DNA from: an uncultured Gammaproteobacteria bacterium
GTDB lineage: Bacteria > Patescibacteriota > Patescibacteriia > Veblenbacterales > UBA10138
DNA length: 64,000 nucleotides
Direction of reading: 5' to 3'
NCBI GenBank assembly: GCA_964453605.1
Contig: CAYVOI010000001.1
Location: 420,095 to 484,094 of the forward strand
Part shown: positions 1 through 64,000 of the stretch, one piece after another
Layout: each line of letters opens with the position of its first letter
How positions within the stretch are numbered: position 1 is the stretch's first letter
The notes under the pieces: model-generated
Database searches by the model: none
Told to the model about the DNA's origin: nothing
The model's input: only the letters and a program-made list of their open reading frames with translations
Program-made: the position numbers and the translations under genes

Positions 1-2
1 TC

Positions 3-1670
3 GGCGTTATTACCCTCCAGCTCTTTAACCTGCAGGTTATAAACCATGGCACCTACGAGGCCTTGGCCTCCGGGCAGCACGATCTGGTAGCGGAGCTTGC
101 GCCTTCGCGCGGGCAGATCTACGTGCAAGACCCGCTGTTGCAACGCGCCACCTTTCCGGTGGCGGTGAACCAGGCCCTCAACTTTGTGTACGCTTCCCCA
201 AAGCGTGTCGGTAATGCCAAAGCCGAGGCCACTGCCCTGGCCCCACTCCTAGGGCTTGAACCTGGCGTACTAGAACTCACCTTAGGCAAGGTAGGGGACC
301 CGTGGGAGCCTCTAGCACACGGGGTGAGTGACGAGGTGGCCGCAGGAGTTACCAAACTGGCACTGCCAGGTGTGTACGTTACACCAGAAGAAACCAGGCT
401 GTACCCAGCTGGGGCCCTCTTTGGTCAGGCCGTGGGGTTTGTGGGTTATAATAGTTTGGGTCAGCGGCAGGGACAGTATGGCGTGGAGGGGTACTGGGAC
501 CGCGAGCTCGCCGGGACGGTGGGGGAGCTGAGGTCTGAGAAAGACCCAGCCGGGAGCCTCATAGCCCTAGGCCAGCACGACCTGGTACCAGCTGTTGATG
601 GCGACGACTTGGCATTAACCCTCGACAAGAACGTGCAAACCGTAGCTTGTGGTGCGCTCGAACGCGCGGTAGCGAAGCATGGGGCGCAGAGCGGGAGCCT
701 AGTAGTGTTGGACCCTGCCACGGGCGCCGTGCGCGCGCTCTGTAATGCGCCAGGCTTTGACCCTAACACCTACGCCGAGGTAAAAGATTTGTCGCAGTTT
801 GCTGACGCCGCCGTGTCCTCGGCTTACGAACCTGGCTCGGTGTTTAAAGCTATCACCATGGCGTCAGCTCTGAACGAGGGCAAACTCACGCCCGACACCA
901 CCTACCAAGACACTGGCGAGGTGACCATAGGCCCCAACACCATAAAGAACTCAGACAACAAGGCACATGGGGTGCAGACTATGACACAGGTGTTGGATGA
1001 GTCTTTAAACACGGGCGCCATTTTTGCTATGCGTCAGACCGGGGCCGCTACGTTTGTTGATTATGTGAAACGTTTTGGCTTTGGAGCTCTGACGGGCATT
1101 GAAATGCCCCACGAGAGCGCAGGTAACTTGAGTACACTTCAGAAACGCGGTGAGATTTACCCCGCCACCGCCTCATTCGGTCAAGGTATTACCGCTACGG
1201 TACTGCAGCTGGCGGCGGCGTTTGCGGCTATGGGCAACAAGGGTAAGCTAATGCAGCCCTATGTAGTACAACAGGTAACGCACCCTGACGGCCGTACTGA
1301 AGACACCACGCCAACGTTTGTGCGGCAGGTGGTAACGCCCGAGGTAGCGCGGACGCTCTCGGCCATGCTGGTTTCGGTGGTGGAGCTGGGGCACGGCAAG
1401 CGCGCGGGCGTACCGGGTTACTATGTGGCTGGCAAAACGGGCACCGCGCAGGTGCCTATTCCTGGCAGTGGTAAGTACGACCCACACAAAACCATTGGTA
1501 CCTTTGCTGGTTTTGCACCAGTTGATGATCCGAAGTTCGCCATGGTGGTCAGGGTGAACGAGCCGCAGGATGTGGTGTTTGCTGAGAGTTCGGCCGCGCC
1601 TGTGTTTGGTGAGGTGGCTAAGTTCTTGCTACAGTACTACCAGGTCCCGCCCGTAAGGCCCTTGAAGTAG
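3..1670 (+). CDS. Class B penicillin-binding protein (transpeptidase), 5' end truncated by the window edge; the ORF track starts at an internal TTG at 63 but the frame is open to the window start
   Basis: SxxK (GSVFKAIT), SDN (KNSDNKAHG) and KTGTA (AGKTGTAQV) transpeptidase motifs; lies immediately upstream of murF. Confidence 0.85.
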   Translation, partial: GVITLQLFNLQVINHGTYEALASGQHDLVAELAPSRGQIYVQDPLLQRATFPVAVNQALNFVYASPKRVGNAKAEATALAPLLGLEPGVLELTLGKVGDPWEPLAHGVSDEVAAGVTKLALPGVYVTPEETRLYPAGALFGQAVGFVGYNSLGQRQGQYGVEGYWDRELAGTVGELRSEKDPAGSLIALGQHDLVPAVDGDDLALTLDKNVQTVACGALERAVAKHGAQSGSLVVLDPATGAVRALCNAPGFDPNTYAEVKDLSQFADAAVSSAYEPGSVFKAITMASALNEGKLTPDTTYQDTGEVTIGPNTIKNSDNKAHGVQTMTQVLDESLNTGAIFAMRQTGAATFVDYVKRFGFGALTGIEMPHESAGNLSTLQKRGEIYPATASFGQGITATVLQLAAAFAAMGNKGKLMQPYVVQQVTHPDGRTEDTTPTFVRQVVTPEVARTLSAMLVSVVELGHGKRAGVPGYYVAGKTGTAQVPIPGSGKYDPHKTIGTFAGFAPVDDPKFAMVVRVNEPQDVVFAESSAAPVFGEVAKFLLQYYQVPPVRPLK

Positions 1671-1689
1671 CGGAGGCCGGTAATTATAT

Positions 1690-2973
1690 ATGAGGCTGGT
1701 CATTAGAGTACTGCTTAAAGTTTTAGCGCGAGCGACGCTCAGGCGTTACCACCCGCGCATTGTTGGTATTACTGGTTCAGTTGGGAAATCCTCCACCAAA
1801 GAAGCTGTGGCGCAAGTTTTAGGGTTGAAGTACCGCGTGTTCCAGAGCCCTAAGAACTTGAACAACGAGCTCGGGTTACCGCTGGCGGTTTTAGGTGAGG
1901 CTGACTCAGGCTATAGCAATCTCTTTGCTTGGGCAGCTATTTTCTGGCGAGCCCTGCGCCAGCTTACGAGCGGCAACACCAACTACCCTGAGGTGTTGGT
2001 GCTAGAGTACGGCGTTGACCACCCTGGTGACATGGCTTATTTGCTTTCGGTAGCTAAGCCAAACGTGGCAGTGGTTACGGCCGTTGCCCCCACCCACCTA
2101 GAGTTTTTAAAAACCGTGGCTGGCGTCGCTAAGGAAAAGCGCCAGCTGGTAGCTTCACTTGATGCTTCGGGTGTGGCCGTGCTCTCGGCCGATGACCCCG
2201 TGGTAGCTGGTTTTGCTGAAGGGCTGAAGGGTAGGGTAGTCACGTTTGGTCTAGCGCCTAGCGCTGAGGTTAAGGCGGAGGCGGTGTCGTTCAGCGTTGC
2301 GGGCGACGGTAGCCGCGCTGGTACTACGTTCAAACTGAGCTTGGCAGGCAGTAGTGTACCGGTAAACTTGGTGGGTGTAGTTGGCCACCCGTCCGTGGCT
2401 GCGGCGCTGGCCGCTGCCGCCGTTGGGGAAGCACTAGGTCTGCCGCTCATAAACATGGTGAACGCACTGCAGCACGTAGCCTGGCCAGCGGGTAGGCTTA
2501 GAGTTCTGCCCGGAGCCGGAGAGACCGTTTTGATTGATGATACGTACAATTCGTCTCCGCGCGCTGTGTACGAGGCCCTCCGTGTGTTGCGAGAGCTGGC
2601 CGTGCCAGGCGGGGGCAGGCGCTGGGCCATTCTGGGTGATATGTTGGAACTTGGCAAGCAGAGCGCGGAGCTGCACCGTGAGGTGGGCAAGCAAGTGGCC
2701 GCTTCTGGTATCGACTACCTAGTTACAGTTGGAAAAGAGTCGCAAGAGGTACATCAGGCCGCGCTCGCCGCCGGATTTAATCCGCAGCACGTGTGGCACT
2801 TTGCCGCGAGCCCAGAAGTGGCACGGGCCATAGCTTCGCGTTTGCGCGCTGGTGATGCACTGCTTATTAAAGGGTCGCAAGGTGTACGGTGTGAACGGGT
2901 GACCCGGGCATTACTTCGTAATCCAGACCAGGCTCACGAGCTACTGGTACGCCAGTGCAAGCCGTGGGTTTGA
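1690..2973 (+). CDS. murF: UDP-N-acetylmuramoyl-tripeptide--D-alanyl-D-alanine ligase
   Basis: Mur ligase P-loop GITGSVGKSSTKE; C-terminal LIDDTYNSSP resembles the MurF DDSYNANP motif. Confidence 0.8.
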   Translation: MRLVIRVLLKVLARATLRRYHPRIVGITGSVGKSSTKEAVAQVLGLKYRVFQSPKNLNNELGLPLAVLGEADSGYSNLFAWAAIFWRALRQLTSGNTNYPEVLVLEYGVDHPGDMAYLLSVAKPNVAVVTAVAPTHLEFLKTVAGVAKEKRQLVASLDASGVAVLSADDPVVAGFAEGLKGRVVTFGLAPSAEVKAEAVSFSVAGDGSRAGTTFKLSLAGSSVPVNLVGVVGHPSVAAALAAAAVGEALGLPLINMVNALQHVAWPAGRLRVLPGAGETVLIDDTYNSSPRAVYEALRVLRELAVPGGGRRWAILGDMLELGKQSAELHREVGKQVAASGIDYLVTVGKESQEVHQAALAAGFNPQHVWHFAASPEVARAIASRLRAGDALLIKGSQGVRCERVTRALLRNPDQAHELLVRQCKPWV

Positions 2974-2984
2974 AAAGTACATCG

Positions 2985-3028
2985 GTATCCTCATTCTCAA
3001 ATTCTTAAGAATTTGAGAATGAGGATAC
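2985..3028. repeat. Perfect 44-bp palindrome (20-bp arms around central TTAA), AT-rich, between murF and tRNA-Glu
   Basis: gtatcctcattctcaaattc TTAA gaatttgagaatgaggatac; the arms are exact reverse complements. Confidence 0.9.
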
Positions 3029-3124
3029 GCTTCTCGACCTTGATTTATTTTGGTCTTGCGGGTAATCTTAAGTTCGCCCTTGCCCCTTGGTCATGGGCGA
3101 CTGTAGCACCAGTTCCACCCCCGA

Positions 3125-3202
3125 GGCCTCATCGTCTAGCCCGGTCCAGGACGTCTCCCTCTCACGGAGAAAACTGGGGTTCGAATCCCCATGAGGCTAC
3201 CA
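3125..3202 (+). tRNA. tRNA-Glu (anticodon CTC) with encoded CCA
   Basis: Cloverleaf folded by hand: acceptor ggcctca/tgaggct; D-stem gtct/ggac; anticodon stem tctcc/ggaga with loop ctCTCac (U33, A37); T-arm tgggg-TTCGAAT-cccca; discriminator A + CCA. D-arm resembles E. coli tRNA-Glu (tcgtctag...caggac). Confidence 0.85.
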
Positions 3203-4706
3203 ACGTTTCTTTTTGAGCAGGTAGCACTGGAATTAGGCCGAAAATAGGGCACGCTTCTGGGGTTTGAAATCCAGGGTAATTGTAGAAGACATTTTGCGGA
3301 AACAGAATCTTTCGCAAAACCTTTAAGTCAGCGGGGTCAAGAGCCTTCCACTCATGCGGAAGGTTTTTGATATATCCGAATGAGAAATCAATTGCCTTGC
3401 TGACATCCAGGCCATCGTAACCGCTATTGCTTCGGGACATCTGTAGCGCTCGTATCCTTTCCTCAAACTTACCTCGATGTTCCTTAAACTCTTCGTCAGA
3501 GATGAGGTCACCCTTGAGCTTCAGCTCTAGCAGACTGTCTCGTTGCTCACCCAACCTCTTGAGCTCGGTCTCGATCTTGGAGTTCTGTTTAGACACCTCC
3601 GCCAGCTCAGTCTCATAAGCGCAGGCTACGGCCTCTTTTAAAATATCGAGTGTGTCCTCCACTGGCACAAGTTGGGTCAAGAACCCTGTAAATTCGCCCT
3701 CAAAGTCATCCTTCGAAATCGAATGGCGCATTTCGCAGCCAACCTTGCCACAGTTGTAGTAGGCATAGCGTCTGCCAGTCTTGCCCCTTGTCCAACCGCC
3801 AGTTATGGAATGGCCGCAGGCACCGCACTTCACACCACGCAACGGGAAGTCGGGGTTGTTGAGGTTCCGAATGACTTTCTTCGGGTCGCCGCCGGTCAGT
3901 AAAAACTGCACCTTGTCGAACAGCTCCTTGCTCACGATCGGCTCATGCTTGCCTGGCACGCAAATGTCCCACTTAGGAACACTAATCCAACCGCAGTACA
4001 GTGGGTTGGTCAAAATCTTCACTAACAACTGGGGCGAAATGTCTAGACGGAGCGTCGGGTCGAGTTTCATGGCCTTTTGCGCCAGTTCCCGAAACGTATA
4101 AATGCCCTTGGCATACTCCTCAAAAATGAAACGCACAATAGGCTCGCGTTTCCGTTCAGGCACAATGACTTTGTTGTTAGCGGCATCTCTAGTATTAACG
4201 TAACCGAAGTTGGCCTTGAACGCCCAGTTACCAGCGTTCAGCGCTGTCCTCATTCCCTCGGCCGTTCGTTGCGCTCTAATGTTGTTATCGAACTGAGCCA
4301 TGGCAGATAAAATCCCTTCCATCAGTTGTCCCTGCGGGTCGCTTGCTATTGCCTCCGTGGCAGATAAAATTGTTACACCACACTTACGCAATATTACCTT
4401 TAGGGCATAGTGATCCTCCAGATTACGAGCGAAGCGGTCAAGCTTGTAGACGATCACGTTTCCCACCCTCCCCTGATTTTTACCGCAGTAGCGGAGCAAA
4501 TTTTGCAATTCGGTTCGGTCGGCTGTTTTTGCAGATTCACCCTCTTCCCTGAATAGCTTGAGTACTGCCAGCCCTTGCTTGTCGGCATAGGCTCGACAAA
4601 CCTTCTCTTGGCTTTCCAGGCTATAGCCATCAAGCTGATCCTTCGAGGAGACCCTGATGTAGATGACGGCTGTCAAAACTGGTTGGTTGCCTAATTTTGC
4701 TTTCAT
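3162..4706 (-). CDS. Large serine recombinase/integrase (resolvase catalytic domain, recombinase domain, zinc ribbon, coiled coil)
   Basis: N-terminal VIYIRVSSKDQ...SLESQ serine-recombinase catalytic motif; CGACGHS...YYNC zinc ribbon; 514 aa; the C-terminal ...GFEPQFSP is encoded by the reverse complement of the tRNA-Glu T-arm. Confidence 0.85.
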   Translation of the reverse strand: MKAKLGNQPVLTAVIYIRVSSKDQLDGYSLESQEKVCRAYADKQGLAVLKLFREEGESAKTADRTELQNLLRYCGKNQGRVGNVIVYKLDRFARNLEDHYALKVILRKCGVTILSATEAIASDPQGQLMEGILSAMAQFDNNIRAQRTAEGMRTALNAGNWAFKANFGYVNTRDAANNKVIVPERKREPIVRFIFEEYAKGIYTFRELAQKAMKLDPTLRLDISPQLLVKILTNPLYCGWISVPKWDICVPGKHEPIVSKELFDKVQFLLTGGDPKKVIRNLNNPDFPLRGVKCGACGHSITGGWTRGKTGRRYAYYNCGKVGCEMRHSISKDDFEGEFTGFLTQLVPVEDTLDILKEAVACAYETELAEVSKQNSKIETELKRLGEQRDSLLELKLKGDLISDEEFKEHRGKFEERIRALQMSRSNSGYDGLDVSKAIDFSFGYIKNLPHEWKALDPADLKVLRKILFPQNVFYNYPGFQTPEACPIFGLIPVLPAQKETLVASWGFEPQFSP

Positions 4707-4846
4707 AGGTTATGAATGATTAAGGTAAGCTTTGCTCGTTTGGTCAAGCTCGGCAAATTAGAGTCGCAAATCACCGAATGGGGTAATCGGCCACGAAACG
4801 GAGAATAACCACGCCTGGGCCAAATTTACATCCCTAGCGACCATCC

Positions 4847-5059
4847 TCATGGGGGGTTAGAGAGCTGGTCGAGGTAGGCAAGAATCTCAAATCGCTCCTG
4901 TTTGTCATAGTCGTCCTTATCCACCAACTTGTTGAACCAGTAATGAACCACGCGGCTGCTAAAGCGCTGTCCTGTAATGGCGGTGGAAAAACATAAGTAC
5001 GAGCTCCAGCCAGGACGCCTTGTAACTAATTGTTTGTACCTACGCTCTATAGATTTCAT
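4847..5059 (-). CDS. Small excisionase/AlpA-like HTH protein (possible recombination directionality factor)
   Basis: STAITGQRFSSRVVHYW matches the Xis/MerR-type HTH_17 pattern (A-x3-G-x3-S-x-V-x2-W); lies next to the recombinase. Confidence 0.4.
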   Translation of the reverse strand: MKSIERRYKQLVTRRPGWSSYLCFSTAITGQRFSSRVVHYWFNKLVDKDDYDKQERFEILAYLDQLSNPP

Positions 5060-5105
5060 ATGGGTTTAAATAAACACTGGGGATACAGGCTATTACAAGC
5101 AACCA

Positions 5106-5312
5106 CTATAACCCCTCTTTTTTAGGCCTTTCTAAAAATGCAACACCTTGGCCCCGTTCCTTAAGCCAACGACGGACGAGGAAATGGGCCAAATCAAAAA
5201 TTTGCTGCGCGAGCGCATCCAACTCATCGTCGGTCAAGGCAGAATACTTAGCCCTAAGCCACTCCGCTATAATTTGCGCTCTTCTTTCATTAAAAAGCTG
5301 ACCCCGTACCAT
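5106..5312 (-). CDS. Hypothetical small protein (island cargo)
   Basis: 68-aa ORF in an operon-like array with its neighbours; no recognisable motif. Confidence 0.35.
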   Translation of the reverse strand: MVRGQLFNERRAQIIAEWLRAKYSALTDDELDALAQQIFDLAHFLVRRWLKERGQGVAFLERPKKEGL

Positions 5313-5351
5313 GGAGTCAGCATAAAATATGAGTAAACTAGTAAGATGACC

Positions 5352-6158
5352 TTATTTTCCTATATTCCTTCGCCTCATCCTTTCGCGTTGTTTTCTCAGG
5401 CGCATAAGCGCTTTCCTATCCATCGGGTCATTAGGATCTTGTGGCATATATTCAGCGACTAGACTAAGGTCATTTTCTTGTTCCAAGCGCTGCTCTACAA
5501 CTTCCATCACTTTACCTTTTTTAACGACGGCAGCCACGTTGGCACTACTCCTTAACCTCCGAACTTTGTTCACACCACAGCTGATAACTAGCTTTTGAAA
5601 GGCATCCCAAACTTCTTTTTTGAGCTTCGGCACTCTGCCCCTAAACCGAATACCAAAGGCATGACGGAATTCGGCCAGGGCGTACTCCTTATCTTCAGTT
5701 GAGAGAGGAATTTCGTCCAGGTTGCCAGCAATCAACAGCAGGTTTCCCAAGAATGTGGTCGGCAACATTGTACTTAGCACAGGCACGCGGTACACCAGAG
5801 CCGCGGTGTAATTTTCTATTAAAGTTAACGGGAGTTCAAATTTTCGCAGCTCTTCCACCACATCAGCCAATAGTGCGAAATCCTCCTGCTGAGATAATGA
5901 GTGAAACCAGGGTGAGCTATTGTACAAATTTATATCATTGTCCTCAGTGAATTCATAAAAATCTTCCTCAGGCTTCAGGCGAGGAATATGGTGACGTTTC
6001 CTCAGCTTTACCAAGGAAGCTTCCATAGCTCCGGTCTCATTAAGCAGAGGCAGACGGCTTTCAGAGATAGCATACTGTGAACTCACGTAATGCTCAGATA
6101 CCAGCTTGAAGGACATTTGTATCGCTTCGGCGATGGGCGAGGGATTGCTATCTTCCAT
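5352..6158 (-). CDS. Hypothetical protein (island cargo), basic C-terminus
   Basis: 268-aa ORF; a TATAAT box sits ~9 nt upstream of the ATG on the minus strand, so the transcript may be leaderless; no known motif. Confidence 0.5.
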   Translation of the reverse strand: MEDSNPSPIAEAIQMSFKLVSEHYVSSQYAISESRLPLLNETGAMEASLVKLRKRHHIPRLKPEEDFYEFTEDNDINLYNSSPWFHSLSQQEDFALLADVVEELRKFELPLTLIENYTAALVYRVPVLSTMLPTTFLGNLLLIAGNLDEIPLSTEDKEYALAEFRHAFGIRFRGRVPKLKKEVWDAFQKLVISCGVNKVRRLRSSANVAAVVKKGKVMEVVEQRLEQENDLSLVAEYMPQDPNDPMDRKALMRLRKQRERMRRRNIGK

Positions 6159-6252
6159 ATGACTTAATTATAGCGAAAAATGTTGATTTATGTTAATTTA
6201 ATGATACAACTTAATGGCCTAAACTTGGTATTTGCCAGGCATGGCTAAAAGA

Positions 6253-6332
6253 CCCAATGACGATACTGAGCTCTACGTTCAGCAACTCGTCATTGGGCCA
6301 TATCCCGAAAGGGGTATGGGGTTCGAAAGAAC
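6253..6332 (+). other. Structured intergenic element: an 11-bp inverted repeat followed by two adjacent GNRA-tetraloop hairpins
   Basis: cccaatgacga...tcgtcattggg; catatccc-GAAA-ggggtatg; ggttc-GAAA-gaacc. Confidence 0.4.
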
Positions 6333-6407
6333 CTAGCTGGCGTAGGGCTTTGTGTTTTGCCAAGAACCAACTCCAAAATTTCTTTTGTTTTACCTTAAAC
6401 CAAAATT

Positions 6408-6881
6408 ATGAACGCCGCCGAAGAAATTGTGAAATACTGGTATGAACAGCAAGGTTATTTTTGCATGGAATCAATTAAGGTTGGGCGAAGAGAAATCGAC
6501 CTGCTTGCCATAAAGTTAAAAGAGAAAGACAACTCGATTCAGGAGGCGGTTCACGTGGAGGTACAAGTTTCAATCAACTATACAAATTTTAAAGAGACTG
6601 TGAAGCAGATAGCGACCCGCTACGACGGCAAGTTTAACGATAAAAAGGTTCAGGCCTACATCCAGCGACTCATCGGCAAGAGTTACCATAAGATCGAGGT
6701 TAGGGGCAAAATGGCACTGAAAGGCAAGGACATAAGACCTGAATATATAAAATTACGAAAGCGCTCAGGAATCACTGTCATCCCATTTGAAAAAATATTC
6801 AACGAAGTAACACAAAAAATGGGCACCGATCATCAACTCAACCCAATAATCCAGGCCGTGCAGCTAGCCAAGTATCAATAA
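6408..6881 (+). CDS. Hypothetical protein, possibly a PD-(D/E)xK nuclease fold
   Basis: REIDLLAIK ... VHVEVQVS resembles the D...ExK core (Q in place of K); conserved N-terminal Glu; 157 aa. Confidence 0.35.
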   Translation: MNAAEEIVKYWYEQQGYFCMESIKVGRREIDLLAIKLKEKDNSIQEAVHVEVQVSINYTNFKETVKQIATRYDGKFNDKKVQAYIQRLIGKSYHKIEVRGKMALKGKDIRPEYIKLRKRSGITVIPFEKIFNEVTQKMGTDHQLNPIIQAVQLAKYQ

Positions 6882-7082
6882 TAACCACACGCCAGTACTT
6901 ATGTCTCAAACCAAGCTTCCCCGTCACACAGTATACTTTTTCACCATTACGAGCTTTATTCACTCGGATATACCGACCTCTACAACACCTGCCCGCTATA
7001 TAAACTAGGTCATATAGAATAAATCTTTTGTAAACTTACCGCTTTTTAAATTAACTTATAAAAAAGAATTTTATTTTTTAAG

Positions 7083-7110
7083 AAAAATGGCTTATTTTAG
7101 CCATTTTTTT
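7083..7110. terminator. AT-rich hairpin terminator (bidirectional)
   Basis: aaaaatggct-tatttt-agccattttt followed by a T-run. Confidence 0.5.
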
Positions 7111-7175
7111 ATATTTATAACATTCTATAAAACTTAAATAATGTATGTCTAAGAATAGAAATTTTATAAATCCCC

Positions 7176-7204
7176 TTGACAGGCCTTTATAGATTGCCTA
7201 AAAT
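7176..7204 (+). promoter_or_regulatory. Near-consensus sigma70-type promoter upstream of the 7237 ORF
   Basis: TTGACA, 17-bp spacer, TAAAAT. Confidence 0.55.
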
Positions 7205-7236
7205 GATACTGTCTTACAACTTAATCTCATAACTTT

Positions 7237-8037
7237 ATGGGGCTCAGTGACTTAATTGTTGACCAAAGGCAAATCAGCGAAGAAATGATTGAAAACCTAC
7301 TCAAAGGAAATGTTGAGCTAATTAAAGAGGACAGCGGGGTCAGGTTAATGCCCGCAGTTTCAAAATTCACTGCTGCTACCAAAGTCCTCCTCATCTTGGC
7401 AGCTAAAAAGGCTTGGGAAATGATATCGAAAACTCCACACCCAACTACTGCCTCAGAAATTGAAGGTGCCACTGGGCTACCGCTAAACACAATTTACCCA
7501 GTAATGAAAAAATTTAACGACGACCGTTTGGCAATATCGAGCAAAGGGAAGTACAGCATAACAAATAGGGGCATCCTCCAGCTACCCGCTCTAATTGATG
7601 CGGACAAAAATCGCAGTCACACAAATAAGACGAGTAATACGGCTGGCAAAGTGACTCGCAACCGCCCCAGTGGGCGCCCAGATATAATTAAAGCAATTAA
7701 GGAACACCACATGGAGCCTCAATACGTTGAAACCATCCTACCTATTCTGGAAAAGTCCAGGCACAGTGATAAATACTTATTAGCTATCTACATCGCAAAA
7801 GATAAAATGGCAATAGATGGACTAACCTCTAGTGAGATTCAATACTTACTTAACGAGGCCCCGCTCAAATTGCCGAAATTGTACTCTTCAAATATTAGTC
7901 GCGATCTACCAAAGCTCAGGAATTTTACCACACCATATCCAGCTGGAAGTTCCTACGAATACCGCCTTACATCATTGGGAGAGAGGCGCGTCAAAGAGTT
8001 AATCGAAGGTGGAAGTACCAACGTACATCAAGCATAA
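7237..8037 (+). CDS. Hypothetical protein with two winged-helix-like DNA-binding segments
   Basis: ASEIEGATGLPLNTIYPVMKKF...ISSKGKYSITNRG and LTSSEIQYLLNEAPLKL...YRLTSLGERRV look like wHTH units; ends 6 nt before the next ORF. Confidence 0.45.
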   Translation: MGLSDLIVDQRQISEEMIENLLKGNVELIKEDSGVRLMPAVSKFTAATKVLLILAAKKAWEMISKTPHPTTASEIEGATGLPLNTIYPVMKKFNDDRLAISSKGKYSITNRGILQLPALIDADKNRSHTNKTSNTAGKVTRNRPSGRPDIIKAIKEHHMEPQYVETILPILEKSRHSDKYLLAIYIAKDKMAIDGLTSSEIQYLLNEAPLKLPKLYSSNISRDLPKLRNFTTPYPAGSSYEYRLTSLGERRVKELIEGGSTNVHQA

Positions 8038-8043
8038 TTCTAT

Positions 8044-8745
8044 ATGCCAGACTTTATTCAAGATACAGAAGCTCTCATCTCTAACCTATCTCAAAGGTCG
8101 GGAAAAGAAATTTCCGAAAAAGCCTTACTAACACAGGCTCGGGCTTGGGTTAAAAATTATAGCCACACACTCGATACTGTTTTTAGTGGCCCAAACGACC
8201 TCGATAAACTCCACTACATCGGCCGTACTGTCCATAACCAACGTTTAGATAAAAGTAGCTGGCTAAAAAAATTAAAAGCACTTAAAAAGAAAATGGAAAT
8301 ATTAGAGCAAACAAAAGAATCCTCACTGGGTATCTGGTCGTTCGATCCTAATAAACCGTTTACCGCCTACCAGACCCTACGAGAATTTTTTGCTAATGCA
8401 CAAAACAGGGTACTGATTTATGATGGTTACGTTGAGGAAAAAACCCTAGAAATATTAGGTTCATTGCCTAAATCTGCATCAATAAGAATTTTAACAAATA
8501 ATACATATGGAAACTTTACAAGAGAGTTGAGGCTATTTGAAAAAGAACACTCTATAGAGGTTAAAAAATTATCAACCGTGCATGATAGGTTTTTTATAAT
8601 TGATGGAAAATGTTACTTATCAGGGACATCTCTACACTCCCTTGGAGGGCAAAAATCATCCACCCTATGCTCCGTGGATAGTCATATAATGCAAATTTTC
8701 GAAAAACGATTTGAACAAGATTGGGCTCCCGCTACTAAAGTCTAG
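8044..8745 (+). CDS. Hypothetical protein with a phospholipase-D/HKD-like variant motif (putative nuclease or phosphodiesterase fold)
   Basis: VHDRFFIIDGKCYLSGTSL fits H-x-(K/R)-x4-D-x6-G-(S/T), the PLD superfamily signature with K replaced by R; one copy, implying a dimeric Nuc/BfiI-like arrangement. Confidence 0.4.
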   Translation: MPDFIQDTEALISNLSQRSGKEISEKALLTQARAWVKNYSHTLDTVFSGPNDLDKLHYIGRTVHNQRLDKSSWLKKLKALKKKMEILEQTKESSLGIWSFDPNKPFTAYQTLREFFANAQNRVLIYDGYVEEKTLEILGSLPKSASIRILTNNTYGNFTRELRLFEKEHSIEVKKLSTVHDRFFIIDGKCYLSGTSLHSLGGQKSSTLCSVDSHIMQIFEKRFEQDWAPATKV

Positions 8746-8913
8746 TTTGATAAACCGAAAGGGAGTAACCCAAAACGGCGATAAGAACGAACCCTGGGGC
8801 TTTGCGGTGAAATATTTACAGTATTTCCAAACTGAAAAAGTCTAGAAATTAACTCAATCAACGGTTTTGTATTTTTTCGACATAGGGCTACCACTTCAGT
8901 AGTTTTCTTCTGC

Positions 8914-8930
8914 GGGGTCACGGTGACCCC
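8914..8930. repeat. GC-rich palindrome ggggtcac-g-gtgacccc
   Basis: 8-bp inverted repeat with a 1-nt centre, in an intergenic region. Confidence 0.6.
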
Positions 8931-9006
8931 CTGGGCGGACAAATCCCGATAGTGGTACCAAAAGGGATAAAATTCAAACTACTCTATATTAGGGTAGTTT
9001 TTATGC

Positions 9007-9035
9007 TTGACACGGTTAGCATGATAGCTTAAGAT
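9007..9035 (+). promoter_or_regulatory. Candidate sigma70-type promoter for the 9091/9290 ORFs
   Basis: TTGACA, 17-bp spacer, TAAGAT. Confidence 0.35.
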
Positions 9036-9090
9036 TGGGCTGATTAAAAACGTCGTTCCTTTCCATCAACTATTATAGAGGAGTTTAATT

Positions 9091-9264
9091 ATGGACAAAC
9101 TAGATCTCTCGGCAGAGGGTAGAAAAATTTTTGAAGATGCCCTGAACGAGGCGTACGAGGCCGGGTTTCAAAACGCCACGTTCACCATGGGTTCGGTTCA
9201 TGAACTCGCAACCTCACAGGAAGATGAGGTAAAAAAAATCGTTGATGAATTCGTCAGTATATAA
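9091..9264 (+). CDS. Small hypothetical protein (57 aa), absent from the ORF track because it is under 60 aa
   Basis: GGAG RBS 7 nt upstream of the ATG; MDKLDLSAEGRKIFEDALNEAYEAGF... Confidence 0.45.
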   Translation: MDKLDLSAEGRKIFEDALNEAYEAGFQNATFTMGSVHELATSQEDEVKKIVDEFVSI

Positions 9265-9289
9265 CCAACGTCATTTCTGGAGAAGGCTC

Positions 9290-9505
9290 ATGGATATCCC
9301 TAAGGACAAAAGTTACCCAGCTGATTCGGTGCAGTGCAACGGCTGTGGTGGGCATGGTTGCACCACCTGCAACAACAAGGGCTGGCTTACACCCAGCAAC
9401 CATCCAAAGGGCCGTAGGTGCGAACGGGAAGGTTGTGGCAACCCAATTCCACCAAGCCAGGTAGCGATCTACTGCACTAACGAGTGCGCAGCGTTGGACG
9501 CCTGA
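9290..9505 (+). CDS. Cys-rich zinc-finger/ribbon-like small protein; start placed at the internal ATG that has a strong RBS
   Basis: GGAGAAGG RBS before ATG 9290; CNGCGGHGCTTC...C..C..C cysteine clusters. Confidence 0.45.
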   Translation: MDIPKDKSYPADSVQCNGCGGHGCTTCNNKGWLTPSNHPKGRRCEREGCGNPIPPSQVAIYCTNECAALDA

Positions 9506-9639
9506 ACACAACCCTCTTCTTCTACCAAAATGGTAGGGGAAGAGGGTATTTATTTTGGCTGGTAGCTTACGCGGTAGATAGGGCCAGCTTTGTCGTCCGA
9601 AATGTAGATAGCACCGCCGGGCTCAGCACGTATAGCACA

Positions 9640-9666
9640 CAGCGGCCACCTGGGTGGTGGCCGCTG
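9640..9666. terminator. GC-rich hairpin (10-bp stem) between convergent genes
   Basis: cagcggccac-ctgggtg-gtggccgctg followed by gttgttggg. Confidence 0.45.
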
Positions 9667-9682
9667 TGAGTTGTTGGGCTAA

Positions 9683-11677
9683 CTAGTCGTCGTGCTTGCC
9701 GTTGCCCTTACCTTCTGACTTGTCGTGGTTCCCCTGGCTGTCTTGGTTACTGAGGCCCTGGGTACCAGACTTGCCATGTTCGTTATCGTTTTCACCCTGG
9801 CCCTGTCCGTTCTCTGACTTGTGCCCCTGCGGTTTAGCTGAAACCGTTAAGCCAGTGAGCGATTGCAAGCTGATGATGTTCTTGAACTTTTTACCCTTGG
9901 CGTGCCCGACTGCCCTGCCCTTAAACACCTTGAGGTTACAGTTAGCAGCGAGGTACACCGTGGTAGAGCCAGTTACCTGGTACAGGCGACCGTTGATAAG
10001 GCCGTTGGCACACACCTTACCCTGACGGTTCTCGTTCTCGCCTGAGAAGCTACCGGTTATCGCATGGCTGCCGGTGGCGTTGTTACCAGCTGCATCTTTA
10101 ATGACTGAGCCAGCCATAGTTACCGTGTCACCAACTGTTACCGTAGGCAGGGAAGTGCCGGCTGACAGGGTAATGGTGAGCATGGTGCCGCCGAGGTCCC
10201 AGGCCGCGCTGCCAATGTGTCCAGCGCCATCGAGCCAGCTGTGGCTGTTATTTAGCATGAGAGTTGAGTTGATGTTACTGTCCGTAATAGTGGGCTTGTT
10301 GGTAGCCTCACCAAAGGTGAGCACCACGCTGTCACCAGCTTCTGTAGCGTTCGTGCCGCCAGTGTTCTGGGCTACTGCGCTTGTAAGCACCGGGCCAGTA
10401 GTGTCAGTGGTAGTGAAGGTGCCGGTGATAGCGCTGCTGCCTGTGGCGCTGTTGCCACTCGCATCCTGCACCACTGAACCAGCCATAGTTACGGTGTCAC
10501 CCACAGCTACGGTAGGAACAGAGGTTGCACCGCTCAGTGTGATGGTAATGATAGTGCCAGCCGCATTCCATACCGCTGAACCAATATGGCCAGCCCCATC
10601 GAGCCAGCTGTGGCTGTTGTTCAAGGTGAAGGTAGTGTTGATGTTGCTGTCGGTAATAGCAGGCTTGTTGGTAGCCTCGTTAAACGTTACTGCTACGCTG
10701 TCGCCCGCTTCCTTGGCAATGGTACCGCCAGTGTTAGCTGCTACCGCGCTCGTGAGCACTGGGCCGGTGACATCACTGGTGAAGCTGCCGGTGATAGCCA
10801 TGCTGCCGCTAGCGCTGTTACCAGAGCCGTCGGTAATAACGCTGCCCATAACCGTTACGGTGTCGCCGGGCTCCACCGTAGGTAGGCTACCGTTGCCGCT
10901 TAGCGTGATGGTGTAAGCAGTACCAGCGGCGTTCCAGCTCGCTGACATGAGCACACCCAAGCCGTCGAGGAACGAGTGTCCGCTGGAGAGACCAAACACA
11001 CTCGGCAGGCTTCCAACTGTTATGACTGGTTTGTTGGTAGCTTCATTGAACGTCAACACCACGCTGTCACCAGCTTCCTTAGCACTGGTGCCGCCAGTGT
11101 TCATGGCTACAGCGCTCGTAAGGTGTGGGCCAGTAGTGTCGGCCGTGATCATGGCTGTGGTAACCGCCGTAGTGGTTGGAGAGTTGGCAGAGGTGACAAT
11201 GGCGTCGGTGGCGAGCTGGGCCGTGAAACCGTCAGCCGTGGCAGTGTCGCTCCAGGTTGAGCCGGTGGCCACCGTCACAAAGAACGTGGCACCAGTACCA
11301 ATGGTGTTGTTGCTGCCCGTGGTAATAGTCGTAGCTGAATCGACGTTCACCGTGCTCTGCGAACCAGCCAGCAAGTCTGAGCCGGCGTTAAAGCTGCCAT
11401 CGCCGTTGTCTTTATATACGGCGACCGAGGCGAGGTCAGAGCCTGCCAGCGTACTGCCGCTCACCTTGGTGAGGGTGACGTTGACACTAGAGAGCGTTTC
11501 ACCAGCGTCTTGTCCCAAAGAAAACTTAAACAGCGCCAGAGGAGCACTTGAGGCGGGTGCGACCTGTGGCGAGGTAACCAGGGAAACTGGTCCGGTGGTA
11601 ACCGTGACCGTGGCGTTGGCTACTGGCACAAACAGCGCCAGCTGCAACAGCGCCACCAGAGATGAAAATTTCTTCAT
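9683..11677 (-). CDS. Secreted or cell-surface protein with three tandem ~120-aa repeat domains and a Gly/Gln/Lys/His-rich C-terminal tail
   Basis: Signal peptide MKKFSSLVALLQLALFVPVANA; three repeats beginning TGPVLTSAVA.NTGGT...; the reverse-strand ORFs the track lists inside it are artefacts. Confidence 0.7.
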   Translation of the reverse strand: MKKFSSLVALLQLALFVPVANATVTVTTGPVSLVTSPQVAPASSAPLALFKFSLGQDAGETLSSVNVTLTKVSGSTLAGSDLASVAVYKDNGDGSFNAGSDLLAGSQSTVNVDSATTITTGSNNTIGTGATFFVTVATGSTWSDTATADGFTAQLATDAIVTSANSPTTTAVTTAMITADTTGPHLTSAVAMNTGGTSAKEAGDSVVLTFNEATNKPVITVGSLPSVFGLSSGHSFLDGLGVLMSASWNAAGTAYTITLSGNGSLPTVEPGDTVTVMGSVITDGSGNSASGSMAITGSFTSDVTGPVLTSAVAANTGGTIAKEAGDSVAVTFNEATNKPAITDSNINTTFTLNNSHSWLDGAGHIGSAVWNAAGTIITITLSGATSVPTVAVGDTVTMAGSVVQDASGNSATGSSAITGTFTTTDTTGPVLTSAVAQNTGGTNATEAGDSVVLTFGEATNKPTITDSNINSTLMLNNSHSWLDGAGHIGSAAWDLGGTMLTITLSAGTSLPTVTVGDTVTMAGSVIKDAAGNNATGSHAITGSFSGENENRQGKVCANGLINGRLYQVTGSTTVYLAANCNLKVFKGRAVGHAKGKKFKNIISLQSLTGLTVSAKPQGHKSENGQGQGENDNEHGKSGTQGLSNQDSQGNHDKSEGKGNGKHDD
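10034..11122 (-). repeat. Three tandem ~360-bp coding repeats inside the surface protein gene
   Basis: The protein-level repeats at aa 186-305, 306-427 and 428-548 map to these coordinates. Confidence 0.7.
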
Positions 11678-11821
11678 ACAAGCATGGGTTAATAGTTATA
11701 CTTAGATATACCCAGGCGTACCCGGGTACACACCTAATATATACGTATAATTTTAGGGTTTGTTTCGCTGTTACCTAAGAAAACCCCTCGTAATTTTACG
11801 CAGGTTTTCTTAGGTTTGGTG

Positions 11822-13303
11822 TTACTTTTTAATGGCTGGAGGTGCAGGTAGTTTACCTATTAGCTCGCGCACTGCTGCCACAAAATCCGGGAAGTTGTAG
11901 TAGCTCAAGAGCTCGCTTGGCCAGTTCTTGTCCGTGAGCTTAACCTGCGGCTCGACACCGCGGCCTTCGATAGCTTGGCCGTCGTTCCTGACGGTCACGC
12001 TGTGCACCAAGAGCATGGAGTAGGTTTGTGTAGGGTCAATAACTGTTTGGAGAGGTACCACGCTTTCCACCGTACCCCAGCCTTTTGATTTCGTACCAAC
12101 CAGCACGCCAATGTGGTACTTCTTTAACGTATCAGCAATAACCTCGGCTGAGGACTGCGTGTTCTCATCGATTAACACCACTACCTGTTTGAACCGACTG
12201 AGGCTCGGGAGCCAGGCAACTTTGGTTTTGTACGGTGTGGTGTCACCCTGGTGGTAGAATTCGTAGGCGTAGGCGTCGGGACCTAAGAAGAGCCCGAGGA
12301 AGTAGGGGAGTATGTCGATATCACCGCCGATGTTGCCGCGGATATCTAGTACCAGGTACGTAAGCTCCGCGTGTTTAGCAAAACTGTCTGCTACCTGTGC
12401 TAGCTCTTGCACGGTAGGTGGGGAGATGCGCGTGATTTTGAGAGCAAGCGTTTTTCTCTGTACGATGTGCCCTGTCACCGTTGGCTCCACGCCGCTCTTG
12501 TCGTACTGCGTTCTAGCTTGAGCAGTACCCACCGCGCTGTAGGCACGCCCTACCTGGGCCAACTTGTCGGCGGCATCAGTAGCCTTGCTCTGTTTTAGCT
12601 CGCTTGATCTCTGCTCAAACGCTTTAGTGATTTCAGCCGAGGTAGCAGTTTTACTCACGCCTAAGGTGTGGTAGAGGTCGGTGGTAGGGTCAGTGTTGTT
12701 GACCTCGTTCTGGAGCGCTTGCTCGTTCTTGGTGCTGTAGAGGCGGCTCCGGCTGAACGGGTTTAGGTTGGCCAGCACAACGTCGCCTAAGCTTACCGCC
12801 AGAGTTTTTTGTTCAGCCTCACTCATAGGCTGCATGGTTTTGGTGAGCAATGCCTCAAGCCCAACCCTTGTTGGTGGGTTGAGTTCCACCGTACTATTCG
12901 TAAGTTTTGCCAAGCCCCGCTGGTAGATACCGCCTAAGGTGGCTTCATCTATTTTGTCCCAGTAGCGCTGTTTAACCTGGTCAAAAATTTCTAGCAAGAA
13001 ATCAACTCGGCTGTTGCCGGTCGCAGCTGGCGTAGTCGGTTGTGCCGTAGCCGGTTTAGTAGGTTGCTCGTGCGGGAGGTAGTAGGCAGCCGCGGCACCA
13101 CCGGCTAATAGGACCCCGAGGACGATTACGTACCTCAGGCGCCACCGTTTTTTGGGTTCAACTGGAGTCGACCAGAGCACGTGCGGTGGTGTATGTGTAG
13201 CTTCACGCGACGGGGCAGTTGTTTTTCCTGGGTTCAAGAAGTTTGGGCTGTGGCCATTTGTGTATTCCATGGTAGGTATATAGTATAGCATTTCTGCTGC
13301 CAC
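11822..13303 (-). CDS. S41-family (C-terminal processing) peptidase, membrane-anchored, with a J-domain-like segment lacking HPD
   Basis: VVLIDENTQSSAEVIADTLKKYHIGVLVGTKSKGWGT matches the S41 catalytic region; N-terminal TM helix; DLYHTLGVSKTATSAEITKAF...YDKSG is J-like but has no HPD. Confidence 0.7.
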   Translation of the reverse strand: MAAEMLYYIPTMEYTNGHSPNFLNPGKTTAPSREATHTPPHVLWSTPVEPKKRWRLRYVIVLGVLLAGGAAAAYYLPHEQPTKPATAQPTTPAATGNSRVDFLLEIFDQVKQRYWDKIDEATLGGIYQRGLAKLTNSTVELNPPTRVGLEALLTKTMQPMSEAEQKTLAVSLGDVVLANLNPFSRSRLYSTKNEQALQNEVNNTDPTTDLYHTLGVSKTATSAEITKAFEQRSSELKQSKATDAADKLAQVGRAYSAVGTAQARTQYDKSGVEPTVTGHIVQRKTLALKITRISPPTVQELAQVADSFAKHAELTYLVLDIRGNIGGDIDILPYFLGLFLGPDAYAYEFYHQGDTTPYKTKVAWLPSLSRFKQVVVLIDENTQSSAEVIADTLKKYHIGVLVGTKSKGWGTVESVVPLQTVIDPTQTYSMLLVHSVTVRNDGQAIEGRGVEPQVKLTDKNWPSELLSYYNFPDFVAAVRELIGKLPAPPAIKK

Positions 13304-13359
13304 GTCCTGCGTACGTTTTCTGCTAGAAGCCTCAAGGGGCCCTGTGCTAGAATGTATCT

Positions 13360-13803
13360 ATGAATAAATATCTTGGTTTATGGCTCGGTGGATTGTTCGT
13401 CATAGCCGTGGTAGCAGGAGTAGTGTGGTACACTTTGCCGCGTACCGTGGTAGCACCACCTGTATCTACCAACCAGCCACCACCAAGTGAGGTGCAGGTG
13501 TTTGAGCCTACGGCTAACGCCGTAGTTGTGAGCCCGCTGGCGGTTTACGGCCGCGCGCCCGGAAATTGGTTCTTTGAAGCGTCGCTCCCGGTGGTCCTGA
13601 CTGACGAAACCGGTAAGGAGCTCGCGCACCAGCCAGCTCAGGCCCAGAGCGACTGGATGGTGACCACACCAGTTGAGTTTCGCACCAGCTTGACCTTTAC
13701 ACCGCCTGCCAGTGGCACCGGGTACCTGGTAGTGAAGAACGACAACCCATCAGGTTTGCCACAGCTTGATAAGAGCTACCAGGTTAAGGTTCGCTTCAAA
13801 TGA
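13360..13803 (+). CDS. Hypothetical membrane-anchored protein
   Basis: N-terminal TM helix; 147 aa; no motif. Confidence 0.5.
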   Translation: MNKYLGLWLGGLFVIAVVAGVVWYTLPRTVVAPPVSTNQPPPSEVQVFEPTANAVVVSPLAVYGRAPGNWFFEASLPVVLTDETGKELAHQPAQAQSDWMVTTPVEFRTSLTFTPPASGTGYLVVKNDNPSGLPQLDKSYQVKVRFK

Positions 13804-14936
13804 TACACTTTAAAGTTCTGAAGCAGTCGCGCCGGAGCCGCGCGCGACTGGGGCTTTTAGAAACTCCGCACGGTGTAGTGGAGACACCGTGCTTGGTGCC
13901 GGTGGCTACCCAGGCGGTGGTTAAGACCTTAACTTCCGAGCAAGTAGCAGCGACCGGAGCCAAGCTCCTCATTGCTAACACCTTTCACCTGCACCTTCGC
14001 CCAGGTGAGCGGGTAGTGAAAGCTGCCGGAGGCTTACACACGTTTGCTAACTGGCCGCACTCGTTCATGACCGACTCTGGGGGCTTTCAGGTGTTCTCCC
14101 TCGGGTTCGGGCGCGATTTCAACCACAGCAAAATAACCCGGGAACCTGCTCGCCCAAGCATACGGCACGGGCAGCAACCCAAGCTCATAAAGATTACTGA
14201 GCGTGGGGTGTGGTTTACCTCACCAATCGACGGGCGTAAGTTGTTCCTAGGGCCTAAGGAATCCATTCGTATCCAAGAAGCCTTGGGCGCTGACATCATA
14301 TTTGCTTTTGACGAATGCACTTCACCACTCGCCAACCAAACCTACACCGCCAACTCGCTCACACGTACGCACACCTGGGCTAAGGAGTGTTTAAGGCTTA
14401 AGCGGACCCGCCAAGCGCTCTACGGCATTGTACAGGGCGGGAAGTTTAAGTCGCTCCGCATTGAGAGTGCGCGGACTTTAGGCTCGCTGCCCTTTGACGG
14501 CTACGGCATTGGTGGTGAATTTGGTAGCGATAAAAAAATTATGGCGAACATGATAGGCTGGGTCAACGCCGAACTGCCTCCGGAGAGACCTCGGCACCTT
14601 CTCGGAATTGGTTTTCCTGAAGATATTGCACCTATTATCAAAGCCGGGGTGGATACGTTTGACTGCATTGTGCCCACCAACCAAGCGCGCCATGGTATGG
14701 CTTTCACCAGCACCGGCAAACTTGACTTGGCACAAACCCGGTACCTTACAGACAAAGCGCCGCTCGACCGTACCTGCACCTGCTTAACCTGCCAGGGGTA
14801 CGAGCGCAGGTACATTGCGCACCTGGTTCGCGCGCACGAGGTTACTGCCATGTCGCTCCTCACCCAGCACAACCTCACCTGGTTTACCACCTACGTGAGA
14901 GAGCTGCGCCAGAAGATTAAACAAGGAAAACTGTGA
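13800..14936 (+). CDS. tgt: Queuine tRNA-ribosyltransferase (tRNA-guanine transglycosylase)
   Basis: LLETPHGVVETP, LIANTFHLHLRPG and the zinc site CTCLTCQGYERRYIAHL. Confidence 0.9.
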   Translation: MIHFKVLKQSRRSRARLGLLETPHGVVETPCLVPVATQAVVKTLTSEQVAATGAKLLIANTFHLHLRPGERVVKAAGGLHTFANWPHSFMTDSGGFQVFSLGFGRDFNHSKITREPARPSIRHGQQPKLIKITERGVWFTSPIDGRKLFLGPKESIRIQEALGADIIFAFDECTSPLANQTYTANSLTRTHTWAKECLRLKRTRQALYGIVQGGKFKSLRIESARTLGSLPFDGYGIGGEFGSDKKIMANMIGWVNAELPPERPRHLLGIGFPEDIAPIIKAGVDTFDCIVPTNQARHGMAFTSTGKLDLAQTRYLTDKAPLDRTCTCLTCQGYERRYIAHLVRAHEVTAMSLLTQHNLTWFTTYVRELRQKIKQGKL

Positions 14937-15973
14937 GCCGTACGTTCAAGCACCTACTTGCCAGCTACGACTATCCGGTAAACCCGAAGCTCATTGCCCA
15001 GGTGCCACCTCGCCCACGGGACAGCGCTCGGCTTTTGGTATACAACCGTGCCAGTGGCCAGGTGCACCACGACCGCTTTACCAATCTCCATAAGTACCTG
15101 CCACCGCGGGCGGTGCTCGTCTTTAACCAGACCAAGGTACTACCAGCGAGACTTGCCGTGCAGAAACCAAGTGGCGGCCAGGTTAAGCTGCTCTACCTGG
15201 GCAGCCGCGGCAAACAGGTCGAGGTACTAGCTGAGAAAAGGCTAGAGCAGGGGAGTGAGCTGACTTTGCAAGGTCGTTACCATTTTACCGTTACCCGCGT
15301 AGCTGGTAATCACTACTGGTTGAAACCGAAATTCGCTTCGCCGGCATTTTTAAGTTTGTTAGCTCGTTACGGCGAAACACCACTCCCGCCGTACCTCAAG
15401 CACTCGCCCCTGAGCGAAGCCCGCCGCAGGGCAGAGTACCAAACCATATTCGCCAAGCAGTCTGGTTCAGTGGCCGCACCAACGGCAGCCCTTCACTTCA
15501 CCAAACGTTTACTCCAAAAACTCAAGGCCGGGGGTTTTGGTGTAGAATTTGTGACGCTTCATGTTTCTCTTGGTACCTTTGCGCCGCTCACGGAAAGCCA
15601 GGTACGCAGGGGCAAGCTTCACGCTGAGTACTATGAGGTAAGCCAGAGTACAGCACGGGCACTTACACAAGCCAAAGCACAAGGCAGGCCGATTATCGCC
15701 GTGGGTACCACTGTTGTGCGTACCTTAGAGTCCGCTGCTACACCACAGGGTCACCTTACCAAGCGTACCGGAGCAACACAGTTGTTCATCAGCCCCGGCT
15801 ACCGTTTTAAGTTTATCAGCGGGCTCATTACCAACTTCCACGTGCCGCGTTCAAGCCTCCTCATGTTGGTAGCAGCACTTACCACCCGCCTCAAGCTCTT
15901 AAAGCTCTACGCCCTGGCCCAACGCCACAAGTACAGACTATTTTCATTTGGCGATGGCATGCTTATTACCTAA
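14933..15973 (+). CDS. queA: S-adenosylmethionine:tRNA ribosyltransferase-isomerase
   Basis: LASYDYPVNPKLIAQVPPRPRDSARLLVY is the QueA N-terminal signature; overlaps the tgt stop. Confidence 0.85.
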   Translation: MSRTFKHLLASYDYPVNPKLIAQVPPRPRDSARLLVYNRASGQVHHDRFTNLHKYLPPRAVLVFNQTKVLPARLAVQKPSGGQVKLLYLGSRGKQVEVLAEKRLEQGSELTLQGRYHFTVTRVAGNHYWLKPKFASPAFLSLLARYGETPLPPYLKHSPLSEARRRAEYQTIFAKQSGSVAAPTAALHFTKRLLQKLKAGGFGVEFVTLHVSLGTFAPLTESQVRRGKLHAEYYEVSQSTARALTQAKAQGRPIIAVGTTVVRTLESAATPQGHLTKRTGATQLFISPGYRFKFISGLITNFHVPRSSLLMLVAALTTRLKLLKLYALAQRHKYRLFSFGDGMLIT

Positions 15974-15978
15974 GCTTT

Positions 15979-16248
15979 ATGCGTAAACACCTCAACATCA
16001 GGGTCTACGGTGTAGTGCAGGGTACAGGCTACCGTGCTAGTGCACGAGAGCGTGCACGACACTTAAAGCTTACAGGTTTTGTGCGCAACGAGCCTGATGG
16101 TTCAGTCTACCTTGAGGTCGAGGGGAGCGAGGCGGACCTGGCCAAGTTTCAAAAGTGGTGTAGCAAGGGCCCATGGTTTGCGCGGGTGACGAAGTTGGAG
16201 GCAGAGCCTGGTGAACTTCAGCACTACGTAGGGTTTACCGTAGCCTAG
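15979..16248 (+). CDS. acyP: Acylphosphatase
   Basis: VYGVVQGTGYRASARERARHLKLTGFVRNEPDGSV, 89 aa. Confidence 0.85.
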   Translation: MRKHLNIRVYGVVQGTGYRASARERARHLKLTGFVRNEPDGSVYLEVEGSEADLAKFQKWCSKGPWFARVTKLEAEPGELQHYVGFTVA

Positions 16249-16330
16249 GGGTTCACTGCAGGTTCATATCATAGGTGGAACATTCTGTTAGCCTAAGCGT
16301 TATAGTTTAGGCGAAGGGAGGTGAACACCT

Positions 16331-16468
16331 ATGCATGCATCAACAAGAATGAACTTGGCGGTGGCAGTTGTAGCGGTGGGGTTGGTTTTGGCGGGCACTG
16401 TGTTCGCAGCCAATCCGTCGGGAACGGGCCAGCCAAGCCAAGCGTGTGGTGCGGAAGGGCCACTATGA
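16331..16468 (+). CDS. Small signal-peptide ORF (45 aa), overlapped ATGA-style by a second 50-aa ORF (16465..16617); may be one frameshifted gene
   Basis: Strong RBS GGAGGTG before the ATG; MHASTRMNLAVAVVAVGLVLAGTVFA|AN resembles a Sec signal with AXA cleavage. Confidence 0.35.
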   Translation: MHASTRMNLAVAVVAVGLVLAGTVFAANPSGTGQPSQACGAEGPL

Positions 16469-16681
16469 GCCCACCAGGTTTTAGTACTGATGGTTTTGCC
16501 AATGCTGAAACACATTACGCGGGGAGCGGCGGTACGGCTTCCGCACAACATGCCCACAGCACTCACGCTGTGTCACAGTACGACGTAGCCTGTTTCCAGT
16601 ACACCTCGAACCACTAGTACTGGTGAGGCAAGTTAAACAAACAAGCACCGCCGAAACAGCGGTGCTTGTTGCTAGTACGTT

Positions 16682-17290
16682 CTAGTGGAGTATGTAGTTA
16701 AGCTTAGTTTGCCAGCTGCTTACCGCTGGTCCGCTGCAGCTTTCAGGGTCCGGTGTGGTGTTGGCTTTTTCAGCTGAGCTGCTGATACTCTTGGCTTGGG
16801 TTTGGAGCTTAGCTTTATCACTAGTCCCGTAACTTACGAGTAGCTTATCTAAGCTTTTGATAACAACACCGGCCGGGTTATCCATTGTCTGACCGTTCAA
16901 GATGTAGGTGAGTTTGTGGTTTGCGTCGCTCAGGTAGAGTTTGCTGCGGGTTTGTAGGTAGTTCGGGCCAATGCCCCAGCCCAGGTTTTGGAAAAACTCC
17001 CCCCAAGTTACAGCTGGCGCCTCCACGTGGATCAGGTCATTCACCTTATCGTGCATATGGGCGCGAGCCAAAGGGGTGTTAGCTTTGTCAGCACTACAAC
17101 CAGCCTCTTCTTCGTAGTAGGTGTCAGCGGCAAAAGGCTCACGGTTGCCGTTGATGTAGACCGCGAAGTTAGCGTGGTAGTGCACGGCCGTACTGTGGTA
17201 GGCAGCCAGTCGCCAGGCGGCCAGTGCACCAGCGCCAACGAGCGCGCCAAGTATAAGTAGGGATAGTGTTTTCATGACCTTAGTATACAC
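16682..17290 (-). CDS. Hypothetical secreted protein
   Basis: Signal peptide MYTKVMKTLSLLILGALVGAGALA; 202 aa. Confidence 0.55.
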   Translation of the reverse strand: MYTKVMKTLSLLILGALVGAGALAAWRLAAYHSTAVHYHANFAVYINGNREPFAADTYYEEEAGCSADKANTPLARAHMHDKVNDLIHVEAPAVTWGEFFQNLGWGIGPNYLQTRSKLYLSDANHKLTYILNGQTMDNPAGVVIKSLDKLLVSYGTSDKAKLQTQAKSISSSAEKANTTPDPESCSGPAVSSWQTKLNYILH

Positions 17291-17321
17291 GATTCAGCTT
17301 GTGGGGGATAGGCTGGTCCCA

Positions 17322-17350
17322 TTGACACTTTGCTGTGCTAGTGTTAGTAT
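17322..17350 (+). promoter_or_regulatory. Sigma70-type promoter for the AbrB-like regulator/efflux operon
   Basis: TTGACA, 17-bp spacer, TAGTAT. Confidence 0.45.
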
Positions 17351-17385
17351 AGGTATGTAATTTCATACTTTTCATATTCTATACT

Positions 17386-17634
17386 ATGCCAAAACCTAAA
17401 CCTACTCGCAATCAGGCCCGGGCCTTGGGGGAACTTCCCATTACCATGGGTACGGCCACAGTTGGAAGCCGCGGACAAGTGGTTATTCCCGCTGACGTTA
17501 GGGAGCAAGTCGGGCTGCGACCAGGGGATAAGCTGGTTGTGTTTAGCCCTCGGCCGGGCTTGCTCTCGATGGTCCGGGCCAGCGCCTTTCGTAGTTTTTT
17601 AACGCAGATTGGAAAACACTTAACTAGAACTTAG
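17386..17634 (+). CDS. AbrB/MazE/SpoVT-family DNA-binding protein
   Basis: TVGSRGQVVIPADVREQVGLRPGDKLVV matches the SpoVT/AbrB swapped-hairpin motif. Confidence 0.65.
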   Translation: MPKPKPTRNQARALGELPITMGTATVGSRGQVVIPADVREQVGLRPGDKLVVFSPRPGLLSMVRASAFRSFLTQIGKHLTRT

Positions 17635-17654
17635 CTCTAAGCCTGCAAATCAGT

Positions 17655-19232
17655 ATGAACTTCCGTCAACTGTTCACCCGCAAGCGAATTATCTGGACCG
17701 CTATCATTATTGTGGTGGTAGGCTACATTGCCTACCGTGCCTCAGCTGGTAAGGGGGGCCCGAGCCAGTTTCAAACTGATACCGTAAAGCGTCAGACGTT
17801 AGAGCAAACGGTGCTGACCACGGGTCAGGTGGTTTCGAGTGTAGACTTGGAATTGAGTTTTAAGTCCGGCGGTATTGTAAGTCGTGTAAGTGTGAAAGAG
17901 GGCGACAAAGTCCGTGCCGGTACGGTGCTGGCTTCCCTAGACCAGCGTGACCAGTTAGCTACTTTGACTCAGGCCCAGGGCGCGTTGGCCTCTGCCCAAG
18001 CTAACTACAGCAAGGTCTTAGCGGGTGCGACCAGCCAAGATGTTGAGGTAAGCAAGGCGGCTGTGGTGTCAGCTCAAGCTACGCTCGACAACGCTCACAC
18101 CAGCTATACCAACACCGTAGCACTCCAGCAGACTACGGTGGCCAATGCCTACAGTGCGCTGCTGAATTCTGCTCCGGAAGCGGTGCCAGATAAAGACAAC
18201 CATTCCACGGTTACGCTAACTATTAGTGGTGCTTATGCGGCCACTGAGAGCGGTAGGTACACCATAAGCATTGCTAACCCTAACACCTTAAACTACAATG
18301 TGTCGGGGTTGGAGGTAGTGGCTGGTCAAGAGGGCAGTCGGACTACGCCGTCACCCTTAGGTACACGCGGTCTCAAGCTCCAGTTTAGCGCTACGGGAAC
18401 AGTTGCCGATCGCGACTCTTGGACTGTAGACCTGCCGAACACCCAGGCTTCCACCTACCTCGCCAACTATAATGCTTACCAAGCGGCGTTGCAGACCCAA
18501 ACTCAGTCCGTGGCCAGTGCACAGGGCGCTGTAGCCTCGGCCCAAGCCGCCCTGGCCCAAGCCCAAGCCGCCCTGGCCCTGAAGCAAGCCGAAGCCCGGC
18601 CAGCCGATGTGGATGCAGCTCGTGCCCAAGTGCTGACTGGCCAGGGCCAGGTACAAGCGGCCGAAGCCGCTCTTGAGCACACGCTTGTTCGTGCTCCAGC
18701 TGATGGCACGGTTACCCAAGTTAATATCAAAGTTGGGGAGCAGGCGACCGCGGGAACACCAGTGGTAGTGTTGCAAGACGTGGCTAATTTGCACCTCGAG
18801 GCGAACGTGAGCGAAGCAGACATTGCTTCAGTCAGCCCCAACCAGAGTGTAGACGTAACCTTTGACGCGCTCGGCGTAGCCCGGCACTTTACCGCTCAGG
18901 TTGAGACGGTGAACCCAGCCTCAACTGTTATTTCGGGTGTGGTGAACTATAAGGTTAAGGCACTCCTCACCAACGTTAGTAGCGAGATTAAACCTGGCAT
19001 GACTGCCAACATGACTATTCAGGTTGCCCATAAAGATAACGTGCTAGCAGTACCTCAGCAAGCCGTGGTCACGGAGGACCATAGCCAGTACGTTAGGGTA
19101 GTGGACGATTTGAAAAAGAAAACCTACCACCAGGTTAAGGTTGAAACTGGCATAACCGCTGATGGCGGGTTAGTGGAAATTACGGGGGGTTTAAGCGAAG
19201 GCCAAACCGTGGTTACCTACCTTAAGCCGTAG
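17655..19232 (+). CDS. Efflux periplasmic adaptor (HlyD/MacA-family membrane fusion protein) with an extended Ala/Gln-rich coiled coil
   Basis: N-terminal TM; lipoyl-like GQVVSSVDLELSFKSGGIVSRVSVKEGDKVRAGTVLASLD; precedes the MacB-like ATPase and permeases. Confidence 0.75.
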   Translation: MNFRQLFTRKRIIWTAIIIVVVGYIAYRASAGKGGPSQFQTDTVKRQTLEQTVLTTGQVVSSVDLELSFKSGGIVSRVSVKEGDKVRAGTVLASLDQRDQLATLTQAQGALASAQANYSKVLAGATSQDVEVSKAAVVSAQATLDNAHTSYTNTVALQQTTVANAYSALLNSAPEAVPDKDNHSTVTLTISGAYAATESGRYTISIANPNTLNYNVSGLEVVAGQEGSRTTPSPLGTRGLKLQFSATGTVADRDSWTVDLPNTQASTYLANYNAYQAALQTQTQSVASAQGAVASAQAALAQAQAALALKQAEARPADVDAARAQVLTGQGQVQAAEAALEHTLVRAPADGTVTQVNIKVGEQATAGTPVVVLQDVANLHLEANVSEADIASVSPNQSVDVTFDALGVARHFTAQVETVNPASTVISGVVNYKVKALLTNVSSEIKPGMTANMTIQVAHKDNVLAVPQQAVVTEDHSQYVRVVDDLKKKTYHQVKVETGITADGGLVEITGGLSEGQTVVTYLKP

Positions 19233-19254
19233 GGTACGCTCTGGCTCTTTCGCT

Positions 19255-19971
19255 ATGGACCTGATCCGCGTATACAACCTGACCAAAGACTACGTCAACG
19301 ACGACGTGGTGACCTCGGTGCTCCACGGGCTAAGCTTTACTATTGCACCAGGTGAGTTTGTGGCTATCATGGGCCCGTCGGGTAGTGGCAAGAGCACGCT
19401 CATGCACATTTTAAGTTTCCTGGACCGGCCCACGGGGGGTACCTACGAGTTTGAAGGTAAGGACACTAGTGGATTTTCTGATAACTATTTAGCCCAGCTC
19501 AGGAATGAACGGGTGGGGTTTGTGTTCCAGTCGTTTAACCTGTTGGCCAGAACCTCCGTGCTCGATAACGTTAAGCTGCCCCTGCTCTACAGTACTAAGC
19601 GCGACCACGACGCCTTGGCTAAGCAGGCCTTGGCGGCGGTTGACCTGTCCCACCGCCTAGACTACTTCACCAACCAAATTTCTGGTGGTGAAAAACAGCG
19701 CGTAGCCATAGCCCGTGCTTTGGTCTGCAACCCAGCGGTTATTTTTGCGGACGAACCCACCGGGAACCTCGACTCCAAGTCCGGCAACAGCGTGATGCAA
19801 ATTCTGCAGCGCCTGAACGACGACGGCCACACCATTATTTTGGTAACACACGAAACCGACACCGCCAACCACGCTAAGCGCATCATCCGCCTGAAGGACG
19901 GTAACATTATGGCTGACGACGTCGTGCGCCAGCGCACCGTAGCGAGCACAGATAAAGAGCTGGTGAAGTAA
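19255..19971 (+). CDS. ABC transporter ATP-binding protein (MacB/LolD-like)
   Basis: Walker [10 protein letters not shown]; ABC signature [15 protein letters not shown]. Confidence 0.9.
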
Positions 19972-19983
19972 ACTCAAGGCGCC

Positions 19984-21255
19984 ATGAACTACTTTGCTAC
20001 CATTCGACTGGTACTTCGGACCTTGGTGGCGCGAAAAGGTAGGTCGGCGCTGACCATTTTAGGCATAGTGATTGGTGTAGCTGGAGTTATCATCATCATT
20101 GCGCTCGGCGCTGGGGCGCAGGCCTTGGTCTTGGGGCAGATAACCAAACTTGGGTCTAATTTGCTTTCCGTACAGGCCGGCAAGAGCAACGAGAAGGGCC
20201 CGCCGGTGCAACTCTTTGGTATTGTGGTAACGAGTTTAGTGAACCAAGACGCCGAGGCTCTCAGGAGCCCCACGGCTGTACCCCACGCCGTAGCGGTGAA
20301 CGCCAACGTCCGCGGTACGGCGAGCGTAACCTGGGGCAATAAAACCATTGATACCAATTTCCTAGCCACTGACGCTAGCTACCCGCACGTCGTTTCTTTT
20401 AATATGCATGAGGGGCAGTTCTATGACGAGCAACAAGGCAGCGGGGGCGCGAATGTGGTTGTACTTGGTTCGACGGTGGCTGACGAACTCTTTGGCGGCA
20501 CAGGGGTGAGCCCGTTGGGGCAAATTATAAAAGTAAAAAGTTCCACGCAAACTGCCGTGGGCGGTGTACCCTTACGGGTTGTTGGTGTGGTGGAGCCGCG
20601 GGGCACTGCTTTTTTCCAAGACCTAGATGATTTACTGTTCCTGCCCCTGCCCATTGGCCAGACTGAGCTCCTCGGGGTGCACTACCTACAAGCTATTAAC
20701 ATCAAAGTCGATGCCGGTGACAACGTGGCGCAGACTATTCAAGACGTTACCACCGTGTTGCGTACCCGGCACCACCTGGAGCAGGGCAGTGAGGACGACT
20801 TTACGGTTCGTAACATTGCCGACGCCGTTAGCGTGCTCACTACCATTACCGACGCGCTCTCGCTCTTCCTCACCGCCATGGCCGCCATCGCTTTAGTGGT
20901 AGGGGGTATTGGCATTCTCAACATTATGCTAGCGACGGTGGCGGAGCGGACGCGTGAGGTGGGCCTGCGGAAAGCGGTGGGTGCCACCAACCGTGCTATC
21001 CGTAACCAGTTTTTATTTGAGGCTGGCACCTTAACCCTCATCGGCGGGCTGGCTGGCATTGTGAGCGGCGTGGTGGTGGCGTACCTTGTCTCGCTGCTCA
21101 TGCGGTTTTTGGGTTACGACTGGGCGTTTGTTATTTCACTGCAATCAGTTGTCCTTGCCGTAGGCGTATCAATCTTAACTGGTGTGGTGTTTGGGCTGTA
21201 CCCGGCGTTTAAGGCAGCCAAGCTCAACCCCATCGACGCCCTACGCTATGAGTAA
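19984..21255 (+). CDS. ABC transporter permease (FtsX/MacB-type)
   Basis: N-terminal TM, large periplasmic loop and a C-terminal 3-TM FtsX-like region. Confidence 0.8.
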   Translation: MNYFATIRLVLRTLVARKGRSALTILGIVIGVAGVIIIIALGAGAQALVLGQITKLGSNLLSVQAGKSNEKGPPVQLFGIVVTSLVNQDAEALRSPTAVPHAVAVNANVRGTASVTWGNKTIDTNFLATDASYPHVVSFNMHEGQFYDEQQGSGGANVVVLGSTVADELFGGTGVSPLGQIIKVKSSTQTAVGGVPLRVVGVVEPRGTAFFQDLDDLLFLPLPIGQTELLGVHYLQAINIKVDAGDNVAQTIQDVTTVLRTRHHLEQGSEDDFTVRNIADAVSVLTTITDALSLFLTAMAAIALVVGGIGILNIMLATVAERTREVGLRKAVGATNRAIRNQFLFEAGTLTLIGGLAGIVSGVVVAYLVSLLMRFLGYDWAFVISLQSVVLAVGVSILTGVVFGLYPAFKAAKLNPIDALRYE

Positions 21256-21258
21256 CCT

Positions 21259-22515
21259 ATGGTAGCCGCCCTGAAACAAGCTACTCAGGTGCTCCGCGCT
21301 AACCTAGCGCGTACGGTGCTCACGACCTTAGGGATTGTTATTGGCATTTCTACGGTTATCTTGGTGCTCTCAGCTGGGGAGGGGTTCCGGAGCCTTATTA
21401 ATGCCCAGCTCGCGGCCTGGGGTACGGACACATTGTTCTTAGAAACCCGCGTACCGCCTACCACCAAGAACCGTGCCAACAACAACCAGGCTGGTGCAGA
21501 TTTCAGCCGCATAACGTCGGCAGTTCCTATCACTACGCTGAAACAGCGGGATTTAGATGAAATTGGCAAGCTCCCGAACGTGGTGCAAGACTACGGCATG
21601 GTTACGGGCTCGGCGGTCGCGAGCTACCGCAACGTCGAAAAGTACGTGCTCTACTACGGCGCCTCGGCTGTCAGGTTTCAGGTTGATAAGCACACGCTTA
21701 AGGCCGGCCGCTTCTACACCGAGGCCGAGGACACCGGCGGCGCACAGGTAGCTATTTTAGGCTCTAATCTGGCACACGACCTCTATGGTGATGAAGACCC
21801 GGTGGGTAAGCTCTTGCGCCTGGGCACGTTGAATTTCCAAATCATCGGGGTGTACAACACCCAAGGTTCTCTGGGCGGGCCAGCTGACGATATGCTCTAC
21901 ATGCCCCTCACTACGGCGCAGAAGAAAATGCTCGGCATAGACTACCTACTCGTAGCAGTGGTTGAAGTTAAGGACACCTCACTTAGCGAGGCAACAGCTG
22001 ACGCTATCCGCGTGCTCCTTAGACACAACCACGACATCACGGACCCCGCGCGGGACGACTTCACCGTCACCACGCAAGCCCAAGCGCTCGATACCTTTAA
22101 CACCATTTTCAACGGTGTCACCATTCTGCTCATGGCCATAGCCGCCATCTCGTTAATCGTCGGGGGAGTGGGAATCATGAACATTATGTACGTGGTGGTC
22201 ACCGAGCGCACGGCCGAAATTGGTTTAAAGAAAGCGCTCGGCGCCACTAACCGCGACATCCTGCAGGAGTTTCTCCTGGAGTCGGTCCTGGTAACTCTGA
22301 TAGGTGGCGTAATTGGTATTTCGTTTGGGGCGGCCTTAGGCTGGGTGGTGGCTAAGGTGGCCCAAGCAGCTAGTTTGCCCTGGGTGTTCTCAGTGCCAGC
22401 CTATGCCATTCTGCTAGGGTTTGGCGTGTCGGCCGCCATTGGCCTAAGCTTTGGTGTGTTGCCAGCCCGGAGCGCTGCCCGGCTGGACCCGGTAGAGGCG
22501 ATGCGGTACGAGTAG
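21259..22515 (+). CDS. ABC transporter permease (FtsX/MacB-type), second copy
   Basis: Paralogous architecture to the previous gene. Confidence 0.8.
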   Translation: MVAALKQATQVLRANLARTVLTTLGIVIGISTVILVLSAGEGFRSLINAQLAAWGTDTLFLETRVPPTTKNRANNNQAGADFSRITSAVPITTLKQRDLDEIGKLPNVVQDYGMVTGSAVASYRNVEKYVLYYGASAVRFQVDKHTLKAGRFYTEAEDTGGAQVAILGSNLAHDLYGDEDPVGKLLRLGTLNFQIIGVYNTQGSLGGPADDMLYMPLTTAQKKMLGIDYLLVAVVEVKDTSLSEATADAIRVLLRHNHDITDPARDDFTVTTQAQALDTFNTIFNGVTILLMAIAAISLIVGGVGIMNIMYVVVTERTAEIGLKKALGATNRDILQEFLLESVLVTLIGGVIGISFGAALGWVVAKVAQAASLPWVFSVPAYAILLGFGVSAAIGLSFGVLPARSAARLDPVEAMRYE

Positions 22516-22683
22516 GGACTAAGTTAAAGTTGAGAAAATAAAAAAGAGCCGCAGCATGTGCCTTGGCTCTCTACTTTTCTTGAATGGTTTTGGCTGTCTC
22601 ACGACAGGTTTGTACATAGGTGGGTAACCTGCCCACCTAACCAGGGCCCTGACGTTATGTCGGGATTCGTTTTGATTTTTCCC

Positions 22684-23124
22684 CTACTTGCCAGGTGTCC
22701 GAGACTTGCGGACGCCGCCGAACCACCAGTAGCCATCCCAGTCGTCGTCGGTGCTGCCCACGTCCACGAAACGCCCGCCAGCGTTCCGGGCGAAGGTGAT
22801 GTAGCAAAAGTTACCATCATCATCCTTCCATTGAGTACCGTTGGGGTACTCGTCAGCGAACGCTGGGTCGGCTTCGTTTACTGCCGCTTGAGCGTAGGGG
22901 TCGGGAGCCAGTCCCCGTGCTTCGAACACAAGCACCAAGTCGCTGACACTTACCCACGTATCGAGCGTGAAGAACTCGACTGTCGCCTCCTCGCCTTCAC
23001 CCCGGGGGATAATTTTGACCACGGAACTGTGCCTGTGCTCGCCGCGGTTCAGGGCCGTGATCATTTCCTGGGGAGGGCGATTGCGGTTGACCTTCGCTGT
23101 ACGGTGGATGGTTGCCGTTTCCAT
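22684..23124 (-). CDS. Hypothetical protein (acidic, Trp-rich C-terminus)
   Basis: GGAG RBS before the ATG on the minus strand; the overlapping + ORF 22558..23172 looks like an artefact. Confidence 0.45.
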   Translation of the reverse strand: METATIHRTAKVNRNRPPQEMITALNRGEHRHSSVVKIIPRGEGEEATVEFFTLDTWVSVSDLVLVFEARGLAPDPYAQAAVNEADPAFADEYPNGTQWKDDDGNFCYITFARNAGGRFVDVGSTDDDWDGYWWFGGVRKSRTPGK

Positions 23125-23344
23125 TTTGGCATCTCCTTATTTACTTCACCTCAACTGGTACGGTTGAGGTAGTGACTATATTGCCCTAGTGTGTACCACG
23201 CATGATTCATTCAACCATTATCGCTATAAGGGCTGAAAACATGCGCCACTAGGGCTTATTTGTTAAAAATCAGTCAAAACAACAATAACAAACTATACTA
23301 TCACCGCCTGACGTTTTTGTCAAGCCCTGGGGTACGATATAATA

Positions 23345-23373
23345 AAGAGAGCGTCCAGTTGCGGAACGCTCTC
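23345..23373 (-). terminator. Hairpin terminator downstream of the 23404..24270 gene
   Basis: agagagcgt-ccagttgcgga-acgctctct followed by a T-run on the minus strand. Confidence 0.5.
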
Positions 23374-23403
23374 TAAGGTTCGGTGGTGTTGGGTTGCGCG
23401 GTT

Positions 23404-24270
23404 TTAGAAGTAGAAACTGGCACCTAAGGTCAGGCCCTCACGGCTGATGCCGCTCTGCGGCACCACCACGATGTGGTTTGGTTCAATACCACCCTGGTAG
23501 GCTAGGCTTAGCTGAATGCGGTCGTGGTGGGGCGTGTCGCCAAGGTTGGTGGAGCCAGTGATCCGTACCAGGTAGCGGGCACGTTGCTCAAGTTCAGTGT
23601 CGAGCTGGAGTGCCAGGCGGTAGTTCTCACTGCGCCAGACCGTGGCCAGTGCGTTAGCGTAGAACCGACGCTCGTACGGCGTAAAGGCATCGCTGGCAAA
23701 CATTTCTTTAGGTTCGGCCAACAGAAAGAAGTTCATGCGGATTGGCTGCGTGCCCACGGTCCAGGCGTAGTCAGCTTCCTCTTGCCCAATGTCGACCCTG
23801 ATCAGGTTTACGTCCTCTACTTCGATATAGATTTGCTGCAGGTCGCGCGCCTCGTCAATACTGGCCGCATCAATAGGGTCGATATAGTGCGTCGAGACGT
23901 GGAAGACAGCTGTCTGCGCGTATAAGTGGTAGAAGGGTAAACGGTGCCGGAAGGCGAGGCTGATGTCGAAGCTGCCGGCGTAGAGCTTGGCCCGGCGCTG
24001 CTTCAGGCCGCCCCACAGGAACTGGATGTAGGACTGAAGCGTTACCGACCAGTCGTCGTAGTTCGCTAGGTAGTACTTGTTCTGCAGGTCGAACCTGCCG
24101 ATGAAGCTGTTCCTGACGAAGTCGGTGGTATTGGCTGAGGCACCCAGGCTCTTGTCAAAATCAGCGGCGGCGTAACCACCAGCAAATAAACCGGTGCGGG
24201 GCTGGGCGAAGGCGCGCGGGTGCAGGCCCGCGAGCACCGCCGCGACGAGAAGTACAGCAGTGTGTTTCAT
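23404..24270 (-). CDS. Hypothetical secreted protein, beta-rich, ending in an aromatic residue (porin-like signature)
   Basis: Signal peptide MKHTAVLLVAAVLAGLHPRAFA; alternating hydrophobic pattern; C-terminal ...GASFYF. Confidence 0.5.
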   Translation of the reverse strand: MKHTAVLLVAAVLAGLHPRAFAQPRTGLFAGGYAAADFDKSLGASANTTDFVRNSFIGRFDLQNKYYLANYDDWSVTLQSYIQFLWGGLKQRRAKLYAGSFDISLAFRHRLPFYHLYAQTAVFHVSTHYIDPIDAASIDEARDLQQIYIEVEDVNLIRVDIGQEEADYAWTVGTQPIRMNFFLLAEPKEMFASDAFTPYERRFYANALATVWRSENYRLALQLDTELEQRARYLVRITGSTNLGDTPHHDRIQLSLAYQGGIEPNHIVVVPQSGISREGLTLGASFYF

Positions 24271-24404
24271 GGTTACCTCACAGCATGTGTTGGGGTTGTT
24301 GGTTTAGTGAATTGCCTTAGTGTTTGCGTATTTTCAAGGTGCGGGTAATTATGACCATCTTAGTACAGCCCTATCGGCCGTCAAGGCGGTGTGCCTTAAT
24401 GGTC

Positions 24405-24432
24405 TTGACAAGCCTGTTTTAGGGGGTATACT
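24405..24432 (+). promoter_or_regulatory. Sigma70-type promoter of the heat-shock operon
   Basis: TTGACA, 16-bp spacer, TATACT, immediately upstream of CIRCE. Confidence 0.55.
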
Positions 24433-24437
24433 GGGTG

Positions 24438-24464
24438 TTAGCACTCGGAGCTCGAGAGTGCTAA
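24438..24464 (+). promoter_or_regulatory. CIRCE operator (HrcA binding site)
   Basis: TTAGCACTC-ggagctcga-GAGTGCTAA, an exact match to the CIRCE consensus with a 9-nt spacer. Confidence 0.9.
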
Positions 24465-24477
24465 TTCAAAAACTTTC

Positions 24478-25170
24478 ATGCAGGAACGCCAGCACAACTT
24501 ACTTGCCCACGTAGTTCGAAGCTACATTCGAGAGGCTGAACCGGTAGGTTCCAAGGCCCTGGAGGGCACTTTAGGCTTAAGCTCGGCCACTATCCGGAAC
24601 GAAATGGCGGAGCTTGAGGCCGAGGGCTACCTGAGCCAGCCTCACACTTCGGCTGGCCGGGTGCCGACGCTTAAGGGGTACCAGTTTTTCCTGGACCACC
24701 TGGTAGAGCGGCAAGAGCCCAAAGCCGCTGAACAGCGGACCCTCAGGGAGCTGATGGGTGAGCCCCAGGTAACCCACGAGCAGTTTTCCAAAAAATTGGC
24801 TCGTACCTTGGCCGAGTGTGCGGGTGAGGCCGCGGTAGTTGGTTTGAGCCGCCATGATTCGTACTACACTGGCCTGTCGAACTTGTTTGAGCAGCCAGAG
24901 TTTCGTGCGCTCGACATGGTGCGCGCCTTAGGCCAGGTGGTGGATCACCTGGACGAGGCTATGCTCAAGCTGTACCGCACCCTGACGACTATGGATGACG
25001 TAGCAGTAAAAATTGGTTCAGCCAACCCGTTTGGTGAAGACTGTGCGCTCGTTTTTACCACCTATGGCAAGGGGAACACCAGTGTTATTGGTATTTTGGG
25101 CCCCTTACGCATGGACTACGACGCCAACTTAGGACGTTTACACTATGTCAGACAACTCTTCCATTCCTAA
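24478..25170 (+). CDS. hrcA: Heat-inducible transcription repressor HrcA (short form)
   Basis: N-terminal wHTH LLAHVVRSYIREAEPVGSKAL; position directly after CIRCE and before grpE. Confidence 0.8.
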   Translation: MQERQHNLLAHVVRSYIREAEPVGSKALEGTLGLSSATIRNEMAELEAEGYLSQPHTSAGRVPTLKGYQFFLDHLVERQEPKAAEQRTLRELMGEPQVTHEQFSKKLARTLAECAGEAAVVGLSRHDSYYTGLSNLFEQPEFRALDMVRALGQVVDHLDEAMLKLYRTLTTMDDVAVKIGSANPFGEDCALVFTTYGKGNTSVIGILGPLRMDYDANLGRLHYVRQLFHS

Positions 25171-25627
25171 TCCAGAACCCGGCGCCGAGCTCGAACAGCT
25201 GAAGGCCCAGGCCGCCGAGTACCTGCAGGGTTGGCAGCGCGCTAAGGCTGACTACGCCAACCTGAAGCGCGAGAGCGAGGCCAAATTCAGCGAGCTCACC
25301 CAGTATGCCACCAGCGAGCTCCTCACCGAACTTTTGCCACTGGTAGACTACTTCAAACATGCGCTCCGCGCTGTGCCGCCAGAGCAAAAAGGCCTGCCTT
25401 GGGTAGAGGGGATACAGCATATTCAATCAAAGCTTGAGCAGGTGCTTGCTTACCACGGGGTTAAGGAGCTGGAAGTAGTAGGTGAGAAGTTTGACCCCGG
25501 CGTACATGAGGCAGTAGGGGAAGTTCAAAGCACCGAACCCTCGGGCACGGTCGTAGAAGAAGTAAGAACCGGTTTTATGCTCCATGACAAGCTTCTACAG
25601 CCAGCCCGCGTTAAAATTGCTAAATAA
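25145..25627 (+). CDS. grpE: Nucleotide exchange factor GrpE
   Basis: Coiled-coil N-terminus (YLQGWQRAKADYANLKRE) and the C-terminal beta domain. Confidence 0.85.
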   Translation: MSDNSSIPNPEPGAELEQLKAQAAEYLQGWQRAKADYANLKRESEAKFSELTQYATSELLTELLPLVDYFKHALRAVPPEQKGLPWVEGIQHIQSKLEQVLAYHGVKELEVVGEKFDPGVHEAVGEVQSTEPSGTVVEEVRTGFMLHDKLLQPARVKIAK

Positions 25628-25649
25628 ATACTCACTATTAACGCATACT

Positions 25650-25814
25650 ATGGACTACATTTGCCCCGAGTGCGGCTACACTGACGAGGCTAAAGGCCGC
25701 TGCCCCTCTTGCGACGTGCCCCTTATCCATATAGACAAAGTGGGTGAAGGTGCCGAAGGTGATGAGGGTGAGGCGGAGGACACCATGTCACCGCACGATG
25801 AGGACGAGGAGTAA
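25650..25814 (+). CDS. Small zinc-ribbon protein with an acidic tail (start moved to the internal ATG)
   Basis: CPECGYT...CPSCD forms a CxxC...CxxC ribbon. Confidence 0.5.
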   Translation: MDYICPECGYTDEAKGRCPSCDVPLIHIDKVGEGAEGDEGEAEDTMSPHDEDEE

Positions 25815-25859
25815 GTTGTACTAACTATTAACCTACAACCTAGGGAAGGAGAACACACT

Positions 25860-26258
25860 ATGCCTATTGTACGCTGGGCACCAATGCTACCTTCGTTTGA
25901 TGACATGTTTGACGGTTCGGGTTTCCCGAGTTTCGCCCCCGCGCTCGACGTGTACCAAACCAAGGACGACGTGGTGGTAGAAGCACCACTGCCAGGGTTA
26001 GACCCTGATAAGGTCACTGTCTCTATTGAGAACGACGTTTTGACGCTCGAAGGTAACTTCGAGCACAAGACCGAGGTGGATGACAAGAACTACTACCGTA
26101 GGGAAGTGCGCGCTGGTGCGTTTCACCGCCAAGTGGCGCTCCCCACTGCAGTTTCTGGTGAGCAGGCCAAGGCGACGTATGAAAAAGGTGTTTTGAAGAT
26201 TGTTATCCCTAAAGAGGAACGAGCAAAACCAAAAACAGTTAAAGTGGAAATTAAGTAG
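25860..26258 (+). CDS. Hsp20/alpha-crystallin family small heat-shock protein
   Basis: Alpha-crystallin domain (VDVYQTKDDVVVEAPLPG...FHRQVALP). Confidence 0.85.
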   Translation: MPIVRWAPMLPSFDDMFDGSGFPSFAPALDVYQTKDDVVVEAPLPGLDPDKVTVSIENDVLTLEGNFEHKTEVDDKNYYRREVRAGAFHRQVALPTAVSGEQAKATYEKGVLKIVIPKEERAKPKTVKVEIK

Positions 26259-26330
26259 TTGCTGGGAAAGCGAGGAACCGCCGCTAGGCGGGGCCGAAGC
26301 CCCGTACCGTGCCGTAGGCTCTGGTGCGGG

Positions 26331-26375
26331 GAGGAGCGCGCTAAACCCAAGACGGTTAAGGTAGAGGTAAAGTAA
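26331..26375 (+). repeat. Orphan, synonymously recoded copy of the last 14 codons plus stop of hsp20, in frame and 117 nt downstream of the real copy (26214..26258)
   Basis: gaggagcgcgctaaacccaagacggttaaggtagaggtaaagtaa encodes EERAKPKTVKVEVK*; the real end gaggaacgagcaaaaccaaaaacagttaaagtggaaattaagtag encodes EERAKPKTVKVEIK*. Confidence 0.85.
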
Positions 26376-26472
26376 CCCCTCAGGTCCGATGTTTCTCGGA
26401 CGCTCGGGTGAGGCCGCAAGACTTTACGACCTCACGCGAGACAATTAATTCGACTAACATTTACTAGATACT

Positions 26473-28389
26473 ATGCCAAAGATACTCGGAATTGATTTAG
26501 GCACCACCAACTCCTGCGTCGCCATTATCGAGGGCGGCCAGCCCAAGGTGCTGGAGAACAAAGAGGGCATGCGCACCACGCCTTCGGTGGTCGCTACCAC
26601 TAAAACTGGTGAGCGTTTGGTAGGGCTCTTGGCTAAGCGCCAGGCAGTTACCAACCCGCAGAACACGCTTTACTCTGTTAAACGTCTCATTGGCCGCCGC
26701 TGGGATGATGCGGAGGTGCAACGTGACCTCAAGGTGCTGCCGTTTAAGATCAAGCAGGCGGGTAACGGTGTAAAAATTGAGATGAACGGTAAAGACTACT
26801 CCCCACAGGAAATTAGCGCCATGGTGCTGCAGAAGCTGAAGGCCGACGCTGAGGAAAAGCTAGGTGAGAAAATTACCGAGGCGGTTATTACCGTGCCTGC
26901 CTACTTCGACGACAGTCAGCGCCAAGCCACCAAAGACGCCGGGGAAATAGCTGGCCTCACCGTGAAGCGCATTATCAACGAGCCCACGGCCGCCGCCCTA
27001 GCCTATGGTTTCGACAAGAAAAAGGACGAGAAGATAGCCGTCTATGACCTTGGCGGTGGTACGTTCGACATCTCCATTCTGGAAGTGTCCGCTGACACCG
27101 TAGAGGTTAAGGCCACGAACGGTGACACCCACCTTGGTGGTGACGACTTTGACCAGCGCATCATTGGTTGGATTGTAGACGAGTTTAAAAAGGAGAATGG
27201 TATTGATCTGTCCAAAGACCCGCTCGCCCTACAGCGCGTTAAGGAGTCAGCCGAAAAGGCGAAAATAGAGCTCTCGACTGCTACCGAGACAGAGATAAAC
27301 CAGCCATTCATTACCTCAGACGCCGCTGGCCCGAAGCACCTGGTGATGAAGATCACGCGCGCCAAGCTGGAGAGTATAGTGGGGGATTTGGTCGAGAAAA
27401 CGCTGGAGCCTACCAAAAAGGCCTTGGCTGATGCTGGCCTTAAGACCACCGACATTCACGAGGTGGTGCTGGTTGGTGGCATGACGCGCATGCCCATGGT
27501 TATTCAGGCGGTGGAAAAGTTCTTTGGCAAAAAGCCCAACGCCAGCGTGAACCCGGACGAAGTGGTGGCAGTGGGTGCCGCGGTGCAGGCCGGTGTGCTG
27601 CAAGGTGAAGTGCGCGACGTCCTCTTGCTCGACGTAACACCACTCTCACTTGGTATTGAAACCTTGGGCGGGGTTATGACCAGGCTTATTGAGCGCAACA
27701 CCACGGTGCCAACCTCCAAGAGCCAGGTATTCTCGACAGCTGCCGACGGGCAAACCTCGGTTGAGATTTTGGTGCTCCAAGGTGAACGTGAGTTTGCCAA
27801 GGACAACAAAACCTTGGGTCGGTTTATTCTAGACGGTATTCCGCCGGCGCCGCGCGGCATGCCGCAGGTGGAGGTGAGCTTCGATATTGACGCTAACGGT
27901 ATTCTCTCAGTTAAGGCAAAAGACAAAGCCACCAACAAAGAGCAGAAGATTACTATCACTGCTTCGTCAGGCCTTAGTAAGGACGAGGTTGAGAAAATGA
28001 AGAAAGAAGCCGAGCTCCATGCTGAAGAGGACAAGAAACAGCGCGAGCTGGTGGATATGAAGAACACAGCCGAGAGTACGGTGTATCAGACCGAGAAAAT
28101 GCTGAAAGAGCAGGGTGACAAGGTGCCAGCCGAGGTTAAGACCGAGGTGGAGGCAGGGCTGGCTGATGTGAAAACGGCTAAGGATGGCACCGACGCCGCA
28201 GCTATTAAGAACGCACTCGATGCGTTGCAGCAGGCTGCTATAAAGATTGGTGAGGCTATGTACAAGTCCGCCCAGGGCGGATCCGCCTCGGACGGAGCGT
28301 CTAACGGGTCTTCGACAGGTGATGGACAATCGTCAGGCGACAAAAAGGACGAACCCATCAGTGGAAGTTACGAGGAGGTTAAGAAGTAG
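26473..28389 (+). CDS. dnaK: Molecular chaperone DnaK (Hsp70)
   Basis: [16 protein letters not shown] and the other Hsp70 signatures, full length. Confidence 0.95.
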
Positions 28390-28414
28390 TAATCGCTGCC
28401 ATTAGACTAAAATT

Positions 28415-28840
28415 ATGAATCCAGATTTAATTCAGGCACTAATGAGTCAGATAATTGTTCCGCTTGGTGTTAGTATCAGCGCAAATTTGGTTTCCAAAGC
28501 TTTAGAAGATTCATTGGTTAATGGTGAAGTAAAGTCTTTAGATGAATTAAAACAAAAATTAGCTTCGTTACTGAAAGTCGACAACGCCAACATTATCGCG
28601 GATAAAGTAGTTACCTTTTTAGCTGAAAGTGGAGATATTCAAATCCGTGGTTCTAGGGTTTTTGGTAGTTCAGTCTTGTTGGCTTCATCTTCAGGTACAG
28701 AATTAAACTTTGGAGATAATAGTAGTGTTGAAACAAAAGCAAAGAGTGCTATTTATGCGGGAGCAAGAGCAGGAGTCATCGCTAGAGGTGGTGCTCAAAT
28801 AGAATTAGATGAGCAAGGTAATATTATGTTCCGTACCTAA
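28415..28840 (+). CDS. Hypothetical protein, strongly AT-rich relative to its flanks, inserted between dnaK and dnaJ
   Basis: About 35% GC against about 58% nearby; 141 aa; Gly/Ser-rich C-terminal half. Confidence 0.55.
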   Translation: MNPDLIQALMSQIIVPLGVSISANLVSKALEDSLVNGEVKSLDELKQKLASLLKVDNANIIADKVVTFLAESGDIQIRGSRVFGSSVLLASSSGTELNFGDNSSVETKAKSAIYAGARAGVIARGGAQIELDEQGNIMFRT

Positions 28841-28861
28841 CTATTAAAACGTTATTAGATT

Positions 28862-29152
28862 ATGCCTAACGAACAACAGCAGCAAATTCAGGTGAAGGTT
28901 ACCGACGAGGTACTGAAGGGTGTGTACTCTAACCTTGCCCAGATTGCCCACACCAAAGAGGAGTTTGTGATAGATTTCATGAGTATGATGCCGCCACAGG
29001 GCATTGTGAACGCCAGGGTGTACCTGAACCCAGCCCACGCTAAACGCCTGGCTCATGCGCTCATGGACAACGTTAAGAAGTACGAGGAGCAGTTTGGCAA
29101 GGTGGACGAGGGCAGCCAGACCGCGCCGGAAATTGGCTTTAAGACTACCTAA
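28862..29152 (+). CDS. Small conserved hypothetical protein (possibly a DUF3467-like family member)
   Basis: 96 aa; QVKVTDEVLKGVYSNLAQIAHTKEEFVIDF...; between dnaK and dnaJ. Confidence 0.45.
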   Translation: MPNEQQQQIQVKVTDEVLKGVYSNLAQIAHTKEEFVIDFMSMMPPQGIVNARVYLNPAHAKRLAHALMDNVKKYEEQFGKVDEGSQTAPEIGFKTT

Positions 29153-29173
29153 ACTTTAAAGCTACCTAAGCCA

Positions 29174-30289
29174 ATGGCCAGTAAAGACTACTACCAGGTT
29201 CTTGGGGTACCAAAGAGCGCCTCGGCAGAGGAGATAAAAAAGGCTTTTCGGAAACTGGCGCACCAGCACCACCCCGACAAGCACGGCGGGAGCGACGCTA
29301 AGTTTAAGGAGATAAATGAGGCCTACCAGGTTTTGGGGAACGCCGATAAGCGGAAAACTTATGACCAGTTCGGCGCCAATTTTGAGCAGGCCGGGGGGCC
29401 GGGTGGGTTTAACTGGCAAGACTTTTCACGCGGTGGTGGGTTTAACAGCCAGGGTGTTAATTTTGATTTTGGAAACTTAGGGGACATTTTTGGTGACTTT
29501 TTTGGTGGCGGGGGGCGCACTTCACGGAGGACTGGTCCACAGCGCGGGAGCGATGTGCAGTTTGTGACTGCCGTGGATTTTCGAGAGGCGGTGTTTGGTG
29601 TGGAGAAAACGTTACGGTTTGAGAAAGATATTGTGTGCAGCCGTTGCAAGGGCACTAGAGTGGAGCCTGGTGCTAAGGTGGAAACCTGTAAAACTTGTAA
29701 CGGGCAGGGGCACGTGGAACAAATGCAGCGCACGTTCCTGGGGAGCATGCGTACCGTGACCGTTTGCCCAACCTGCGGTGGCGAGGGTGAAACCACTGAC
29801 AAGGTGTGCGCCAAGTGTCGCGGCGAGGGGAGAGAGCAGGGCGTTCGGGAACTCAAGGTGCAGATTCCAGCTGGCATAGACGACGGCCAAACTATTCGCC
29901 TGTCGGGTGAGGGTGAGCCCGGGCTTAAGGGTGGCCCGGGCGGCGACCTGCTACTCACTGTGCAGGTGAGACCCGATAGAACTTTTAAGCGCGAGGGTTA
30001 TAATCTCTACACCACTAAGGACATCAGCCTGAGTCTAGCGAGTTTGGGTGGCAAGGTGCTGCTCACTACCCTAGACGGCGATGTGCACATGAAAATACCG
30101 ACTGGTACACAGAGCGGCAAGGTGTTTAAACTTGAAGGTAAGGGCGTGCTGAAACTCAAGAGTAAGTCGCGCGGCGATTTGCTGGTTACCATTCACGTGC
30201 AAACGCCGGAGAAACTGTCACGGAAGCAGAAGGAGGCGCTCAAAGAGTTTTCGGCTTGGGAAGGGGAGGAGCCGGAGGGAAGGCTGTAG
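29174..30289 (+). CDS. dnaJ: Molecular chaperone DnaJ
   Basis: J domain with HPD (DYYQVLGV...HQHHPDKH), a G/F region and four CxxCxGxG zinc repeats. Confidence 0.95.
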   Translation: MASKDYYQVLGVPKSASAEEIKKAFRKLAHQHHPDKHGGSDAKFKEINEAYQVLGNADKRKTYDQFGANFEQAGGPGGFNWQDFSRGGGFNSQGVNFDFGNLGDIFGDFFGGGGRTSRRTGPQRGSDVQFVTAVDFREAVFGVEKTLRFEKDIVCSRCKGTRVEPGAKVETCKTCNGQGHVEQMQRTFLGSMRTVTVCPTCGGEGETTDKVCAKCRGEGREQGVRELKVQIPAGIDDGQTIRLSGEGEPGLKGGPGGDLLLTVQVRPDRTFKREGYNLYTTKDISLSLASLGGKVLLTTLDGDVHMKIPTGTQSGKVFKLEGKGVLKLKSKSRGDLLVTIHVQTPEKLSRKQKEALKEFSAWEGEEPEGRL

Positions 30290-30387
30290 TATTTGACAGT
30301 TATAGCTTTGGTCTGTAGAGTATGAGGAATGAAAAATCAAACCTAATTCACTGATCCTACAACCACAAAATAAACAGGAGGTTAATA

Positions 30388-30819
30388 ATGATCGAATTTC
30401 GGCACGCCCGCCTGATTGAGCTGTTTTGGAAGGCAAGGTACGACGTACGTGCGGTCGGGTCAAGCGCACGCCGCGCTTTCCAAATTTTTTCCGACGTTTT
30501 GCCACATATTACCAGTGGCAAAATTTTGAACCCCGACCAGTCGCGCGTTCTCATGGCCCATGGCCTGCTACCCTGTGCCTATGAGCCGCCCCAGGCATTT
30601 CAGGAGCTGGCCAACCGGCTTGATATGAGCCCCAGCGAAGTGGCTGAGGCCTATAGCCGGGGAGTAGAAGAGTTTGCCGCCTCACCCGATATTGAGAGCG
30701 TGATGGCTCTCCACGGCGTGTACAAAGAGCGGGGCCATAGCTTTGGCCCCCAGGTAGAGGTGAACGACGCCGTACTGCAGTTTGAACTTCCCACCTTCAC
30801 TGCCGATCAGCGGCAGTAA
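30388..30819 (+). CDS. Hypothetical protein
   Basis: Strong RBS AGGAGG; 143 aa; no motif. Confidence 0.5.
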   Translation: MIEFRHARLIELFWKARYDVRAVGSSARRAFQIFSDVLPHITSGKILNPDQSRVLMAHGLLPCAYEPPQAFQELANRLDMSPSEVAEAYSRGVEEFAASPDIESVMALHGVYKERGHSFGPQVEVNDAVLQFELPTFTADQRQ

Positions 30820-30843
30820 CCCTGGGTTCACCATCCCTCTGCG

Positions 30844-30878
30844 ACAGCTCCTGTGGAATATTCCAGGAGCTGTTTTCC
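30844..30878 (+). terminator. Rho-independent terminator
   Basis: acagctcctg-tggaatattc-caggagctgt followed by TTTT. Confidence 0.65.
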
Positions 30879-30975
30879 TTATAGTTGGGACTGGCTCATG
30901 GTTGACAAGGTAGCAGCCTTACTTTAAAAGTTGTTATAAGATGTAGTAAAGACAACAAAAACCAAATGCAAACAT

Positions 30976-31611
30976 ATGGAGGGAACAATGTACCTAGCAA
31001 TACTAGCGCTGTCAGTACTCTCGTACCTCTTGGGGTCTATACCTTTCGGCTACCTCATCGCCCGGCGGCTGGGCGTAGATATTCGAAGCTACGGTAGCGG
31101 CAACATTGGCGCTACTAACGTCGGCCGCGCGCTCGGCTGGAAGTGGTTCCTGCTTACGCTGCTAGCGGATGCCGCCAAAGGGTTTGCGGCTGTTTCGTTG
31201 GTTGGTGTGTGGCTCGACGAGCCCAAGGTCGGTTTCTACATTCTAGCGGGGAGCCTCGCTATTCTCGGTCACTGCCTGCCGGTGTGGCTCAGCTTCCGCG
31301 GTGGCAAAGCCGTGGCCACTTCGCTCGGGGTTCTGGTTGGTCTTTTGCCGTGGGGGTTTGTGCTCGTGGTGGTGGCCACGTTTGGTGTAGTGTTCCTGCT
31401 TTCAAAGCAGGTTTCCCTGGGCTCCATCTGCGCGGCACTCGTGGCGGTGATTACCAAAATTACCTTGGGGGGCGGATTCAACCAGCAAAACTTCGAGCTT
31501 ACGCTCTTCATGGTAGGCCTGGCGGCACTCATAGTTTACACGCACAAGGAAAACATCAAGAGAATTTTGAGCGGTACGGAGCATAAGGTTCAACTACCTC
31601 GTTCATTATGA
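30976..31611 (+). CDS. plsY: Glycerol-3-phosphate acyltransferase PlsY
   Basis: LGSIPFGYLIARRLGVDIRSYGSGNIGATNVGRALG. Confidence 0.85.
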   Translation: MEGTMYLAILALSVLSYLLGSIPFGYLIARRLGVDIRSYGSGNIGATNVGRALGWKWFLLTLLADAAKGFAAVSLVGVWLDEPKVGFYILAGSLAILGHCLPVWLSFRGGKAVATSLGVLVGLLPWGFVLVVVATFGVVFLLSKQVSLGSICAALVAVITKITLGGGFNQQNFELTLFMVGLAALIVYTHKENIKRILSGTEHKVQLPRSL

Positions 31612-31635
31612 GCGGGGTAGTTTTGTCTAGCGGTT

Positions 31636-32721
31636 TTATGACTCAGCCGTCCCTGGTGTAGGCGAGGGTGCGAGTATAGCCTGAACATCAGGTAGCGTTG
31701 CCGCGCGCACGAGCTTGGATCTGAGCTCCGAAGCACCTGGGAACCCCTTGGCATACCAGCCCAGGTGTTTCCTCAGCTCAAGCAAACCCCGTTCGCCCTT
31801 GCTCCCCAGAGACAGCTCGGCGTGCTGCAGCATCACCTGTTTTATCTCGCCCCAGGGTAGTTCCTGGTAGCTGCCCGTGCTCAGGTAGTCCTTAACCTGC
31901 GTAAACAGCCACGGCTTGCCCCAGGCCCCACGGGCTAGCCCTACACCATCTGCGCCTGTGGCTTCCAACACCTCTTTGGCTTTTTCTGGGGAGTAGATGC
32001 CGCCGTTGGCAATCAGCCTGCCTGGCCAAATTTTTCGTACTTCGGCGATGATGTTCAGGTTTGGTTCGCCGTCGAACGGCTGCTCGAACGACCGGCCGTG
32101 GATCATAATAGCTTGCACTGGCAGGTCCTTAATGGTTTTTACTAAGTCCAGCGCAGTTACCACGTCCACCGGGCATTCATACTGGTCAAGTTCAGCCTCA
32201 GCTTCCGGGTTTTCGATTTTGTCCTTAGTGTCTTGCCCCCGGCGTATGCTGGCGCGGATTTTTATGGACACGGGGAGTGGGGTGCCCTCGCAGGCGGCTT
32301 GGACCAGTTCGTAGCACAAGGGCAGGTTGCGCATGAGGGTTACCCCACCGCCTGATTTTACGACCTTGTACGCGGGACAGCCGAAGTTTATGTCCACACC
32401 AGCAAAACCCATCTCTTCCAAAACTTTAACGGCCTTAAAAAAGTGTTCCGGTTTCTTACCAAATATTTGGCACACCACCGGCTGCTCCATGGGGTCATAA
32501 GCAATGAGCTCGCGGGTTTTCTGGTTCTCGTAGACCAGCGCATCGGCTGAGGCAAACTCGGTGTAGATAACATCCGCCCCAAAGCGTTTACAGAGCTGAC
32601 GAAAGGCGGTGTCAGTCACGCCGGCCATGGGTGCTAAGGCCAGAATAGGTTTTTTGAGTGCGGTCCAAAAGTTTGGCATAAGCGTAGGTACGAGTGTAGC
32701 AGTGGTAGTACCCATTGACAA
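31636..32721 (-). CDS. tRNA-dihydrouridine synthase
   Basis: LAPMAGVTDTAFRQLCKRFGADVIYTEF and the TIM-barrel Dus signature. Confidence 0.8.
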   Translation of the reverse strand: MSMGTTTATLVPTLMPNFWTALKKPILALAPMAGVTDTAFRQLCKRFGADVIYTEFASADALVYENQKTRELIAYDPMEQPVVCQIFGKKPEHFFKAVKVLEEMGFAGVDINFGCPAYKVVKSGGGVTLMRNLPLCYELVQAACEGTPLPVSIKIRASIRRGQDTKDKIENPEAEAELDQYECPVDVVTALDLVKTIKDLPVQAIMIHGRSFEQPFDGEPNLNIIAEVRKIWPGRLIANGGIYSPEKAKEVLEATGADGVGLARGAWGKPWLFTQVKDYLSTGSYQELPWGEIKQVMLQHAELSLGSKGERGLLELRKHLGWYAKGFPGASELRSKLVRAATLPDVQAILAPSPTPGTAES

Positions 32722-32773
32722 GATGCACCTTTTTTGCTAGTTTGGAAGCAAACCAACAACAAGGAGGATCGCT

Positions 32774-32941
32774 ATGATAATTCTAGGCGCTCTACTCGTG
32801 CTGGTCGTGCTGGGGCTCATCGGCGCAACCTGGGAGGGCATTCACTCACACGCCAGCCAACGTTACGCCGGCACCCGGACACTCCACGCTTATCGTTTTC
32901 TCCCGGCCGCCAAGTTCTTCCGCTCCTTCAGTTGGAGCTAA
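32774..32941 (+). CDS. Small membrane protein (55 aa), absent from the ORF track
   Basis: AAGGAGG RBS; hydrophobic N-terminus MIILGALLVLVVLGLIG; followed by a terminator. Confidence 0.45.
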   Translation: MIILGALLVLVVLGLIGATWEGIHSHASQRYAGTRTLHAYRFLPAAKFFRSFSWS

Positions 32942-32970
32942 AAAGAATTTCTGGCATCGTCCCAACTACC

Positions 32971-33005
32971 AGCCCGAGTCGCAAGACTCGGGCTTTCTTT
33001 TTTTG
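32971..33005 (+). terminator. Rho-independent terminator (bidirectional with cysS)
   Basis: agcccgagtc-gcaa-gactcgggct followed by TTTCTTTTTTT. Confidence 0.7.
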
Positions 33006-33008
33006 GCC

Positions 33009-34367
33009 TTAGGCTTTGGTGAGTGGCTTGGTAATGGGGCCCAGTTCGGTATCGTCCAGGGCAAAGCCGTGTTCGGCTATGGTCTGCCTGAGCCGGTCAG
33101 CTTGTACCCAGTTTTTCTGAGCTCTCGCTTGCTCACGTTCGGCCACCAGGTGTTGCACCTCGGTGGGTACGGTGAGCGGTTTAACCTGTTTGAGGCCGAG
33201 GCCTAGAATTTCGTCAAACTTGAGGAGCGATTGCTTTTTGGCGGTGTCGGGGTACTCGCTCTTCATAAGCTCCCATACAACTGCCAAGCCCTTGGGCGTA
33301 TTGAGATCGTCGTTTACTGCGGCCATAAATTTTTCCTCAAACTCAGCGCAGCCGGTTTGGGCATTCCCCATGGTGGCTACTTTGTTTTGCAGCGTTTCGA
33401 GCGCGCTGGCGGCACCTTGCACAGCTTCAAGGGAAAAGTTTAGGACTTTTCGGTAGTGCGTACCCAGGCAAAAGTAGCGGTAGGCAAGTGGGCTTATGCC
33501 GCGGTCGATTAAATCGCGTAAAGTGTAGAAGTTGCCGAATGACTTCGCCATTTTTTTATTGTCTACCAAGAGCCATTCGTTGTGCAGCCAGTATTTAACG
33601 AAAGGTTTGCCAGTCGCCCCTTCTGACTGTGCAATTTCGTTTTCGTGGTGTGGAAAAATATTGTCAACACCGCCGGTATGTAGGTCAAATTGCTGGCCCA
33701 GATTTTCCATTGACATTGCTGAACACTCGATGTGCCACCCAGGCCGACCCTTACCAAGAGGCGTATTCCAGAAAACATCGCCATCTTTTTCATCCCATGC
33801 TTTCCAGAGTGCAAAATCCTGGACATTGTCCTTATCGTATTCGTCCGTTTTAATTCGGCCACTCGCATTTCCCTTTTGTTTGTCTAATGTAATATGAGAG
33901 AGCTTGCCGTAATTTTTAAATTTTTTAATATTGAAATAAACGCTGCCGTCGGGGCTTTGATAGGCGAAGCCTTTCGTTAAAAGTTTTTGGATAAGTGTAA
34001 CCATCGCTTCGATGTAGTCCGTAGCGCGAGTATATTTCTCGGGCGGCAAGATACCAAGCATGCGCACGTCTTTATAAAATTCTTGCGTATAAAATTCAGT
34101 GAATTCTTTTAAGCTGCGTCTTTCTTTTTGCGATTCACGGATGGTTTTATCATCCACGTCGGTTAAGTTCATAATATGGTGTACACGGTAGCCGTTGTAC
34201 AGCAATACTCTTTTCAAAATGTCCGCAAAAATGTAGGCGCGATAATTGCCTATGTGGGGATAGTTGTAGACCGTGGGGCCGCAGGTGTAAAGCCCAACCT
34301 GGCCAGGGGTACGTGGTGCAAATTCTTCTTTCTGGCGGGTCAGCGTATTATAGAGCTGCAGTGACAT
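33009..34367 (-). CDS. cysS: Cysteine--tRNA ligase
   Basis: HIGH motif CGPTVYNYPHIGN and KMSKS variant KMAKSFGN. Confidence 0.9.
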   Translation of the reverse strand: MSLQLYNTLTRQKEEFAPRTPGQVGLYTCGPTVYNYPHIGNYRAYIFADILKRVLLYNGYRVHHIMNLTDVDDKTIRESQKERRSLKEFTEFYTQEFYKDVRMLGILPPEKYTRATDYIEAMVTLIQKLLTKGFAYQSPDGSVYFNIKKFKNYGKLSHITLDKQKGNASGRIKTDEYDKDNVQDFALWKAWDEKDGDVFWNTPLGKGRPGWHIECSAMSMENLGQQFDLHTGGVDNIFPHHENEIAQSEGATGKPFVKYWLHNEWLLVDNKKMAKSFGNFYTLRDLIDRGISPLAYRYFCLGTHYRKVLNFSLEAVQGAASALETLQNKVATMGNAQTGCAEFEEKFMAAVNDDLNTPKGLAVVWELMKSEYPDTAKKQSLLKFDEILGLGLKQVKPLTVPTEVQHLVAEREQARAQKNWVQADRLRQTIAEHGFALDDTELGPITKPLTKA

Positions 34368-34476
34368 AGTGATTGGTTAGTATTGTAACGCGATTTTTGA
34401 ACAATTGACAATTTTAGGGGTTAGGCTAAGGTGAAGCCAAAACATCACTAGAACTGTTAACACAACAGGAGAAAAA

Positions 34477-34953
34477 ATGAAAAAAATGCTCGTTCCATTA
34501 CTGATAGGTGTGGTGGCTGGATTACCGCTCATCGGTTATATCGTTGGCTCGAACACCATAGTTGCTGCGCCAGAAACACTGGCGTGTATCTGTGCGGCGC
34601 TTAGCGCTCTTGGTGCTCTTCTGTACCTTACTACATGTCGGTTTATGAGTCAGGTGTCACCACTGAGGTACGTGGTCGAACTCATAGTAGCCGAAAGCTG
34701 GGGTGTGGGAGTCGCTCTGGGAAGCCTTATTATTACGGTGTACCGTAATACGCTAAGCCTAGAGAGTGGAGCATTTAACAATCAGCTTGTGCTCGTCGCT
34801 AGCGCTATACTCTTCGGGTGCGGGGTGCTTACGGTGGCCTATAAGCAAGGCCACATTAAACTAGGGTTTGGGGAGATGGTTAGTATGGTGGCTGGTGCCG
34901 TTATAACTTTTTCGGTTATCTTTAACCTATACTACCAGCAACTACATAACTAG
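34477..34953 (+). CDS. Hypothetical integral membrane protein
   Basis: Four predicted TM helices. Confidence 0.5.
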   Translation: MKKMLVPLLIGVVAGLPLIGYIVGSNTIVAAPETLACICAALSALGALLYLTTCRFMSQVSPLRYVVELIVAESWGVGVALGSLIITVYRNTLSLESGAFNNQLVLVASAILFGCGVLTVAYKQGHIKLGFGEMVSMVAGAVITFSVIFNLYYQQLHN

Positions 34954-34993
34954 TGCGGCTGAAGTTTGTACATGCAGTCGTCAGTGCGGCAAC

Positions 34994-35224
34994 GTGCTGA
35001 CGACTTTTCTATTGGGTAAGGCATGGTATACTGAGCACATGTCCAGACAGCCGCTTAATCTCTACGTTTTTGTTGGTGTGCTGGTGGGTGCGTTTGTGGG
35101 CACGTTCTTAGTGCCAGGTTTGGGTACGGTGATAGGTGCTGTGGTTGGCGGGGTAGTGGGGCTGGTAGTTTCACACCAACGCCGGAAGCGCCAGATCCCT
35201 ACAGACGTTCCGCCTAGGATGTAG
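34994..35224 (+). CDS. Small glycine-zipper membrane protein
   Basis: VGVLVGAFVGTFLVPGLGTVIGAVVGGVVGLVV. Confidence 0.4.
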   Translation: MLTTFLLGKAWYTEHMSRQPLNLYVFVGVLVGAFVGTFLVPGLGTVIGAVVGGVVGLVVSHQRRKRQIPTDVPPRM

Positions 35225-35282
35225 TTTATTTTGCTTTAACCTACTCCTACCATTACGGTAGGAGTTTTGGTATACTGGGGTT

Positions 35283-35696
35283 ATGTTTAAGCTTTCGGCC
35301 CGCGGGGATTACGGCCTCATGTTCCTGAAATCGCTCTCACAGCTGCCCCCTGGTCAGTACGCCACCGTGCGGCAGGTTGCCGAGCAGCAGCGACTGCCAG
35401 CGAAGTACCTGGAGCGGGTGGCGGCCGCCCTGGCTGCTGCAGGGGTTTTGCTAAGCCGTGAGGGGCAGGGCGGCGGCTACGCCCTGGCTAAGCCCTCACG
35501 CGAGCTTAAGTTGGTTGAGGTACTAGCAGTATTGGAAGGAGAACTTGAGCCTGTGCACTGCACGCATGATGGGCGGTGCTGCGACCGCGAACATGCCTGT
35601 GAACGGAAAACCGGCTGGCAAAAGGTGCATACAAAGCTTTACGACATTCTCTTACAGCATACGCTCGCAGATATTTTATCAACAATTAACACCTAA
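35283..35696 (+). CDS. Rrf2-family transcriptional regulator (IscR-like) with a Cys cluster
   Basis: N-terminal HTH ([21 protein letters not shown]) and [14 protein letters not shown]. Confidence 0.8.
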
Positions 35697-35707
35697 CCCT
35701 TACATGT

Positions 35708-36307
35708 ATGTTTGAACTTCCTAAATTGCCTTACGCCTTTGACGCGCTAGAGCCGCACCTCGATGCCAAAACCATGGAGCTCCACCACGGCAAGCACCAC
35801 CAGACCTACGTTACCAAGCTTAATGAAGCGCTGGCGACTGCACCGGAGTGGGCCGCCAAGTCGATTGAGGAGATTGTGCAAGGGTATGGGCAGGCCCCTG
35901 AGGGTATTCGCAGTGCACTCAGGAACCACGGCGGCGGGCACTACAACCACTCTATGTTTTGGCAGATTATGCGGCCACAGGGTGGTGGTGAACCAGAGGG
36001 TAGCTTAGGCCAGGGGATTGCGAGCACCTTTGGCGACTTTGGCAAGTTCCGTGAAGCGTTTACCAAAGCCGCGCTCGGTGTGTTTGGCAGCGGGTGGGCC
36101 TGGCTCGTGGCTGACGCCGCCGGCAAGCTCTCTATTACTACTACCCCTAACCAAGATTCGCCCCTGACCCAAGGCTTGCGGCCGCTCCTGGGCTTAGATG
36201 TGTGGGAGCACGCCTACTACTTGAAGTACCAAAACCGTCGGCCCGAGTACGTGGAAGCTTGGTGGAATGTTGTTAATTGGGAAGCGGTGGAGGAGCGTTT
36301 AGGTTAA
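35708..36307 (+). CDS. Fe/Mn superoxide dismutase
   Basis: [28 protein letters not shown]...DVWEHAYY. Confidence 0.9.
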
Positions 36308-36374
36308 GTCGTTTTGTCATTACTGACCACTTTCTTATTCGCGCGAATAAGAAAATACTACCCAGCAGTACACC

Positions 36375-37124
36375 ATGCTAGAGATTAAAAATCTTCATGT
36401 TTCTGTTGACCAGAAGCAGCTCGTGCACGGCGTAACACTGACAGTACGCCCTGGTGAGGTGCATGCGCTCATGGGCCCTAACGGTTCGGGCAAGTCGTCT
36501 TTGGCCGCAGCACTTATGGGTCACCCGAGCTACGCTATTACTTCGGGTAAGGTAGTGCTGAGTGGAGAAGACATTACGATGCTTGCGCCAGAGAAGCGGG
36601 CTGGCTCAGGGCTTTTTTTAGCGTTTCAGTACCCCCAGAGCATACCCGGGCTATCGGTGCAGCAGTTCTTGCAGGCTGCGGTGAATGCTCAGGCAGAGAG
36701 CAGGGGTAAAAAACCTTTGAGCGCAAAAGAGTTCGGCGTCTTACTTGAGGCCGCGGCTACCGCACTGCAGCTTGATAAAGCATTTTTGGAGCGCGGGGTG
36801 AACGATGGATTTTCGGGTGGGGAGAAAAAGCGGCTGGAGGTGTTGCAGCTCAGTGTGCTCAAGCCCCACTTTGCGGTGCTTGACGAAACTGATTCGGGGC
36901 TCGATGTTGATGCCCTGAAGCTAGTGGCGGAGGGGGTGAATAGGGAAGTAGCAGAACGGAACATGGGCGTGTTAGTTATTACTCACTACCAGCGCTTGCT
37001 GCACTACCTTAAACCCACCCACGTGCATGTGATGGCGGAGGGGAAGGTTGTAGCCTCAGGCGGGCCTGAGCTCGTAGAGCGGGTCGAGGCCACAGGCTAC
37101 CAAACTTTTTTGCACCATGCCTAA
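36375..37124 (+). CDS. sufC: Fe-S cluster assembly ATPase SufC
   Basis: Walker A GPNGSGKSSL; the suf operon context. Confidence 0.9.
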   Translation: MLEIKNLHVSVDQKQLVHGVTLTVRPGEVHALMGPNGSGKSSLAAALMGHPSYAITSGKVVLSGEDITMLAPEKRAGSGLFLAFQYPQSIPGLSVQQFLQAAVNAQAESRGKKPLSAKEFGVLLEAAATALQLDKAFLERGVNDGFSGGEKKRLEVLQLSVLKPHFAVLDETDSGLDVDALKLVAEGVNREVAERNMGVLVITHYQRLLHYLKPTHVHVMAEGKVVASGGPELVERVEATGYQTFLHHA

Positions 37125-38511
37125 ACCTGTTGTTACCCAAGGTTACCAGTATGGTTTCCACGACGCTGTAGCGCCGGTGGTGCAGCTGCCGCGCGGGTTG
37201 TCGAAAAAAGTGGTGGAGGAAATCTCTCACCTTAAAGGAGAGCCGGCCTGGATGCGGGAGCGCAGGCTACGGGCGCTGGAGATTTTTGAAGCTAAGGAGC
37301 TCCCGACCTGGGGAGCTGACCTTTCGGGTATTAACTTTAACGACATTTGCTACTATCTTAAACCCTCCGACCGGAGTGCGGGCACGTGGGACGACGTGCC
37401 GGTAGGCATTCGTAGCACCTTTGAAAAGCTTGGCATTCCCCAGGCTGAGGCTAAACTGCTTTCAGGTGTGGGTGCACAGTACGACAGTGAGGCCATTTAC
37501 CACAACCTAAAAGAAGAGTGGAAAAAACTTGGCGTGGTGTTTTTGGACATGGACTCAGGGCTCAAGGAGTACCCAGACTTGGTAAAAGAGTACTTTGGTA
37601 GCGTGGTGCCCTTAGGTGACAACAAGTTTGCTGCACTGAACTCGGCCGTGTGGAGCGGTGGTAGTTTTGTGTACGTGCCCAAAGGCGTGCAGGTAACCGT
37701 ACCACTGCAGGCTTATTTCCGGCTCAATGCCCAGAACATGGGACAGTTCGAGCGCACCCTTATCATTGCGGACGAGGGCAGTTTTGTAACCTACGTAGAG
37801 GGTTGCACAGCGCCGGTGTACGCGGTGGATTCGCTCCACTGTGCGGTGGTGGAGATAATCGCGAAACCGTACTCGCGCGTACGCTACACCACCATGCAGA
37901 ACTGGAGCAACGACGTGTACAACTTGGTAACCAAGCGGGCGGTAGCCTACGAAGGTGCGACCGTGGAATGGGTGGATGGTAACTTTGGTAGCAAGGTAAC
38001 CATGAAGTACCCCTGCGTGGTGATGAAAGAGCCCGGGGCCAAGGCCGACGTGCTTTCGCTCGCCGTAGCTGGCCCAGGCCAACACCAAGACGCTGGTGCC
38101 AAAGCTTTGCACTTGGCACCCAATACCAGCAGCAACATTATTTCCAAATCAGTGTCGCACGGCGGTGGACGTACTTCATACCGTGGTCTACTAAAAGTCG
38201 CGCCGCAGGCTCATGGGGTGAAATCAAAAGTAAAATGCGACGCGCTGCTCCTGGACCCAGCCTCGCGCTCAGACACCTACCCCACCATGAAAGTGGATGC
38301 ACCTGATGCGCGAGTGGAGCACGAAGCTACAGTTTCAAAGGTAGGGGAAGAGCAGCTGTTTTACCTCCGCTCGCGCGGAGTGAGCGAGAACGAGGCAGTG
38401 TCTTTAATCGTCTCCGGCTTTATTGAGCCAATCGCCAAAGAATTACCACTAGAGTACGCAATGGAACTAAATAGGTTGATTCAGTTAGAAATGGAGGGGA
38501 GTGTGGGGTAA
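37117..38511 (+). CDS. sufB: Fe-S cluster assembly protein SufB
   Basis: SufB/SufD beta-helix family; 464 aa; after sufC. Confidence 0.85.
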   Translation: MPKPVVTQGYQYGFHDAVAPVVQLPRGLSKKVVEEISHLKGEPAWMRERRLRALEIFEAKELPTWGADLSGINFNDICYYLKPSDRSAGTWDDVPVGIRSTFEKLGIPQAEAKLLSGVGAQYDSEAIYHNLKEEWKKLGVVFLDMDSGLKEYPDLVKEYFGSVVPLGDNKFAALNSAVWSGGSFVYVPKGVQVTVPLQAYFRLNAQNMGQFERTLIIADEGSFVTYVEGCTAPVYAVDSLHCAVVEIIAKPYSRVRYTTMQNWSNDVYNLVTKRAVAYEGATVEWVDGNFGSKVTMKYPCVVMKEPGAKADVLSLAVAGPGQHQDAGAKALHLAPNTSSNIISKSVSHGGGRTSYRGLLKVAPQAHGVKSKVKCDALLLDPASRSDTYPTMKVDAPDARVEHEATVSKVGEEQLFYLRSRGVSENEAVSLIVSGFIEPIAKELPLEYAMELNRLIQLEMEGSVG

Positions 38512-38625
38512 AAAAGTCCGCTCGATGCTTTGAGCGGACTCTATTGGGTCCTGACGGTAGGTTCACCGTCCACATTTGGGTACCACCCAATTGGTTACAG
38601 CACCCGCACATGTGAGGCCAGTATT

Positions 38626-39393
38626 ATGTTAACAAAATCCCAAGCAGACATCAAGGAGCTAAGAGGTGAGTGTGGCATTGTGGAAGTGCCACTGGGGTTG
38701 GCTACCAAACTTTATATTGCTCCACAGGCAGTGGCGACTATTGTAGCAACTTCTGCAGCCGAGGAGGGTGGTTTGCAATTGAACGTGGGTGAGGGCGCGG
38801 GCGTGCACTTGGTACTGCCGGAGCTGCCACTACACGGGAATGTAGTAGTAGAGGTTGGTGCTGGGGCACAGTTTACCCTTTCCGTTGTTGCCAAAGTAGA
38901 GCACAAGCATGTGTTCGAAAGTTTGGTACGCCTCACGGGCGAGGGTTCACGCGCTCACGCGCAGGTGGCGGTGGTAGGCACAGGGGATAGTGAGACCGAA
39001 CTTTCTCTAAGTTTAGAACATGTAGCTAAATCTACTTTTGGGCGCATGGTTGTTAGGCGCGTGCAGTCGGGAAATTCATTCAGCACACTTAGGGGTATGT
39101 TGAAGGTAGCAGCTGGCGCTCATGGCACCGACACCTACCTCTCCGACAAAGCGCTTCTGTTAGGTGAGAAGGCGCGGGCCGAGTCCAACCCCGGGCTGGA
39201 GATTTTGGCTGATGATGTTAGAGCGTCCCACGGCGCCACGGTTGGACAATTAAGCCCAGATGAGCTATTTTATGTGCGATCGCGCGGCCTCACTGAAACA
39301 CTAGCACAGGAACTCTTAGTCCAAGCATTCCTAAGCTCTGCGCTCGTTGGTGTGCCGCCGGAACACCACGTACACGCTTATGTTGCCAAGTAA
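38626..39393 (+). CDS. sufD: Fe-S cluster assembly protein SufD (short; start moved to the internal ATG)
   Basis: SufBD-family C-terminal domain; operon position. Confidence 0.65.
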   Translation: MLTKSQADIKELRGECGIVEVPLGLATKLYIAPQAVATIVATSAAEEGGLQLNVGEGAGVHLVLPELPLHGNVVVEVGAGAQFTLSVVAKVEHKHVFESLVRLTGEGSRAHAQVAVVGTGDSETELSLSLEHVAKSTFGRMVVRRVQSGNSFSTLRGMLKVAAGAHGTDTYLSDKALLLGEKARAESNPGLEILADDVRASHGATVGQLSPDELFYVRSRGLTETLAQELLVQAFLSSALVGVPPEHHVHAYVAK

Positions 39394-40588
39394 CCTACGC
39401 AATCAGTTCCCCATTTTCGCTAAGCATCCAAACTTAGCATTTTTAGATAACGCTGCTTCCGCACAGAAGCCCGAAGTTGTGCTCAAGACTATGGATGAGC
39501 TCTACCGTTCGAGCTACGCCAACATTCACCGTGGGGTGTACCGCCTGGCTGAAGACGCCACGGCAGCTTATGAAGAAACCCGCGCGATGGTGGCAAAGTT
39601 TTTGAACGCGCGTGAGCCAGCAGAAATCGTGTTTACTCGGAACGCTACCGAAAGTTTGAACACAGTGGCCCAGTCATATGCACGGAACCTTAAAGCCGGC
39701 GATGAGGTTTTGCTGACTGAACTAGAGCACCATGCCAATCTTGTACCCTGGCAGCAAATGGCTAAGCGCTATGGTTTTACCGTGAAATTTTTACCAGTAA
39801 TTTCTGAAGGGCGCTTGGAGCTTGGCAAACTCAGTGAGTTTTTGAGTGCCAAGACCAAAGTGGTGGCACTGAGCGCTATGTCGAACGTACTCGGATGTGT
39901 GACTGAGCTTGAACAAATTATTCCAGCTGCGCATGAGATAGGCGCCATTGTGGTGGTGGATGCAGCTCAGGCTGCCGCCCACCTACCCCTTGACGTACAG
40001 AAGCTCGACTGTGATTTTTTGGCTATCACTGGGCACAAGCTGTTTGGCCCCTCGGGCATCGGCGCACTCTACGGTAAGCGTGCCCTCTTAGAGCGCTTAG
40101 AACCGTTTCAGTTTGGCGGGAGCATGATAGACGACGTAAGTTGGTTCGACTCCACCTGGGCCCAAGCCCCTGAAAAGTTTGAAGCTGGCACCCCGCCCAT
40201 TGCTGAGGCAGTTGGCCTTGGGGCGGCCTTGAAGTTTATGGAAGGCATTGGGTGGAGTCAGATTATGGAGCATGAGGCGGAGCTTACGGCGTATGGCTTA
40301 GAGCAACTTAATCAGGTTCAAGGGCTCCACCTGGTTGGCCCACGTACGCCAGTAGCGCGTGGCCCCGTGTTTTCGTTTACTGTAGACGGCGTGCACCCGC
40401 ACGATTTGGCTAGTGTGCTGGATGAGGCAGGTGTGGCGGTGCGCTCGGGTCACCACTGCGCTATGCCACTGCACAAAAAATTTGAGCTACCCGCGACCAC
40501 GCGCGCTAGTTTAACCCTCTACAATACAAAAGAGGATATTGACAGGCTGGTTGCCGGTGTCGCCCAGGCGCAAAAACTATTTACCTGA
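39374..40588 (+). CDS. sufS: Cysteine desulfurase SufS
   Basis: Aminotransferase class V; HK(L)FGP PLP-lysine region; the C-terminal Cys loop. Confidence 0.85.
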   Translation, partial: TLMLPSNLRNQFPIFAKHPNLAFLDNAASAQKPEVVLKTMDELYRSSYANIHRGVYRLAEDATAAYEETRAMVAKFLNAREPAEIVFTRNATESLNTVAQSYARNLKAGDEVLLTELEHHANLVPWQQMAKRYGFTVKFLPVISEGRLELGKLSEFLSAKTKVVALSAMSNVLGCVTELEQIIPAAHEIGAIVVVDAAQAAAHLPLDVQKLDCDFLAITGHKLFGPSGIGALYGKRALLERLEPFQFGGSMIDDVSWFDSTWAQAPEKFEAGTPPIAEAVGLGAALKFMEGIGWSQIMEHEAELTAYGLEQLNQVQGLHLVGPRTPVARGPVFSFTVDGVHPHDLASVLDEAGVAVRSGHHCAMPLHKKFELPATTRASLTLYNTKEDIDRLVAGVAQAQKLFT

Positions 40589-40591
40589 GGT

Positions 40592-40948
40592 ATGGACATC
40601 TACCAGCAAAATATTTTGGACTACTACAAGCACCCACGGTACCACAGGGAAGTGACGGGTAGTACGAATCATGGAGAGGCCTCGAACCCGCTGTGTGGTG
40701 ACCGAATTGAGTTTTGGTTAAAGCTCGACGGCGGAAAGGTAGCAGAAGTTGGCTGGGGCGGGGAGGGGTGTGTGCTTTCACAAGCTGCGGCCTCAATGCT
40801 GGCTGAGTCGCTCCACAGCAAAACGTTAGCCGAAGTTCAGCGGGTATCGAAAGATGATCTTCTAGCTATGGTAGCTGTGACCTTAGGTCCCAACCGCCTC
40901 AAGTGCGTGCTGCTTCCACTCGACGCGCTGCAAAAGGCTACACGTTAG
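40592..40948 (+). CDS. sufU: SufU/IscU-like Fe-S scaffold or sulfur acceptor
   Basis: NPLCGD...GCVLSQAAAS conserved Cys and Asp ligands. Confidence 0.75.
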   Translation: MDIYQQNILDYYKHPRYHREVTGSTNHGEASNPLCGDRIEFWLKLDGGKVAEVGWGGEGCVLSQAAASMLAESLHSKTLAEVQRVSKDDLLAMVAVTLGPNRLKCVLLPLDALQKATR

Positions 40949-41295
40949 GCTTTCGAGCTGCGGTTGCTGCCCACTAAGCAGCCTGCCACGCCAAGAGCCA
41001 GGTGGAAGATGTTTTCAAATATCTCGATGTGAAAGAGGTCGAAAAAGTTTGGCAGGGTGAGGCCGAATAATACAAAAGCCAGGCCCATAACGCCCGTAGC
41101 TGTAGCGTAGCGGCCGAGTGTTTGAGGTGTCGTTTTACTAAACGTCAGCTTTAACCCAACGGCGCCAAAACCTAGGTAGATGAGGCTTTGGAACAGGTCA
41201 AACTGTACTACGTGGGGAATAGGCGAGCCTAGGAACCCCCACAGTCCAAGTATAAAGAGTAGCGCGGCTACCACCCGTGAGTAGGTTTTGATCAT
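40945..41295 (-). CDS. Hypothetical membrane protein
   Basis: Four TM helices; 116 aa. Confidence 0.5.
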   Translation of the reverse strand: MIKTYSRVVAALLFILGLWGFLGSPIPHVVQFDLFQSLIYLGFGAVGLKLTFSKTTPQTLGRYATATGVMGLAFVLFGLTLPNFFDLFHIEIFENIFHLALGVAGCLVGSNRSSKA

Positions 41296-41352
41296 GTGTT
41301 AAGTATAGGTGACTAGCTTTGGGCACTCAAGTTTTCGTGGTACACTTCGGGT

Positions 41353-42330
41353 ATGAAGGCAGGGGTTTTAACTATCGGTGGGGCAACCTGGGATGTACTT
41401 TTTACCACACCCGAGGCACACCTTGTTGCCGATAAGGCTACCCGCGAGCGTCTACTGGCCTTTCCGTACGGTGGTAAGGTTGACGCGCACGGTGTCAGTT
41501 ATGGGTTTGGTGGTGGCGCTGCCAACGTGGCAGTAGCGCTGAGGCGCCTGGGGGTGAGCACCGGCATTGCTGCTCGTGTTGGTGGCGACTGGAGGGGGAC
41601 TGAGGTGGTAAAGAATCTGCGTGCGCATAAAGTTGCTACCTCGCTAGTCCAGCTCGACCGTGCGGAAACAACGCCGCTCTCCTTTATAGTGACCACTGGC
41701 GGCGCCCATGACCACGTGGCGTTTGTTTCGCGTGGGGCAGCCAAAAATTTTGCACTCCCCAAAGCAGTGCCCACCATGTACTCGTGGGTATACGTAACGT
41801 CGCTCGCTACCCCACGTTGGCACGCCGAGCTTCGTACGCTCTTTGCTAACCTCAAACGCCGCGGCCAGCAGGTGTTTTGGAACCCAGGCGCGGCTCAGCT
41901 GGCGGAAGGCAAACGCCTCAAAACACTCCTTCACTCTGTCTCCATTCTTGATGTTAATCGTGAAGAGGCCGAAGTCTTAGCTCACGACCTTAAGCTTAAG
42001 CGCACCAACCTCAGCACCTTGCTCCACAGTTTGAAAACACTAGGCCCCAAGGCTGTGCTTATTACCGACGGCGGCAACGGTGCCTACTACTACGATGGCG
42101 ACCGTGTGCTCCACCGCCCGGCGCTCAAGGTAAAGCCAGTTAACACCACTGGCGCTGGTGATGCGTTTGGTTCCGGCTTTCTGGCTGGCTACCTCCACTC
42201 ACGAGGCAACGTGCGCGTGGCACTTGATTGGGGTATGTATAACTCAAGCTCGGTCATTACCGACGTAGGAGCTCAACGAGGTTTACTTACCTTATCGCGT
42301 CTTCGCAAGTTTGCAAAAAAGTATGACTGA
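41353..42330 (+). CDS. PfkB-family carbohydrate kinase
   Basis: C-terminal TTGAGDAFGSGFLAG ribokinase signature. Confidence 0.8.
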   Translation: MKAGVLTIGGATWDVLFTTPEAHLVADKATRERLLAFPYGGKVDAHGVSYGFGGGAANVAVALRRLGVSTGIAARVGGDWRGTEVVKNLRAHKVATSLVQLDRAETTPLSFIVTTGGAHDHVAFVSRGAAKNFALPKAVPTMYSWVYVTSLATPRWHAELRTLFANLKRRGQQVFWNPGAAQLAEGKRLKTLLHSVSILDVNREEAEVLAHDLKLKRTNLSTLLHSLKTLGPKAVLITDGGNGAYYYDGDRVLHRPALKVKPVNTTGAGDAFGSGFLAGYLHSRGNVRVALDWGMYNSSSVITDVGAQRGLLTLSRLRKFAKKYD

Positions 42331-42751
42331 AGGTAGTTCTTCGAATCCACGCGTTGGCATAGGAATTATGGTACTAAAGGAGGGCAAGGTGCTTTTAGGA
42401 AAGAGGCGAGGCTCACATGGCGCGGGAGAGTATGCATTCCCTGGAGGACATCTAGAGTACACGGAATCGTTTGTTGACTGTGTTACGCGTGAGGTGGCGG
42501 AAGAGTGTGGAATTAGTTTGGCTAATGTGCGCTTTCAATTTGTTGCTAACGTGCGTACATACGCACCAAAACATTATGTTCATATTGGTTTGATAGCGGA
42601 TTGGGTTGCCGCCGAGCCCCAAGTACTCGAGCCAGATAAATGTGAAAGCTGGGGTTGGTATGATATGAAAACCCTTCCAGAGCCACTGTTTAAGATGGCC
42701 CGTCTAGCTGTTGATAGCTCGCAGACCGGTACAACCTATTACGACATATAG
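42311..42751 (+). CDS. NUDIX hydrolase
   Basis: Nudix box GGHLEYTESFVDCVTREVAEECGI. Confidence 0.85.
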   Translation: MQKSMTEGSSSNPRVGIGIMVLKEGKVLLGKRRGSHGAGEYAFPGGHLEYTESFVDCVTREVAEECGISLANVRFQFVANVRTYAPKHYVHIGLIADWVAAEPQVLEPDKCESWGWYDMKTLPEPLFKMARLAVDSSQTGTTYYDI

Positions 42752-42752
42752 T

Positions 42753-43325
42753 ATGCCAGAGCGACAAGTTCCCATTGAAGTTTCAGCCAGACACGTGCAC
42801 CTTTCAGCCGAGCACTTGGCTGCTCTGTTTGGCCCCGCCGCTTCGCTCCACAGCTTGAAAACCATTTCCCAGCCCGGGCAATTTGCAGCCGAGGAGCGGG
42901 TTGATGTAGTTACGCCCAAGGGGAAACTCTCGGTACGCGTGGTGGGGCCAGTCAGAAGCGAAACCCAAGTGGAGCTGGCCGCTTCCGAGTGCCGTAGCCT
43001 TGGGCTACCTGTGATGCTTAAGGTGTCAGGTAGTCTCGAGGGTACGCCCGGCGCCACACTAGAGGGCCCGTATGGCACGGTTGAGCTTTCACGTGGGGTC
43101 ATAGTGGCGCAGCGGCATTTGCACATTGCGCCTACAGCGGCTGCCGCCTGGAACTTGAAACATGGTGATGTTGTTTCTATTAAGACCGGCGGGAGTAGAC
43201 CGGTAACGTTCCATGATGTCTATGTGCGTTCGCGCGAAGGGGTGGACGAGCTTTCGTTCATGATAGATACCGACGAGGCTAACGCGGCGGGACTTACTGG
43301 TGGTGAGCAGGGTGAGGTAGTGTAG
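42753..43325 (+). CDS. pduL: PduL-type phosphate acyltransferase (start at the internal ATG after the NUDIX stop)
   Basis: Duplicated SARHVHL / AQRHLH motifs typical of PduL; precedes ackA. Confidence 0.75.
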   Translation: MPERQVPIEVSARHVHLSAEHLAALFGPAASLHSLKTISQPGQFAAEERVDVVTPKGKLSVRVVGPVRSETQVELAASECRSLGLPVMLKVSGSLEGTPGATLEGPYGTVELSRGVIVAQRHLHIAPTAAAAWNLKHGDVVSIKTGGSRPVTFHDVYVRSREGVDELSFMIDTDEANAAGLTGGEQGEVV

Positions 43326-43326
43326 T

Positions 43327-44502
43327 ATGGCTAAGACAACGGTAGTGGACCCTGGGTATGTGCTCAGCCTTAACGCTGGTAGTGCCACGTTGAAGTGGGC
43401 ACTTTACCAAGCTCCTGAACTTACCGAACTAGGCCGTGGCGTAGTAGAGCGAGTGGGGGAGAGTGGCAGCTTTGCTGAGTGGCGGTTGCAGGGGAAAATT
43501 GGTGTTAAAAAGGTGCCCTGCAAAAACCATGAGGTCGCTGTGGGCTACATACTAAAGCTCTTAGCCTGGCACCACCTTAATCTTCAACACGTTACGGTGG
43601 TGGGACACCGTGTGGTACATGGTGGAGCATTGTTTAGTGTGCCGACAAAGCTGACCGCTAAAGTGTTTCAACAGTTGAAGGGCTTGACTGTACTAGCACC
43701 ACTCCACAACCCCGTTCAAGTAGCAGTGGCTAAAACTACTGCTAAGCTCTTACCCAAGGCCCAACAGGTCGCCGTGTTCGACACTGCTTGGTACAGCAAC
43801 CTGCCGCCTGAGGCTCGACTCTACGCTCTACCCGAGAGCTTAACCAAAAAGTACAACCTTAGGCGCTATGGGTTCCATGGGCTCTCGCACTCCTACGTAA
43901 GTAGCGAGGCTGCCCGGCGTTTGTGTCACCCGCTTCAAAACCTGAACCTGATCACCTGTCACCTAGGTAGCGGCGCTAGTATCACGGCGGTGCGGGCAGG
44001 TCGGGCTATAGACACTTCCATGGGTTTTACTCCCCTCGAGGGTTTAGTGATGGATACCAGAGCCGGCGATGTTGACCCGGGGCTGCTACTCTACCTCATA
44101 ACCCAAAAAGGCTTGCAGGCCAAAGCACTGCTCAAGCTCTTAGATGAAGACTCGGGCCTTAAGGGGGTGGCAGGGGTGCCTGATATGCGCGAGGTGTTAA
44201 CACGTGCTGGCTATGAGGTGTTAGGGTTTCGGCCCAAAGGCACCGCGACCAGCGGCGACAAAAAGCGCGCTCAGCTGGCGCTCAAGCTCTTCCTCTACCG
44301 CGTGCAGAAGTACCTCGGGGCGTATGCAGCTGTTTTGGGGACCGTACACGCGATCGTGTTCACCGGTGGCATAGGTGAGCGGAACGAAGTGGTGCGTAAC
44401 CTTATTATGCAGGGCGTGCCTGGCCTGAAGCACATACCCGTGTTGGCTATTCCAACCAACGAGGAACTGGCTATTGCACAGCAGGTAGCAAGCCTGGCGT
44501 AA
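43327..44502 (+). CDS. ackA: Acetate kinase
   Basis: VLSLNAGSATLKWALY N-terminus; the acetate/propionate kinase family. Confidence 0.9.
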   Translation: MAKTTVVDPGYVLSLNAGSATLKWALYQAPELTELGRGVVERVGESGSFAEWRLQGKIGVKKVPCKNHEVAVGYILKLLAWHHLNLQHVTVVGHRVVHGGALFSVPTKLTAKVFQQLKGLTVLAPLHNPVQVAVAKTTAKLLPKAQQVAVFDTAWYSNLPPEARLYALPESLTKKYNLRRYGFHGLSHSYVSSEAARRLCHPLQNLNLITCHLGSGASITAVRAGRAIDTSMGFTPLEGLVMDTRAGDVDPGLLLYLITQKGLQAKALLKLLDEDSGLKGVAGVPDMREVLTRAGYEVLGFRPKGTATSGDKKRAQLALKLFLYRVQKYLGAYAAVLGTVHAIVFTGGIGERNEVVRNLIMQGVPGLKHIPVLAIPTNEELAIAQQVASLA

Positions 44503-44506
44503 ACGT

Positions 44507-45145
44507 ATGGCTGAACGCATCGGCACCATTCCCGGCACTGTCATACACCCCGCTGAAGTACGGAACGGCCAGAGCGTAGTAGCAGTTATGAAAGGTGTGA
44601 CCACGGCCGAGGTGGAGCTTAAGACCCAAGGGCTGGTAGTGGCTACCTGCGGCGGTGCCAGTACCCCTCAGTCTGACCCTATCTGTTTTCAAGCCCAGAA
44701 GCTTGCCGTGGGCGTGGTGGCTCGGGGTGGCGTGATGGTGAACGGTGGCGAAACCGGCGGCATTGCCCTAGCTATTACCGAAGCAGAGGAAAAAGCTACG
44801 CTCCACATCGCCTGCCCCTACCACGAGGTGCTAAAGTTTGGGGCTAAGGCCATGGTGAGTTCGTACCAGACCAGGAAGATGCTCATCACGGTCATGCCGG
44901 TGGTAGTTATTTTCCCGGGGAAAGTCGGCACGCTCGACGAGCTGGTGACCACGTTGGGGTGGATAAAGTCGTTAATCCACCAAAACGCCGAACCGCCGAC
45001 GGTGTGGGTGCACGAGTTTTGGTGGGACTTCCTAGACTTCTTGAACCGTAAAGGTGCTATTCAGCCTGGGGTGTGGGAGCGGGTTCACCGTTTTACCGCT
45101 GCCGACGAAATTCTAAACACCCTCACCCCCGTCTCACCTGGGTAG
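44507..45145 (+). CDS. LOG-family (TIGR00730) Rossmann-fold protein
   Basis: GGxGxM...PGKVGTLDEL. Confidence 0.75.
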   Translation: MAERIGTIPGTVIHPAEVRNGQSVVAVMKGVTTAEVELKTQGLVVATCGGASTPQSDPICFQAQKLAVGVVARGGVMVNGGETGGIALAITEAEEKATLHIACPYHEVLKFGAKAMVSSYQTRKMLITVMPVVVIFPGKVGTLDELVTTLGWIKSLIHQNAEPPTVWVHEFWWDFLDFLNRKGAIQPGVWERVHRFTAADEILNTLTPVSPG

Positions 45146-45159
45146 TGTATACTTTACCT

Positions 45160-45420
45160 ATGAGCACAAAATCGTTGCGCTTAGAACTTCTTCAAAAAAT
45201 GTCGGAGCTAGCCACCGCCGGGTTTGGGTTAGTGGCGGCGTTAGCCTGGAACGATGCTATCCAGTCGTTTTTCAAAGACCTGTTTGGCGAGCAGTCGGCC
45301 ACCTGGGCTAAGTTTGTTTATGCCGTACTAGTGACACTCATTGTGGTGTTCATTACCCTTAAGCTCGGGAGCCTTATTAGCAAGCTCAAGGAGCCAGGCA
45401 ATGGAGCACAAAACCAATAA
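45160..45420 (+). CDS. Small membrane protein (start moved to the internal ATG)
   Basis: Two TM helices; 86 aa. Confidence 0.45.
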   Translation: MSTKSLRLELLQKMSELATAGFGLVAALAWNDAIQSFFKDLFGEQSATWAKFVYAVLVTLIVVFITLKLGSLISKLKEPGNGAQNQ

Positions 45421-47194
45421 CCTCAACTGGAAAATCGGTGGTGAGGCTGGCTACGGTATACTGTCGGCTGGGGAAATTTTTGCCTACGCTTGTGCCCACG
45501 GCGGCTTGGAGACCTTTGCCTATTTAGAGTACCCCTCACTCATTCGCGGTGGGCACAATACCTACCAGGTGTGGGCCAGAGCCGACAACGTGCAATCGCA
45601 CTCGCACCTGGTTGATCTACTGGTAGGGCTGAACAAAGAAACCATTGATAGGCATGTAGAGGAAGTAGTGCCTGGTGGCGGGTTAGTGTACGATACCGAC
45701 GATAAACTTTTGCGCGGCTACAAGTGTACCAAAAAAGGCATGGCTGCTTTCCCCATGCCGCTTGAAACCCTGGCCAGGAGTACGGGCGGGGAAAAGCTGA
45801 TGCGGAACGCCGTGGCGGTGGCCGCGAGCTTTGCCTTGGTGCAGTTTCCCTTTGAGTACCTGACTGAGCTTTTAAAGCGCGCCTTTGGTAAGAAAGGTGA
45901 GAAGGTGGTAAACCTAAACATTGCAGCCGCTAAGGCTGGTTATGATTATGTGGCCAAGCACTTTGCGGGTAAGTTTTTATACAAACTCGAGGTGCGGCCT
46001 GAGCGTGGGAAACGTTTGCTGGTCAATGGTAACGAGGCTATAGCTATGGGTGCTATTAAGGGTGGCGTAAAGTTCTACGCGGCTTACCCTATGACACCCG
46101 CCTCCTCCATTCTCCATTACCTGGCAACGCAGGAGAGGAACTACAAGTTGGTGGTAAAGCAAACCGAAGATGAGCTGGCCGCCATGAACATGGTGGCAGC
46201 CGCTGGCTTTGCAGGTGTCAGGGCTATGACCGCCACCTCAGGTGGTGGCTTTTCGCTGATGGTGGAAGCCCTAGGCCTGGCTGGCATGGTGGAGTCACCG
46301 GCGGTGGTTGTACTCGCGCAGCGCCCAGGCCCAGCCACGGGTTTGCCAACCTGGACTGAGCAAGGTGACTTACGTTTTGCCATGCACGCCGCCCAAGGTG
46401 ATTCGCCGCGCCTTATTGTGGCACCCGGCGACCCCGAAGAGTGCTTTGAGCTTACCTTTCATGCCTTTAACGTGGCGGAAAAGTACCAGCTGCCGGTAAT
46501 TGTGATGACCGATAAGTACCTGGCTGAGGCTAGACAAACCGTGCCCTTCTTTAAGACCGTCGGACTTACGATAGATAGGGGCGAGTGGGCCGATACATCG
46601 AAGCTGCCGCCTGATGCGCGCTTCAACCGCTACGCCGATACGGCGAATGGCGTAAGCCCTAGGAGCATCCCCGGCCAACCTGGTGGCATGTTTGTGGCTA
46701 ATAGCGATGAGCACGAGCCGACTGGATTAGCGGACGAGGAAGTTGGGACGAGAAAGATTATGATGGAAAAAAGGATGCGCAAGTTACAGTTCGCCAAGAC
46801 CGACGTGCCCGAACCCATAAAGCTCTACGGCCCTAAGGAAGCCGATGTTACGCTAGTGGGGTGGGGGAGTACGAAAGGTCCGATTTTAGAAGCCATCAAG
46901 ATGTTAGAGCGCGAGCCTAATAAGGCGAAGCCCGGTACCGACCCGGCCAGGACGGGGTCTGGTATCCGGGTAAACTTTTTGCAGGTGCGGTTACTCCATC
47001 CATTCCCGGTAAAAGAGGTGGATGCAGTTTTGAGGCAAGCCAAGCGCCGCGTGCTGATTGAAAATAATTATTCCGGCCAGCTCGGCGGTTTGATTCGGGA
47101 AAAAACGGGTATAGATATTACCGAACGACTGCTCAAGTACGACGGCCGACCCGTGCATCCGGAGGAGATTGTACAAAAACTAGTGGGCACTTAA
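45401..47194 (+). CDS. korA: 2-oxoacid:ferredoxin oxidoreductase alpha subunit (start at the ATG with an AAGGAG RBS)
   Basis: PFOR/KOR alpha domain architecture; followed by the TPP-binding beta subunit. Confidence 0.85.
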   Translation: MEHKTNNLNWKIGGEAGYGILSAGEIFAYACAHGGLETFAYLEYPSLIRGGHNTYQVWARADNVQSHSHLVDLLVGLNKETIDRHVEEVVPGGGLVYDTDDKLLRGYKCTKKGMAAFPMPLETLARSTGGEKLMRNAVAVAASFALVQFPFEYLTELLKRAFGKKGEKVVNLNIAAAKAGYDYVAKHFAGKFLYKLEVRPERGKRLLVNGNEAIAMGAIKGGVKFYAAYPMTPASSILHYLATQERNYKLVVKQTEDELAAMNMVAAAGFAGVRAMTATSGGGFSLMVEALGLAGMVESPAVVVLAQRPGPATGLPTWTEQGDLRFAMHAAQGDSPRLIVAPGDPEECFELTFHAFNVAEKYQLPVIVMTDKYLAEARQTVPFFKTVGLTIDRGEWADTSKLPPDARFNRYADTANGVSPRSIPGQPGGMFVANSDEHEPTGLADEEVGTRKIMMEKRMRKLQFAKTDVPEPIKLYGPKEADVTLVGWGSTKGPILEAIKMLEREPNKAKPGTDPARTGSGIRVNFLQVRLLHPFPVKEVDAVLRQAKRRVLIENNYSGQLGGLIREKTGIDITERLLKYDGRPVHPEEIVQKLVGT

Positions 47195-47219
47195 CTTATT
47201 AGTTTAATAAAATATCACC

Positions 47220-47579
47220 ATGGAGGCTCCGCTATCTATAAACAACAAAACAGGAATAGTATGGTACAAATCAGGTAAGGGCATTGGTGATTTTATTCTA
47301 CGCCTCTGCTTTGTTTGTGTGCTTATGTATTTTGTGCTCATAGGTGCGGCTTTTATTCTTATATATAGTGGATTTTTACAAGATATAGCATTAAGTGTAA
47401 GCAACGGTGCATACTATAATCAAATTTTGTTAAGTTATTATATTATCATAGCCTTAGTTACAGCGACACCGTTAGCTGGGCTCAATAGTAAGCAGGTACA
47501 GCAGGGTAAACGGTCGTATTTCTGGTGCACGCTTCTATGTGAGTTAATTTTTGCAGCCGTTCTGCTGCATATATGGTAA
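47220..47579 (+). CDS. Hypothetical three-TM membrane protein, AT-rich cargo between korA and korB
   Basis: About 37% GC; three hydrophobic helices. Confidence 0.5.
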   Translation: MEAPLSINNKTGIVWYKSGKGIGDFILRLCFVCVLMYFVLIGAAFILIYSGFLQDIALSVSNGAYYNQILLSYYIIIALVTATPLAGLNSKQVQQGKRSYFWCTLLCELIFAAVLLHIW

Positions 47580-47621
47580 CCACCAAAGATTTCGAAACTT
47601 CCCAATTTCCCACCTGGTGCC
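47571..47621 (+). repeat. Direct repeat copy 1: orphan copy of the korB start region (51 bp, 49 identical)
   Basis: atatgGTaaccaccaaagatttcgaaacttcccaatttcccacctggtgcc against copy 2 at 48851..48901 (atatgCCaacc...). Confidence 0.9.
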
Positions 47622-47687
47622 TTGAGCACCCGAGCCGGCCCATGCATCCGAAGGAAATCATAAATAACCATTAACTAGGATAAATGT

Positions 47688-48833
47688 ATGAATCTGCTGC
47701 AGTATAAGGAAGTCTCCAGAAGTCAACGTATTTTGTATTGGATAGCTCAGTTGATACCTTCAGTTTTAGTATTACTAATAAACTATATCGTTTTTAGCTA
47801 TTTTATAGACATAAATACTATTTATACAAAAGTGAACGAGTCGTTACTTTCCCCAATACTTGCAGGTTTTTATATCTTGGTGTTTGAGATAGTGCTCTGC
47901 TTAGTCTTCAGTTTAGGAATTAACCTGGCGTTCTTTTACAGACGCATCATTAAATCCACCGCCGGCCTCATCTTCTTAGTGTCATTGCAAATAGTGATTT
48001 TACCAATAGTTCAATATGCTGAGGCTAGTATTAAAGATAGTTATTATACGAGGAGCCGTGTTGACCTAGTCCAGAAGGTCTTAAATACAAAAAGTTCTGA
48101 GGTCGCAATACAAGAAATCATTGCGATGGATTTTACCGGCAGAAGGACAACTGAAACTGAGCTTATTAATACCCTGGTAGCAGCCCTCAACAGCGCAAAC
48201 GATGCTGACTCTCAAACAAGGCTTATACGAGCTATGGCAAACCCGTCGTTTGCTCTTCAGTTAGATAACAATAAGCATTGGGTTTACCCAATAGCCACAG
48301 CGATTGTTGAACTGAATACTAAAACATCCACAGCTTTTACCGTCAGGCAAGCGAGCTTTGCTACCCTTAAGGTTCACTGTACTGATGACACCGTGAGCGA
48401 CAATATTACTTGCGTAGGGTTATGGGAGTTGACCAAAGCCTCTTTGAACCTAAATGACGAGGCAGTACGTCAACTCACCTACTCAAATTTTTTTGATGCT
48501 GCTACGATGACCAACTATCAGTTCGATGACCCCCTCAGTAAGAGTGCCCTGAGTGCTATTTTTTCTTCTTTTGTTAATGAGCCAAATACAAGTGTTCGGG
48601 CGAACATGGCGATCGAAATGGTAAAATGGCTTGGGTCGGGCAACACTCATTATAATCTAATATCTACTACGAATAGTACTCTATCCATAGAGCTTGTTAA
48701 TTTGTTGTTAAGTTATAAAGATCAATTGCAGCCACTCGCTAATCCGCCAGGCAGACTAGGTTATGATCCTGTTAAAAATCTAGAACAGCTTAAGGTTAGT
48801 TTAGGTGGATCGGTAAACATTGCGACGCCATAG
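47688..48833 (+). CDS. Hypothetical membrane protein (four N-terminal TM helices plus a ~250-aa soluble domain), AT-rich cargo between the repeats
   Basis: About 30-35% GC; AGGA RBS; no motif. Confidence 0.6.
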   Translation: MNLLQYKEVSRSQRILYWIAQLIPSVLVLLINYIVFSYFIDINTIYTKVNESLLSPILAGFYILVFEIVLCLVFSLGINLAFFYRRIIKSTAGLIFLVSLQIVILPIVQYAEASIKDSYYTRSRVDLVQKVLNTKSSEVAIQEIIAMDFTGRRTTETELINTLVAALNSANDADSQTRLIRAMANPSFALQLDNNKHWVYPIATAIVELNTKTSTAFTVRQASFATLKVHCTDDTVSDNITCVGLWELTKASLNLNDEAVRQLTYSNFFDAATMTNYQFDDPLSKSALSAIFSSFVNEPNTSVRANMAIEMVKWLGSGNTHYNLISTTNSTLSIELVNLLLSYKDQLQPLANPPGRLGYDPVKNLEQLKVSLGGSVNIATP

Positions 48834-48850
48834 TCCGATTGAATGATCTT

Positions 48851-48901
48851 ATATGCCAACCACCAAAGATTTCGAAACTTCCCAATTTCCCACCTGGTGC
48901 C
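48851..48901 (+). repeat. Direct repeat copy 2: the functional korB start
   Basis: See copy 1. Confidence 0.9.
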
Positions 48902-49740
48902 CGGGGTGCGGGGACTTTGGTATTTGGACGTGCCTCAAGAATGCTTTTGTGGAGCAAGGTTTAGCGCCGCACGAGGTGTGCGTGTCGTTTGGCATTGGTT
49001 GCAGCGGCAACATGGCCAGCTTCCTTAATGTATATGGGTTCCACGGGCTCCACGGCCGCAGTATTCCACCTGCGAGCGCTATAAAGCTTGCGAATCATAA
49101 ATTAAATGTAGTTGCAATTGGTGGCGATGGCGATGGCTACGGCATTGGCCTGGGGCACACCATTCATGCTATGCGAAGGAACCTGGACATAACCTACGTG
49201 GTGCACAACAACCAGGTGTACGGGCTTACCAAGGGCCAAGCCTCACCTACCACTGAGAAGGGTGCGCCGACAAAGTCCACGCCGTTTGGTTTAATCGAAG
49301 AGCCGCTGGACCCTATGGCGCTTGCTATTTCAGCTGGGGCCACGTACGTCGCGCGCGGCTACGCGGGTAACGTAAAGCAGCTCACGGAGCTTATTGTGGG
49401 CGGTATGAAGCACAAAGGCTTTGCACTCATCGACGTAATGCAGCCGTGCGTTACCTACAACCACCTCAACACCTTTCACTGGTTCTACCAGCGTATCTAT
49501 GAGTTGGATAAAGAAGGCCATAATCCCAAAGACAAGCACGCTGCTTGGCTTAAGGCTATGGAGTGGCCCACGCCGTTAACGTATGACCCGAACCGCATTG
49601 ATCGAATTCCCACCGGGCTCTTCTACCAAGAAGAGCGGCCGACGTATGAAGACGAACTACCAGCTATTGCGGACAAGCCCTTAGTGGAACACTCGTTGGA
49701 GAACATCGATATTACAGCCCTAATGGAAACATTGAGCTAG
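48853..49740 (+). CDS. korB: 2-oxoacid:ferredoxin oxidoreductase beta subunit (TPP-binding)
   Basis: CPGCGDFG Cys motif and the GDG TPP-binding region. Confidence 0.9.
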   Translation: MPTTKDFETSQFPTWCPGCGDFGIWTCLKNAFVEQGLAPHEVCVSFGIGCSGNMASFLNVYGFHGLHGRSIPPASAIKLANHKLNVVAIGGDGDGYGIGLGHTIHAMRRNLDITYVVHNNQVYGLTKGQASPTTEKGAPTKSTPFGLIEEPLDPMALAISAGATYVARGYAGNVKQLTELIVGGMKHKGFALIDVMQPCVTYNHLNTFHWFYQRIYELDKEGHNPKDKHAAWLKAMEWPTPLTYDPNRIDRIPTGLFYQEERPTYEDELPAIADKPLVEHSLENIDITALMETLS

Positions 49741-49759
49741 CCTGTGTTAGAATAGTAAG

Positions 49760-51478
49760 GTGACAAGCAAACGTTGGCAGGTAGCCGAACCAATTTCGCA
49801 AGAGGTTACAGGGTCGTTCCCGGAGATTGACCCAGTTTTGCTGCAACTGCTCTGGAACCGGGACGTGCGCACCCAAGAAGCGATTGATGAGTTCCTGAAC
49901 CCTGAGTGGAGTAAAGACGTACACGATCCCTACTTGTTCCGCCACATGAAAAAGGCGGTGGAGCGGGTGTACGAGGCTATTGGCGCGGGGCAGGCGATTG
50001 GCGTGTTTGGGGATTACGATGCCGACGGTGTGAGTGCGGCCGTTATACTGTCTGACACGTTGAAAAAACTTGGCGCCAAGCTCGAAGTGTACTTGCCTCA
50101 CCGTGAGCGTGAGGGCTATGGACTCAATACTGAAGCCATCAAGTACTTGCACGGTAAGGGCGCCACAGTCCTCGTTACCTGTGATTGCGGGATTGCGAAC
50201 GTCAGCCAGGTAGCCTACGCTAACAGCCTCGGAATCGATGTTATAATCACCGACCACCACCAGCGTCAGGCTGAGCTGCCGCAGGCCTACGCCATTCTGC
50301 ACTGTGGGTTAGACGAGGAAACGTACCCGTTTAAGTATCTCTCAGGCGGCGGCATGGCGTTTAAATTTGTGCAGGGGCTGCTGCGCTATGATGGCTGCCA
50401 CTTGCCTGAGCCTGAGCGCGAAGCACACGAGAAGTGGTTACTGGATTTGGTAGCCATTTCGACAGTGGGGGACATGATGGAGCTCGTGGGGGAAAACCGT
50501 ACCCTGGTGAAATACGGCCTGGTGGTTTTACGGAAAACGAAACGTTTAGGGTTACGCAAGCTGATAGAGGCAGCCGCACTTAAGGCAGAGAACTTAGACA
50601 CCTACTCCATTGGTTTCCAAATCGCGCCGCGTATTAACGCCGCGGGACGCATGGACCACGCCAACGCTGCCTACGCACTGCTTATGTCAGAGAACGTGGG
50701 TGAGGCTGGGGAGCTGGCGCGAGCCCTTAACCTTACCAACAGCGCGCGGCAGAAATTAACCGACGAAATGTTTGAAGCCTCGTGTGAGCAGATTGGCGAG
50801 CTGAAACCTGACCAGTACCTGGTGCATGCGTTTGCGCCGGAGTGGCCCTTGGGAATGGTGGGGTTGGTGGCAGGCAAACTGGTGCAAGAGTACGGCCGGC
50901 CGGCTCTTGTACTCTGCGAGAATGGCGGCCGGGTAGCAGGTTCGGGTCGCAGCGGCGTAGGTGGGTTTGATTTAGCGGCCGCACTTACCGAGTGCAAGGA
51001 GCTCCTCACCAGCTGGGGTGGGCACAAAGAGGCGGCTGGGTTTTCTTTGCCCAAAGAGAACCTGGAGTCGTTCCTAGCTCAGTTTGAACGTATTGCTGTT
51101 CGCGAGCTTGCGGGAGTTGATCTTACACCTGTGATGAGGATAGATTTGGCCGTTCTACTGCCACAAGCCGATTGGGCTCTAGTAGAACAGGTAGCGCAAC
51201 TTGAGCCAACCGGACAGCTTAACCCTAAGGCTCGGTTTGTGAGCTACAAGCTTACAGTGGACGAACTCCGGCCAGTTGGTGCCCAAGGCCAGCACCTTAC
51301 ACTTGTGCTAGAAGGCGACGGCGTGGCGCGTAAGTTCATTCTGTTCCGCCAGGGCGATACCGGCACTTTGCTTAAATTGGGGGACAAAGTTGATGTGGTG
51401 TACGAGGTCGGCGTGAACGAGTGGAATGGGAATAGGGAGCTTGAGTTGAAGGTAGTTGATATAAAGAAGAGTATTTAG
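49760..51478 (+). CDS. recJ: Single-stranded-DNA-specific exonuclease RecJ
   Basis: DHH motifs GVFGDYDADGVSAA and ITDHH; DHHA1 domain. Confidence 0.85.
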   Translation: MTSKRWQVAEPISQEVTGSFPEIDPVLLQLLWNRDVRTQEAIDEFLNPEWSKDVHDPYLFRHMKKAVERVYEAIGAGQAIGVFGDYDADGVSAAVILSDTLKKLGAKLEVYLPHREREGYGLNTEAIKYLHGKGATVLVTCDCGIANVSQVAYANSLGIDVIITDHHQRQAELPQAYAILHCGLDEETYPFKYLSGGGMAFKFVQGLLRYDGCHLPEPEREAHEKWLLDLVAISTVGDMMELVGENRTLVKYGLVVLRKTKRLGLRKLIEAAALKAENLDTYSIGFQIAPRINAAGRMDHANAAYALLMSENVGEAGELARALNLTNSARQKLTDEMFEASCEQIGELKPDQYLVHAFAPEWPLGMVGLVAGKLVQEYGRPALVLCENGGRVAGSGRSGVGGFDLAAALTECKELLTSWGGHKEAAGFSLPKENLESFLAQFERIAVRELAGVDLTPVMRIDLAVLLPQADWALVEQVAQLEPTGQLNPKARFVSYKLTVDELRPVGAQGQHLTLVLEGDGVARKFILFRQGDTGTLLKLGDKVDVVYEVGVNEWNGNRELELKVVDIKKSI

Positions 51479-51525
51479 CTGACCGTGGGTTTAAGTTTGA
51501 TCTTTTTGAATACAGAGACAAAATG

Positions 51526-51556
51526 AAAGCCCCTCCAACGCGAAAGGGCTTTTTCA
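51526..51556 (+). terminator. Rho-independent terminator after recJ
   Basis: aaagccc-ctccaacgcgaaa-gggcttt followed by TT. Confidence 0.55.
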
Positions 51557-51580
51557 GAACATGTTCTTTGGCTCTATGCT

Positions 51581-51889
51581 TCAGTAGCCAGCCAGTTCCT
51601 TTACGGAGAGTATAAACATTTTGAGTTTCCGCTTGCATTTTTTGCACCCGCCATCGAGTACAAGGATATGCCGGAGACCTTGTTCTAGTAAGTCAGGATC
51701 TACCCGCTCAAGGCTGTGCGGCCATCGGTGCTGGGTGTGTTTGATGTATATATCAATTATTTGATCGGTGAACTCAGCACCACCTTCTCGTAGCCTTTCT
51801 TTTAAAAGTTGGTTTACCGCACTGAGCTCCTCCGCGTTGGATGTTAAGGCCTTAAGCTCATTTACAGAAAAAAAGCTTGTGGGTTCCAT
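51581..51889 (-). CDS. Hypothetical protein
   Basis: 102 aa; C-terminal CKKCKRK. Confidence 0.45.
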   Translation of the reverse strand: MEPTSFFSVNELKALTSNAEELSAVNQLLKERLREGGAEFTDQIIDIYIKHTQHRWPHSLERVDPDLLEQGLRHILVLDGGCKKCKRKLKMFILSVKELAGY

Positions 51890-51967
51890 GTTTGAGCCCT
51901 TTATGTATGTTTGACTTTTATTGAGTTAAGCTGTTATTTGGTTTAAACTTAGATCGTAAGCATTTCT

Positions 51968-52387
51968 ATGTCAAGAAATCATATAATGATTTTAAGAACC
52001 GATGGTGGCGCGCGGGGGAACCCAGGCCCTGCCGCGATTGGCGTGGTGATTGCCGACGAACAGGGGGGCATGGTGCGCGAGTTCGGCCGCTACATCGGCG
52101 AGACCACGAACAACCAAGCGGAGTACCAGGCCCTGCTCGCCGGCTTGGAGGAAGCAAAAAAGTTGGGCGCTACCGAGGTGCACTGCTATCTCGACAGCGA
52201 GCTTGTTGTTAAGCAGCTCAGGCAAGAGTATAAGGTAAAGGACAAGGGCTTAGCGCCGCTGTTTGTAAAAGTGTGGAACCTAAGTCAGTCGTTTACAAAG
52301 GTAACGTACACTAGTGTACCCCGCGAACAAAACAAGCGGGCTGATATGTTAGTGAACCAAACGCTCGATATTCATCCTAAGGCTTAA
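51968..52387 (+). CDS. rnhA: Ribonuclease HI
   Basis: TDGGARGNPGPAAIGVV...NNQAEYQALLAGLEEA...CYLDSELVVKQL matches the RNase H catalytic D/E/D motifs. Confidence 0.85.
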   Translation: MSRNHIMILRTDGGARGNPGPAAIGVVIADEQGGMVREFGRYIGETTNNQAEYQALLAGLEEAKKLGATEVHCYLDSELVVKQLRQEYKVKDKGLAPLFVKVWNLSQSFTKVTYTSVPREQNKRADMLVNQTLDIHPKA

Positions 52388-52389
52388 CG

Positions 52390-52421
52390 TTATTCCAATG
52401 TTCCTAAGAACATTGGAATAA
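52390..52421 (+). terminator. Perfect 14-bp-stem hairpin after rnhA
   Basis: ttattccaatgttc-ctaa-gaacattggaataa. Confidence 0.5.
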
Positions 52422-52524
52422 TAACTTGTAACACTATGAAAATTCAGCCGCGAGTTTGTCCTTGGCGCCTTCAGCAAAAACCGCCTGAGGTTTCAGACGG
52501 TCTTTGTTTCAAGCTGTGGGCACC

Positions 52525-52731
52525 TCACGCCGGGACGAGGTGGCAAATGTGGTGGGATAGGTACGCCATGTTTTCTCGGGCACAGTGTTCTTGTACGTGC
52601 GACGTAACCTGGGCGTAGGAATCTTTTAAGGGTAGGCGGCCGTCGATACGAACGTCTTTGAGGTGTTTGGTCAGCCTGCCAGTGCCGGCGGGTGATTTGT
52701 AGAGCACAATAATGCCTACGTTGAAGTTCAT
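52525..52731 (-). CDS. Hypothetical small protein (low confidence)
   Basis: AAGGA RBS on the minus strand; 68 aa. Confidence 0.3.
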   Translation of the reverse strand: MNFNVGIIVLYKSPAGTGRLTKHLKDVRIDGRLPLKDSYAQVTSHVQEHCARENMAYLSHHICHLVPA

Positions 52732-52814
52732 GGGGATCCTTTTTTGGTTGATGTGTTTTTAGTTTGGTTGTACTCTGTCTAAAGCTTAAAATTTGGCTAG
52801 CGTTCTGTCAACGT

Positions 52815-52849
52815 AAAACACCACCCTCGGGTTTGACCCGAGGGTGGTG
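52815..52849 (-). terminator. Rho-independent terminator of rnpB
   Basis: 13-bp perfect stem caccaccctcggg / cccgagggtggtg followed by UUUU on the minus strand. Confidence 0.8.
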
Positions 52850-52856
52850 ATATCTA

Positions 52857-53305
52857 TAGTGCTAAGCACACCTGATAAGCCGAATTCTGTATCCCGCCGA
52901 TGGCGGGACGGCGATTATCTATCTAGGCTCTACCTTGCGGTAGAGCTCAAGCTACCAACCCGACCGTAAAACTCACTTGTGGTGAGCCACGGCCCTATTT
53001 GGTATTGCACCGGGTAGAGTTTACCTAGCCGCCTGTGTCACCACAGACGCTGGTGGGCTTTTACGTTACTTCGCCGAAGCGAGTTATCCCGCGTAAGCGG
53101 GCCCACCGTTTCACCCCTTACCCGCCAGCTGGCGGGCGGGACTGTTCTCTGTTGTACTTGTCCTGCGGCGTGCCTTGCGGCAGCCAACGGCTCCTGTTAG
53201 GAGCTACCCCTCCCTATGCCTGGGAGCAGCGTGGTGTTCGGACTTTCCTCCCCGTAAAATCCCTTACGGGATCACGGGGCAATCGCCTAGGTGTACCTAG
53301 CTTGA
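52857..53305 (-). ncRNA. rnpB: RNase P RNA, bacterial type A (ends approximate)
   Basis: Minus-strand transcript contains GGAGGAAAGUCCGAAC (P4), GUAAGGGGUGAAACGGUGGG, GGUAAACUCUACCCGGUGCAAUACCAAAUAGGG and ACAGAAUUCGGCUUAUCAGGUG, aligning block by block with E. coli M1 RNA; a P1 helix is present. Confidence 0.9.
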
Positions 53306-53359
53306 CTAGTCTAGCATAAACTCGTAAAAAGTCAAGGAACTCGGTATACTAATTGGCGT

Positions 53360-54760
53360 ATGAAACGTTCTCAATTACTGCTCGCCACGGTCGCGCTACC
53401 GCTTGATTACGTACTCTTGCTGACTGCCGGGCTCCTCGCGTACCAGCTTCGTTTTGAGGCCTGGGTCACGGACCTGAGGCCGGTGGTGTTCCAGCTGCCC
53501 TTAGGGGAGTTTATGCAGCTCCTTATGGTAGTGGCGCTAGTCTGGTTGGTGCTGTTTGCGCTGGCGGGGCTCTATGCTATTTCAGGTTACCTGAAGTTCT
53601 CTACTGAGGTGGGGAAGCTGTTCTTAGCGTGCGCCGCGGGGTTGGCACTCATTATTACGCTGTTCTTCTTTAACCCACTGCTCTTTAGTTCTCGTTTCAT
53701 TGTGCTAGCGGGTTCGGGGTTTGCTTTTCTCTTCACGCTGCTTGGGCGCTTGGCACTACGGCTTCTACGCGCAGCGCTCTACCGGCGCGGTATTGCAATT
53801 ACCCGTGTGGTTCTGCTCGGCGACGACGCGGCCACACGTACCCTTGAACAGTTGTTCCAGCGTAATCCTGGGCTTGGTTTCCGCGTGGTAAAGCGTTTTG
53901 GGGCTGCTGAGCTTATTACCTTGTCTTCTGGCGAGATCGAGGCTGATGAGGTCCTGATAGGTGAAGCGGGTTTACCGCACCAGGTAATAGTGCAGGTTTT
54001 GGAGTACTGCGTCACACACCACCTAGGGTTCCGCTACGTGGCGGACATGTTGGAGGCACAGTCGCACAACGTGGTAACGCATACGTTGGCCGGGTTACCT
54101 ATTATAGAGATAAAGCGTACCCCCCTGGACGGTTGGGGTAGAGTAGCCAAACGTGTTTTTGACTTGGTAGCCTCTACGGTGTTAATAGTGCTACTGTCGC
54201 CAGTTATGTTTCTTACCGCACTCGTAATTCTGGTGGACTCTGGCTGGCCGGTACTCTGGAGTAAGTTTGACGATGGCACGCCCCTGAAGCGTATTGGGGA
54301 GCATGGTCGGCCGTTCCGGTACTTTAAGTTCCGCTCCATGAGAAATGGCACACACTCTTTGCGCTACACCGAGCTGGCCACGTACGACTTACGCCAGGGT
54401 GGCCCTTTGGTCAAAATTGAGAACGACCCACGGGTTACGTCGGTGGGGCGGTTTATAAGACGTTACTCTATTGATGAGCTACCCGAACTTTTTTTGGTTT
54501 TGTTCGGTCGTATGAGCTTGGTGGGGCCGAGGCCTCACCTGCCCGAAGAGGTAGCGCGCTACCGTGAGCGTGAGCGACGGGTGCTTGCTATTAAACCAGG
54601 TATTACGGGTTTGGCACAAATTTCTGGGCGCGATAACTTGAGCTTTGACGACGAAGTTAGGCTCGACACGTTCTACATTGAGAACTGGTCCTTGGGTAGC
54701 GACCTGGTTATCCTTATTAAAACTCTTGTCGTAGTATTGCAGCACAAGGCTGCTGTTTGA
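53360..54760 (+). CDS. Polyprenyl-phosphate glycosyl-phosphotransferase (bacterial sugar transferase, WbaP-like)
   Basis: N-terminal TM helices; C-terminal Bac_transf domain (...SLVGPRP...KPGITGLAQISGR). Confidence 0.85.
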   Translation: MKRSQLLLATVALPLDYVLLLTAGLLAYQLRFEAWVTDLRPVVFQLPLGEFMQLLMVVALVWLVLFALAGLYAISGYLKFSTEVGKLFLACAAGLALIITLFFFNPLLFSSRFIVLAGSGFAFLFTLLGRLALRLLRAALYRRGIAITRVVLLGDDAATRTLEQLFQRNPGLGFRVVKRFGAAELITLSSGEIEADEVLIGEAGLPHQVIVQVLEYCVTHHLGFRYVADMLEAQSHNVVTHTLAGLPIIEIKRTPLDGWGRVAKRVFDLVASTVLIVLLSPVMFLTALVILVDSGWPVLWSKFDDGTPLKRIGEHGRPFRYFKFRSMRNGTHSLRYTELATYDLRQGGPLVKIENDPRVTSVGRFIRRYSIDELPELFLVLFGRMSLVGPRPHLPEEVARYRERERRVLAIKPGITGLAQISGRDNLSFDDEVRLDTFYIENWSLGSDLVILIKTLVVVLQHKAAV

Positions 54761-54763
54761 CCT

Positions 54764-55852
54764 ATGCACGTAGCCCTGGCCCACGACCACCTGAACCAGT
54801 TTGGCGGTGCCGAACAAGTTCTAACCGAGTTCCATGGTCTGTACCCTGAGGCACCTATTTTTACGTTGCTCTACGACGAGGCGGCCGTCGGGGGCTACTT
54901 TCCAGGTTGGGATGTTCGTAACTCGTTCATTGAGCGCCTACCTGGTGGGCACCGGTTTTTCAAGTGGTACCTAGCACTCATGCCGACCGCTGTAGAGCAG
55001 CTTGATTTTTCTGGTTACGACCTGGTGGTTTCTTCGGCCTCCGCGCTCATTAAAGGTATTGTGGTAAAACCACACGCCACCCATGTGTGCTACTGTCACA
55101 CACCGACCCGCTACCTCTGGAGCGACGCGTTGGAGTACACCTCTGAGCTACCGCAGCCGTGGTTGGTGAAGAAGGTACTGCCGTTCTTGCTCACACGTCT
55201 CAGGCAGTGGGATTACTTGGCGGCTCAGCGGGTGGACCACTACGTAGCCAATTCTAAGTTCGTGGCCGCCAGAATTGCCAAGTACTACCGCCGGGAGGCT
55301 AAGGTTATCTACCCGCCGGTACACGTGGAGCGTTTTGCCAAGCTCGCCGAACCCGAGGACTACTTTTTGGTCGTGTCGAGGCTTAGGCCGTACAAGCGGG
55401 TAGACCTAGCTATACGCGCCTTCAACAAGCTCGGCATGAAGCTCAAAGTGATAGGCACTGGTGAGCAAGAGGCAGAGCTTAGGGCTATGGCAAAATCTAA
55501 CATAGAGTTTTTGGGGCAGGTTTCCGAAGAGCAGAAAGCTTACTACCTCGCGCGGGCCAAGGCACTCATTTTCCCGCAAGAAGAGGATTTTGGCATAACA
55601 GCGGTTGAGGCTATGGCCTCCGGCCGACCAGTCATTGCCTACCAAGCCGGCGGGGCCCTTGAAATAGTTAAAGACAGCGTGACGGGTAAGTTTTTTGAGG
55701 AACAGTCGTGGGAGGCCCTGGCAGATGCGGTTATACGGTTCCGCTACGAACAGTACAAGCCCGAGGCTATCCAAGCAGCCGCTCGTAGCTACTCAAGCCA
55801 GCGTTTTGCTGAGGAGTGGGGGAGTTACGTGAGCACCGTTACTAGCCGCTAA
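54764..55852 (+). CDS. Glycosyltransferase family 4
   Basis: EDFGITAVEAMASGRPVIA (E-x7-E motif). Confidence 0.8.
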   Translation: MHVALAHDHLNQFGGAEQVLTEFHGLYPEAPIFTLLYDEAAVGGYFPGWDVRNSFIERLPGGHRFFKWYLALMPTAVEQLDFSGYDLVVSSASALIKGIVVKPHATHVCYCHTPTRYLWSDALEYTSELPQPWLVKKVLPFLLTRLRQWDYLAAQRVDHYVANSKFVAARIAKYYRREAKVIYPPVHVERFAKLAEPEDYFLVVSRLRPYKRVDLAIRAFNKLGMKLKVIGTGEQEAELRAMAKSNIEFLGQVSEEQKAYYLARAKALIFPQEEDFGITAVEAMASGRPVIAYQAGGALEIVKDSVTGKFFEEQSWEALADAVIRFRYEQYKPEAIQAAARSYSSQRFAEEWGSYVSTVTSR

Positions 55853-55860
55853 GCCCTCAT

Positions 55861-57021
55861 ATGCGCCTGGGGGTAGACCTACGCTGTTTGCAAGATGGGA
55901 ACCGTACCGGGGTGGGGGAGGTGGCGTGGCAAACACTTCGGGCTTTAAGCACGCGTCCGGGAGTAGAACTTGTAGGTTTCGCTAATGCTGCTGGCACCAT
56001 AGACCTACCGCCACAACTTGAACGCGCTGTACAGGTGGTTAGAACCAGAGTGCCCAACAAGGTAAAAAACCTGAAGCTCTACCTTGGGCTTGGTGAGGCT
56101 ATTGACGTAACACTCAGTAAACAGACTGGAGCCAAGCTCGACGCACTGTGGCTCCCTAACCCCAGTTTTGCCCATGTTAGTAAGCATTGCCCAGTGGTGC
56201 TGACAGTGCACGACCTGTCGTTCTTTCACTACCCCGAGTTTTTTCCGCGCCGGGGGAGGGTGTGGTACTTTCCTGCCGTGCGGCGTTTGCTTGAACGTGG
56301 CCTACCACCACGTTCAAAGGTAGTAGCGGTTTCGCAGAGCACAGCACAAGACCTCAGTGAACAGTTCCCTGCCCTGCGTTCGCGCCTTGAAGTTATTTAC
56401 CCGGGCCTGACCCAAGATTACTTTGAGCCCCCAACTGTGGCTGAGCGCCAGCGGGCGACGGAACGTTTGCATTTACCTACAAAATTTTTGCTGAGTGTTG
56501 GCACCGTGGAGCCAAGGAAGAATTACCAGCTCCTGCTTAGGGCATACGATGAGCTGGTTCGCCTAGACCCTCAGTTTCCGTTTGACCTGGTGATTGCAGG
56601 CGGCTGGGGTTGGCGCTCAAAGCCGCTGGAACACCTCTACCACAGTTTGCCGAGCCGACGGCGTATACACTTTACTGGTTACGTGAGCGAGGCCGATAAA
56701 CGTGTGCTCTACGCTGAGGCCGCTGCGTTCTTATATCCATCGTACTACGAGGGCTTTGGCATTCCGGTGCTTGAAGCTATGGCGGCAGGGCTACCAGTGC
56801 TCGCCAGCCATAGCTCATCACTACCTGAGGTGGTGGGGGAGGCGGGCGTACTCCTAACGCCGTTAAACCCTAATGTTTGGTTGCAGGCTATTCAGTGGCT
56901 CATGAGAGACCAAACCGCTCGCACAGAACTCGCTACTAAGGCTCGCTCCCGAGCGCGTGAATTTTCTTGGGAACAGGCGGCTAATGCCTACTATGCGTTG
57001 TTTCGAGAACTTACCAGCTAG
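55861..57021 (+). CDS. Glycosyltransferase family 4
   Basis: EGFGIPVLEAMAAGLPVLAS. Confidence 0.8.
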   Translation: MRLGVDLRCLQDGNRTGVGEVAWQTLRALSTRPGVELVGFANAAGTIDLPPQLERAVQVVRTRVPNKVKNLKLYLGLGEAIDVTLSKQTGAKLDALWLPNPSFAHVSKHCPVVLTVHDLSFFHYPEFFPRRGRVWYFPAVRRLLERGLPPRSKVVAVSQSTAQDLSEQFPALRSRLEVIYPGLTQDYFEPPTVAERQRATERLHLPTKFLLSVGTVEPRKNYQLLLRAYDELVRLDPQFPFDLVIAGGWGWRSKPLEHLYHSLPSRRRIHFTGYVSEADKRVLYAEAAAFLYPSYYEGFGIPVLEAMAAGLPVLASHSSSLPEVVGEAGVLLTPLNPNVWLQAIQWLMRDQTARTELATKARSRAREFSWEQAANAYYALFRELTS

Positions 57022-57024
57022 GGT

Positions 57025-58110
57025 ATGAGAGTAGTACTTGACGCTCGACTCTACGGTTTGCACCACCGCGGGTTGGGGCGATACTTGGTGGAACTGGTAG
57101 CGGCGCTCCAGAGTGATACCACCACAGAGTACGTGCTCCTCGTAGACCCTCAGGCTAAGTTACCGGTGCTGCCACCTAATTTCCGTACTGTACCTGCACC
57201 GTGGCGCGTCTACAGCCTCGGCGAACAGATGTATCTGCCACGCCTCATTCGCAGGCTTACGCCAGACTTGGTTCATTTTCCTCACTTTGCTGGACCACTT
57301 TTTAGGCCCAGGCCCTACGTTATCACTATCCATGATCTTATTCTGCACCACCACCCTACCGAGCGCGCTACCACCTTGCCGAAGTTTTTCTACTGGGGGA
57401 AACTGTTGGGTTATCACCTGGTGGTACGCGTAGCACTCAGACGTGCATCCCGTGTTATGGTGGTTAGCCAAACCACCGCACAAGACTTGACAAGCTTCTA
57501 CCCTTGGGTGCGGTCGAAGCTCTTGGTGGTCCCCTTAGCTCCCGCAACCAAGGTCGTAGGCGTACCACTAGAGCTGCCGAAACAATACCTGCTCACTGTT
57601 GGAGCGGCGTACCCTCACAAGAACCTAGAGCTGGTGCTTCGGGCACTGCTGGAACTTCATCACATACAACCTGAGCTCAAACTTTTGGTAGTTGGTAGGA
57701 GAGATGTGTTCATGGAGCGACTACAACAGAGGGCACAGAACTTAGGCCTAGCTGAGAAGGTAGTGTTCTGGGGAGAGGCGAGCGAGGCCGAGTTGGCTAC
57801 GTTATATAAGCAAGCGACAGCTTACCTATTTCCATCATTCACAGAGGGATTTGGTTTGGGACCGCTAGAGGCACTGCAGTACGGCGCACCAGTGGTGGCA
57901 TCTGATATTCCAGTCCTGCATGAAGTTTTAGGTGCCGCTGCTGTGTTTATCGATCCGACCGACTCGAGCTCGTGTGCGCAGGGCATTGTGCGAGTGTTTG
58001 ATCCTAAAGTCAGGGAGGCGCTGCAGCAAGCGGCTAAACCAGTACTGGCGAGGCTGTCGTGGGGAGAGGTGGCACGCCAGACTAGGGACGTGTACATGTC
58101 AGTACGTTGA
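57025..58110 (+). CDS. Glycosyltransferase family 4
   Basis: EGFGLGPLEALQYGAPVVAS. Confidence 0.8.
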   Translation: MRVVLDARLYGLHHRGLGRYLVELVAALQSDTTTEYVLLVDPQAKLPVLPPNFRTVPAPWRVYSLGEQMYLPRLIRRLTPDLVHFPHFAGPLFRPRPYVITIHDLILHHHPTERATTLPKFFYWGKLLGYHLVVRVALRRASRVMVVSQTTAQDLTSFYPWVRSKLLVVPLAPATKVVGVPLELPKQYLLTVGAAYPHKNLELVLRALLELHHIQPELKLLVVGRRDVFMERLQQRAQNLGLAEKVVFWGEASEAELATLYKQATAYLFPSFTEGFGLGPLEALQYGAPVVASDIPVLHEVLGAAAVFIDPTDSSSCAQGIVRVFDPKVREALQQAAKPVLARLSWGEVARQTRDVYMSVR

Positions 58111-60653
58111 GTAGCCGCGTTTTTTCAGGTAGACTACGTATAGGTATGCGAAAGAAACCAACACCGAAGAGCAACGGTACAGGCAGGCAGCAAGGTGCGC
58201 TGCCGGCTTGGTGGTCGTTCGACGTGCAGCAAGGTTCACTGAAAGCAGATCCACAGGGTCGGGCGCGTCTTTCGCACCATGTTTTAAACCTGCGACCAAA
58301 TCTTGTACCGCCGAGGCCAGTGGAGGTAGCCATGCCACTCCAGGTTCATCGTACAGCTAACCTCCCGAGCCTTAACTTCCTCACCTATCTCACACCGAGC
58401 TACCAAGCGTCACGCCACCTCCGGGGTGCATTCTTAGAACACTACCCGGTGGTGCGGCTACTGTCAGTTTTTACCGTACTAGAGGTGCTGTGGCTCCTAC
58501 TTGCCCTGGTGTGGAACAGCACCGTCTACCTCTACCTTAGGCTTTTCAGTGAGGTAGGTGCTGTGGGGCAGGAGGTCTGGGTTGACCTCAAGAGCTTTGG
58601 CGGGGTAGTGCTGGTTGTGTTCGCCGCGCCCTTCCGCCTGCTACTACCAGAACGAGTAGCTGTCACCGTAGTGCGGCATGAGTTCCGCTGGCCTGCCGTA
58701 AGCCAGCTGGCGTTTTTTGTGGTGATGGCACTTGTCATTACGCTGCCGCTTAAGGGTATTGCTACCTGGGCTACCGTTAGTGCTCGTGAGGGCACGGTGC
58801 TTGAACTAGCTACCAAAGCCGTGGGTAACTTACGGGCTGGTGGCCAGCAACTTGAGAGTGGTAACGCTACCTTAGCTGAGCTCGATTTCAAGCGCGCCAG
58901 CGAAACGTTTAACCAAGCGCTTGGCACGTTAGGTACGCTGCCCAACCAAGCACTTACTATTTTAAACAGCCTGCCCGGCACACCACAGCGCCTGGTAGCC
59001 GCTAACCACTTGCTGGCCGCGAGCCAAGCCATTGCCCAGGCAGCCGCCACCGCTGCTCACACCTGGAGTGAGCTTTCGGCTAAGCGGGCGGTAACTGATT
59101 TTGGTACCCAGGTGGCTTTGTTCCAAGCAGGTTTCAGTGAGCTGAAGCCGCAGCTTGATCAGGCAATTGCAGAGCTTAGTCAGGTGGAACCCGGTTCCTT
59201 ACCCCCGAACCTAGGTGGGGCGGTAGCAAGTTTACAGAACGAGCTTAACCATGTTGAAGCACTAATCTCCCAAGCCTTCAGTTTGCCAGGGTTTCTTCAA
59301 CAAGCTCTGGCCTCAACTACGCCTAAGCGATATGTGGTCCTATTCCAGAACTCAAGTGAGCTGAGGCCAACCGGTGGGTTTTTAGGCAGCTTAGCCCTAG
59401 TGGAGCTGCAGAATGGTGTAGTGAAGCAGGTACAAATTCCTGGTGGAGGGCCGTACGACTTCCAAGGCTCCCTGAAGCAGGTTATCCGTCCACCTGAACC
59501 GCTCCGTCTGGTGCGTGGTACCTGGCAGCTGCAAGATGCGAATTGGTTCTACGATTTTCCAACGAGCGCCCAGAAAGTCCTGTGGTTTCTCAAAGCTTCG
59601 GGTGGGCCCGATGCTCAAGGTGTGGTTGCACTCACGCCCGATGTGGTGTTGAAGCTGTTGGAACTTACCGGGCCAATTGATCTGCCACAGTACCATAAGA
59701 CGCTCACCGCCGAGAATTTTATGCGCGAAACGCAGCTCGCGGTAGAGGTAGAGTACGACCGCACATCTAACCGGCCTAAGCAGTTTATAGCTGACCTGGC
59801 GCCAGTTCTACTCCAGCGGATCATCAACCTAAAGCCAGAGGCACGGCTCGGGCTCTTGTCGGTGGTAGAGGAGGCTATACGTCAGCGCAGCTTGCAGGTG
59901 TACTTTACAGAACCGGAATTAGAGGCCAATGCGCGTTCCTACGGTTGGGCCGGTGAGGTAAAACAGGCGCCTCTCGACTACCTGGCGGTCGTCCGTACGA
60001 ACATTGGTGGTGGTAAAACTGACGCGGTGACTGACGAGGTCGTGCGCCAAGAAGTTGAGATTCAGCCATCAGGTGAACTCATTAGCCAGCTCACCTTAAC
60101 GCGCACACACAGTGGTAGTAAGGCCGACCTGTTTGAGCAGCGCCGGAACACGGATTTTATTCGGTTCTATGTGCCGGCAGGCTCAACCCTCCTCAGTGCT
60201 GATGGTTTTACACCGCCCCCACCTGAGAACGTACTCCCGGTGTCGCAGGCTGCCCAGCTTGACTCTGACTTGCTGGCGGTTGAACAAGAGCCAAGCACCG
60301 ACGCAGCTTCAGGCCTTAGGGTAACGAATGAATTCGGTAAGGCAGTTTTTGGTGGTTGGCTGGCCGTGGCGCCAGGTGAAACGCGCACTATCCACCTTTC
60401 GTACCAGCTGCCCTTTAGCCTGAAGTCCGAGTCGAGCCTGCAGGACCTCCGGCGCTACAGTGTCTACTTCCAACGGCAGGCTGGCGTAAAGCCAGTGGAT
60501 TTTACCTCCACACTCAAACTACCAACAGGTTGGCGCGTGCGATGGCAAGAGAGCTCGAGTGAACTTACACCTGTAGAGCAAGGCCTTGAGTTTAAGGCCG
60601 ATTGGATGCAAGATGAGTACTACGGCGTAGTGCTCGAGCGTACGGCGCGCTAG
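58107..60653 (+). CDS. Large membrane-anchored hypothetical protein of the glycan cluster (possibly a DUF4012-like family member)
   Basis: N-terminal TM segments plus a ~650-aa extracytoplasmic domain; co-located with the glycosyltransferases. Confidence 0.55.
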   Translation: MSSRVFSGRLRIGMRKKPTPKSNGTGRQQGALPAWWSFDVQQGSLKADPQGRARLSHHVLNLRPNLVPPRPVEVAMPLQVHRTANLPSLNFLTYLTPSYQASRHLRGAFLEHYPVVRLLSVFTVLEVLWLLLALVWNSTVYLYLRLFSEVGAVGQEVWVDLKSFGGVVLVVFAAPFRLLLPERVAVTVVRHEFRWPAVSQLAFFVVMALVITLPLKGIATWATVSAREGTVLELATKAVGNLRAGGQQLESGNATLAELDFKRASETFNQALGTLGTLPNQALTILNSLPGTPQRLVAANHLLAASQAIAQAAATAAHTWSELSAKRAVTDFGTQVALFQAGFSELKPQLDQAIAELSQVEPGSLPPNLGGAVASLQNELNHVEALISQAFSLPGFLQQALASTTPKRYVVLFQNSSELRPTGGFLGSLALVELQNGVVKQVQIPGGGPYDFQGSLKQVIRPPEPLRLVRGTWQLQDANWFYDFPTSAQKVLWFLKASGGPDAQGVVALTPDVVLKLLELTGPIDLPQYHKTLTAENFMRETQLAVEVEYDRTSNRPKQFIADLAPVLLQRIINLKPEARLGLLSVVEEAIRQRSLQVYFTEPELEANARSYGWAGEVKQAPLDYLAVVRTNIGGGKTDAVTDEVVRQEVEIQPSGELISQLTLTRTHSGSKADLFEQRRNTDFIRFYVPAGSTLLSADGFTPPPPENVLPVSQAAQLDSDLLAVEQEPSTDAASGLRVTNEFGKAVFGGWLAVAPGETRTIHLSYQLPFSLKSESSLQDLRRYSVYFQRQAGVKPVDFTSTLKLPTGWRVRWQESSSELTPVEQGLEFKADWMQDEYYGVVLERTAR

Positions 60654-60656
60654 GTC

Positions 60657-60685
60657 TTGACAAAATCGTCGAAGTGTACTATCAT
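60657..60685 (+). promoter_or_regulatory. Sigma70-type promoter in the DUF4012-murJ intergenic region
   Basis: TTGACA, 17-bp spacer, TATCAT. Confidence 0.45.
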
Positions 60686-60860
60686 ACCTAGGTTAAGAAT
60701 TGAGCTTTTTGTAAGGCCCCCGCGGGTTGGGGGAGTTAGAGAATGACGTAGGGATCCGCACGTCACCGCCTCAATTAGGGTGGAGTACGTGCCCTCTCTC
60801 TGCTTGGATACCATCATTTTGGTCCCTTCAAGCCTTCTCGCCTCCAGCCCCTGGGGGCTT

Positions 60861-60888
60861 TTGAATTTCTTGCATTTTCAAGTATACT
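60861..60888 (+). promoter_or_regulatory. Candidate murJ promoter
   Basis: TTGAAT, 16-bp spacer, TATACT, 8 nt before the ATG region. Confidence 0.4.
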
Positions 60889-60895
60889 GAGGCCT

Positions 60896-62485
60896 ATGCT
60901 AGGTACGGGGCGCTTGAACACTAAACTTACCGGCGGTGCACTGGTCATCGCCTTTTTTTCTGTAGCCTCCAGGCTCCTGGGGGTGGTCAGGGACCGCGTG
61001 TTGGCCTCACACTTTGGAGCCGGTACCGTGCTCGATAGCTACTATGCCGCTTTTAAAATTCCTGACTTCATTTTCACCATTCTGGTGTTAGGCGCGTTTG
61101 GCTCGGCCTTTATTCCCGTGTACATTCAACTGAGGGAGCGAGCTGGAGAGGCTAAGGGGGTCGAACTCGCGCAGACCATGTTCAACATGCTGGTGGGCGC
61201 GCTCACCGTCTGCGCTGTTTTGGGAGCCGTGTTTGCCCCACAGCTCATGCCGCTTATAGCGCCAGGGTTTGACGTCGCGCGCCTCAGTCTGGCGATAGAC
61301 CTGTCGCGGCTGATGCTCATAGCCATTATCTTTTTTGGTGCCTCTAACCTTATTGGGTCAGTGCTCCAGGCACACCAGAGTTTTGTGGCGTACTCAGCTG
61401 CGCCGATTGTCTACAATCTTGGCATCATCGCAGGGCTGTACCTGTTGGTACCCGCCTTGGGCCCCGTAGGGTTGGCGTGGGGTGTGGTGCTAGGTAGCGC
61501 TCTGCACCTCGGGGTCCAGGTACCATCGGCAGTGAAGTTCGGGTGGCGGTGGCGGTGGCGCTTCAGCTGGCGTGACTCGGCCGTCCGAGAGGTGGTGCGG
61601 CTCATTGGCCCCCGGACCATTGGCGTAGCAGCCAGCTCTTTAGAACAGCTTATTACCGCCGTCTTTCTTTCTAGCTTAAGCGTTGGTAGTGTGGCCGCAT
61701 TCAACCTGGCTTCCAACTTACAAAGTTTCCCCATCAACGTGTTTGGTGTTTCGCTGGCTATTGCCGCTTTTCCTATTTTCAGCCAAGCGTTTAGCGCTAA
61801 CGACCACACTAGCTTTATACAACACTTTAAGGATAGTACACGCCTGATTCTGTTCTACGTCGTGCCACTCTCTATTCTGTTCTTGGTGCTTCGGGCACAG
61901 ATGGTGCGTGTGGTTTTAGGCAGTGGTGCGTTTAGCTGGGACGATACTATTCGTACCGCTGAGGTGTTAGGGTTTTTAGCTATGGCCATGGTCTCTGACA
62001 GCCTGGTACCGTTGGTGGCGCGGGTCTTTTACGCACTTGGTGATACTAAAACACCTGCCTGGACCGCCGTTGGCACAGTGGCTGTAAACCTCGTGCTCTT
62101 GCTGGTCCTTAAGACTTACGGTTTGGCAGGCATTGGCTTTGCTTACGTGCTATCACGTGCGTTTAGCTTGAGCCTGCTCGTGCTCTTCTTGGGTAAGCGC
62201 TTGGGGCAACTAGGTGGCGAGTATATACTACAAGGTGCAACCCGCATGACCTTGGCGGGTGTGGCGGCGGGTGGTGTAGCGTACGGTGCCCTCCACGTAC
62301 TCGCACCCTTGGTTGATATGCATACGTTTGTAGGCATATTTATCCAAGGCGTGGGGGCGGGCGCACTGGGCGCTCTGAGCTACGTGCTGCTCGCTATGCT
62401 CTGGCACTTGCCAGAGGTTCAATTTGTGGAGCGCTGGTTAGGTTCAGCTTGGCGCATAACGAAACGACTATGGACTCCGGCTTAA
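60896..62485 (+). CDS. murJ: Lipid II flippase MurJ
   Basis: MviN/MurJ N-terminus (...ASRLLGVVRDRVLASHFGAG...YYAAFKIPDF); 14 TM helices. Confidence 0.85.
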   Translation: MLGTGRLNTKLTGGALVIAFFSVASRLLGVVRDRVLASHFGAGTVLDSYYAAFKIPDFIFTILVLGAFGSAFIPVYIQLRERAGEAKGVELAQTMFNMLVGALTVCAVLGAVFAPQLMPLIAPGFDVARLSLAIDLSRLMLIAIIFFGASNLIGSVLQAHQSFVAYSAAPIVYNLGIIAGLYLLVPALGPVGLAWGVVLGSALHLGVQVPSAVKFGWRWRWRFSWRDSAVREVVRLIGPRTIGVAASSLEQLITAVFLSSLSVGSVAAFNLASNLQSFPINVFGVSLAIAAFPIFSQAFSANDHTSFIQHFKDSTRLILFYVVPLSILFLVLRAQMVRVVLGSGAFSWDDTIRTAEVLGFLAMAMVSDSLVPLVARVFYALGDTKTPAWTAVGTVAVNLVLLLVLKTYGLAGIGFAYVLSRAFSLSLLVLFLGKRLGQLGGEYILQGATRMTLAGVAAGGVAYGALHVLAPLVDMHTFVGIFIQGVGAGALGALSYVLLAMLWHLPEVQFVERWLGSAWRITKRLWTPA

Positions 62486-62517
62486 TTCGTAATTTTTGCA
62501 TCATAGCTCACATCGAC
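62470..62517 (+). repeat. Orphan, synonymously recoded copy of the first 16 codons of lepA, overlapping the murJ stop
   Basis: atggactccggcttaattcgtaatttttgcatcatagctcacatcgac (MDSGLIRNFCIIAHID) against the real start atggaaccgtcacacattcgtaatttctgtattatcgctcatattgat (MEPSHIRNFCIIAHID) 103 bp downstream. Confidence 0.85.
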
Positions 62518-62572
62518 CCCGCAGGAGAACGCTGTGCGTTCCCTACGGGGCAAGCCACGACTACCGCACACT

Positions 62573-64000
62573 ATGGAACCGTCACACATTCGTAATTTCT
62601 GTATTATCGCTCATATTGATCATGGAAAGTCGACCTTGGCCGATAGGTTCCTGGAGGTTACAGGTACCGTAGCGAAGCGCGATATGCGCGCGCAGCTCCT
62701 TGACCAAATGGATTTGGAACGTGAGCGGGGCATAACCATTAAGCTGCAGCCGGTCGCCATGCACTGGCGCGGGCACTTGCTCAACCTCATCGACACCCCG
62801 GGGCACGTCGACTTTACCTACGAGGTGTCGCGTTCTCTGGCCTGCGTGGAGGGCGCCATACTCTTAGTAGACGCCACCCAGGGTATACAGGCACAGACCA
62901 TAGCTAACTTTGAGCTGGCACGTGAGCAGAAGCTCAAAGTTATTCCGGCGGTGAATAAAATAGATATGCCCGCCGCCAATGTGGAGAGCGTAGTGGCAGA
63001 ACTCTGTCAGTTAGTAGGTTGCACGCCTTCAGACGTGTTGAAAGTTTCAGCCAAAGATGGCACAGGGGTAGAAACGTTGCTCCAAGCTGTCTTGGACCGA
63101 GTACCGCCACCAAAAGCTAGTGCGCCTGCAGCTACTACCAGGGCACTCATTTTTGACTCAGCCTACGACGATTTTCGCGGCGTGGTGGCGGCGGTGAGGG
63201 TGGTAGATGGTACCTTAGGTAAGGGTGGTCAGTACCGACTCTTAGGTAGTGGTGCGACTGGGGAACTTTTAGAAGTTGGGACCTACACGCCAAAACTTAA
63301 GCCAACTGATGCTTTGGGACCTGGTGAAATTGGTTATGTGGTCACTGGTCTTAAAGACATCCGCCAAGCCAGAGTTGGTGACACCATAGTCACTGGTGCA
63401 GGCACACCCGAGCCGTTGCCTGGCTACCGCGAGGTAAAACCCATGGTGTTCGCTGGGTTTTACCCAGGGGTGGGGGAGAGTGCAGATAAGCTCAGGGATT
63501 CGTTGGGAAAGCTTAAGCTTAGCGATGCCAGTTTAAACTTTGAGGGTGAACATTCGCAAGCACTAGGGTTTGGTTTTCGGTGTGGGTTTTTAGGGTTACT
63601 CCACCTTGATATTGCCCGTGAACGTTTGAAACGCGAGTACAACCTCAAGGTCACCATAACCACGCCCTCGGTCGCGTACGAAGCTGATCTCAAAACCGGT
63701 GAGCAGCTTAGTGTTCATGGACCCTTGGAGCTGCCGACGCCAGACCGCATTCTCGAGATTCGCGAGCCGGTGGTTAAAGTTGATATTGTTACACCCATGG
63801 ATTACCTCGGGAACCTGATGGCAATGGTTCAAGAGTTCAGGGGTACCTACCGCACCACCGATTACCTGGGTGAGGGCGAGCACAACACGCGAGCAGTTTT
63901 ACGCTACGAGTTACCTTTGAATGCCATACTGGTCGATTTTTACGACCAGGTGAAGAGCGTTAGCGCAGGGTATGCCTCGCTGAACTACGAATTTCTAGCC
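62573..64000 (+). CDS. lepA: Elongation factor 4 (LepA), 3' end truncated by the window edge
   Basis: G1-G4 GTPase motifs (AHIDHGKST, DTPGH, NKID); the frame is open to the window end. Confidence 0.9.
   Translation, partial: MEPSHIRNFCIIAHIDHGKSTLADRFLEVTGTVAKRDMRAQLLDQMDLERERGITIKLQPVAMHWRGHLLNLIDTPGHVDFTYEVSRSLACVEGAILLVDATQGIQAQTIANFELAREQKLKVIPAVNKIDMPAANVESVVAELCQLVGCTPSDVLKVSAKDGTGVETLLQAVLDRVPPPKASAPAATTRALIFDSAYDDFRGVVAAVRVVDGTLGKGGQYRLLGSGATGELLEVGTYTPKLKPTDALGPGEIGYVVTGLKDIRQARVGDTIVTGAGTPEPLPGYREVKPMVFAGFYPGVGESADKLRDSLGKLKLSDASLNFEGEHSQALGFGFRCGFLGLLHLDIARERLKREYNLKVTITTPSVAYEADLKTGEQLSVHGPLELPTPDRILEIREPVVKVDIVTPMDYLGNLMAMVQEFRGTYRTTDYLGEGEHNTRAVLRYELPLNAILVDFYDQVKSVSAGYASLNYEFLA

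Follow-up and report, generated by a model that had tools for sequence, protein, structure and literature searches.

Integrative elements in islands of the tRNA-gene or dusA type rebuild the gene end at their insertion site, and integration hotspots between core genes turn over their cargo by recombination in the flanking genes. Insertion through a homologous anchor and an illegitimate join classically results in an insertion together with a deletion of recipient DNA. Large serine recombinases do not make long repeats. DNA-uptake genes are widespread in CPR genomes. Cultivated CPR bacteria have been shown to be naturally competent (PMC10633639), and attempts at one-sided homologous insertion in E. 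coli gave mostly locus duplications of 109-950 bp, formed by a single crossover with a circular molecule (PMC3240628).

We analysed a 64,000-nt stretch (the window) from a small groundwater-type (CPR), Kerfeldbacteria-like genome, in which three genes, hsp20, korB and lepA, have a second, orphan copy of one end beside inserted DNA. A first-pass annotation had described three such scars with repeated gene ends of ~45-50 bp and a cargo of ~55 bp to 1.3 kb. A terminus scan, empty sites and recurrence in other assemblies confirmed the scars. The repeated ends measure 45 nt (hsp20), 52 nt (korB) and 48 nt (lepA); the lower cargo limit of 55 nt stood, the other two cargoes being 72 nt and, at korB, ~1.23 kb. 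All coordinates below refer to the + strand of the window.

Duplicated termini and the hsp20 scar

All ORFs of >=70 aa in the window were scanned at the peptide level for copies of their own termini within 2.5 kb. The scan revealed only the N-terminus of korB and the C-terminus of hsp20, plus internal repeats in one repetitive protein, and a control with reversed peptides gave one match; lepA could not be listed because it runs off the window. With three scars in ~60 window genes versus none outside lepA in ~310 genes from other CPR loci, this genome may have a peculiarity of its own, which would count against recombination by-products as a general explanation. The comparison of presence and absence across relatives, as proposed in the first-pass annotation, showed that all three junctions are polymorphic, with clean empty sites for each.

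The hsp20 gene (25860-26258; Pfam HSP20, listed for the gene in the Logan assembly L001, SRR12313480) ends in an A-rich stretch of 45 nt (26214-26258, set by the repeat register; EERAKPKTVKVEIK followed by the stop). It is followed by a GC-rich spacer of 72 nt (26259-26330), which is absent from locus L052 and folds into three hairpins (-38.8 kcal/mol, z = -2.9), the last of them (CCCCGTACC...GGTGCGGGG, 26300-26331) lying directly against the orphan 3' end (26331-26375; EERAKPKTVKVEVK followed by the stop). The orphan has native-like codons and runs on into the native dnaK leader. The two copies share 33 of 45 nt and 13 of 14 aa and differ by 10 synonymous versus one nonsynonymous change (p=3e-4). 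G or C occupies 3 of 14 third positions in the functional end versus 9 of 14 in the orphan, the latter as in L052, and a sliding GC3 profile falls to 0.08-0.25 across the final ~25 codons of hsp20. The functional end carries an Ile; its nearest allele (38/45 nt) is that of a low-GC relative, L157.

L052 represents the empty hsp20 site: a single copy is joined straight to the homologue of window position 26376 onwards, so the window has exactly 117 nt more. The hsp20-dnaK gap of contig P0243 is only 99 nt. Read from the sequence, the spacer continues the hsp20 reading frame with no stop codon. Neither the rest of the window nor any locus compared contained a match to it, and no donor was found among the compared sequences. 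The spacer is not a copy of native downstream DNA, which rules out a simple local duplication as the event. The 117-nt gain appears to be lineage-specific, composed of a recoded 3' end and 72 nt of unmatched, hairpin-rich DNA, and hsp20 is the only scar of the three that looks like a single lineage-specific import.

The korA/korB junction and the lepA array

At the korA/korB junction, the functional korA 3' end (47138-47194) reads VQKLVGT and stop after HPEEI, versus ITYVNS and stop in relatives with the empty site. The first cargo ORF, X (47220-47579; 119 aa, 38% GC, hydrophobic, no family match), has its stop (TGGTAA) within the orphan korB 5' end (47570-47621, ATG at 47573; MVTTKDFETSQFPTWC). 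A decayed orphan korA 3' end (47622-47674; LEHPSRPMHPKEIINNH followed by the stop), missed by the first-pass annotation, is fused in frame to this orphan korB start and differs from the functional korA end by 4 synonymous and 9 nonsynonymous changes. ORF Y follows (47688-48833; 381 aa, 40% GC) and then korB (48850-49740; Pfam TPP_enzyme_C, PFO_beta_C; ATG at 48853), whose functional repeat copy (48850-48901) lies 1280 nt from the orphan. The korB copies are identical at 50 of 52 nt with a 46-nt identical core, and their two differences (CCA vs GTA) are non-synonymous. The N-terminal membrane domain of ORF Y is homologous to small membrane-protein genes directly upstream of korB in L005 and L059 (ORF Y vs L005, E = 4e-6; L005 vs L059, 2e-9); in this ORF no Pfam domain reached the curated cut-off, and PADLOC returned nothing.

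Nine loci (L002-L004, L006, L054, L056, L057, L062, L063) have an empty site with a 14-nt korA/korB overlap. Across the relatives, the window included, there are six distinct korA tails and cargo sets: ORFs X and Y (~1.23 kb) in the window, a toxin-antitoxin pair (DUF6922 and AbiEii toxin) in L059, an HNH endonuclease in L060, a 628-aa membrane protein in L053, two small ORFs in L005 and a 73-nt spacer in L055. The L059 cargo sits between direct repeats of ~185 nt (korA 3' end and downstream DNA), as expected for single-crossover integration, and L059 also has the orphan korA layout of the window. The junction is a hotspot for insertion that holds six or more different cargoes, and its orphans vary in age.

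The orphan lepA start (62470-62517; MDSGLIRNFCIIAHID) overlaps with its first codons the stop (62483-62485) of murJ (60896-62485; Pfam MurJ). It is followed by a leader element (62516-62556) made of a CCCCG...CGGGG hairpin and TACGGGGCAAGCC (the 13-mer TACGGGGCGAGAC in relatives), and by the functional lepA start (62573-62620; MEPSHIRNFCIIAHID), which runs on into HGKST and is closest to copy 2 of L007. The repeat period is 103 nt and the spacer 55 nt. The orphan opens a 41-codon upstream ORF ending at 62593-62595, 20 nt beyond the real ATG. The leader folds with -22.3 kcal/mol (z = -3.2) and scores 47.8 bits with a covariance model (R1) of the hairpin, which in 461 kb matched lepA leaders only.

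Arrays of two to three tandem copies of lepA start, hairpin and 13-mer occur in one Kerfeldbacteria-like clade, in at least six assemblies that include MAGs from different projects, and break in every genome between AHID(H) and GKST. Loci L008-L011 and L031 have the single-copy (empty) murJ/lepA site. In a MurJ tree, all array-bearing genomes fall within one clade (53-74% identity to the MurJ of the window) that also holds two single-copy sublineages. The lepA scar is not recent, and its distribution fits a single old origin followed by two losses. The spacers fall into orthologous types, that of the window corresponding to spacer 1 of L007 and spacer 2 of L007 to that of L014, and the identity of copies 2 and 3 in L013 indicates a recent unit duplication. 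The window pair differs by 10:6 synonymous:nonsynonymous changes (p=0.012), with 7:0 in the IRNFCIIAHID core as read from the sequences; L014 has 9:1 (p=1e-4) and L015 p=0.009.

Divergence, claimed to be restricted to synonymous sites, is mainly synonymous at hsp20 and lepA but not at korB. Foreign-like codons in the functional copy, also claimed, were found at hsp20 only; the korB copies are near-identical and lepA is ambiguous. The hsp20 and lepA copies bear the signature of evolution under coding constraint, which fits a joining of diverged homologous DNA.

Possible origins of the scars

The three scars look like events of different age and origin, leftovers of recombination at crowded gene junctions and not the work of one machine. 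We give roughly even chances to the reading that they arose when diverged alleles recombined, by a single crossover, by one-sided homology or by unequal exchange, that the survivors had rebuilt both genes and that the array at lepA was retained afterwards as a leader. Which routes recombination took, and from which donors, we infer. DNA would enter between two genes when a diverged homologous gene end pairs with the resident end: a circularised fragment may integrate by a single crossover, a homologous anchor on one side may be combined with an illegitimate join on the other, or alleles may exchange unequally. Each route would turn the resident end into an orphaned direct repeat. Survival would be limited to outcomes that rebuild both neighbours, the duplication doing the rebuilding, and this would matter most at overlaps such as that of korA and korB, presumably 14 nt originally, or that of murJ, whose stop is now 13 nt inside the orphan lepA. 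At hsp20, a replacement 3' end in A-rich codons would have arrived with the unrelated hairpin-rich 72 nt, the GC-rich orphan being the native end. The korA/korB junction would be a long-lived hotspot with repeated cargo turnover, and the window allele a composite of two occupied alleles. At lepA, an old tandem duplication would have been inherited by the clade, its copy number still changing; the hairpin and the 13-mer in its spacer would now be under purifying selection, and the array would act as a leader whose short upstream ORFs hand ribosomes on from murJ to lepA.

This recombination reading has its costs. At 103 and 117 nt, the units are too small to have been circles, so that either one-sided insertion of linear DNA or a subsequent cargo loss must be assumed. 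The korB repeat is 96% identical in the window though the adjoining orphan korA end is decayed, which needs gene conversion or a second, later event as an extra assumption. In both short spacers a CCCCG...CGGGG hairpin lies directly against the orphan (5 such hairpins in the window vs 2.1 expected; 7 of 100 shuffles reach 5); recombination treats this as coincidence, which counts against it. As a passive scar, lepA should have neutral orphans that gain nonsynonymous changes; the array is old, yet its orphans in L014 and the window have almost none, and selection on the upstream ORF or turnover of units fits this better. The uniform lepA breakpoint follows from single descent, and a site-specific process would also fit.

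A possible, though clearly less probable, explanation is that the repeats are kept for function, with lepA pseudo-starts relaying ribosomes from murJ over the hairpin to lepA and either the peptide or its translation being selected. It would apply to lepA and perhaps to a readthrough product of hsp20, not to korB. The hairpin and the 13-mer are kept in genomes with 53-70% MurJ identity to the window, the stem covaries among relatives, and the reading frame of the 13-mer varies between upstream ORFs, which makes it a nucleotide-level signal. Besides the strong synonymous excess, orphans of L014 and the window show almost no nonsynonymous change and have N-terminal residues (MDTQP, MDTQH) in common with the functional copy of their lineage. 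The upstream ORFs open close to the murJ stop or right at it, and every one ends -19 to +20 nt from the next ATG. According to one study, termination-reinitiation coupling requires overlaps or very short distances (PMC10666635), a rule that would favour a relay here, as would the few SD-like motifs (upstream of 9 of 44 genes). At hsp20, a ribosome reading through the TAG would translate the in-frame, stop-free spacer and append a second conserved tail; however, 24 GC-rich codons without a stop are ordinary by chance (~0.3, an estimate). Against selection for function, L012, L016, L051 and copy 1 of L007 have truncated or decayed lepA orphans, which makes the peptide dispensable there, the whole array was lost in two sublineages, the repeat periods do not keep a constant frame and the hairpin matched no Rfam family. 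It also leaves the origin of the duplications unexplained and is silent on korB.

It is unlikely that a dedicated site-specific system (an integrase, a homing endonuclease or a hairpin-recognising enzyme) used the termini as attachment sites for small cassettes with a replacement end. The identical lepA breakpoint, the arrays of two to three units, as from repeated integration into a regenerated site, the hairpin against the orphan in both short scars, the HNH endonuclease gene of L060, the 46-nt korB core and a large serine recombinase encoded in the window would all suit such a system. However, domain searches detected no recombinase between the repeats of any pair, and in the window none of the three scars has a recombinase or nuclease within it or beside it. 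The spacers are unrelated to one another, with no common sequence and no repeats elsewhere in the window and the compared loci, and the hairpin with the 13-mer was not found away from lepA. Matches to it in viral contigs were rejected as chance matches. The common breakpoint is explained by descent in the MurJ tree, the 103-117-nt units are too small for circle-based recombination and the six korA tails indicate imprecise left junctions. No sequence element, recombinase or repeat family is common to the three scars. The cryptic att system proposed in the first-pass annotation is not supported, nor is its single active, possibly lineage-specific mechanism, given that the spacers are unrelated, the lepA scar is old and cargo and orphan ages are mixed at korA/korB. 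Its analogy with the tRNA-Glu island failed likewise: the gene beside tRNA-Glu encodes the large serine recombinase, and no repeat of >=12 nt of the tRNA 3' end was found in the window.

Local tandem duplication, followed by selective synonymous recoding of the functional copy for less mRNA structure near the gene end or less repeat identity against deletion, is improbable. It would account for hsp20 differences that are nearly all towards A in the functional copy, for the counted excess of AT at third positions in the functional lepA starts of the window and L014 relative to the orphans, for the identical copies of L013 and for copy similarity that in L013 and the window continues for 7-10 nt before the ATG, for copy 1 into coding sequence of murJ. 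Yet the hsp20 spacer is unlike the native downstream DNA, to which L052 aligns throughout, a neutral orphan should differ at least as much as the functional copy and at all codon positions, and the Ile/Val difference of hsp20 corresponds to a natural allele, found in L157.

An assembly artefact, two strain variants of a gene end joined by a metagenome assembler, would be expected to show synonymous-only differences between co-occurring alleles of an uncultivated organism, but is very improbable: L001, a Logan assembly made independently, matches the hsp20 scar letter for letter, the source contig is 876 kb long, lepA arrays recur in MAGs of other studies with one breakpoint and L059-type duplications are present in other metagenomes too.

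Comparison with known systems

Like tRNA-gene and dusA-type islands, the inserted DNA brings a replacement terminus, leaves the target intact and orphans the old terminus. The scars differ in having no integrase between the repeats, a cargo down to 55-72 nt and repeats that are not identical core sites, with korB as a partial exception. We know of no described leader with an upstream ORF that copies the first 16 codons of its own gene and has a conserved hairpin exactly at the end of the copy. The lepA pseudo-start over the murJ stop, with ORFs ending <=20 nt from the next ATG, resembles upstream ORF relays and termination-reinitiation (PMC6728339, PMC10666635).

In Campbell-type single-crossover integration, cargo also lies between direct repeats, as do the 1.23 kb between the 52-nt korB repeats of the window and the toxin-antitoxin pair between the ~185-nt repeats of L059, for which the precedent spans 109-950 bp (PMC3240628). 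The units of 103 and 117 nt are in contrast too short for circles, and the repeats are diverged alleles. Insertion by a homologous anchor and an illegitimate join is matched at hsp20 by the non-homologous 72-nt spacer beside a diverged, allele-like stretch, one junction lying in homology and the other not; here, however, the join is upstream of the homologous end, so that the resident end was duplicated. The korA/korB junction, occupied in close relatives by six or more unrelated cargo sets and empty in others, is comparable to core-gene hotspots, but is tiny (0.07-1.9 kb), lies within the operon of a two-subunit enzyme and retains orphan gene ends.

Duplicated gene ends in the window and the hsp20 scar

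The first-pass annotation had described three loci with a duplicated gene terminus next to inserted DNA, and a terminus scan together with direct alignment confirmed that all of them exist. The hsp20 gene (25860-26258) closes with a functional 45-nt 3' end (26214-26258) that is followed, after a 72-nt spacer, by an orphan 3' end (26331-26375) identical to it in 33/45 bases and 13/14 residues. The 5' end of korB is found at 47570-47621 and again at 48850-48901, with 50/52 nt identical. An orphan lepA start (62470-62517), reading MDSGLIRNFCIIAHID, lies 103 nt upstream of the real start at 62573, which reads MEPSHIRNFCIIAHIDHGKST; the murJ stop codon (62483-62485) falls within the orphan copy. 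The repeat units measure 1280 nt at korB, 117 nt at hsp20 and 103 nt at lepA, and the duplicated stretches 45-52 nt.

For the scan, a second copy of the first or last 24 residues of all window ORFs of at least 70 aa was sought within 2.5 kb. Besides internal repeats of one repetitive protein, it matched only the KorB N-terminus and the Hsp20 C-terminus, and the reversed-peptide control gave 1 match; lepA was outside its reach because the gene runs past the window end. From these results it follows that the window holds these three scars and no others, clearly more than chance would give. The gene of the repetitive protein (9683-11677, minus strand) holds at least three internal units of 366-369 nt with 67-84% identity. 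The window derives from a CPR (Patescibacteria) bacterium near Candidatus Kerfeldbacteria, the label of the best named relatives of KorB and MurJ.

A comparison across relatives revealed empty sites for hsp20, korA/korB and murJ/lepA. In the relative L052 (Hsp20 89% identical), a single hsp20 3' end is joined directly to the homologue of window position 26376 onwards, so that the window carries exactly 117 extra bases; in another relative the hsp20-dnaK gap is only 99 nt long. The C-terminal peptide of Hsp20 is kept across the whole family. The two copies in the window show 10 synonymous differences and 1 conservative one, which makes drift of one copy very unlikely (p=3e-4). Codons of the orphan end are native-like, whereas the functional end is A-rich and carries an Ile; counted from the sequence, third positions are G or C in 3/14 codons of the functional end and in 9/14 of the orphan, and the GC3 profile drops from ~26184 onwards. 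Foreign-like codons in the functional copy, claimed for the scars in general, hold for hsp20 only.

Searches of the native downstream sequence, the rest of the window and all retrieved loci gave no match to the 72-nt spacer. As the spacer is unlike the native downstream DNA, a plain local tandem duplication is excluded. Instead, a diverged hsp20 end together with 72 nt of foreign, hairpin-rich DNA would have been joined ahead of the resident last 45 nt. The functional end is nearest (38/45) to the allele of the low-GC relative L157, which was rejected as donor because its downstream region is different. Further downstream, a conserved hairpin followed by GCGAGAC (26405-26443) precedes dnaK. 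L052 retains it and L157 does so in part (CTCGGGCGAGG); it may be a dnaK leader element. Its GCGAGAC tail resembles the CGAGAC of a 13-nt motif (13-mer) in the lepA leader.

The korA|korB junction

In nine relatives with empty sites, a 14-nt overlap (ATGTCAACAGTTAA) joins korA, which ends in ...EEIITYVNS*, to korB. Six occupied alleles were identified, each with its own korA tail after HPEEI and its own cargo. The window cargo consists of ORFs X (47220-47579, 119 aa) and Y (47688-48833, 381 aa). The relatives carry two small ORFs that enclose a decayed orphan korB start (L005), one 628-aa membrane protein (L053; KorB 92% identical), a DUF6922 protein with an AbiEii toxin (L059), an HNH endonuclease with an 85-aa ORF (L060 and L084) or a 73-nt spacer (L055). 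A small membrane-protein gene directly 5' of korB in L005 and L059 is homologous to the N-terminal part of Y. The HNH endonuclease gene of L060 (PF01844; 199-663), located between korA and korB and surrounded by DNA of 33% GC, is a candidate free-standing homing endonuclease at this hotspot.

In the window, the orphan korB start continues in frame into a decayed orphan korA 3' end (47622-47674), which reads LEHPSRPMHPKEIINNH*, the real gene reading LKYDGRPVHPEEIV.... The korB piece is 96% identical to its functional counterpart, whereas the korA piece differs from the functional end by 4 synonymous and 9 nonsynonymous changes. Divergence restricted to synonymous sites, as proposed for all loci, is mainly correct for hsp20 and lepA and does not apply to the orphan korA end. 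Since the two orphans are of unequal age, the allele must have undergone either gene conversion or another, later event. The same orphan korB start is apparently present in L005 in a decayed form (ATGGTAAC...ACTTCCCA). The window allele looks like two occupied alleles merged into one, korA-X-korB5' followed by korA3'-Y-korB.

A direct repeat of ~185 nt encloses the toxin pair of L059 and comprises the last 77 nt of korA and ~105 nt of downstream DNA. The repeat copies are ~90% identical and their coding differences are mainly synonymous. Such a layout results when a circle containing part of the locus integrates by one crossover; in an E. coli experiment seeking one-sided homologous insertions, single-crossover duplication was the dominant outcome (PMC3240628). 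Both repeat copies share a hairpin (L059 1700-1720 and 2930-2950) whose loop is inverted, CCCGAACTTGTTTCGGG versus CCCGAAACAAGTTCGGG, which are exact reverse complements. Inside korB of the window, GC3 falls to 0.13-0.27 at 49063-49100 (gene mean 0.62), a short patch that may be a small recombination tract. The korA|korB junction is a long-lived hotspot and not the site of one recent insertion.

Conservation and constraint in the lepA leader

Species-representative genomes scanned with MurJ were compared at the murJ/lepA junction. Three copies of the lepA start are present in L007 and L013 and two in L014 and L015; the orphans are shortened or decayed in L012, L016 and L051, and a single start is found in L008-L011, L031 and more distant genomes. 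The copies always break after AHID or AHIDH, directly ahead of the GKST P-loop codons. In the MurJ tree, every array-bearing genome falls into one clade that also includes two single-copy sublineages, a pattern most simply explained by an old single gain and two losses. Orthologous spacer types recur across genomes (that of the window resembles L007 spacer 1, and L007 spacer 2 resembles the L014 spacer), and the identity of copies 2 and 3 in L013 implies that units still duplicate. Taken together, these data show that the lepA scar of the window was inherited and is not a recent insertion. Of the three, hsp20 alone, empty in L052, has the look of a single, lineage-specific insertion; the lepA array is inherited and korA|korB a long-lived hotspot.

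The lepA spacer contains a hairpin built on CCCCG...CGGGG, with compensatory changes in its inner stem. Behind the hairpin comes the 13-mer, exactly TACGGGGCGAGAC in five genomes and TACGGGGCAAGCC in the window; the next ATG lies 16-24 nt further on. Because the 13-mer is read in different frames among the ORFs beginning at the orphan starts (pseudo-start ORFs), it is a nucleotide-level signal. Neither the lepA nor the hsp20 spacer gave a credible Rfam 15 match at E up to 10, and an Rfam scan of the whole window found RNase P RNA, a tRNA and LOOT RNA only. A covariance model of six copies (R1) matched lepA leaders only in 461 kb of CPR DNA and detected no dispersed copies of the hairpin. Several origins and roles were rejected for these elements. 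That the lepA spacer is decayed coding sequence was rejected, as comparison by eye with lepA codons 17 onwards gave ~33% identity and no significant similarity. A phage or plasmid attP origin was discarded as well: among 62 viral-contig matches to the 13-mer, none lies in surroundings like those at lepA, and the few preceded by a stable fold are probably chance matches. Consensus scans found no sigma-70 promoter or intrinsic terminator at the spacers, and such a role was rejected for the spacer hairpins.

Nearly all differences between lepA orphans and functional copies are synonymous, with 9 synonymous and 1 nonsynonymous in L014 (p=1e-4) and, by our reading of the sequences, 7:0 in the core of the window copies; in L015 the copies have AGA and CGT for the same arginine. 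Copies within a genome also have lineage-specific N-terminal residues in common (MDTQP and MDTQH, MEPSL/R/F, MDLAK and MELSK). Passive decay does not predict this synonymous bias and the shared N-termini. They could stem from selection for the upstream ORF, from birth and death of units, from allele replacement by relatives, or from selection acting via gene conversion. Half of the sister lineages nevertheless have decayed orphans.

All pseudo-start ORFs begin at or near the murJ stop and end -19 to +20 nt from the next ATG. A Shine-Dalgarno-like motif is rare, lying upstream of only 9/44 large window ORFs, and many of the 44 have TAnACT or ACT directly 5' of the ATG; this suggests unusual translation initiation or very short leaders. 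The arrangement is compatible with pseudo-starts relaying ribosomes by termination-reinitiation (PMC6728339; PMC10666635). We consider it unlikely that the array is an undescribed conserved device, and not a scar, composed of a copy of the first 16 codons, a structured element at the P-loop codon boundary and the real start. On this unlikely view, the device could make the pseudo-start productive through an upstream-ORF relay or attenuator or even ribosome hopping; or the array could have been left by an insertion process that acts like a ruler and copies ~48 nt of its target, and that may also have made the hsp20 scar, where a similar hairpin adjoins the orphan. The conserved pseudo-start with its hairpin leader is the sole part of this analysis that merits follow-up in its own right.

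Origin of the scars and comparison with known systems

The three spacers have no sequence in common and none is repeated elsewhere, and no recombinase, nuclease or transposase gene lies between any repeat pair of the window. A shared mobile hairpin element was suggested by CCCCG...CGGGG next to the orphan at hsp20 and lepA and by the likeness of the hsp20 hairpin, read as reverse complement, to that of lepA. It was rejected, since R1 finds neither the hsp20 site nor any other site outside lepA, and the 13-mer occurs at lepA only. Five CCCCG...CGGGG hairpins are present in the window (2.1 expected; 7/100 shuffles reach 5). One of them (53250-53279) is part of a class A RNase P RNA (52860-53298, minus strand, 219.9 bits).

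The tRNA-Glu island, which had been regarded as an analogous scar, was discarded because the tRNA end is not repeated in the window. Here, tRNA-Glu(CTC) (3125-3202) is followed by a large serine recombinase gene (3162-4706, minus strand) and, within a low-GC stretch (38-45% GC), a LOOT RNA (RF03000; 6216-6334, 87.5 bits); the region (3125-9000) is probably an integrated element. A low-GC 141-aa ORF (28415-28840) separates dnaK from a DUF3467 gene, which are 60 nt apart in a relative. It entered without a duplicated terminus, so insertions at junctions in this genome need not leave a scar.

What the scars have in common is their context only, namely dense junctions between genes that overlap or probably once did. 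The single active mechanism of the first-pass annotation agrees with the insertion polymorphism among relatives but is not supported, as no shared spacer, recombinase or hairpin family links the scars; the earlier observation is largely right and its unifying interpretation partly so. To the best-supported reading, that the scars arose by recombination between diverged homologous DNA, with only gene-preserving outcomes surviving, we assign an even chance. An insertion at a dense junction would survive only with both gene ends rebuilt. Kilobase-sized units would arise by a single crossover with circularised fragments, short ones by one-sided homologous plus illegitimate joining or by unequal exchange.

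The main rival holds that function maintains the array at lepA and perhaps that at hsp20; it draws on the synonymous bias of the copies, is countered by the decayed lepA orphans of sister lineages, and is the less probable of the two by a clear distance. A dedicated site-specific system is quite improbable, the sole recombinase of the window, at tRNA-Glu, being >20 kb away from any scar. At korB the copies share an identical core of 46 nt; those of hsp20 are 73% and those of lepA 81% identical, with evenly spread differences. Duplication in place with later recoding of synonymous positions is slightly less probable still, as the hsp20 spacer has no match in native downstream DNA. An assembly artefact is hardly credible, as the hsp20 scar is base-for-base the same in an independent Logan assembly (L001, SRR12313480).

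CPR genomes are very small and gene-dense, and to our knowledge little is known of the routes by which new DNA enters them. The scars provide dated snapshots at base-pair resolution of toxin-antitoxin, HNH nuclease and membrane-protein genes wedged into an operon of overlapping genes with neither gene broken, and show gene-end duplication enabling such entry. A candidate new leader element is found at lepA: it is conserved and structured, matches no Rfam family and is accompanied by a duplicate of the lepA start. In metagenome-assembled genomes, such orphan termini and pseudo-starts will lead both start-codon prediction and pseudogene calling astray.

As for known systems, homology-facilitated illegitimate recombination (HFIR) would leave donor DNA that starts in a homologous anchor and continues into sequence foreign to the recipient; at hsp20 the spacer has no homologue and GC3 drops from ~26184, with no clear left boundary of a putative donor tract. 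Flanking direct repeats of a continuous target segment, as in Campbell-type integration, are found at korB in the window (52 nt) and in L059; the unit is circle-sized at korB, but not at lepA or hsp20. Integrative elements that use gene ends as att sites carry a recombinase inside or beside them, which no window scar does; neither Pfam (above the curated cut-off) nor PADLOC matched X or Y, and the short spacers encode nothing. Transposons or MITEs do not fit spacers that are unique in the window and all loci, without dispersed copies and with duplications of 45-52 nt. A candidate free-standing homing endonuclease (intronless homing) is the HNH gene in L060; the window cargo contains none. A diversity-generating retroelement at hsp20 was rejected: by our own count 9/12 differences are at adenines of the in-gene copy, but the A-rich copy is the wrong one and only one change is not synonymous. 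The surrounding ORF translations, part of them Pfam-scanned, showed no reverse transcriptase. With the T4 gene 60 bypass, lepA has in common its matched take-off and landing codons (GAC and GAT) and a hairpin that comes immediately behind take-off; unlike there, the next codon is CCC and not a stop, the gap is 85-114 nt instead of ~50, and it contains its own start codon. Overall, the scars are a variant of known recombination outcomes.

Follow-up and report, generated by a model that had tools for sequence, protein, structure and literature searches.

The genes korA and korB, for the alpha and beta subunits of a two-subunit 2-oxoacid:acceptor oxidoreductase, lie 1658 nt apart in the window (the whole 64,000-nt stretch of DNA analysed), and ORF119, a 33-aa ORF and ORF381 are the only open reading frames found between them, in 47195–48852; all these genes are on the + strand. 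korA (45341–47194) carries the Pfam domains POR, POR_N and PFOR_II and scores 647 bits against NCBIfam TIGR03710 (cut-off 483), and its start is uncertain, being either the TTG at 45341 or position 45401, which the Logan gene call uses. korB (48853–49740; TPP-binding) carries TPP_enzyme_C and PFO_beta_C and scores 351 bits against TIGR02177 (cut-off 262). With these domains present and the curated cut-offs exceeded, both are clear members of the alpha/beta type of 2-oxoacid:acceptor oxidoreductase; an exact look-up of the window's KorB protein found no record. Upstream of korA, a gene for a small DUF5654 membrane protein (45160–45420; Pfam DUF5654, E 1.2e-22) is the first of a block with the conserved order DUF5654–korA–korB–recJ–RNase H, and it holds this place in most of the relatives examined, two loci (L058 and L061) having no match there.

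The DNA between korA and korB has a GC content of 0.40 overall and of 0.33–0.45 in 300-nt windows, below the 0.53–0.54 of korA and korB themselves; the 30–37% given in a preliminary description of the insert is slightly too low. Promoter-like sites were not in excess in a scan of the insert, and a search of 46900–49100 for known RNA families gave as its sole match a sub-threshold snoRNA (E 0.26). Because no terminator-like site was found at any gene boundary within the insert, we infer that all genes from DUF5654 through korB are co-transcribed.

ORF381 is bracketed by a 52-nt direct repeat (47570–47621 and 48850–48901), whose copies are identical at 50/52 positions and spaced 1280 nt apart. 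The preliminary description had given it as 51 bp with 49 of 51 positions identical, and had taken the downstream copy as the real korB start and the upstream one as an orphan that opens a 33-aa ORF; this reading of the two copies stands. The downstream copy, located by repeat search, contains the functional korB start (MPTTKDFETSQFPTWC...); the upstream copy, located by repeat search and with a korB-5' profile (nhmmer, E 5e-10), is an orphan korB 5' end consisting of the ATG and 15 further codons (MVTTKDFETSQFPTWC). The two mismatches are adjacent, GT at 47576–47577 in copy 1 versus CC at 48856–48857 in copy 2, and the exactly repeated 44-nt core occurs exactly twice in the window compared to none expected from 100 shuffles. 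As korB starts, the copies agree at 47/49 positions, and no relative reaches more than 43/49. Junction sequences in Logan unitigs from run SRR12313480, each present in 2 samples, match the window, and in these independent unitigs the GT and CC bases are each linked to their own left flank. The unitigs break exactly at the 44-nt repeat, which fits the structure, k=31 being too short to prove linear order. The repeat itself is confirmed as a real feature.

The orphan ORF (47573–47674) ends in a remnant of the korA 3' end, a point absent from the preliminary description. Repeat copy 1, corresponding to korB codons 1–16, is fused in frame to the decayed last ~13–17 codons of korA, so that the chimera reads MVTTKDFETSQFPTWC followed by LEHPSRPMHPKEIINNH and a stop, and comprises the first 49 nt of korB and the last ~40–53 nt of korA, in the reverse of the native order (korA end, then korB start). 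The joint connects korB +49 to korA at about −53, in frame, and the sequences that it joins are non-homologous there. The orphan korA end (47622–47674, core 47634–47665) was recognised by its codon register with the real korA end (LEHPSRPMHPKEI in the remnant versus LKYDGRPVHPEEI) and with a korA-3' profile (nhmmer, E 0.0017). Its core is identical at 21/25 nt to the korA end of the window and to that of locus L056, a score equalled by 0/300 shuffles; the invariant YDG motif of korA has decayed to HPS. In the 12 nt directly after the joint (47622–47633) the codon register with korA persists, with patchy similarity (6–7 mismatches). Overall the remnant differs from the window's own korA end at 12/39 positions, compared to 2/49 for the adjacent korB-start copies (Fisher p 0.0009). 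The folding of the joint region (47560–47690) was no better than that of shuffles (z −0.25 as DNA, −0.22 as RNA).

The tail of the live KorA protein (...EEIVQKLVGT*) is lineage-specific, as judged from tails compared among relatives, and this live korA tail and the spacer downstream of it are unrelated to the tail of the remnant. The latter, ...NNH*, with the motif AAYCATTAA 10–13 nt before the ATG of the M-family gene (the family of ORF381, described below; in the window, the chimeric ORF stops 13 nt upstream of the ORF381 ATG), recurs in L056, L008 and L006, and in L056 it is the true korA stop.

ORF119 (47220–47579) ends (TAA, 47577–47579) in overlap with the orphan korB start (ATG, 47573–47575), as would a gene translationally coupled to korB. 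A Kyte–Doolittle scan gave three hydrophobic segments in ORF119, as the preliminary description had it, and three strong ones in ORF381 instead of the four claimed. No relatives of ORF119 were detected: its product showed no relation to ORF381 and no significant match to the accessory proteins o116 of L008 and o133 of L057, and an hhalign probability of 0.2% indicates that it is not a member of the family to which ORF381 belongs. Neither ORF119 nor ORF381 matched PADLOC, Pfam or NCBIfam above curated cut-offs.

ORF381 (47688–48833) has an open frame of 384 codons, longer than any seen in 1000 shuffles of the region (196 at most), and is therefore a real or recently real gene. Residues ~10–105 form an N-terminal membrane domain, and the remaining ~260 aa a lineage-specific, all-helical C-terminal extension. 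The domain resembles that of a fast-evolving group of proteins, provisionally named the M family, whose genes immediately precede korB in three other lineages (L057, L008 and L056). Membership was defined by a ~100-aa membrane domain with the motifs LFxL(A/S)QLLP and INxxW...SLLQI and by a position immediately 5' of korB, and the family comprises only four sequences: o122 of L057, o116 of L008, o143 of L056 and ORF381, which shows both the domain similarity and the position. blastp links o116 to o122 (E 1.4e-9), o143 to o122 (E 1e-6) and o122 to ORF381 (E 1.6e-5), and in hhalign ORF381 matched the profile A3 with a probability of 87.6% (E 3.5e-6, 79 columns, 35% identity), compared to 0.1–8% for negative controls. 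The 628-aa protein of L039 was rejected as a member by the hhalign control, and o133 of L057 likewise showed no relation (8%). Elsewhere ORF381 gave little: only itself in libraries of 5.8e9 and 1.84e9 proteins, no match pointing to a phage, plasmid or viral origin, a weak score against MIP (17.8 bits, below the cut-off of 25) and one chance-level match by sequence to solved structures (E 0.089). AlphaFold2 run on the single sequence gave an all-helical model too poor for a fold search (pLDDT 56.5). Its membrane domain places ORF381 in a family that three other lineages encode just before korB, and ORF381 is therefore probably resident at the locus, and not the AT-rich foreign cargo that it had been thought to be.

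That korA and korB are normally adjacent, as the preliminary description stated, was verified in relatives. Ten distinct related Patescibacteria loci have an empty site, in which the korA stop and the korB start overlap by 14 nt, and share the synteny DUF5654–korA–korB–recJ–RNase H. Eleven distinct loci are occupied, with mostly unrelated content between the two genes: a 628-aa membrane protein, M-family members, a DUF6922 and AbiEii pair, a SHOCT gene, an EEP-family protein, an HNH endonuclease, a rhodanese and small membrane ORFs. About half of the loci in this Patescibacteria clade thus carry one or two extra genes, mostly for small membrane proteins, in what is otherwise an OFOR alpha–beta operon of which the window's genes are clear members. 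The korA/korB junction, between the subunit genes of a core metabolic enzyme in this candidate-phyla-radiation bacterium, is therefore an insertion hot spot whose content varies among relatives.

Orphan copies of a korB start or a korA end occur in 3/11 occupied loci. In L006, a 70-nt repeat of the korB start (97% identity) flanks the SHOCT gene, the duplication ending at korB +81. In L008, a 208-nt repeat of the korA end (85% identity) flanks a toxin–antitoxin pair and comprises korA from −105 together with 103 nt downstream of the gene. The layout of L057 is that of the window: a gene, an orphan korB start (MVTIKDLETSHF*), an M-family gene and korB. This orphan most resembles copy 1 of the window (29/36 identical, or 81%, versus 20/36 to L057's own korB), and the accessory genes that flank the orphans in the two loci have no nucleotide similarity, which hints at constraint on the orphan start or at separate transfers. 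The duplicated segments end at korB +49 in the window, +81 in L006 and about +36 in L057, and extend from korA −105 to +103 in L008; with boundaries that vary in this way among the four loci, there is no fixed att core.

We consider that the 52-nt repeat is probably a scar of homology-anchored illegitimate recombination at this hot spot, in which accessory genes from two allelic forms of the locus have been stacked; it does not resemble the terminus of a mobile element, nor do the data show a new type of such element. Two alternative forms of one locus would have taken part, korA–ORF119–korB and korA–ORF381–korB. A single illegitimate joint between them, non-homologous or based on microhomology, would have produced the korB5'::korA3' chimera, and ordinary homologous recombination within korA or korB would have resolved the exchange at its other end. 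Such a process is homology-facilitated illegitimate recombination of imported DNA; a circularised fragment entering by one crossover would give the same topology. Either route would keep korA and korB intact, stack both accessory genes, and leave as residue one orphan korB start and one orphan korA end. The orphan korB start, which opens the short ORF upstream of ORF381, may still act as a relay for translational coupling. Comparative data slightly favour the korA-remnant/ORF381/korB arrangement as the resident one and the new korA tail, ORF119 and korB start as incoming, possibly by natural transformation. The preliminary description had mentioned a homology-facilitated insertion, which comes close to this reading; it had also treated the insert as a two-membrane-protein cassette, but the scar lies between ORF119 and ORF381, and the two genes therefore have separate histories.

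Some observations weigh against the recombination scar so described. Neither parental form, korA–ORF119–korB or korA–ORF381–korB alone, was found in the genomes or contigs searched, the only analogous configurations being those of L056 (korA–M–korB) and L057, so that the two-allele step is itself inferred. Moreover, divergence of 2/49 in one part and 12/39 in the other is not expected of a simple neutral scar formed at one time; it calls for gene conversion, for selection acting on the orphan start, or for parental forms whose korA ends were different from the outset. The 81% identity of the L057 orphan, beside accessory genes unlike those of the window at the nucleotide level, is a further hint of constraint or of separate transfers. 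Sliding-window identity, examined for a breakpoint in korA or korB, was limited by the divergence of the relatives (65–85% nt identity) and gave one weak hint: over the final third of korA, L039 loses its place as the closest relative.

The preliminary description had suggested an att core, with the cassette possibly mobilised in trans. A non-autonomous integrative cassette would here be a 1.28-kb unit with att ends sharing a ~50-nt core equal to the korB start, moved by a recombinase in trans such as the large serine recombinase at 3162–4706. This enzyme, beside a tRNA-Glu gene and 43 kb from the insert, is the only recombinase found among the window ORFs scanned, and a long, near-perfect direct repeat that reconstitutes its target gene is indeed what tRNA-targeting islands leave. 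We nevertheless regard this origin as very improbable. No recombinase gene was found in or adjoining 47195–48852 by Pfam, PADLOC, NCBIfam or the ORF list; the orphan copies of relatives end at different positions, with no fixed crossover; the repeat has no third copy in the window, and neither the unit nor its protein turned up anywhere else; nothing unusual in hairpin or dyad structure was seen at the joint; the ORF381 family is resident at the korB-upstream site; and an element has no reason to hold a korA-end remnant. Large serine recombinases act at a very short crossover core, and to our knowledge they leave no long identical direct repeats behind. An att-site or serine-recombinase cassette was accordingly rejected on the varying boundaries, the lack of a nearby recombinase and the failure of the unit to recur. 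A transposon was rejected too: the insert has no transposase domain, in line with the earlier remark that it encodes neither integrase nor transposase; none of the 14 inverted-repeat pairs listed joins its ends; and the duplication, 52 nt in the window and variable in relatives, is not a short target duplication of fixed length. An integron gene cassette was discarded on the folding of the joint, and no integron integrase was found among the window ORFs scanned. A defence or toxin/immunity pair, as the two membrane proteins had been read, was set aside on the lack of any PADLOC, Pfam or NCBIfam match above cut-off and on a joint that separates genes with different relatives. Least credible of all is an assembly artefact, in which a loop had been threaded in at the 44-nt repeat, ORF119 really joining korB and the ORF381 segment belonging elsewhere or to a circle. 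The break of the k=31 unitigs at the repeat makes the graph ambiguous at that k, but the repeat is shorter than ordinary reads and than the larger k values of metagenome assemblers, the copy-specific bases are tied to their own flanks, the korA-end remnant and the M-family gene of the segment belong at this locus, and unrelated assemblies (L057, L006, L008) contain analogous structures.

Other routes to the same arrangement start within a single genome or a replication fork. Illegitimate exchange between sister chromosomes could first have duplicated korA −53 to korB +49 in tandem together with one accessory gene, the upstream accessory gene and korA tail later being replaced by, or diverging into, ORF119. 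No simpler single event yields exactly the korB5'::korA3' joint, the close match between the two korB starts agrees with an origin in one genome, and L057 shares the layout; yet ORF119 and o133 of L057 show no relation to the M family or to ORF381, and the live korA tail and spacer are unrelated to the remnant's tail, so that at least one further replacement must be assumed, and we consider a tandem duplication unlikely. Replicative template switching (microhomology-mediated break-induced replication), with fork collapse at korB +49, continuation on another template and return upstream, would lead to the same arrangement in the end, an insertion between duplicate copies of the target, and the patchy in-register similarity at 47622–47633 could be the footprint of a switch. 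It is, however, indistinguishable by sequence from a recombination scar and still needs a second template with the korA end and ORF381, that is, the same two alleles; we rate it as distinctly improbable. As to the orphan korB start itself, its conservation (compared to the decay of the adjacent remnant) and the related orphan at the same place in L057 would be explained if it were retained as a portable translation-initiation or coupling module, an upstream short ORF serving promoter-less membrane-protein genes, a role that we judge doubtful.

The recombination scar that we favour has parallels in known systems. In homology-facilitated illegitimate recombination and insertion-duplication, described in Acinetobacter, S. 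pneumoniae, P. stutzeri and E. coli, homology anchors one end and the other is joined without it. In E. coli conjugation, one-sided homology mostly produced 109–950-bp duplications of the homologous segment (PMC3240628); the window, L006 and L008 likewise show such duplications with DNA trapped between the copies, be it foreign or allelic. Unlike those marker-selected laboratory events, the event in the window is deduced from a natural scar, its partners were seemingly alleles, and its duplication is only 49–52 nt. V. cholerae T6SS displacement arrays, which hold orphaned gene ends and have been attributed to the same process, as well as Rhs C-terminal displacement and CDI orphan modules, are similar in that successive modules accumulate by a conserved gene, with displaced end fragments between them and no dedicated recombinase (PMC5361080). 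In those loci the modules are genes for polymorphic toxins and immunity proteins, and the selective logic is clear, whereas in the window a metabolic operon harbours genes for uncharacterised membrane proteins, in which no toxin/immunity signature was found. In tRNA-targeting islands and cis-mobilisable elements, as in the window, the insert lies between direct repeats of a gene end and the target gene is restored; unlike these elements, the window shows no integrase, fixed core or recurrence of an element, and the would-be element contains a remnant of the neighbouring gene. With regard to DNA entry, Saccharibacteria have been shown to be naturally competent (PMC10633639), and no competence genes were found among the window ORFs scanned.

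Our best guess is that ORF119 and ORF381 encode dispensable, fast-evolving envelope proteins that ride on core-operon expression. Less probably, the M-family protein may be a lineage-specific membrane partner of the oxidoreductase and is a candidate for a physical link, so that a family of small membrane proteins tied to this operon provides a candidate partner of the enzyme. ORF381 also illustrates that an apparent low-GC orphan gene can be a fast-evolving resident and not foreign DNA. If our interpretation is true, bacteria that are very small, depend on a host and have few classical mobile elements would still gain and stack genes, by homology-anchored illegitimate recombination between two conserved overlapping genes, and the new genes would use the expression of the core operon.

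The korA (45341/45401-47194) and korB (48853-49740) genes of a two-subunit 2-oxoacid:acceptor oxidoreductase were both recognised with Pfam and, above cut-off, with NCBIfam TIGR03710 and TIGR02177, respectively. The 1658 nt between them have a GC fraction of 0.40, compared to 0.53-0.54 in the flanking genes, and encode, from korA to korB, ORF119 (47220-47579), a 33-aa ORF (47573-47674) and ORF381 (47688-48833), whose open frame of 384 codons compares with a maximum of 196 in 1000 shuffles. A 52-nt direct repeat (50/52 identical, spacing 1280 nt) comprises an orphan korB start (47570-47621) and the functional one (48850-48901), and its 44-nt exact core has two copies in the window, against a chance expectation of zero. 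The same junctions are present in independent Logan unitigs of run SRR12313480, which break exactly at the repeat. Domain, repeat and ORF analysis bears out the preliminary description of a split korA-korB pair with a repeat and intervening ORFs. Immediately 5' of korA lies a gene for a DUF5654 small membrane protein (45160-45420). Most of the relatives examined have it at this place as well, and where genes were called it runs a little way into the korA call at several loci, the window included; the oxidoreductase operon may have a conserved partner in it.

The host was placed as a Patescibacteria (CPR) bacterium near Kerfeldbacteria, and the locus was compared with 21 distinct related loci from a genome collection, a metagenome collection and exact-protein look-ups, most of which keep the synteny DUF5654-korA-korB-recJ-RNase H. 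Uninterrupted korAB pairs, which the preliminary description had proposed as a means of defining the empty site, occur in 10 loci, with a 14-nt overlap between the end of korA and the start of korB. The junction is occupied in the other 11, with content mostly unrelated between loci: a 628-aa membrane protein in the closest relative (L039, KorB 92%); small membrane proteins in L056, L057, L008, L065 and L066; a DUF6922 and AbiEii (type IV toxin-antitoxin) pair in L008 (same as L045; 4072-5506); a SHOCT gene in L006; an EEP-family protein in L003; an HNH endonuclease gene (Pfam HNH, E 1e-10) with an 85-aa ORF in L046 (same as L055; 199-954); a rhodanese in the more distant L052; and a 72-nt spacer in L041. 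By cutting empty alleles, a free-standing HNH nuclease could contribute to the junction being a recombination hot spot. The korB alignment is split in two in metagenome contigs L048 (718-1562) and L055 (962-1736), suggestive of frameshifts or assembly errors. Inserts vary little in GC (0.33-0.44, with 0.21 in the L041 spacer) compared with host korB (0.37-0.59), a uniformity that could stem from a common pool of genes, from mutational bias or from weak selection; third-position GC stays low, in GC-rich hosts too, in genes of a provisional small membrane-protein family found directly upstream of korB, here the M family.

Past korB codon 16, the frame of the orphan copy runs on as LEHPSRPMHPKEIINNH and a stop codon, aligning codon for codon with the korA end (LKYDGRPVHPEEI...). 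The core of this korA remnant is identical at 21/25 nt to the window's own korA end, and also to that of L056; none of 300 shuffles scored as well, and a korA-3' nucleotide profile detects it (E 0.0017). Codon-register match, shuffles and profile match together identify the stretch between ORF119 and ORF381 as a korB5'::korA3' chimera, in which the native gene order is reversed. The feature and its orphan korB start are real, as first described, but more structured than had been recognised, the korA end fused in frame behind the orphan having been overlooked.

One event would yield this structure from two parents, korA-ORF119-korB and korA-ORF381-korB: an illegitimate joint of korB +49 (from the korB start) in the former to korA -53 (from the korA end) in the latter, with the other end of the exchange resolved through homologous recombination in korA or korB. 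Neither parental form was found among the sampled loci. Overlap of the ORF119 stop with the orphan ATG (ATGGTAA) fits a former direct coupling of ORF119 to korB.

Scars of a like kind occur in relatives. L006 (291-865) shows, in order, the decayed beginning of an M-family gene, an orphan korB start (453-533), a gene for a 70-aa membrane protein with a SHOCT domain, and the real korB; the repeat of the korB start on either side of the SHOCT gene measures 70 nt (97% identical, 332 nt apart). In L008 the toxin-antitoxin pair is enclosed by a repeat (208 nt, 85%) of the korA 3' end and 103 nt beyond it, and an M-family gene lies between this unit and korB. L057 (KorB 89%) has the window's layout of korA, o133, orphan korB start (MVTIKDLETSHF and a stop), o122 and korB. 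Its orphan is 29/36 identical to the window's (blastn E 7e-4), with ATGGTAAC and ACTTCCCA in common; its own korB start reaches only 20/36 and no other more than 25/36.

ORF381 found no relatives besides itself in word-indexed and exhaustive protein searches. The small proteins encoded next to korB, on its 5' side, in L057 (o122), L008 (o116) and L056 (o143) are, however, mutually related (E 1.4e-9, 1e-6 and 0.003), o122 matches ORF381 residues 13-104 (E 1.6e-5), and a profile of the three matches residues 10-105 with 87.6% probability (E 3.5e-6, 35% identity, 79 columns) across motifs around AQL(L/I)P and IN..(W/F)...SLQIVI. Against the hot-spot membrane proteins ORF119, L057 o133 and L039 o628 the profile gave only 0.1-8% probability, so that the match is not merely hydrophobic bias. 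ORF381 can thus be assigned, as an extended member, to a fast-evolving family that resides here, and is probably not foreign, unlike the mobile cargo first envisaged. The remnant tail, ending NNH-stop with AACCATTAA 13 nt before the ORF381 ATG, resembles the true korA end of L056, SNH-stop with AATCATTAA 11 nt before the M-family ATG. The motif AAYCATTAA, which in L056 is the true korA end, stands 10-13 nt 5' of the M-family start codon in the window (47663-47687), L056 (852-871), L008 and L006, suggesting by sequence likeness that these upstream regions share ancestry. These resemblances point, weakly but consistently, to korA-remnant/ORF381/korB as the older unit.

Origins as a mobile element were considered and rejected. 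No recombinase, transposase or terminal inverted repeat was found at the insert, as would mark a recombinase- or transposase-borne element, nor an attC-like fold at the locus, as for an integron-type cassette; searches of the locus returned no RNA family, defence-family match or phage or plasmid relative. Duplication boundaries, at korB +49 in the window, +81 in L006 and about +36 in L057, and at korA -105 in L008, differ in every case, which argues against a site-specific att-type core. The serine recombinase formerly named as a candidate (514 aa, minus strand, 3162-4706; Resolvase, Recombinase and Zn_ribbon_recom domains) is 43 kb away in its own AT-rich surroundings; tRNA-Glu(CTC) (3125-3202) overlaps the end of its gene, the stretch beyond (GC 0.38-0.45 at 5-9 kb) has ORFs without family matches, and 3125-9000 resembles an integrative island in its own right. 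A 489-nt segment of lower GC (51479-51967), with a 102-aa minus-strand ORF (51581-51889) and no flanking repeat found, separates recJ from the RNase H gene; relatives have only 3-37 nt there, which makes it the second insertion specific to this lineage within the conserved gene block.

A tandem duplication whose first copy was later replaced is possible, but needs extra steps and gains no support from sequence similarity in the M-family profile comparisons with ORF119 and L057 o133. The illegitimate joint is itself not a neat fit to two observations: the korB-start copies differ at 2/49 positions versus 12/39 between the adjacent korA remnant and the live korA end (Fisher p 0.0009), and the L057 and window orphans remain alike while their neighbouring genes share no nucleotide similarity. 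Gene conversion, parents that already differed, or selective constraint on the orphan start, which might for instance serve as a coupling upstream ORF that stops 13 nt before ORF381, could each account for this.

Close precedents exist in E. coli one-sided homology, which mostly gave 109-950 bp duplications of the homologous segment when a circularised molecule underwent a single crossover (PMC3240628), and in V. cholerae T6SS arrays that retain orphaned gene ends, ascribed to homology-facilitated illegitimate recombination, which is also invoked for Rhs loci (PMC5361080). Natural competence is documented for Saccharibacteria, which likewise belong to Patescibacteria (PMC10633639). The feature is real and is best read as the scar of a recombination event at a hot spot between two genes; the kind of event is known, its setting within a core metabolic operon of a CPR bacterium new.

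Follow-up and report, generated by a model that had tools for sequence, protein, structure and literature searches.

A probable scar of gene-end displacement at the murJ-lepA junction of a Patescibacteria genome, marked by a member of a conserved hairpin family

Why should a genome carry the beginning of lepA twice, once overlapping the end of the preceding gene and once on the gene itself? The question is raised by a stretch of 64,000 nucleotides, referred to throughout as the window, from an uncultured bacterium assigned to the Patescibacteriota (contig CAYVOI010000001.1, positions 420,095 to 484,094). In it the lipid II flippase gene murJ occupies 60896-62485 on the forward strand (Pfam MurJ, E = 2e-87) and ends with a TAA at 62483-62485; the murJ-lepA gene order is found across Patescibacteria. 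The working lepA gene (EF4; Pfam GTP_EFTU, EFG_C and others) starts with the ATG at 62573 (MEPSHIRNFCIIAHIDHGKST) and runs forward past the window end at 64000, and is full-length in L001 and L002, with 597 to 612 aa including LepA_C. An orphan lepA 5' end (MDSGLIRNFCIIAHID) lies at 62470-62517 on the same strand, with its ATG at 62470, and its first 16 nt are the last 16 nt of murJ. The two ATGs are 103 bp apart and in different frames, with a spacer of 55 bp (62518-62572) between the orphan and the working ATG. The sequence-only reading had reported an orphan start at this distance upstream, overlapping the murJ stop, and the sequence is exactly as claimed. The beginning of the working gene, called here the surrogate 5' end (MEPSHIRNFCIIAHID, 62573-62620, forward strand; the exact 48 nt are ATGGAACCGTCACACATTCGTAATTTCTGTATTATCGCTCATATTGAT), is AT-rich at its wobble positions and is fused in frame with the gene body.

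Over codons 6 to 16 the two copies differ at seven nucleotides, all in third positions and all synonymous, as had been noticed before. The probability that seven of seven differences fall on the 11 third positions is 7.7e-5. Codons 2 to 5 differ at 9 of their 12 nucleotides. The working copy had also been called the AT-richer of the two, which is borne out by a GC3 over the 11 codons of 0.18 against 0.45 in the orphan. Within the working gene GC3 is 0.25 over codons 2 to 17 versus 0.67 over the following 43 codons; the right boundary of the inserted tract is placed by codon composition alone, and gene 5' ends are often AT-rich anyway. The longest identical run between the copies is 11 nt (ATTCGTAATTT, codons 6 to 9), which could be a crossover core only if both copies are hybrids, and at the inner junction of the pair the longest common run is 2 nt. 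DGR-like adenine mutagenesis was rejected: six of the seven differences are T/C wobble exchanges and one involves adenine (ATA versus ATC). This is the sole pair in the window with at least 26 of 33 positions identical within 300 nt, and there were none in 20 Markov-simulated windows. The absence of a comparable pair, together with the probability given above, therefore excludes chance.

Synonymous-only differences resemble those between two strains, and the source is a metagenome, so the pair could be imagined as two strains merged or contigs concatenated during assembly. The sequence-only reading had named such a merge as the way in which the observation might fail. However, the independent Logan k-mer assemblies of the runs SRR12313479 and SRR12313480 show 100% identity throughout a stretch of 8 to 13 kb that includes the two lepA copies, and the junction sits in an 876-kb NCBI contig. 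The copies lie close together and have no common run longer than the 11 nt, and therefore the assembly graph cannot loop between them. The same layout of orphan, spacer hairpin and new start is also present in MAGs and contigs of unrelated studies; at least 8 further lineages, sampled by other projects, show it. The junction is confirmed as real, and an assembly artefact has a negligible probability.

The orphan is the native lepA start, displaced. Relatives that lack the spacer hairpin start lepA at the orphan position. In L169/L170 (MDHRL...) and L172 (MDQKL...) the working lepA start overlaps the murJ stop by the identical 16 nt, which agrees with the ancestral overlap of the two genes suggested earlier from the window; the overlap is 10 nt in L175 and 4 nt in L171. 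Deletion of 62518-62620 in silico joins orphan codon 16 to working codon 17 in frame, and the product is the arrangement of these relatives. The nearest nucleotide neighbour of the orphan is the working copy of the sister lineage L165, with 2 differences in 33 nt. Every intact orphan has kept its ATG and a frame that is open through the hairpin. In the window this frame runs from the orphan ATG over 62470-62595 on the forward strand and ends with a TAA 23 nt inside the working lepA; its translation as an upstream ORF is conceivable. Relative to the working start, the orphan frame ends at +23 nt in the window, +8 in L006 and -15 in L007.

The 55 bp between the copies had been described as unrelated sequence. 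The length stands, but the spacer belongs to a conserved hairpin family, named X here. At lepA the hairpin spans 62517-62550 on the forward strand (MFE -23 kcal/mol), within a covariance-model match at 62515-62556 (48.7 bits, E = 2e-9), and the X tail with the remaining spacer (CAAGCCACGACTACCGCACACT, 62551-62572, forward strand) abuts the working ATG directly. Gene callers start lepA inside the element, at the GTG at 62534 in the Logan calls. The size of X is about 40 to 55 nt. At lepA its outer stem, CCCCG/CGGGG, is conserved and its inner stem, GAACGC/GCGTTC, is lineage-specific. Across the family 92% of the stem cells are paired, versus 72% in shuffles, and the covariation score is 0.484 versus 0.103, with none of 500 shuffles as high. 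Compensatory (double) changes are seen in 6 of the 12 pairs of the 12-bp helix. The outer end is fixed as ACCCCG and the base sequence is conserved across hosts of 34 to 53% GC. Parts of the lepA X tail, GCC(C)ACGAC and CCGCAC, recur in a tRNA-linked X of the same genome (L001 14096-14160). There are three X copies in the window and one more just outside it, within the 64 kb plus 1 kb of the 876-kb genome that the analysis covered. The second X of L165 is about 87% identical to that of L007, although the MurJ of each is only 63 to 70% identical to that of the window. Nearly all of the intergenic X copies examined adjoin a displaced gene end. X is a structured and conserved hairpin family, and apparently a mobile one.

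A metagenome scan for the pattern TACGGGGCGAGAC-N(10-40)-ATG, with the covariance model then applied to the loci listed, identified at least 4 true X copies among the 120 loci listed. Controls amounting to 0.72 Mb, chosen beforehand for the 3' motif, contained no match to the model. Two 14-mer scans of viral contigs returned 143 random matches and no X, so that the viral contigs scanned give no sign of a phage origin. X matches no Rfam family above chance, whether the junction is searched permissively or the window at the gathering threshold. An X-like match at 53248-53285 is RNase P RNA rather than X. No intrinsic terminator was called at the lepA hairpin, which has no U-tract; a promoter or terminator role was rejected on sequence, as was a bypass of the T4 gene 60 type. 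Inspection revealed no recombinase ORF within 3.5 kb of 7 other X copies and no integrase or transposase beside the X copies inspected, nor could a competence gene be tied to X. Downstream of lepA there is no inverted X with an orphan 3' end of that gene, which a two-ended cassette would predict.

X is also associated with other genes. The hsp20 gene (25860-26258, Pfam HSP20) has a working, surrogate 3' end (EERAKPKTVKVEIK*, 26214-26258, forward strand), followed by a 72-nt spacer containing X on the reverse strand (26259-26330), the CCCC end of which abuts the orphan native 3' end (EERAKPKTVKVEVK*, 26331-26375, forward strand). The covariance-model match is at 26294-26333 on the reverse strand (37.9 bits, E = 7e-7), and CCCCGCA...TACGGGGC is common to this X and the one at lepA. 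Eleven of the 12 differences between the hsp20 copies are in third positions. The orphan encodes the consensus peptide of the relatives and lines up colinearly with the working 3' end of the closest relative, L319, and with what lies downstream of it there; L319 lacks the 117-nt insertion. The earlier claim that hsp20 has the same architecture as lepA holds; its hairpin is of the X family too, oppositely oriented. The same claim for korB is not supported, the likeness being only a loose one: 45-bp near-identical repeats flank an AT-rich stretch of 1.2 kb that contains an ORF, and there is no X hairpin. In korA, a divergent X-like copy on the reverse strand (46925-46972; a weak covariance-model match, 19.5 bits, E = 0.018) is an in-frame insertion adding PNKAKPGTDPARTGS. 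These 15 aa are absent from all 9 aligned homologues, one of them 82% identical. A further in-frame X copy is present in an aminoacyl-tRNA synthetase of L097. X alone in frame within these two genes shows that it inserts on its own. Other copies adjoin the displaced 5' ends of dnaK and uvrB, both ends of a tRNA-Thr, and also a tRNA-Gly. The tRNA junction is at the T-loop, and at tRNA-Thr the displaced copy extends past the hairpin.

At lepA itself, the succession of orphan, X and new start is found in at least 9 CPR lineages. It is present in L007, in L008, in L005, where the orphan is truncated, and in L009, where a remnant of it is left; L016 carries the layout although its lepA is not beside murJ. 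L006 and L165 have stacks with three lepA starts each, and copies 2 and 3 of L006, X included, form a 109-bp tandem repeat that is 96% identical. The X-bearing lineages are scattered over the MurJ tree. Among the lineages examined, every X found beside lepA came with an orphan. The orphan ends after codon 16, after codon 17, in codon 15 or in codon 12, and lineages differ in this end point by up to 17 nt. The left junction is near-identical in several lineages, with GAC or GACCAC at the joint, which, counter to the displacement reading given below, could mean a site-specific enzyme or one origin spread by ordinary recombination. In L006, L016 and at the first X of L165 the displaced copy perhaps extends past the hairpin (p = 0.03 to 0.06).

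The displaced and working copies differ in the way that two functional alleles would, and the older orphans decay. Third positions account for 7 of 7 differences in the lepA pair of the window, 6 of 6 in that of L007 and 11 of 12 in hsp20. One codon differs as AAA versus CGT between the L006 copies, the N-termini of the uvrB copies are unrelated, and the orphan halves of tRNA-Thr pair with each other (GCCGAAG/CTTCGGC), differing from the intact gene by compensatory changes. These three cases need alleles that were functional and evolved separately. Decay or truncation is seen in the orphans of L008, L005, L009, L016 and L044; that of L008 has 3 non-synonymous changes, and truncation affects those of L005, L009 and L016. 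The N-termini of the surrogate copies are lineage-like and do not move with X, the MEPSH of the window resembling the L165 lineage (MEPSL, MEPSR, MEPSF). Clustering the surrogate copies across lineages produced no clear grouping, 33 nt having too little resolution. Because the copies differ as two functional alleles differ, it is inferred that the second lepA copy came from a related lineage and not from a local duplication.

These observations are best explained by the lepA locus being the scar of a gene-end displacement, with X inserted at the border of the P-loop coding block and a homeologous surrogate 5' end behind it. A probability of about 0.6 is given to this reading. X sits right after native codon 16, and lepA is intact because a second copy of codons 1 to 16, with its own ATG, follows X and is fused in frame. 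DNA from a relative would have recombined with the ultra-conserved block as the only usable homology, and the left end of X (ACCCCG) would have been joined at A/AC/ACC(C) microhomology. The geometry would be that of homology-facilitated illegitimate recombination. At the lepA, uvrB, dnaK and tRNA junctions the left end of X meets a resident A, AC, ACC or ACCC, often only 1 to 3 nt. Two orders of events are conceivable: X may have arrived with the new end, or X may have come first and the gene been rescued later. No donor genome for the surrogate end was identified, and since lepA-adjacent X always came with an orphan among these lineages, the donor expected from the simplest import model, with X beside an unduplicated lepA, is missing. 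Where the displaced copy runs past the hairpin, X may have inserted within the old copy instead of forming the front of the imported DNA.

The differences also bear on the local duplication that the sequence-only reading had implied, in which tandem duplication of the lepA 5' region resolved the murJ/lepA overlap and the copies then diverged in place. The L006 tandem repeat agrees with such a history, as does the likeness of the variable N-termini within lineages (MDTQP/MDTQH, MDLAK/MELSK). However, were the orphan neutral, the bulk of the changes should have fallen on it and been spread over the three codon positions, an expectation that the third-position counts in the window and L007 reject; nor does duplication fit codons 2 to 5 so unlike, followed by 11 codons with synonymous changes only. 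The X tail and spacer have no significant similarity to downstream lepA codons (p = 0.85). The spacer does not resemble codons 17 to 34 and is not derived from them, on which ground a simple 103-bp tandem duplication was rejected. The same hairpin at other genes would also be left unexplained, and local duplication is considered improbable. A regulatory leader has about as little in its favour. Here the orphan would be an upstream ORF coupled to murJ and running through the hairpin, controlling lepA translation, with its peptide under selection. The open frames of the intact orphans, their ends near the working start and a hairpin structure under selection could be read in this way. Yet the same X, with the same polarity towards the orphan, is found at the hsp20 3' end, at both tRNA ends and inside ORFs, and it is therefore not a lepA leader; the decaying orphans and the lack of an Rfam match or a U-tract terminator also count against it.

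In another rival reading, X and the surrogate end would together be a miniature site-specific cassette, a tiny non-autonomous mobile element moved in trans by a tyrosine integrase or an HUH enzyme (IS200/IS605- or RAYT-like). It would home to an ultra-conserved site and bring the gene end that keeps its target alive. The architecture is that of the dusA islands, with a new 5' end borne by the insert and the old one at the outer boundary (PMC4482086). The targeting of tRNA genes at the T-loop, the stacks with the newest copy beside the working gene, which resemble tandem accretion at an att site, the fixed outer end and conserved base of X across hosts of differing GC, and the closeness of the L165 and L007 elements all favour it. 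Against it are the lack of an integrase or transposase beside the X copies inspected, an insert of only 55 to 72 bp together with the physical difficulty of a circle of about 100 bp, an inner junction that in the window pair has no identical core of at least 6 bp, the variable orphan end point, and surrogate N-termini that follow the lineage rather than X. Such a cassette is rather unlikely. A tentative and still doubtful proposal is that X and the surrogate end are a self-complementing homing mini-element of about 100 bp, non-autonomous and mobilised in trans, that targets ultra-conserved blocks. These would be the lepA P-loop, dnaK GIDLGT, uvrB FKPTGD and the tRNA D- and T-loops. The mini-element would bring a replacement start, stop or tRNA end, making its own insertion harmless, and, if this is true, could spread between diverged CPR lineages and stack at one site.

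Recurrence of the displacement scar at core genes of related CPR bacteria points to gene-end swapping. The ends of core genes in these tiny, streamlined genomes would then be replaceable by foreign-looking versions with function kept. An orphan end with an X hairpin is a signature that can be searched for in sequence, and it would record recombination between diverged uncultivated lineages, with young, old and stacked events distinguishable. X is in itself a structured Patescibacteria repeat family that inserts into coding sequence. There is also a warning for annotation: orphans can be mistaken for strain-merge errors, and the lepA start has already been misplaced. If X is an active homing element, mobile-element biology and genome engineering alike would have a general interest in its built-in target repair and in its targeting of the blocks that are most conserved in universal genes.

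A literature search for a described equivalent found none, only analogues, namely dusA and tRNA islands, REP and RPE, illegitimate recombination and xenologous displacement. RAYT transposases mobilise the REP/REPIN elements; Rickettsia palindromic elements (RPE) are in-frame insertions within genes. X resembles REP/REPIN in being a short, GC-rich imperfect palindrome with a conserved stem-base sequence (GTAG/CTAC often present), dispersed and non-coding, the structure of which is kept by compensatory changes. Its resemblance to RPE is in the in-frame peptide added in korA and the aminoacyl-tRNA synthetase. Unlike an RPE, the lepA copy separates two starts rather than lying in frame within an ORF, and X differs from REP and RPE in having Patescibacteria as its host. 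REPs and RPEs are not known to accompany the duplication or replacement of gene ends. Xenologous gene displacement in situ was reportedly described by Omelchenko and colleagues in 2003. As there, part of a resident gene has apparently been functionally replaced at the same locus by the version of another lineage, but here the replacement covers only about 16 codons, the displaced piece stays in the genome and the joint is marked by a specific element.

Islands and prophages inserted in the 5' end of dusA, and the classical islands of tRNA genes (Farrugia et al. 2015, PMC4482086), are similar in that the insert supplies a new gene end and the target gene stays working, with the original end left as an orphan at the outer boundary and imperfect gene-end direct repeats flanking the insert, as at lepA and hsp20. 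As with tRNA islands, tRNA genes are hit, here at the T-loop, and tandem stacks occur. In contrast, the inserts here are 55 bp (lepA) and 72 bp (hsp20) without integrase or cargo, X is a conserved hairpin with no identical crossover core visible at the junction, the orphan ends at points up to 17 nt apart in different lineages, and X also inserts alone, in frame, inside ORFs. The geometry suggested for lepA resembles homology-facilitated illegitimate recombination in natural transformation (work of de Vries & Wackernagel 2002 and of Prudhomme et al. 2002, both as summarised in PMC6382021). In that summary, one homologous anchor in diverged DNA is accompanied by an illegitimate joint at short GC-rich microhomology, and the events described replace or delete recipient DNA at scattered joints (PMC6382021). 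The lepA scar differs in that one donor end is always the X hairpin and that the joint is at the edge of the anchor, with a duplication left behind. The role proposed for such events, the restoration of inactivated genes from diverged donors (PMC6382021), matches the lepA layout.

The murJ gene (60896-62485, plus strand; Pfam MurJ, E = 2e-87) ends with a TAA stop at 62483-62485, which is overlapped by an orphan lepA start, a displaced gene end of 62470-62517 on the same strand that has its ATG at 62470, reads MDSGLIRNFCIIAHID and shares 16 nt with murJ. The working lepA copy, fused to the gene body (Pfam GTP_EFTU and EFG_C), reads MEPSHIRNFCIIAHIDHGKST from ATG 62573, 103 bp downstream of the orphan ATG and in a different frame. 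The sequence-only reading had described this duplication and its overlap with the murJ stop, and the sequence is exactly as claimed. It had also held that the 11 shared codons differ only synonymously, and indeed all seven nucleotide differences in codons 6 to 16 are synonymous third-position changes (probability of such placement by chance, 7.7e-5), while 9 of the 12 nucleotides in codons 2 to 5 differ. The working copy is the AT-richer one, as stated there, with a wobble GC (GC3) of 0.18 versus 0.45 in the orphan, and its AT-rich stretch stops at about codon 18. Nowhere else in the window do two sequences lying within 300 nt of each other reach 26/33 identity, and no such pair arose in 20 simulated windows.

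An assembly artefact at this junction has been ruled out. The exact MurJ protein is found on two Logan contigs, separately assembled from sequencing runs SRR12313479 and SRR12313480, which match the window at 100% identity along 13,105 and 8,307 bp, both lepA copies included. The longest identical run between the lepA copies is 11 nt, therefore a k = 31 graph would be unable to loop between them, and the window itself comes from an 876-kb NCBI contig of a Patescibacteria (CPR) bacterium close to Kerfeldbacteria. The duplicated lepA start is real and is more general than had been proposed.

The window orphan is the native lepA start. Synteny of murJ and lepA is general within the group of the source organism, and relatives lacking the hairpin element described below, here called X, have their working lepA start at the position of the orphan. 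The ancestral murJ/lepA overlap suggested from the window is borne out by these junctions: in the comparison contigs L169 and L170 (MDHRLIRNF...) and L172 (MDQKLIRNF...) the overlap is 16 nt, as for the orphan, with 10 nt in L175, 4 nt in L171 and a gap of about 10 nt in L003, L166, L167 and L173. In-frame fusion of orphan codon 16 with working codon 17, obtained by deleting 62518-62620 in silico, recreates the X-less arrangement. At the nucleotide level the orphan is closest to the working lepA of sister lineage L165, from which it differs at 2 of 33 positions. The L165 native start is MEPSL, and both the MEPSH N-terminus of the window surrogate and the window X subtype (GGGGCAAG...) are similar to those of this lineage.

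The order of orphan, spacer and new lepA start is also present in the lineages L007, L008, L005, L009, L006, L165 and L016, the last with a lepA-linked X though lepA is 2.6 kb from murJ. The L007 orphan (MDTQP...) differs from its working copy at six sites, all synonymous. Three lepA starts stand in series, with X copies between them, in L006 (1850-2115) and L165 (3000-3269); the last two units in L006 are a 109-bp tandem repeat with 96% identity, and the two X copies in L165 are of different subtypes. The presence of two subtypes in L165 and the dispersal of X-bearing lineages across the MurJ tree require repeated events or horizontal spread. The L009 orphan is a mere remnant. The sister lineages L008 and L005 share an older event, with non-synonymous changes (A>V, D>N and H>Y in L008) or truncation (to MDLSKIKN in L005) in their orphans. 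Since orphans decay with time, the lepA event in the window is young.

The spacer had been regarded as unrelated sequence, a view that is refuted by its alignment, covariation and recurrence across lineages: it is a conserved structured hairpin family. In all lineages with the lepA layout it starts directly after ...IAHID(H) with (A)CCCCG, is predicted to form a strong hairpin and has the terminal sequence ...(C)TACGGGGC(G/A)AG. The stem base is conserved, and the inner stem is wholly different between lineages yet paired. Among 15 aligned copies, 92% of cells pair versus 72% in shuffles, and there are double changes at 6 of the 12 stem pairs. The covariation score is 0.484 versus 0.103 in shuffles, with none of 500 shuffles as high and a maximum of 0.106 in slid registers. 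Control DNA totalling 0.72 Mb, chosen beforehand for carrying the 3' motif, gave no match to the covariance model. No Rfam family fits X in a search of the junction and window, and a U-tract is absent. The Logan gene call begins lepA within X, at the in-frame GTG 62534, giving 612 aa with 13 additional X-derived residues; ATG 62573 is the better fit to relatives. An X-like match in the 5' region of the class A bacterial RNase P RNA (52860-53298, minus strand, 219.9 bits) is false and belongs to that RNA. A LOOT RNA (Rfam RF03000) is at 6216-6334 (plus strand, 87.5 bits), and a tandem repeat of about 366-369 bp, present in at least three units and evident in peptide and DNA, occupies 10068-11083 within a 664-aa ORF (9683-11677, minus strand).

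X is found at other gene ends. At hsp20, where the same architecture had been claimed and is present, X (26294-26333, minus strand; 37.9 bits with the covariance model) separates the working 3' end (26214-26258, ...KVEIK*) from its orphan counterpart 117 bp downstream (26331-26375, ...KVEVK*). Third positions account for 11 of the 12 differences between them, and the orphan peptide is the consensus of relatives. In the closest relative, L319, the 117-nt insertion is missing and the sequence runs colinear with the orphan and what lies downstream of it. The heat-shock cluster, with gene names read from translations, has the order hrcA-grpE-(ORF)-hsp20-dnaK, and its small ORF (25584-25814, 76 aa) combines an acidic tail with two CxxC pairs. 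About 970-1090 nt past the window end, on source-genome contig L001 (14072-14195), an orphan tRNA 3' fragment is followed by X, within the T-arm of the displaced tRNA (GGTCGTGGG[X]TTCGATCCCCACCTTCGGCTCCA), and then by an intact tRNA that runs off the contig. In L007 (6900-7200) a tRNA-Thr(CGU) lies between two inverted X copies, each adjoining an orphan end of an older tRNA; the orphan acceptor halves are mutually complementary (GCCGAAG/CTTCGGC) and show compensatory changes against the intact tRNA (GCCAGAG/CTCTGGC), which is also bracketed by an 11-bp inverted repeat (CATGTCGCGCC/GGCGCGACATG). L025 has X beside tRNA-Gly, with a decayed orphan. Among the metagenome matches listed, on unrelated contigs, X lies downstream of grpE at the dnaK 5' end, between an orphan start (11 residues) and the working dnaK (L095, 3575-3700). 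It likewise stands between the orphan start MEFKLKAKFKPTGD and the working start of uvrB, whose N-terminus is unrelated to that of the orphan (L138, 560-760), and one further copy is at a contig end (L111, 8695-8740). In every displaced-end case the CCCC end of X points toward the orphan, irrespective of gene direction.

A neutral orphan would gather changes at all codon positions, so the 7/7, 6/6 and 11/12 patterns indicate that both copies were formerly working genes, having evolved functionally before they met. One L006 lepA codon (AAA versus CGT), the unrelated uvrB N-termini and the compensatory tRNA changes support this as well.

X is also found inside reading frames. A divergent X-like hairpin in korA (46925-46972, minus strand, 19.5 bits) encodes a 15-aa in-frame insertion, PNKAKPGTDPARTGS, missing from all nine aligned homologues, one of them 82% identical, and among the metagenome matches listed X is in frame within an aminoacyl-tRNA synthetase (L097, 1771-1807). 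These orphan-free copies show that X can insert unaccompanied. The architecture proposed for korB, however, differs. An orphan korB start is present, but the X hairpin is absent from the joint, and about 1.66 kb of AT-rich DNA (47195-48902, GC about 0.38-0.40) separates korA from korB, which overlap by 14 nt in the closest relative, L320. The interval contains ORF119 (47220-47579), ORF381 (47688-48833) and near-identical 45-nt direct repeats (47578-47622 and 48858-48902). The korA C-terminal tail is altered, and the sequence just past the korB orphan (TTGAGCACCCGAGCC...CATGC) is similar to the tail of a tRNA-linked X copy.

The junctions always border an ultra-conserved block (P-loop, GIDLGT, FKPTGD, D- and T-loops), and ACCCCG, the invariant left terminus of X, joins the resident gene at A, AC or ACC(C) microhomologies. 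The lepA sequence G-AC-C-AC-GG gives two junction variants, ending in GAC and GACCAC, and the orphan end point shifts by up to 17 nt among lineages. This geometry appears to fit recombination with diverged DNA, where pairing would be possible solely in the ultra-conserved block and the other end of the incoming DNA would be joined illegitimately at the X left-end microhomology. A proposed role of homology-facilitated illegitimate recombination is to aid in restoring inactivated genes from diverged donors (PMC6382021). X could either arrive along with the new end or insert first, the gene then being rescued. The hairpin lies within the displaced copy at the L007 tRNA-Thr, with weak hints of this in L165-X1, L016 and L006, and there is no signal in the window of the displaced lepA copy continuing past the hairpin (p = 0.85). 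A serious rival, which we consider unlikely, is a dedicated recombinase that moves X together with the surrogate end, in the manner of dusA- or tRNA-type islands (PMC4482086) but on a miniature scale; no such enzyme is evident by ORF inspection within 3.5 kb of seven X copies.

A literature search did not find the combination of gene-end replacement with a REP- or RPE-like hairpin described. Each theme is known separately, the replacement of a gene end through inserted DNA on the one hand and hairpins similar to the REP and RPE elements on the other, and the present case appears to be a new form of both.
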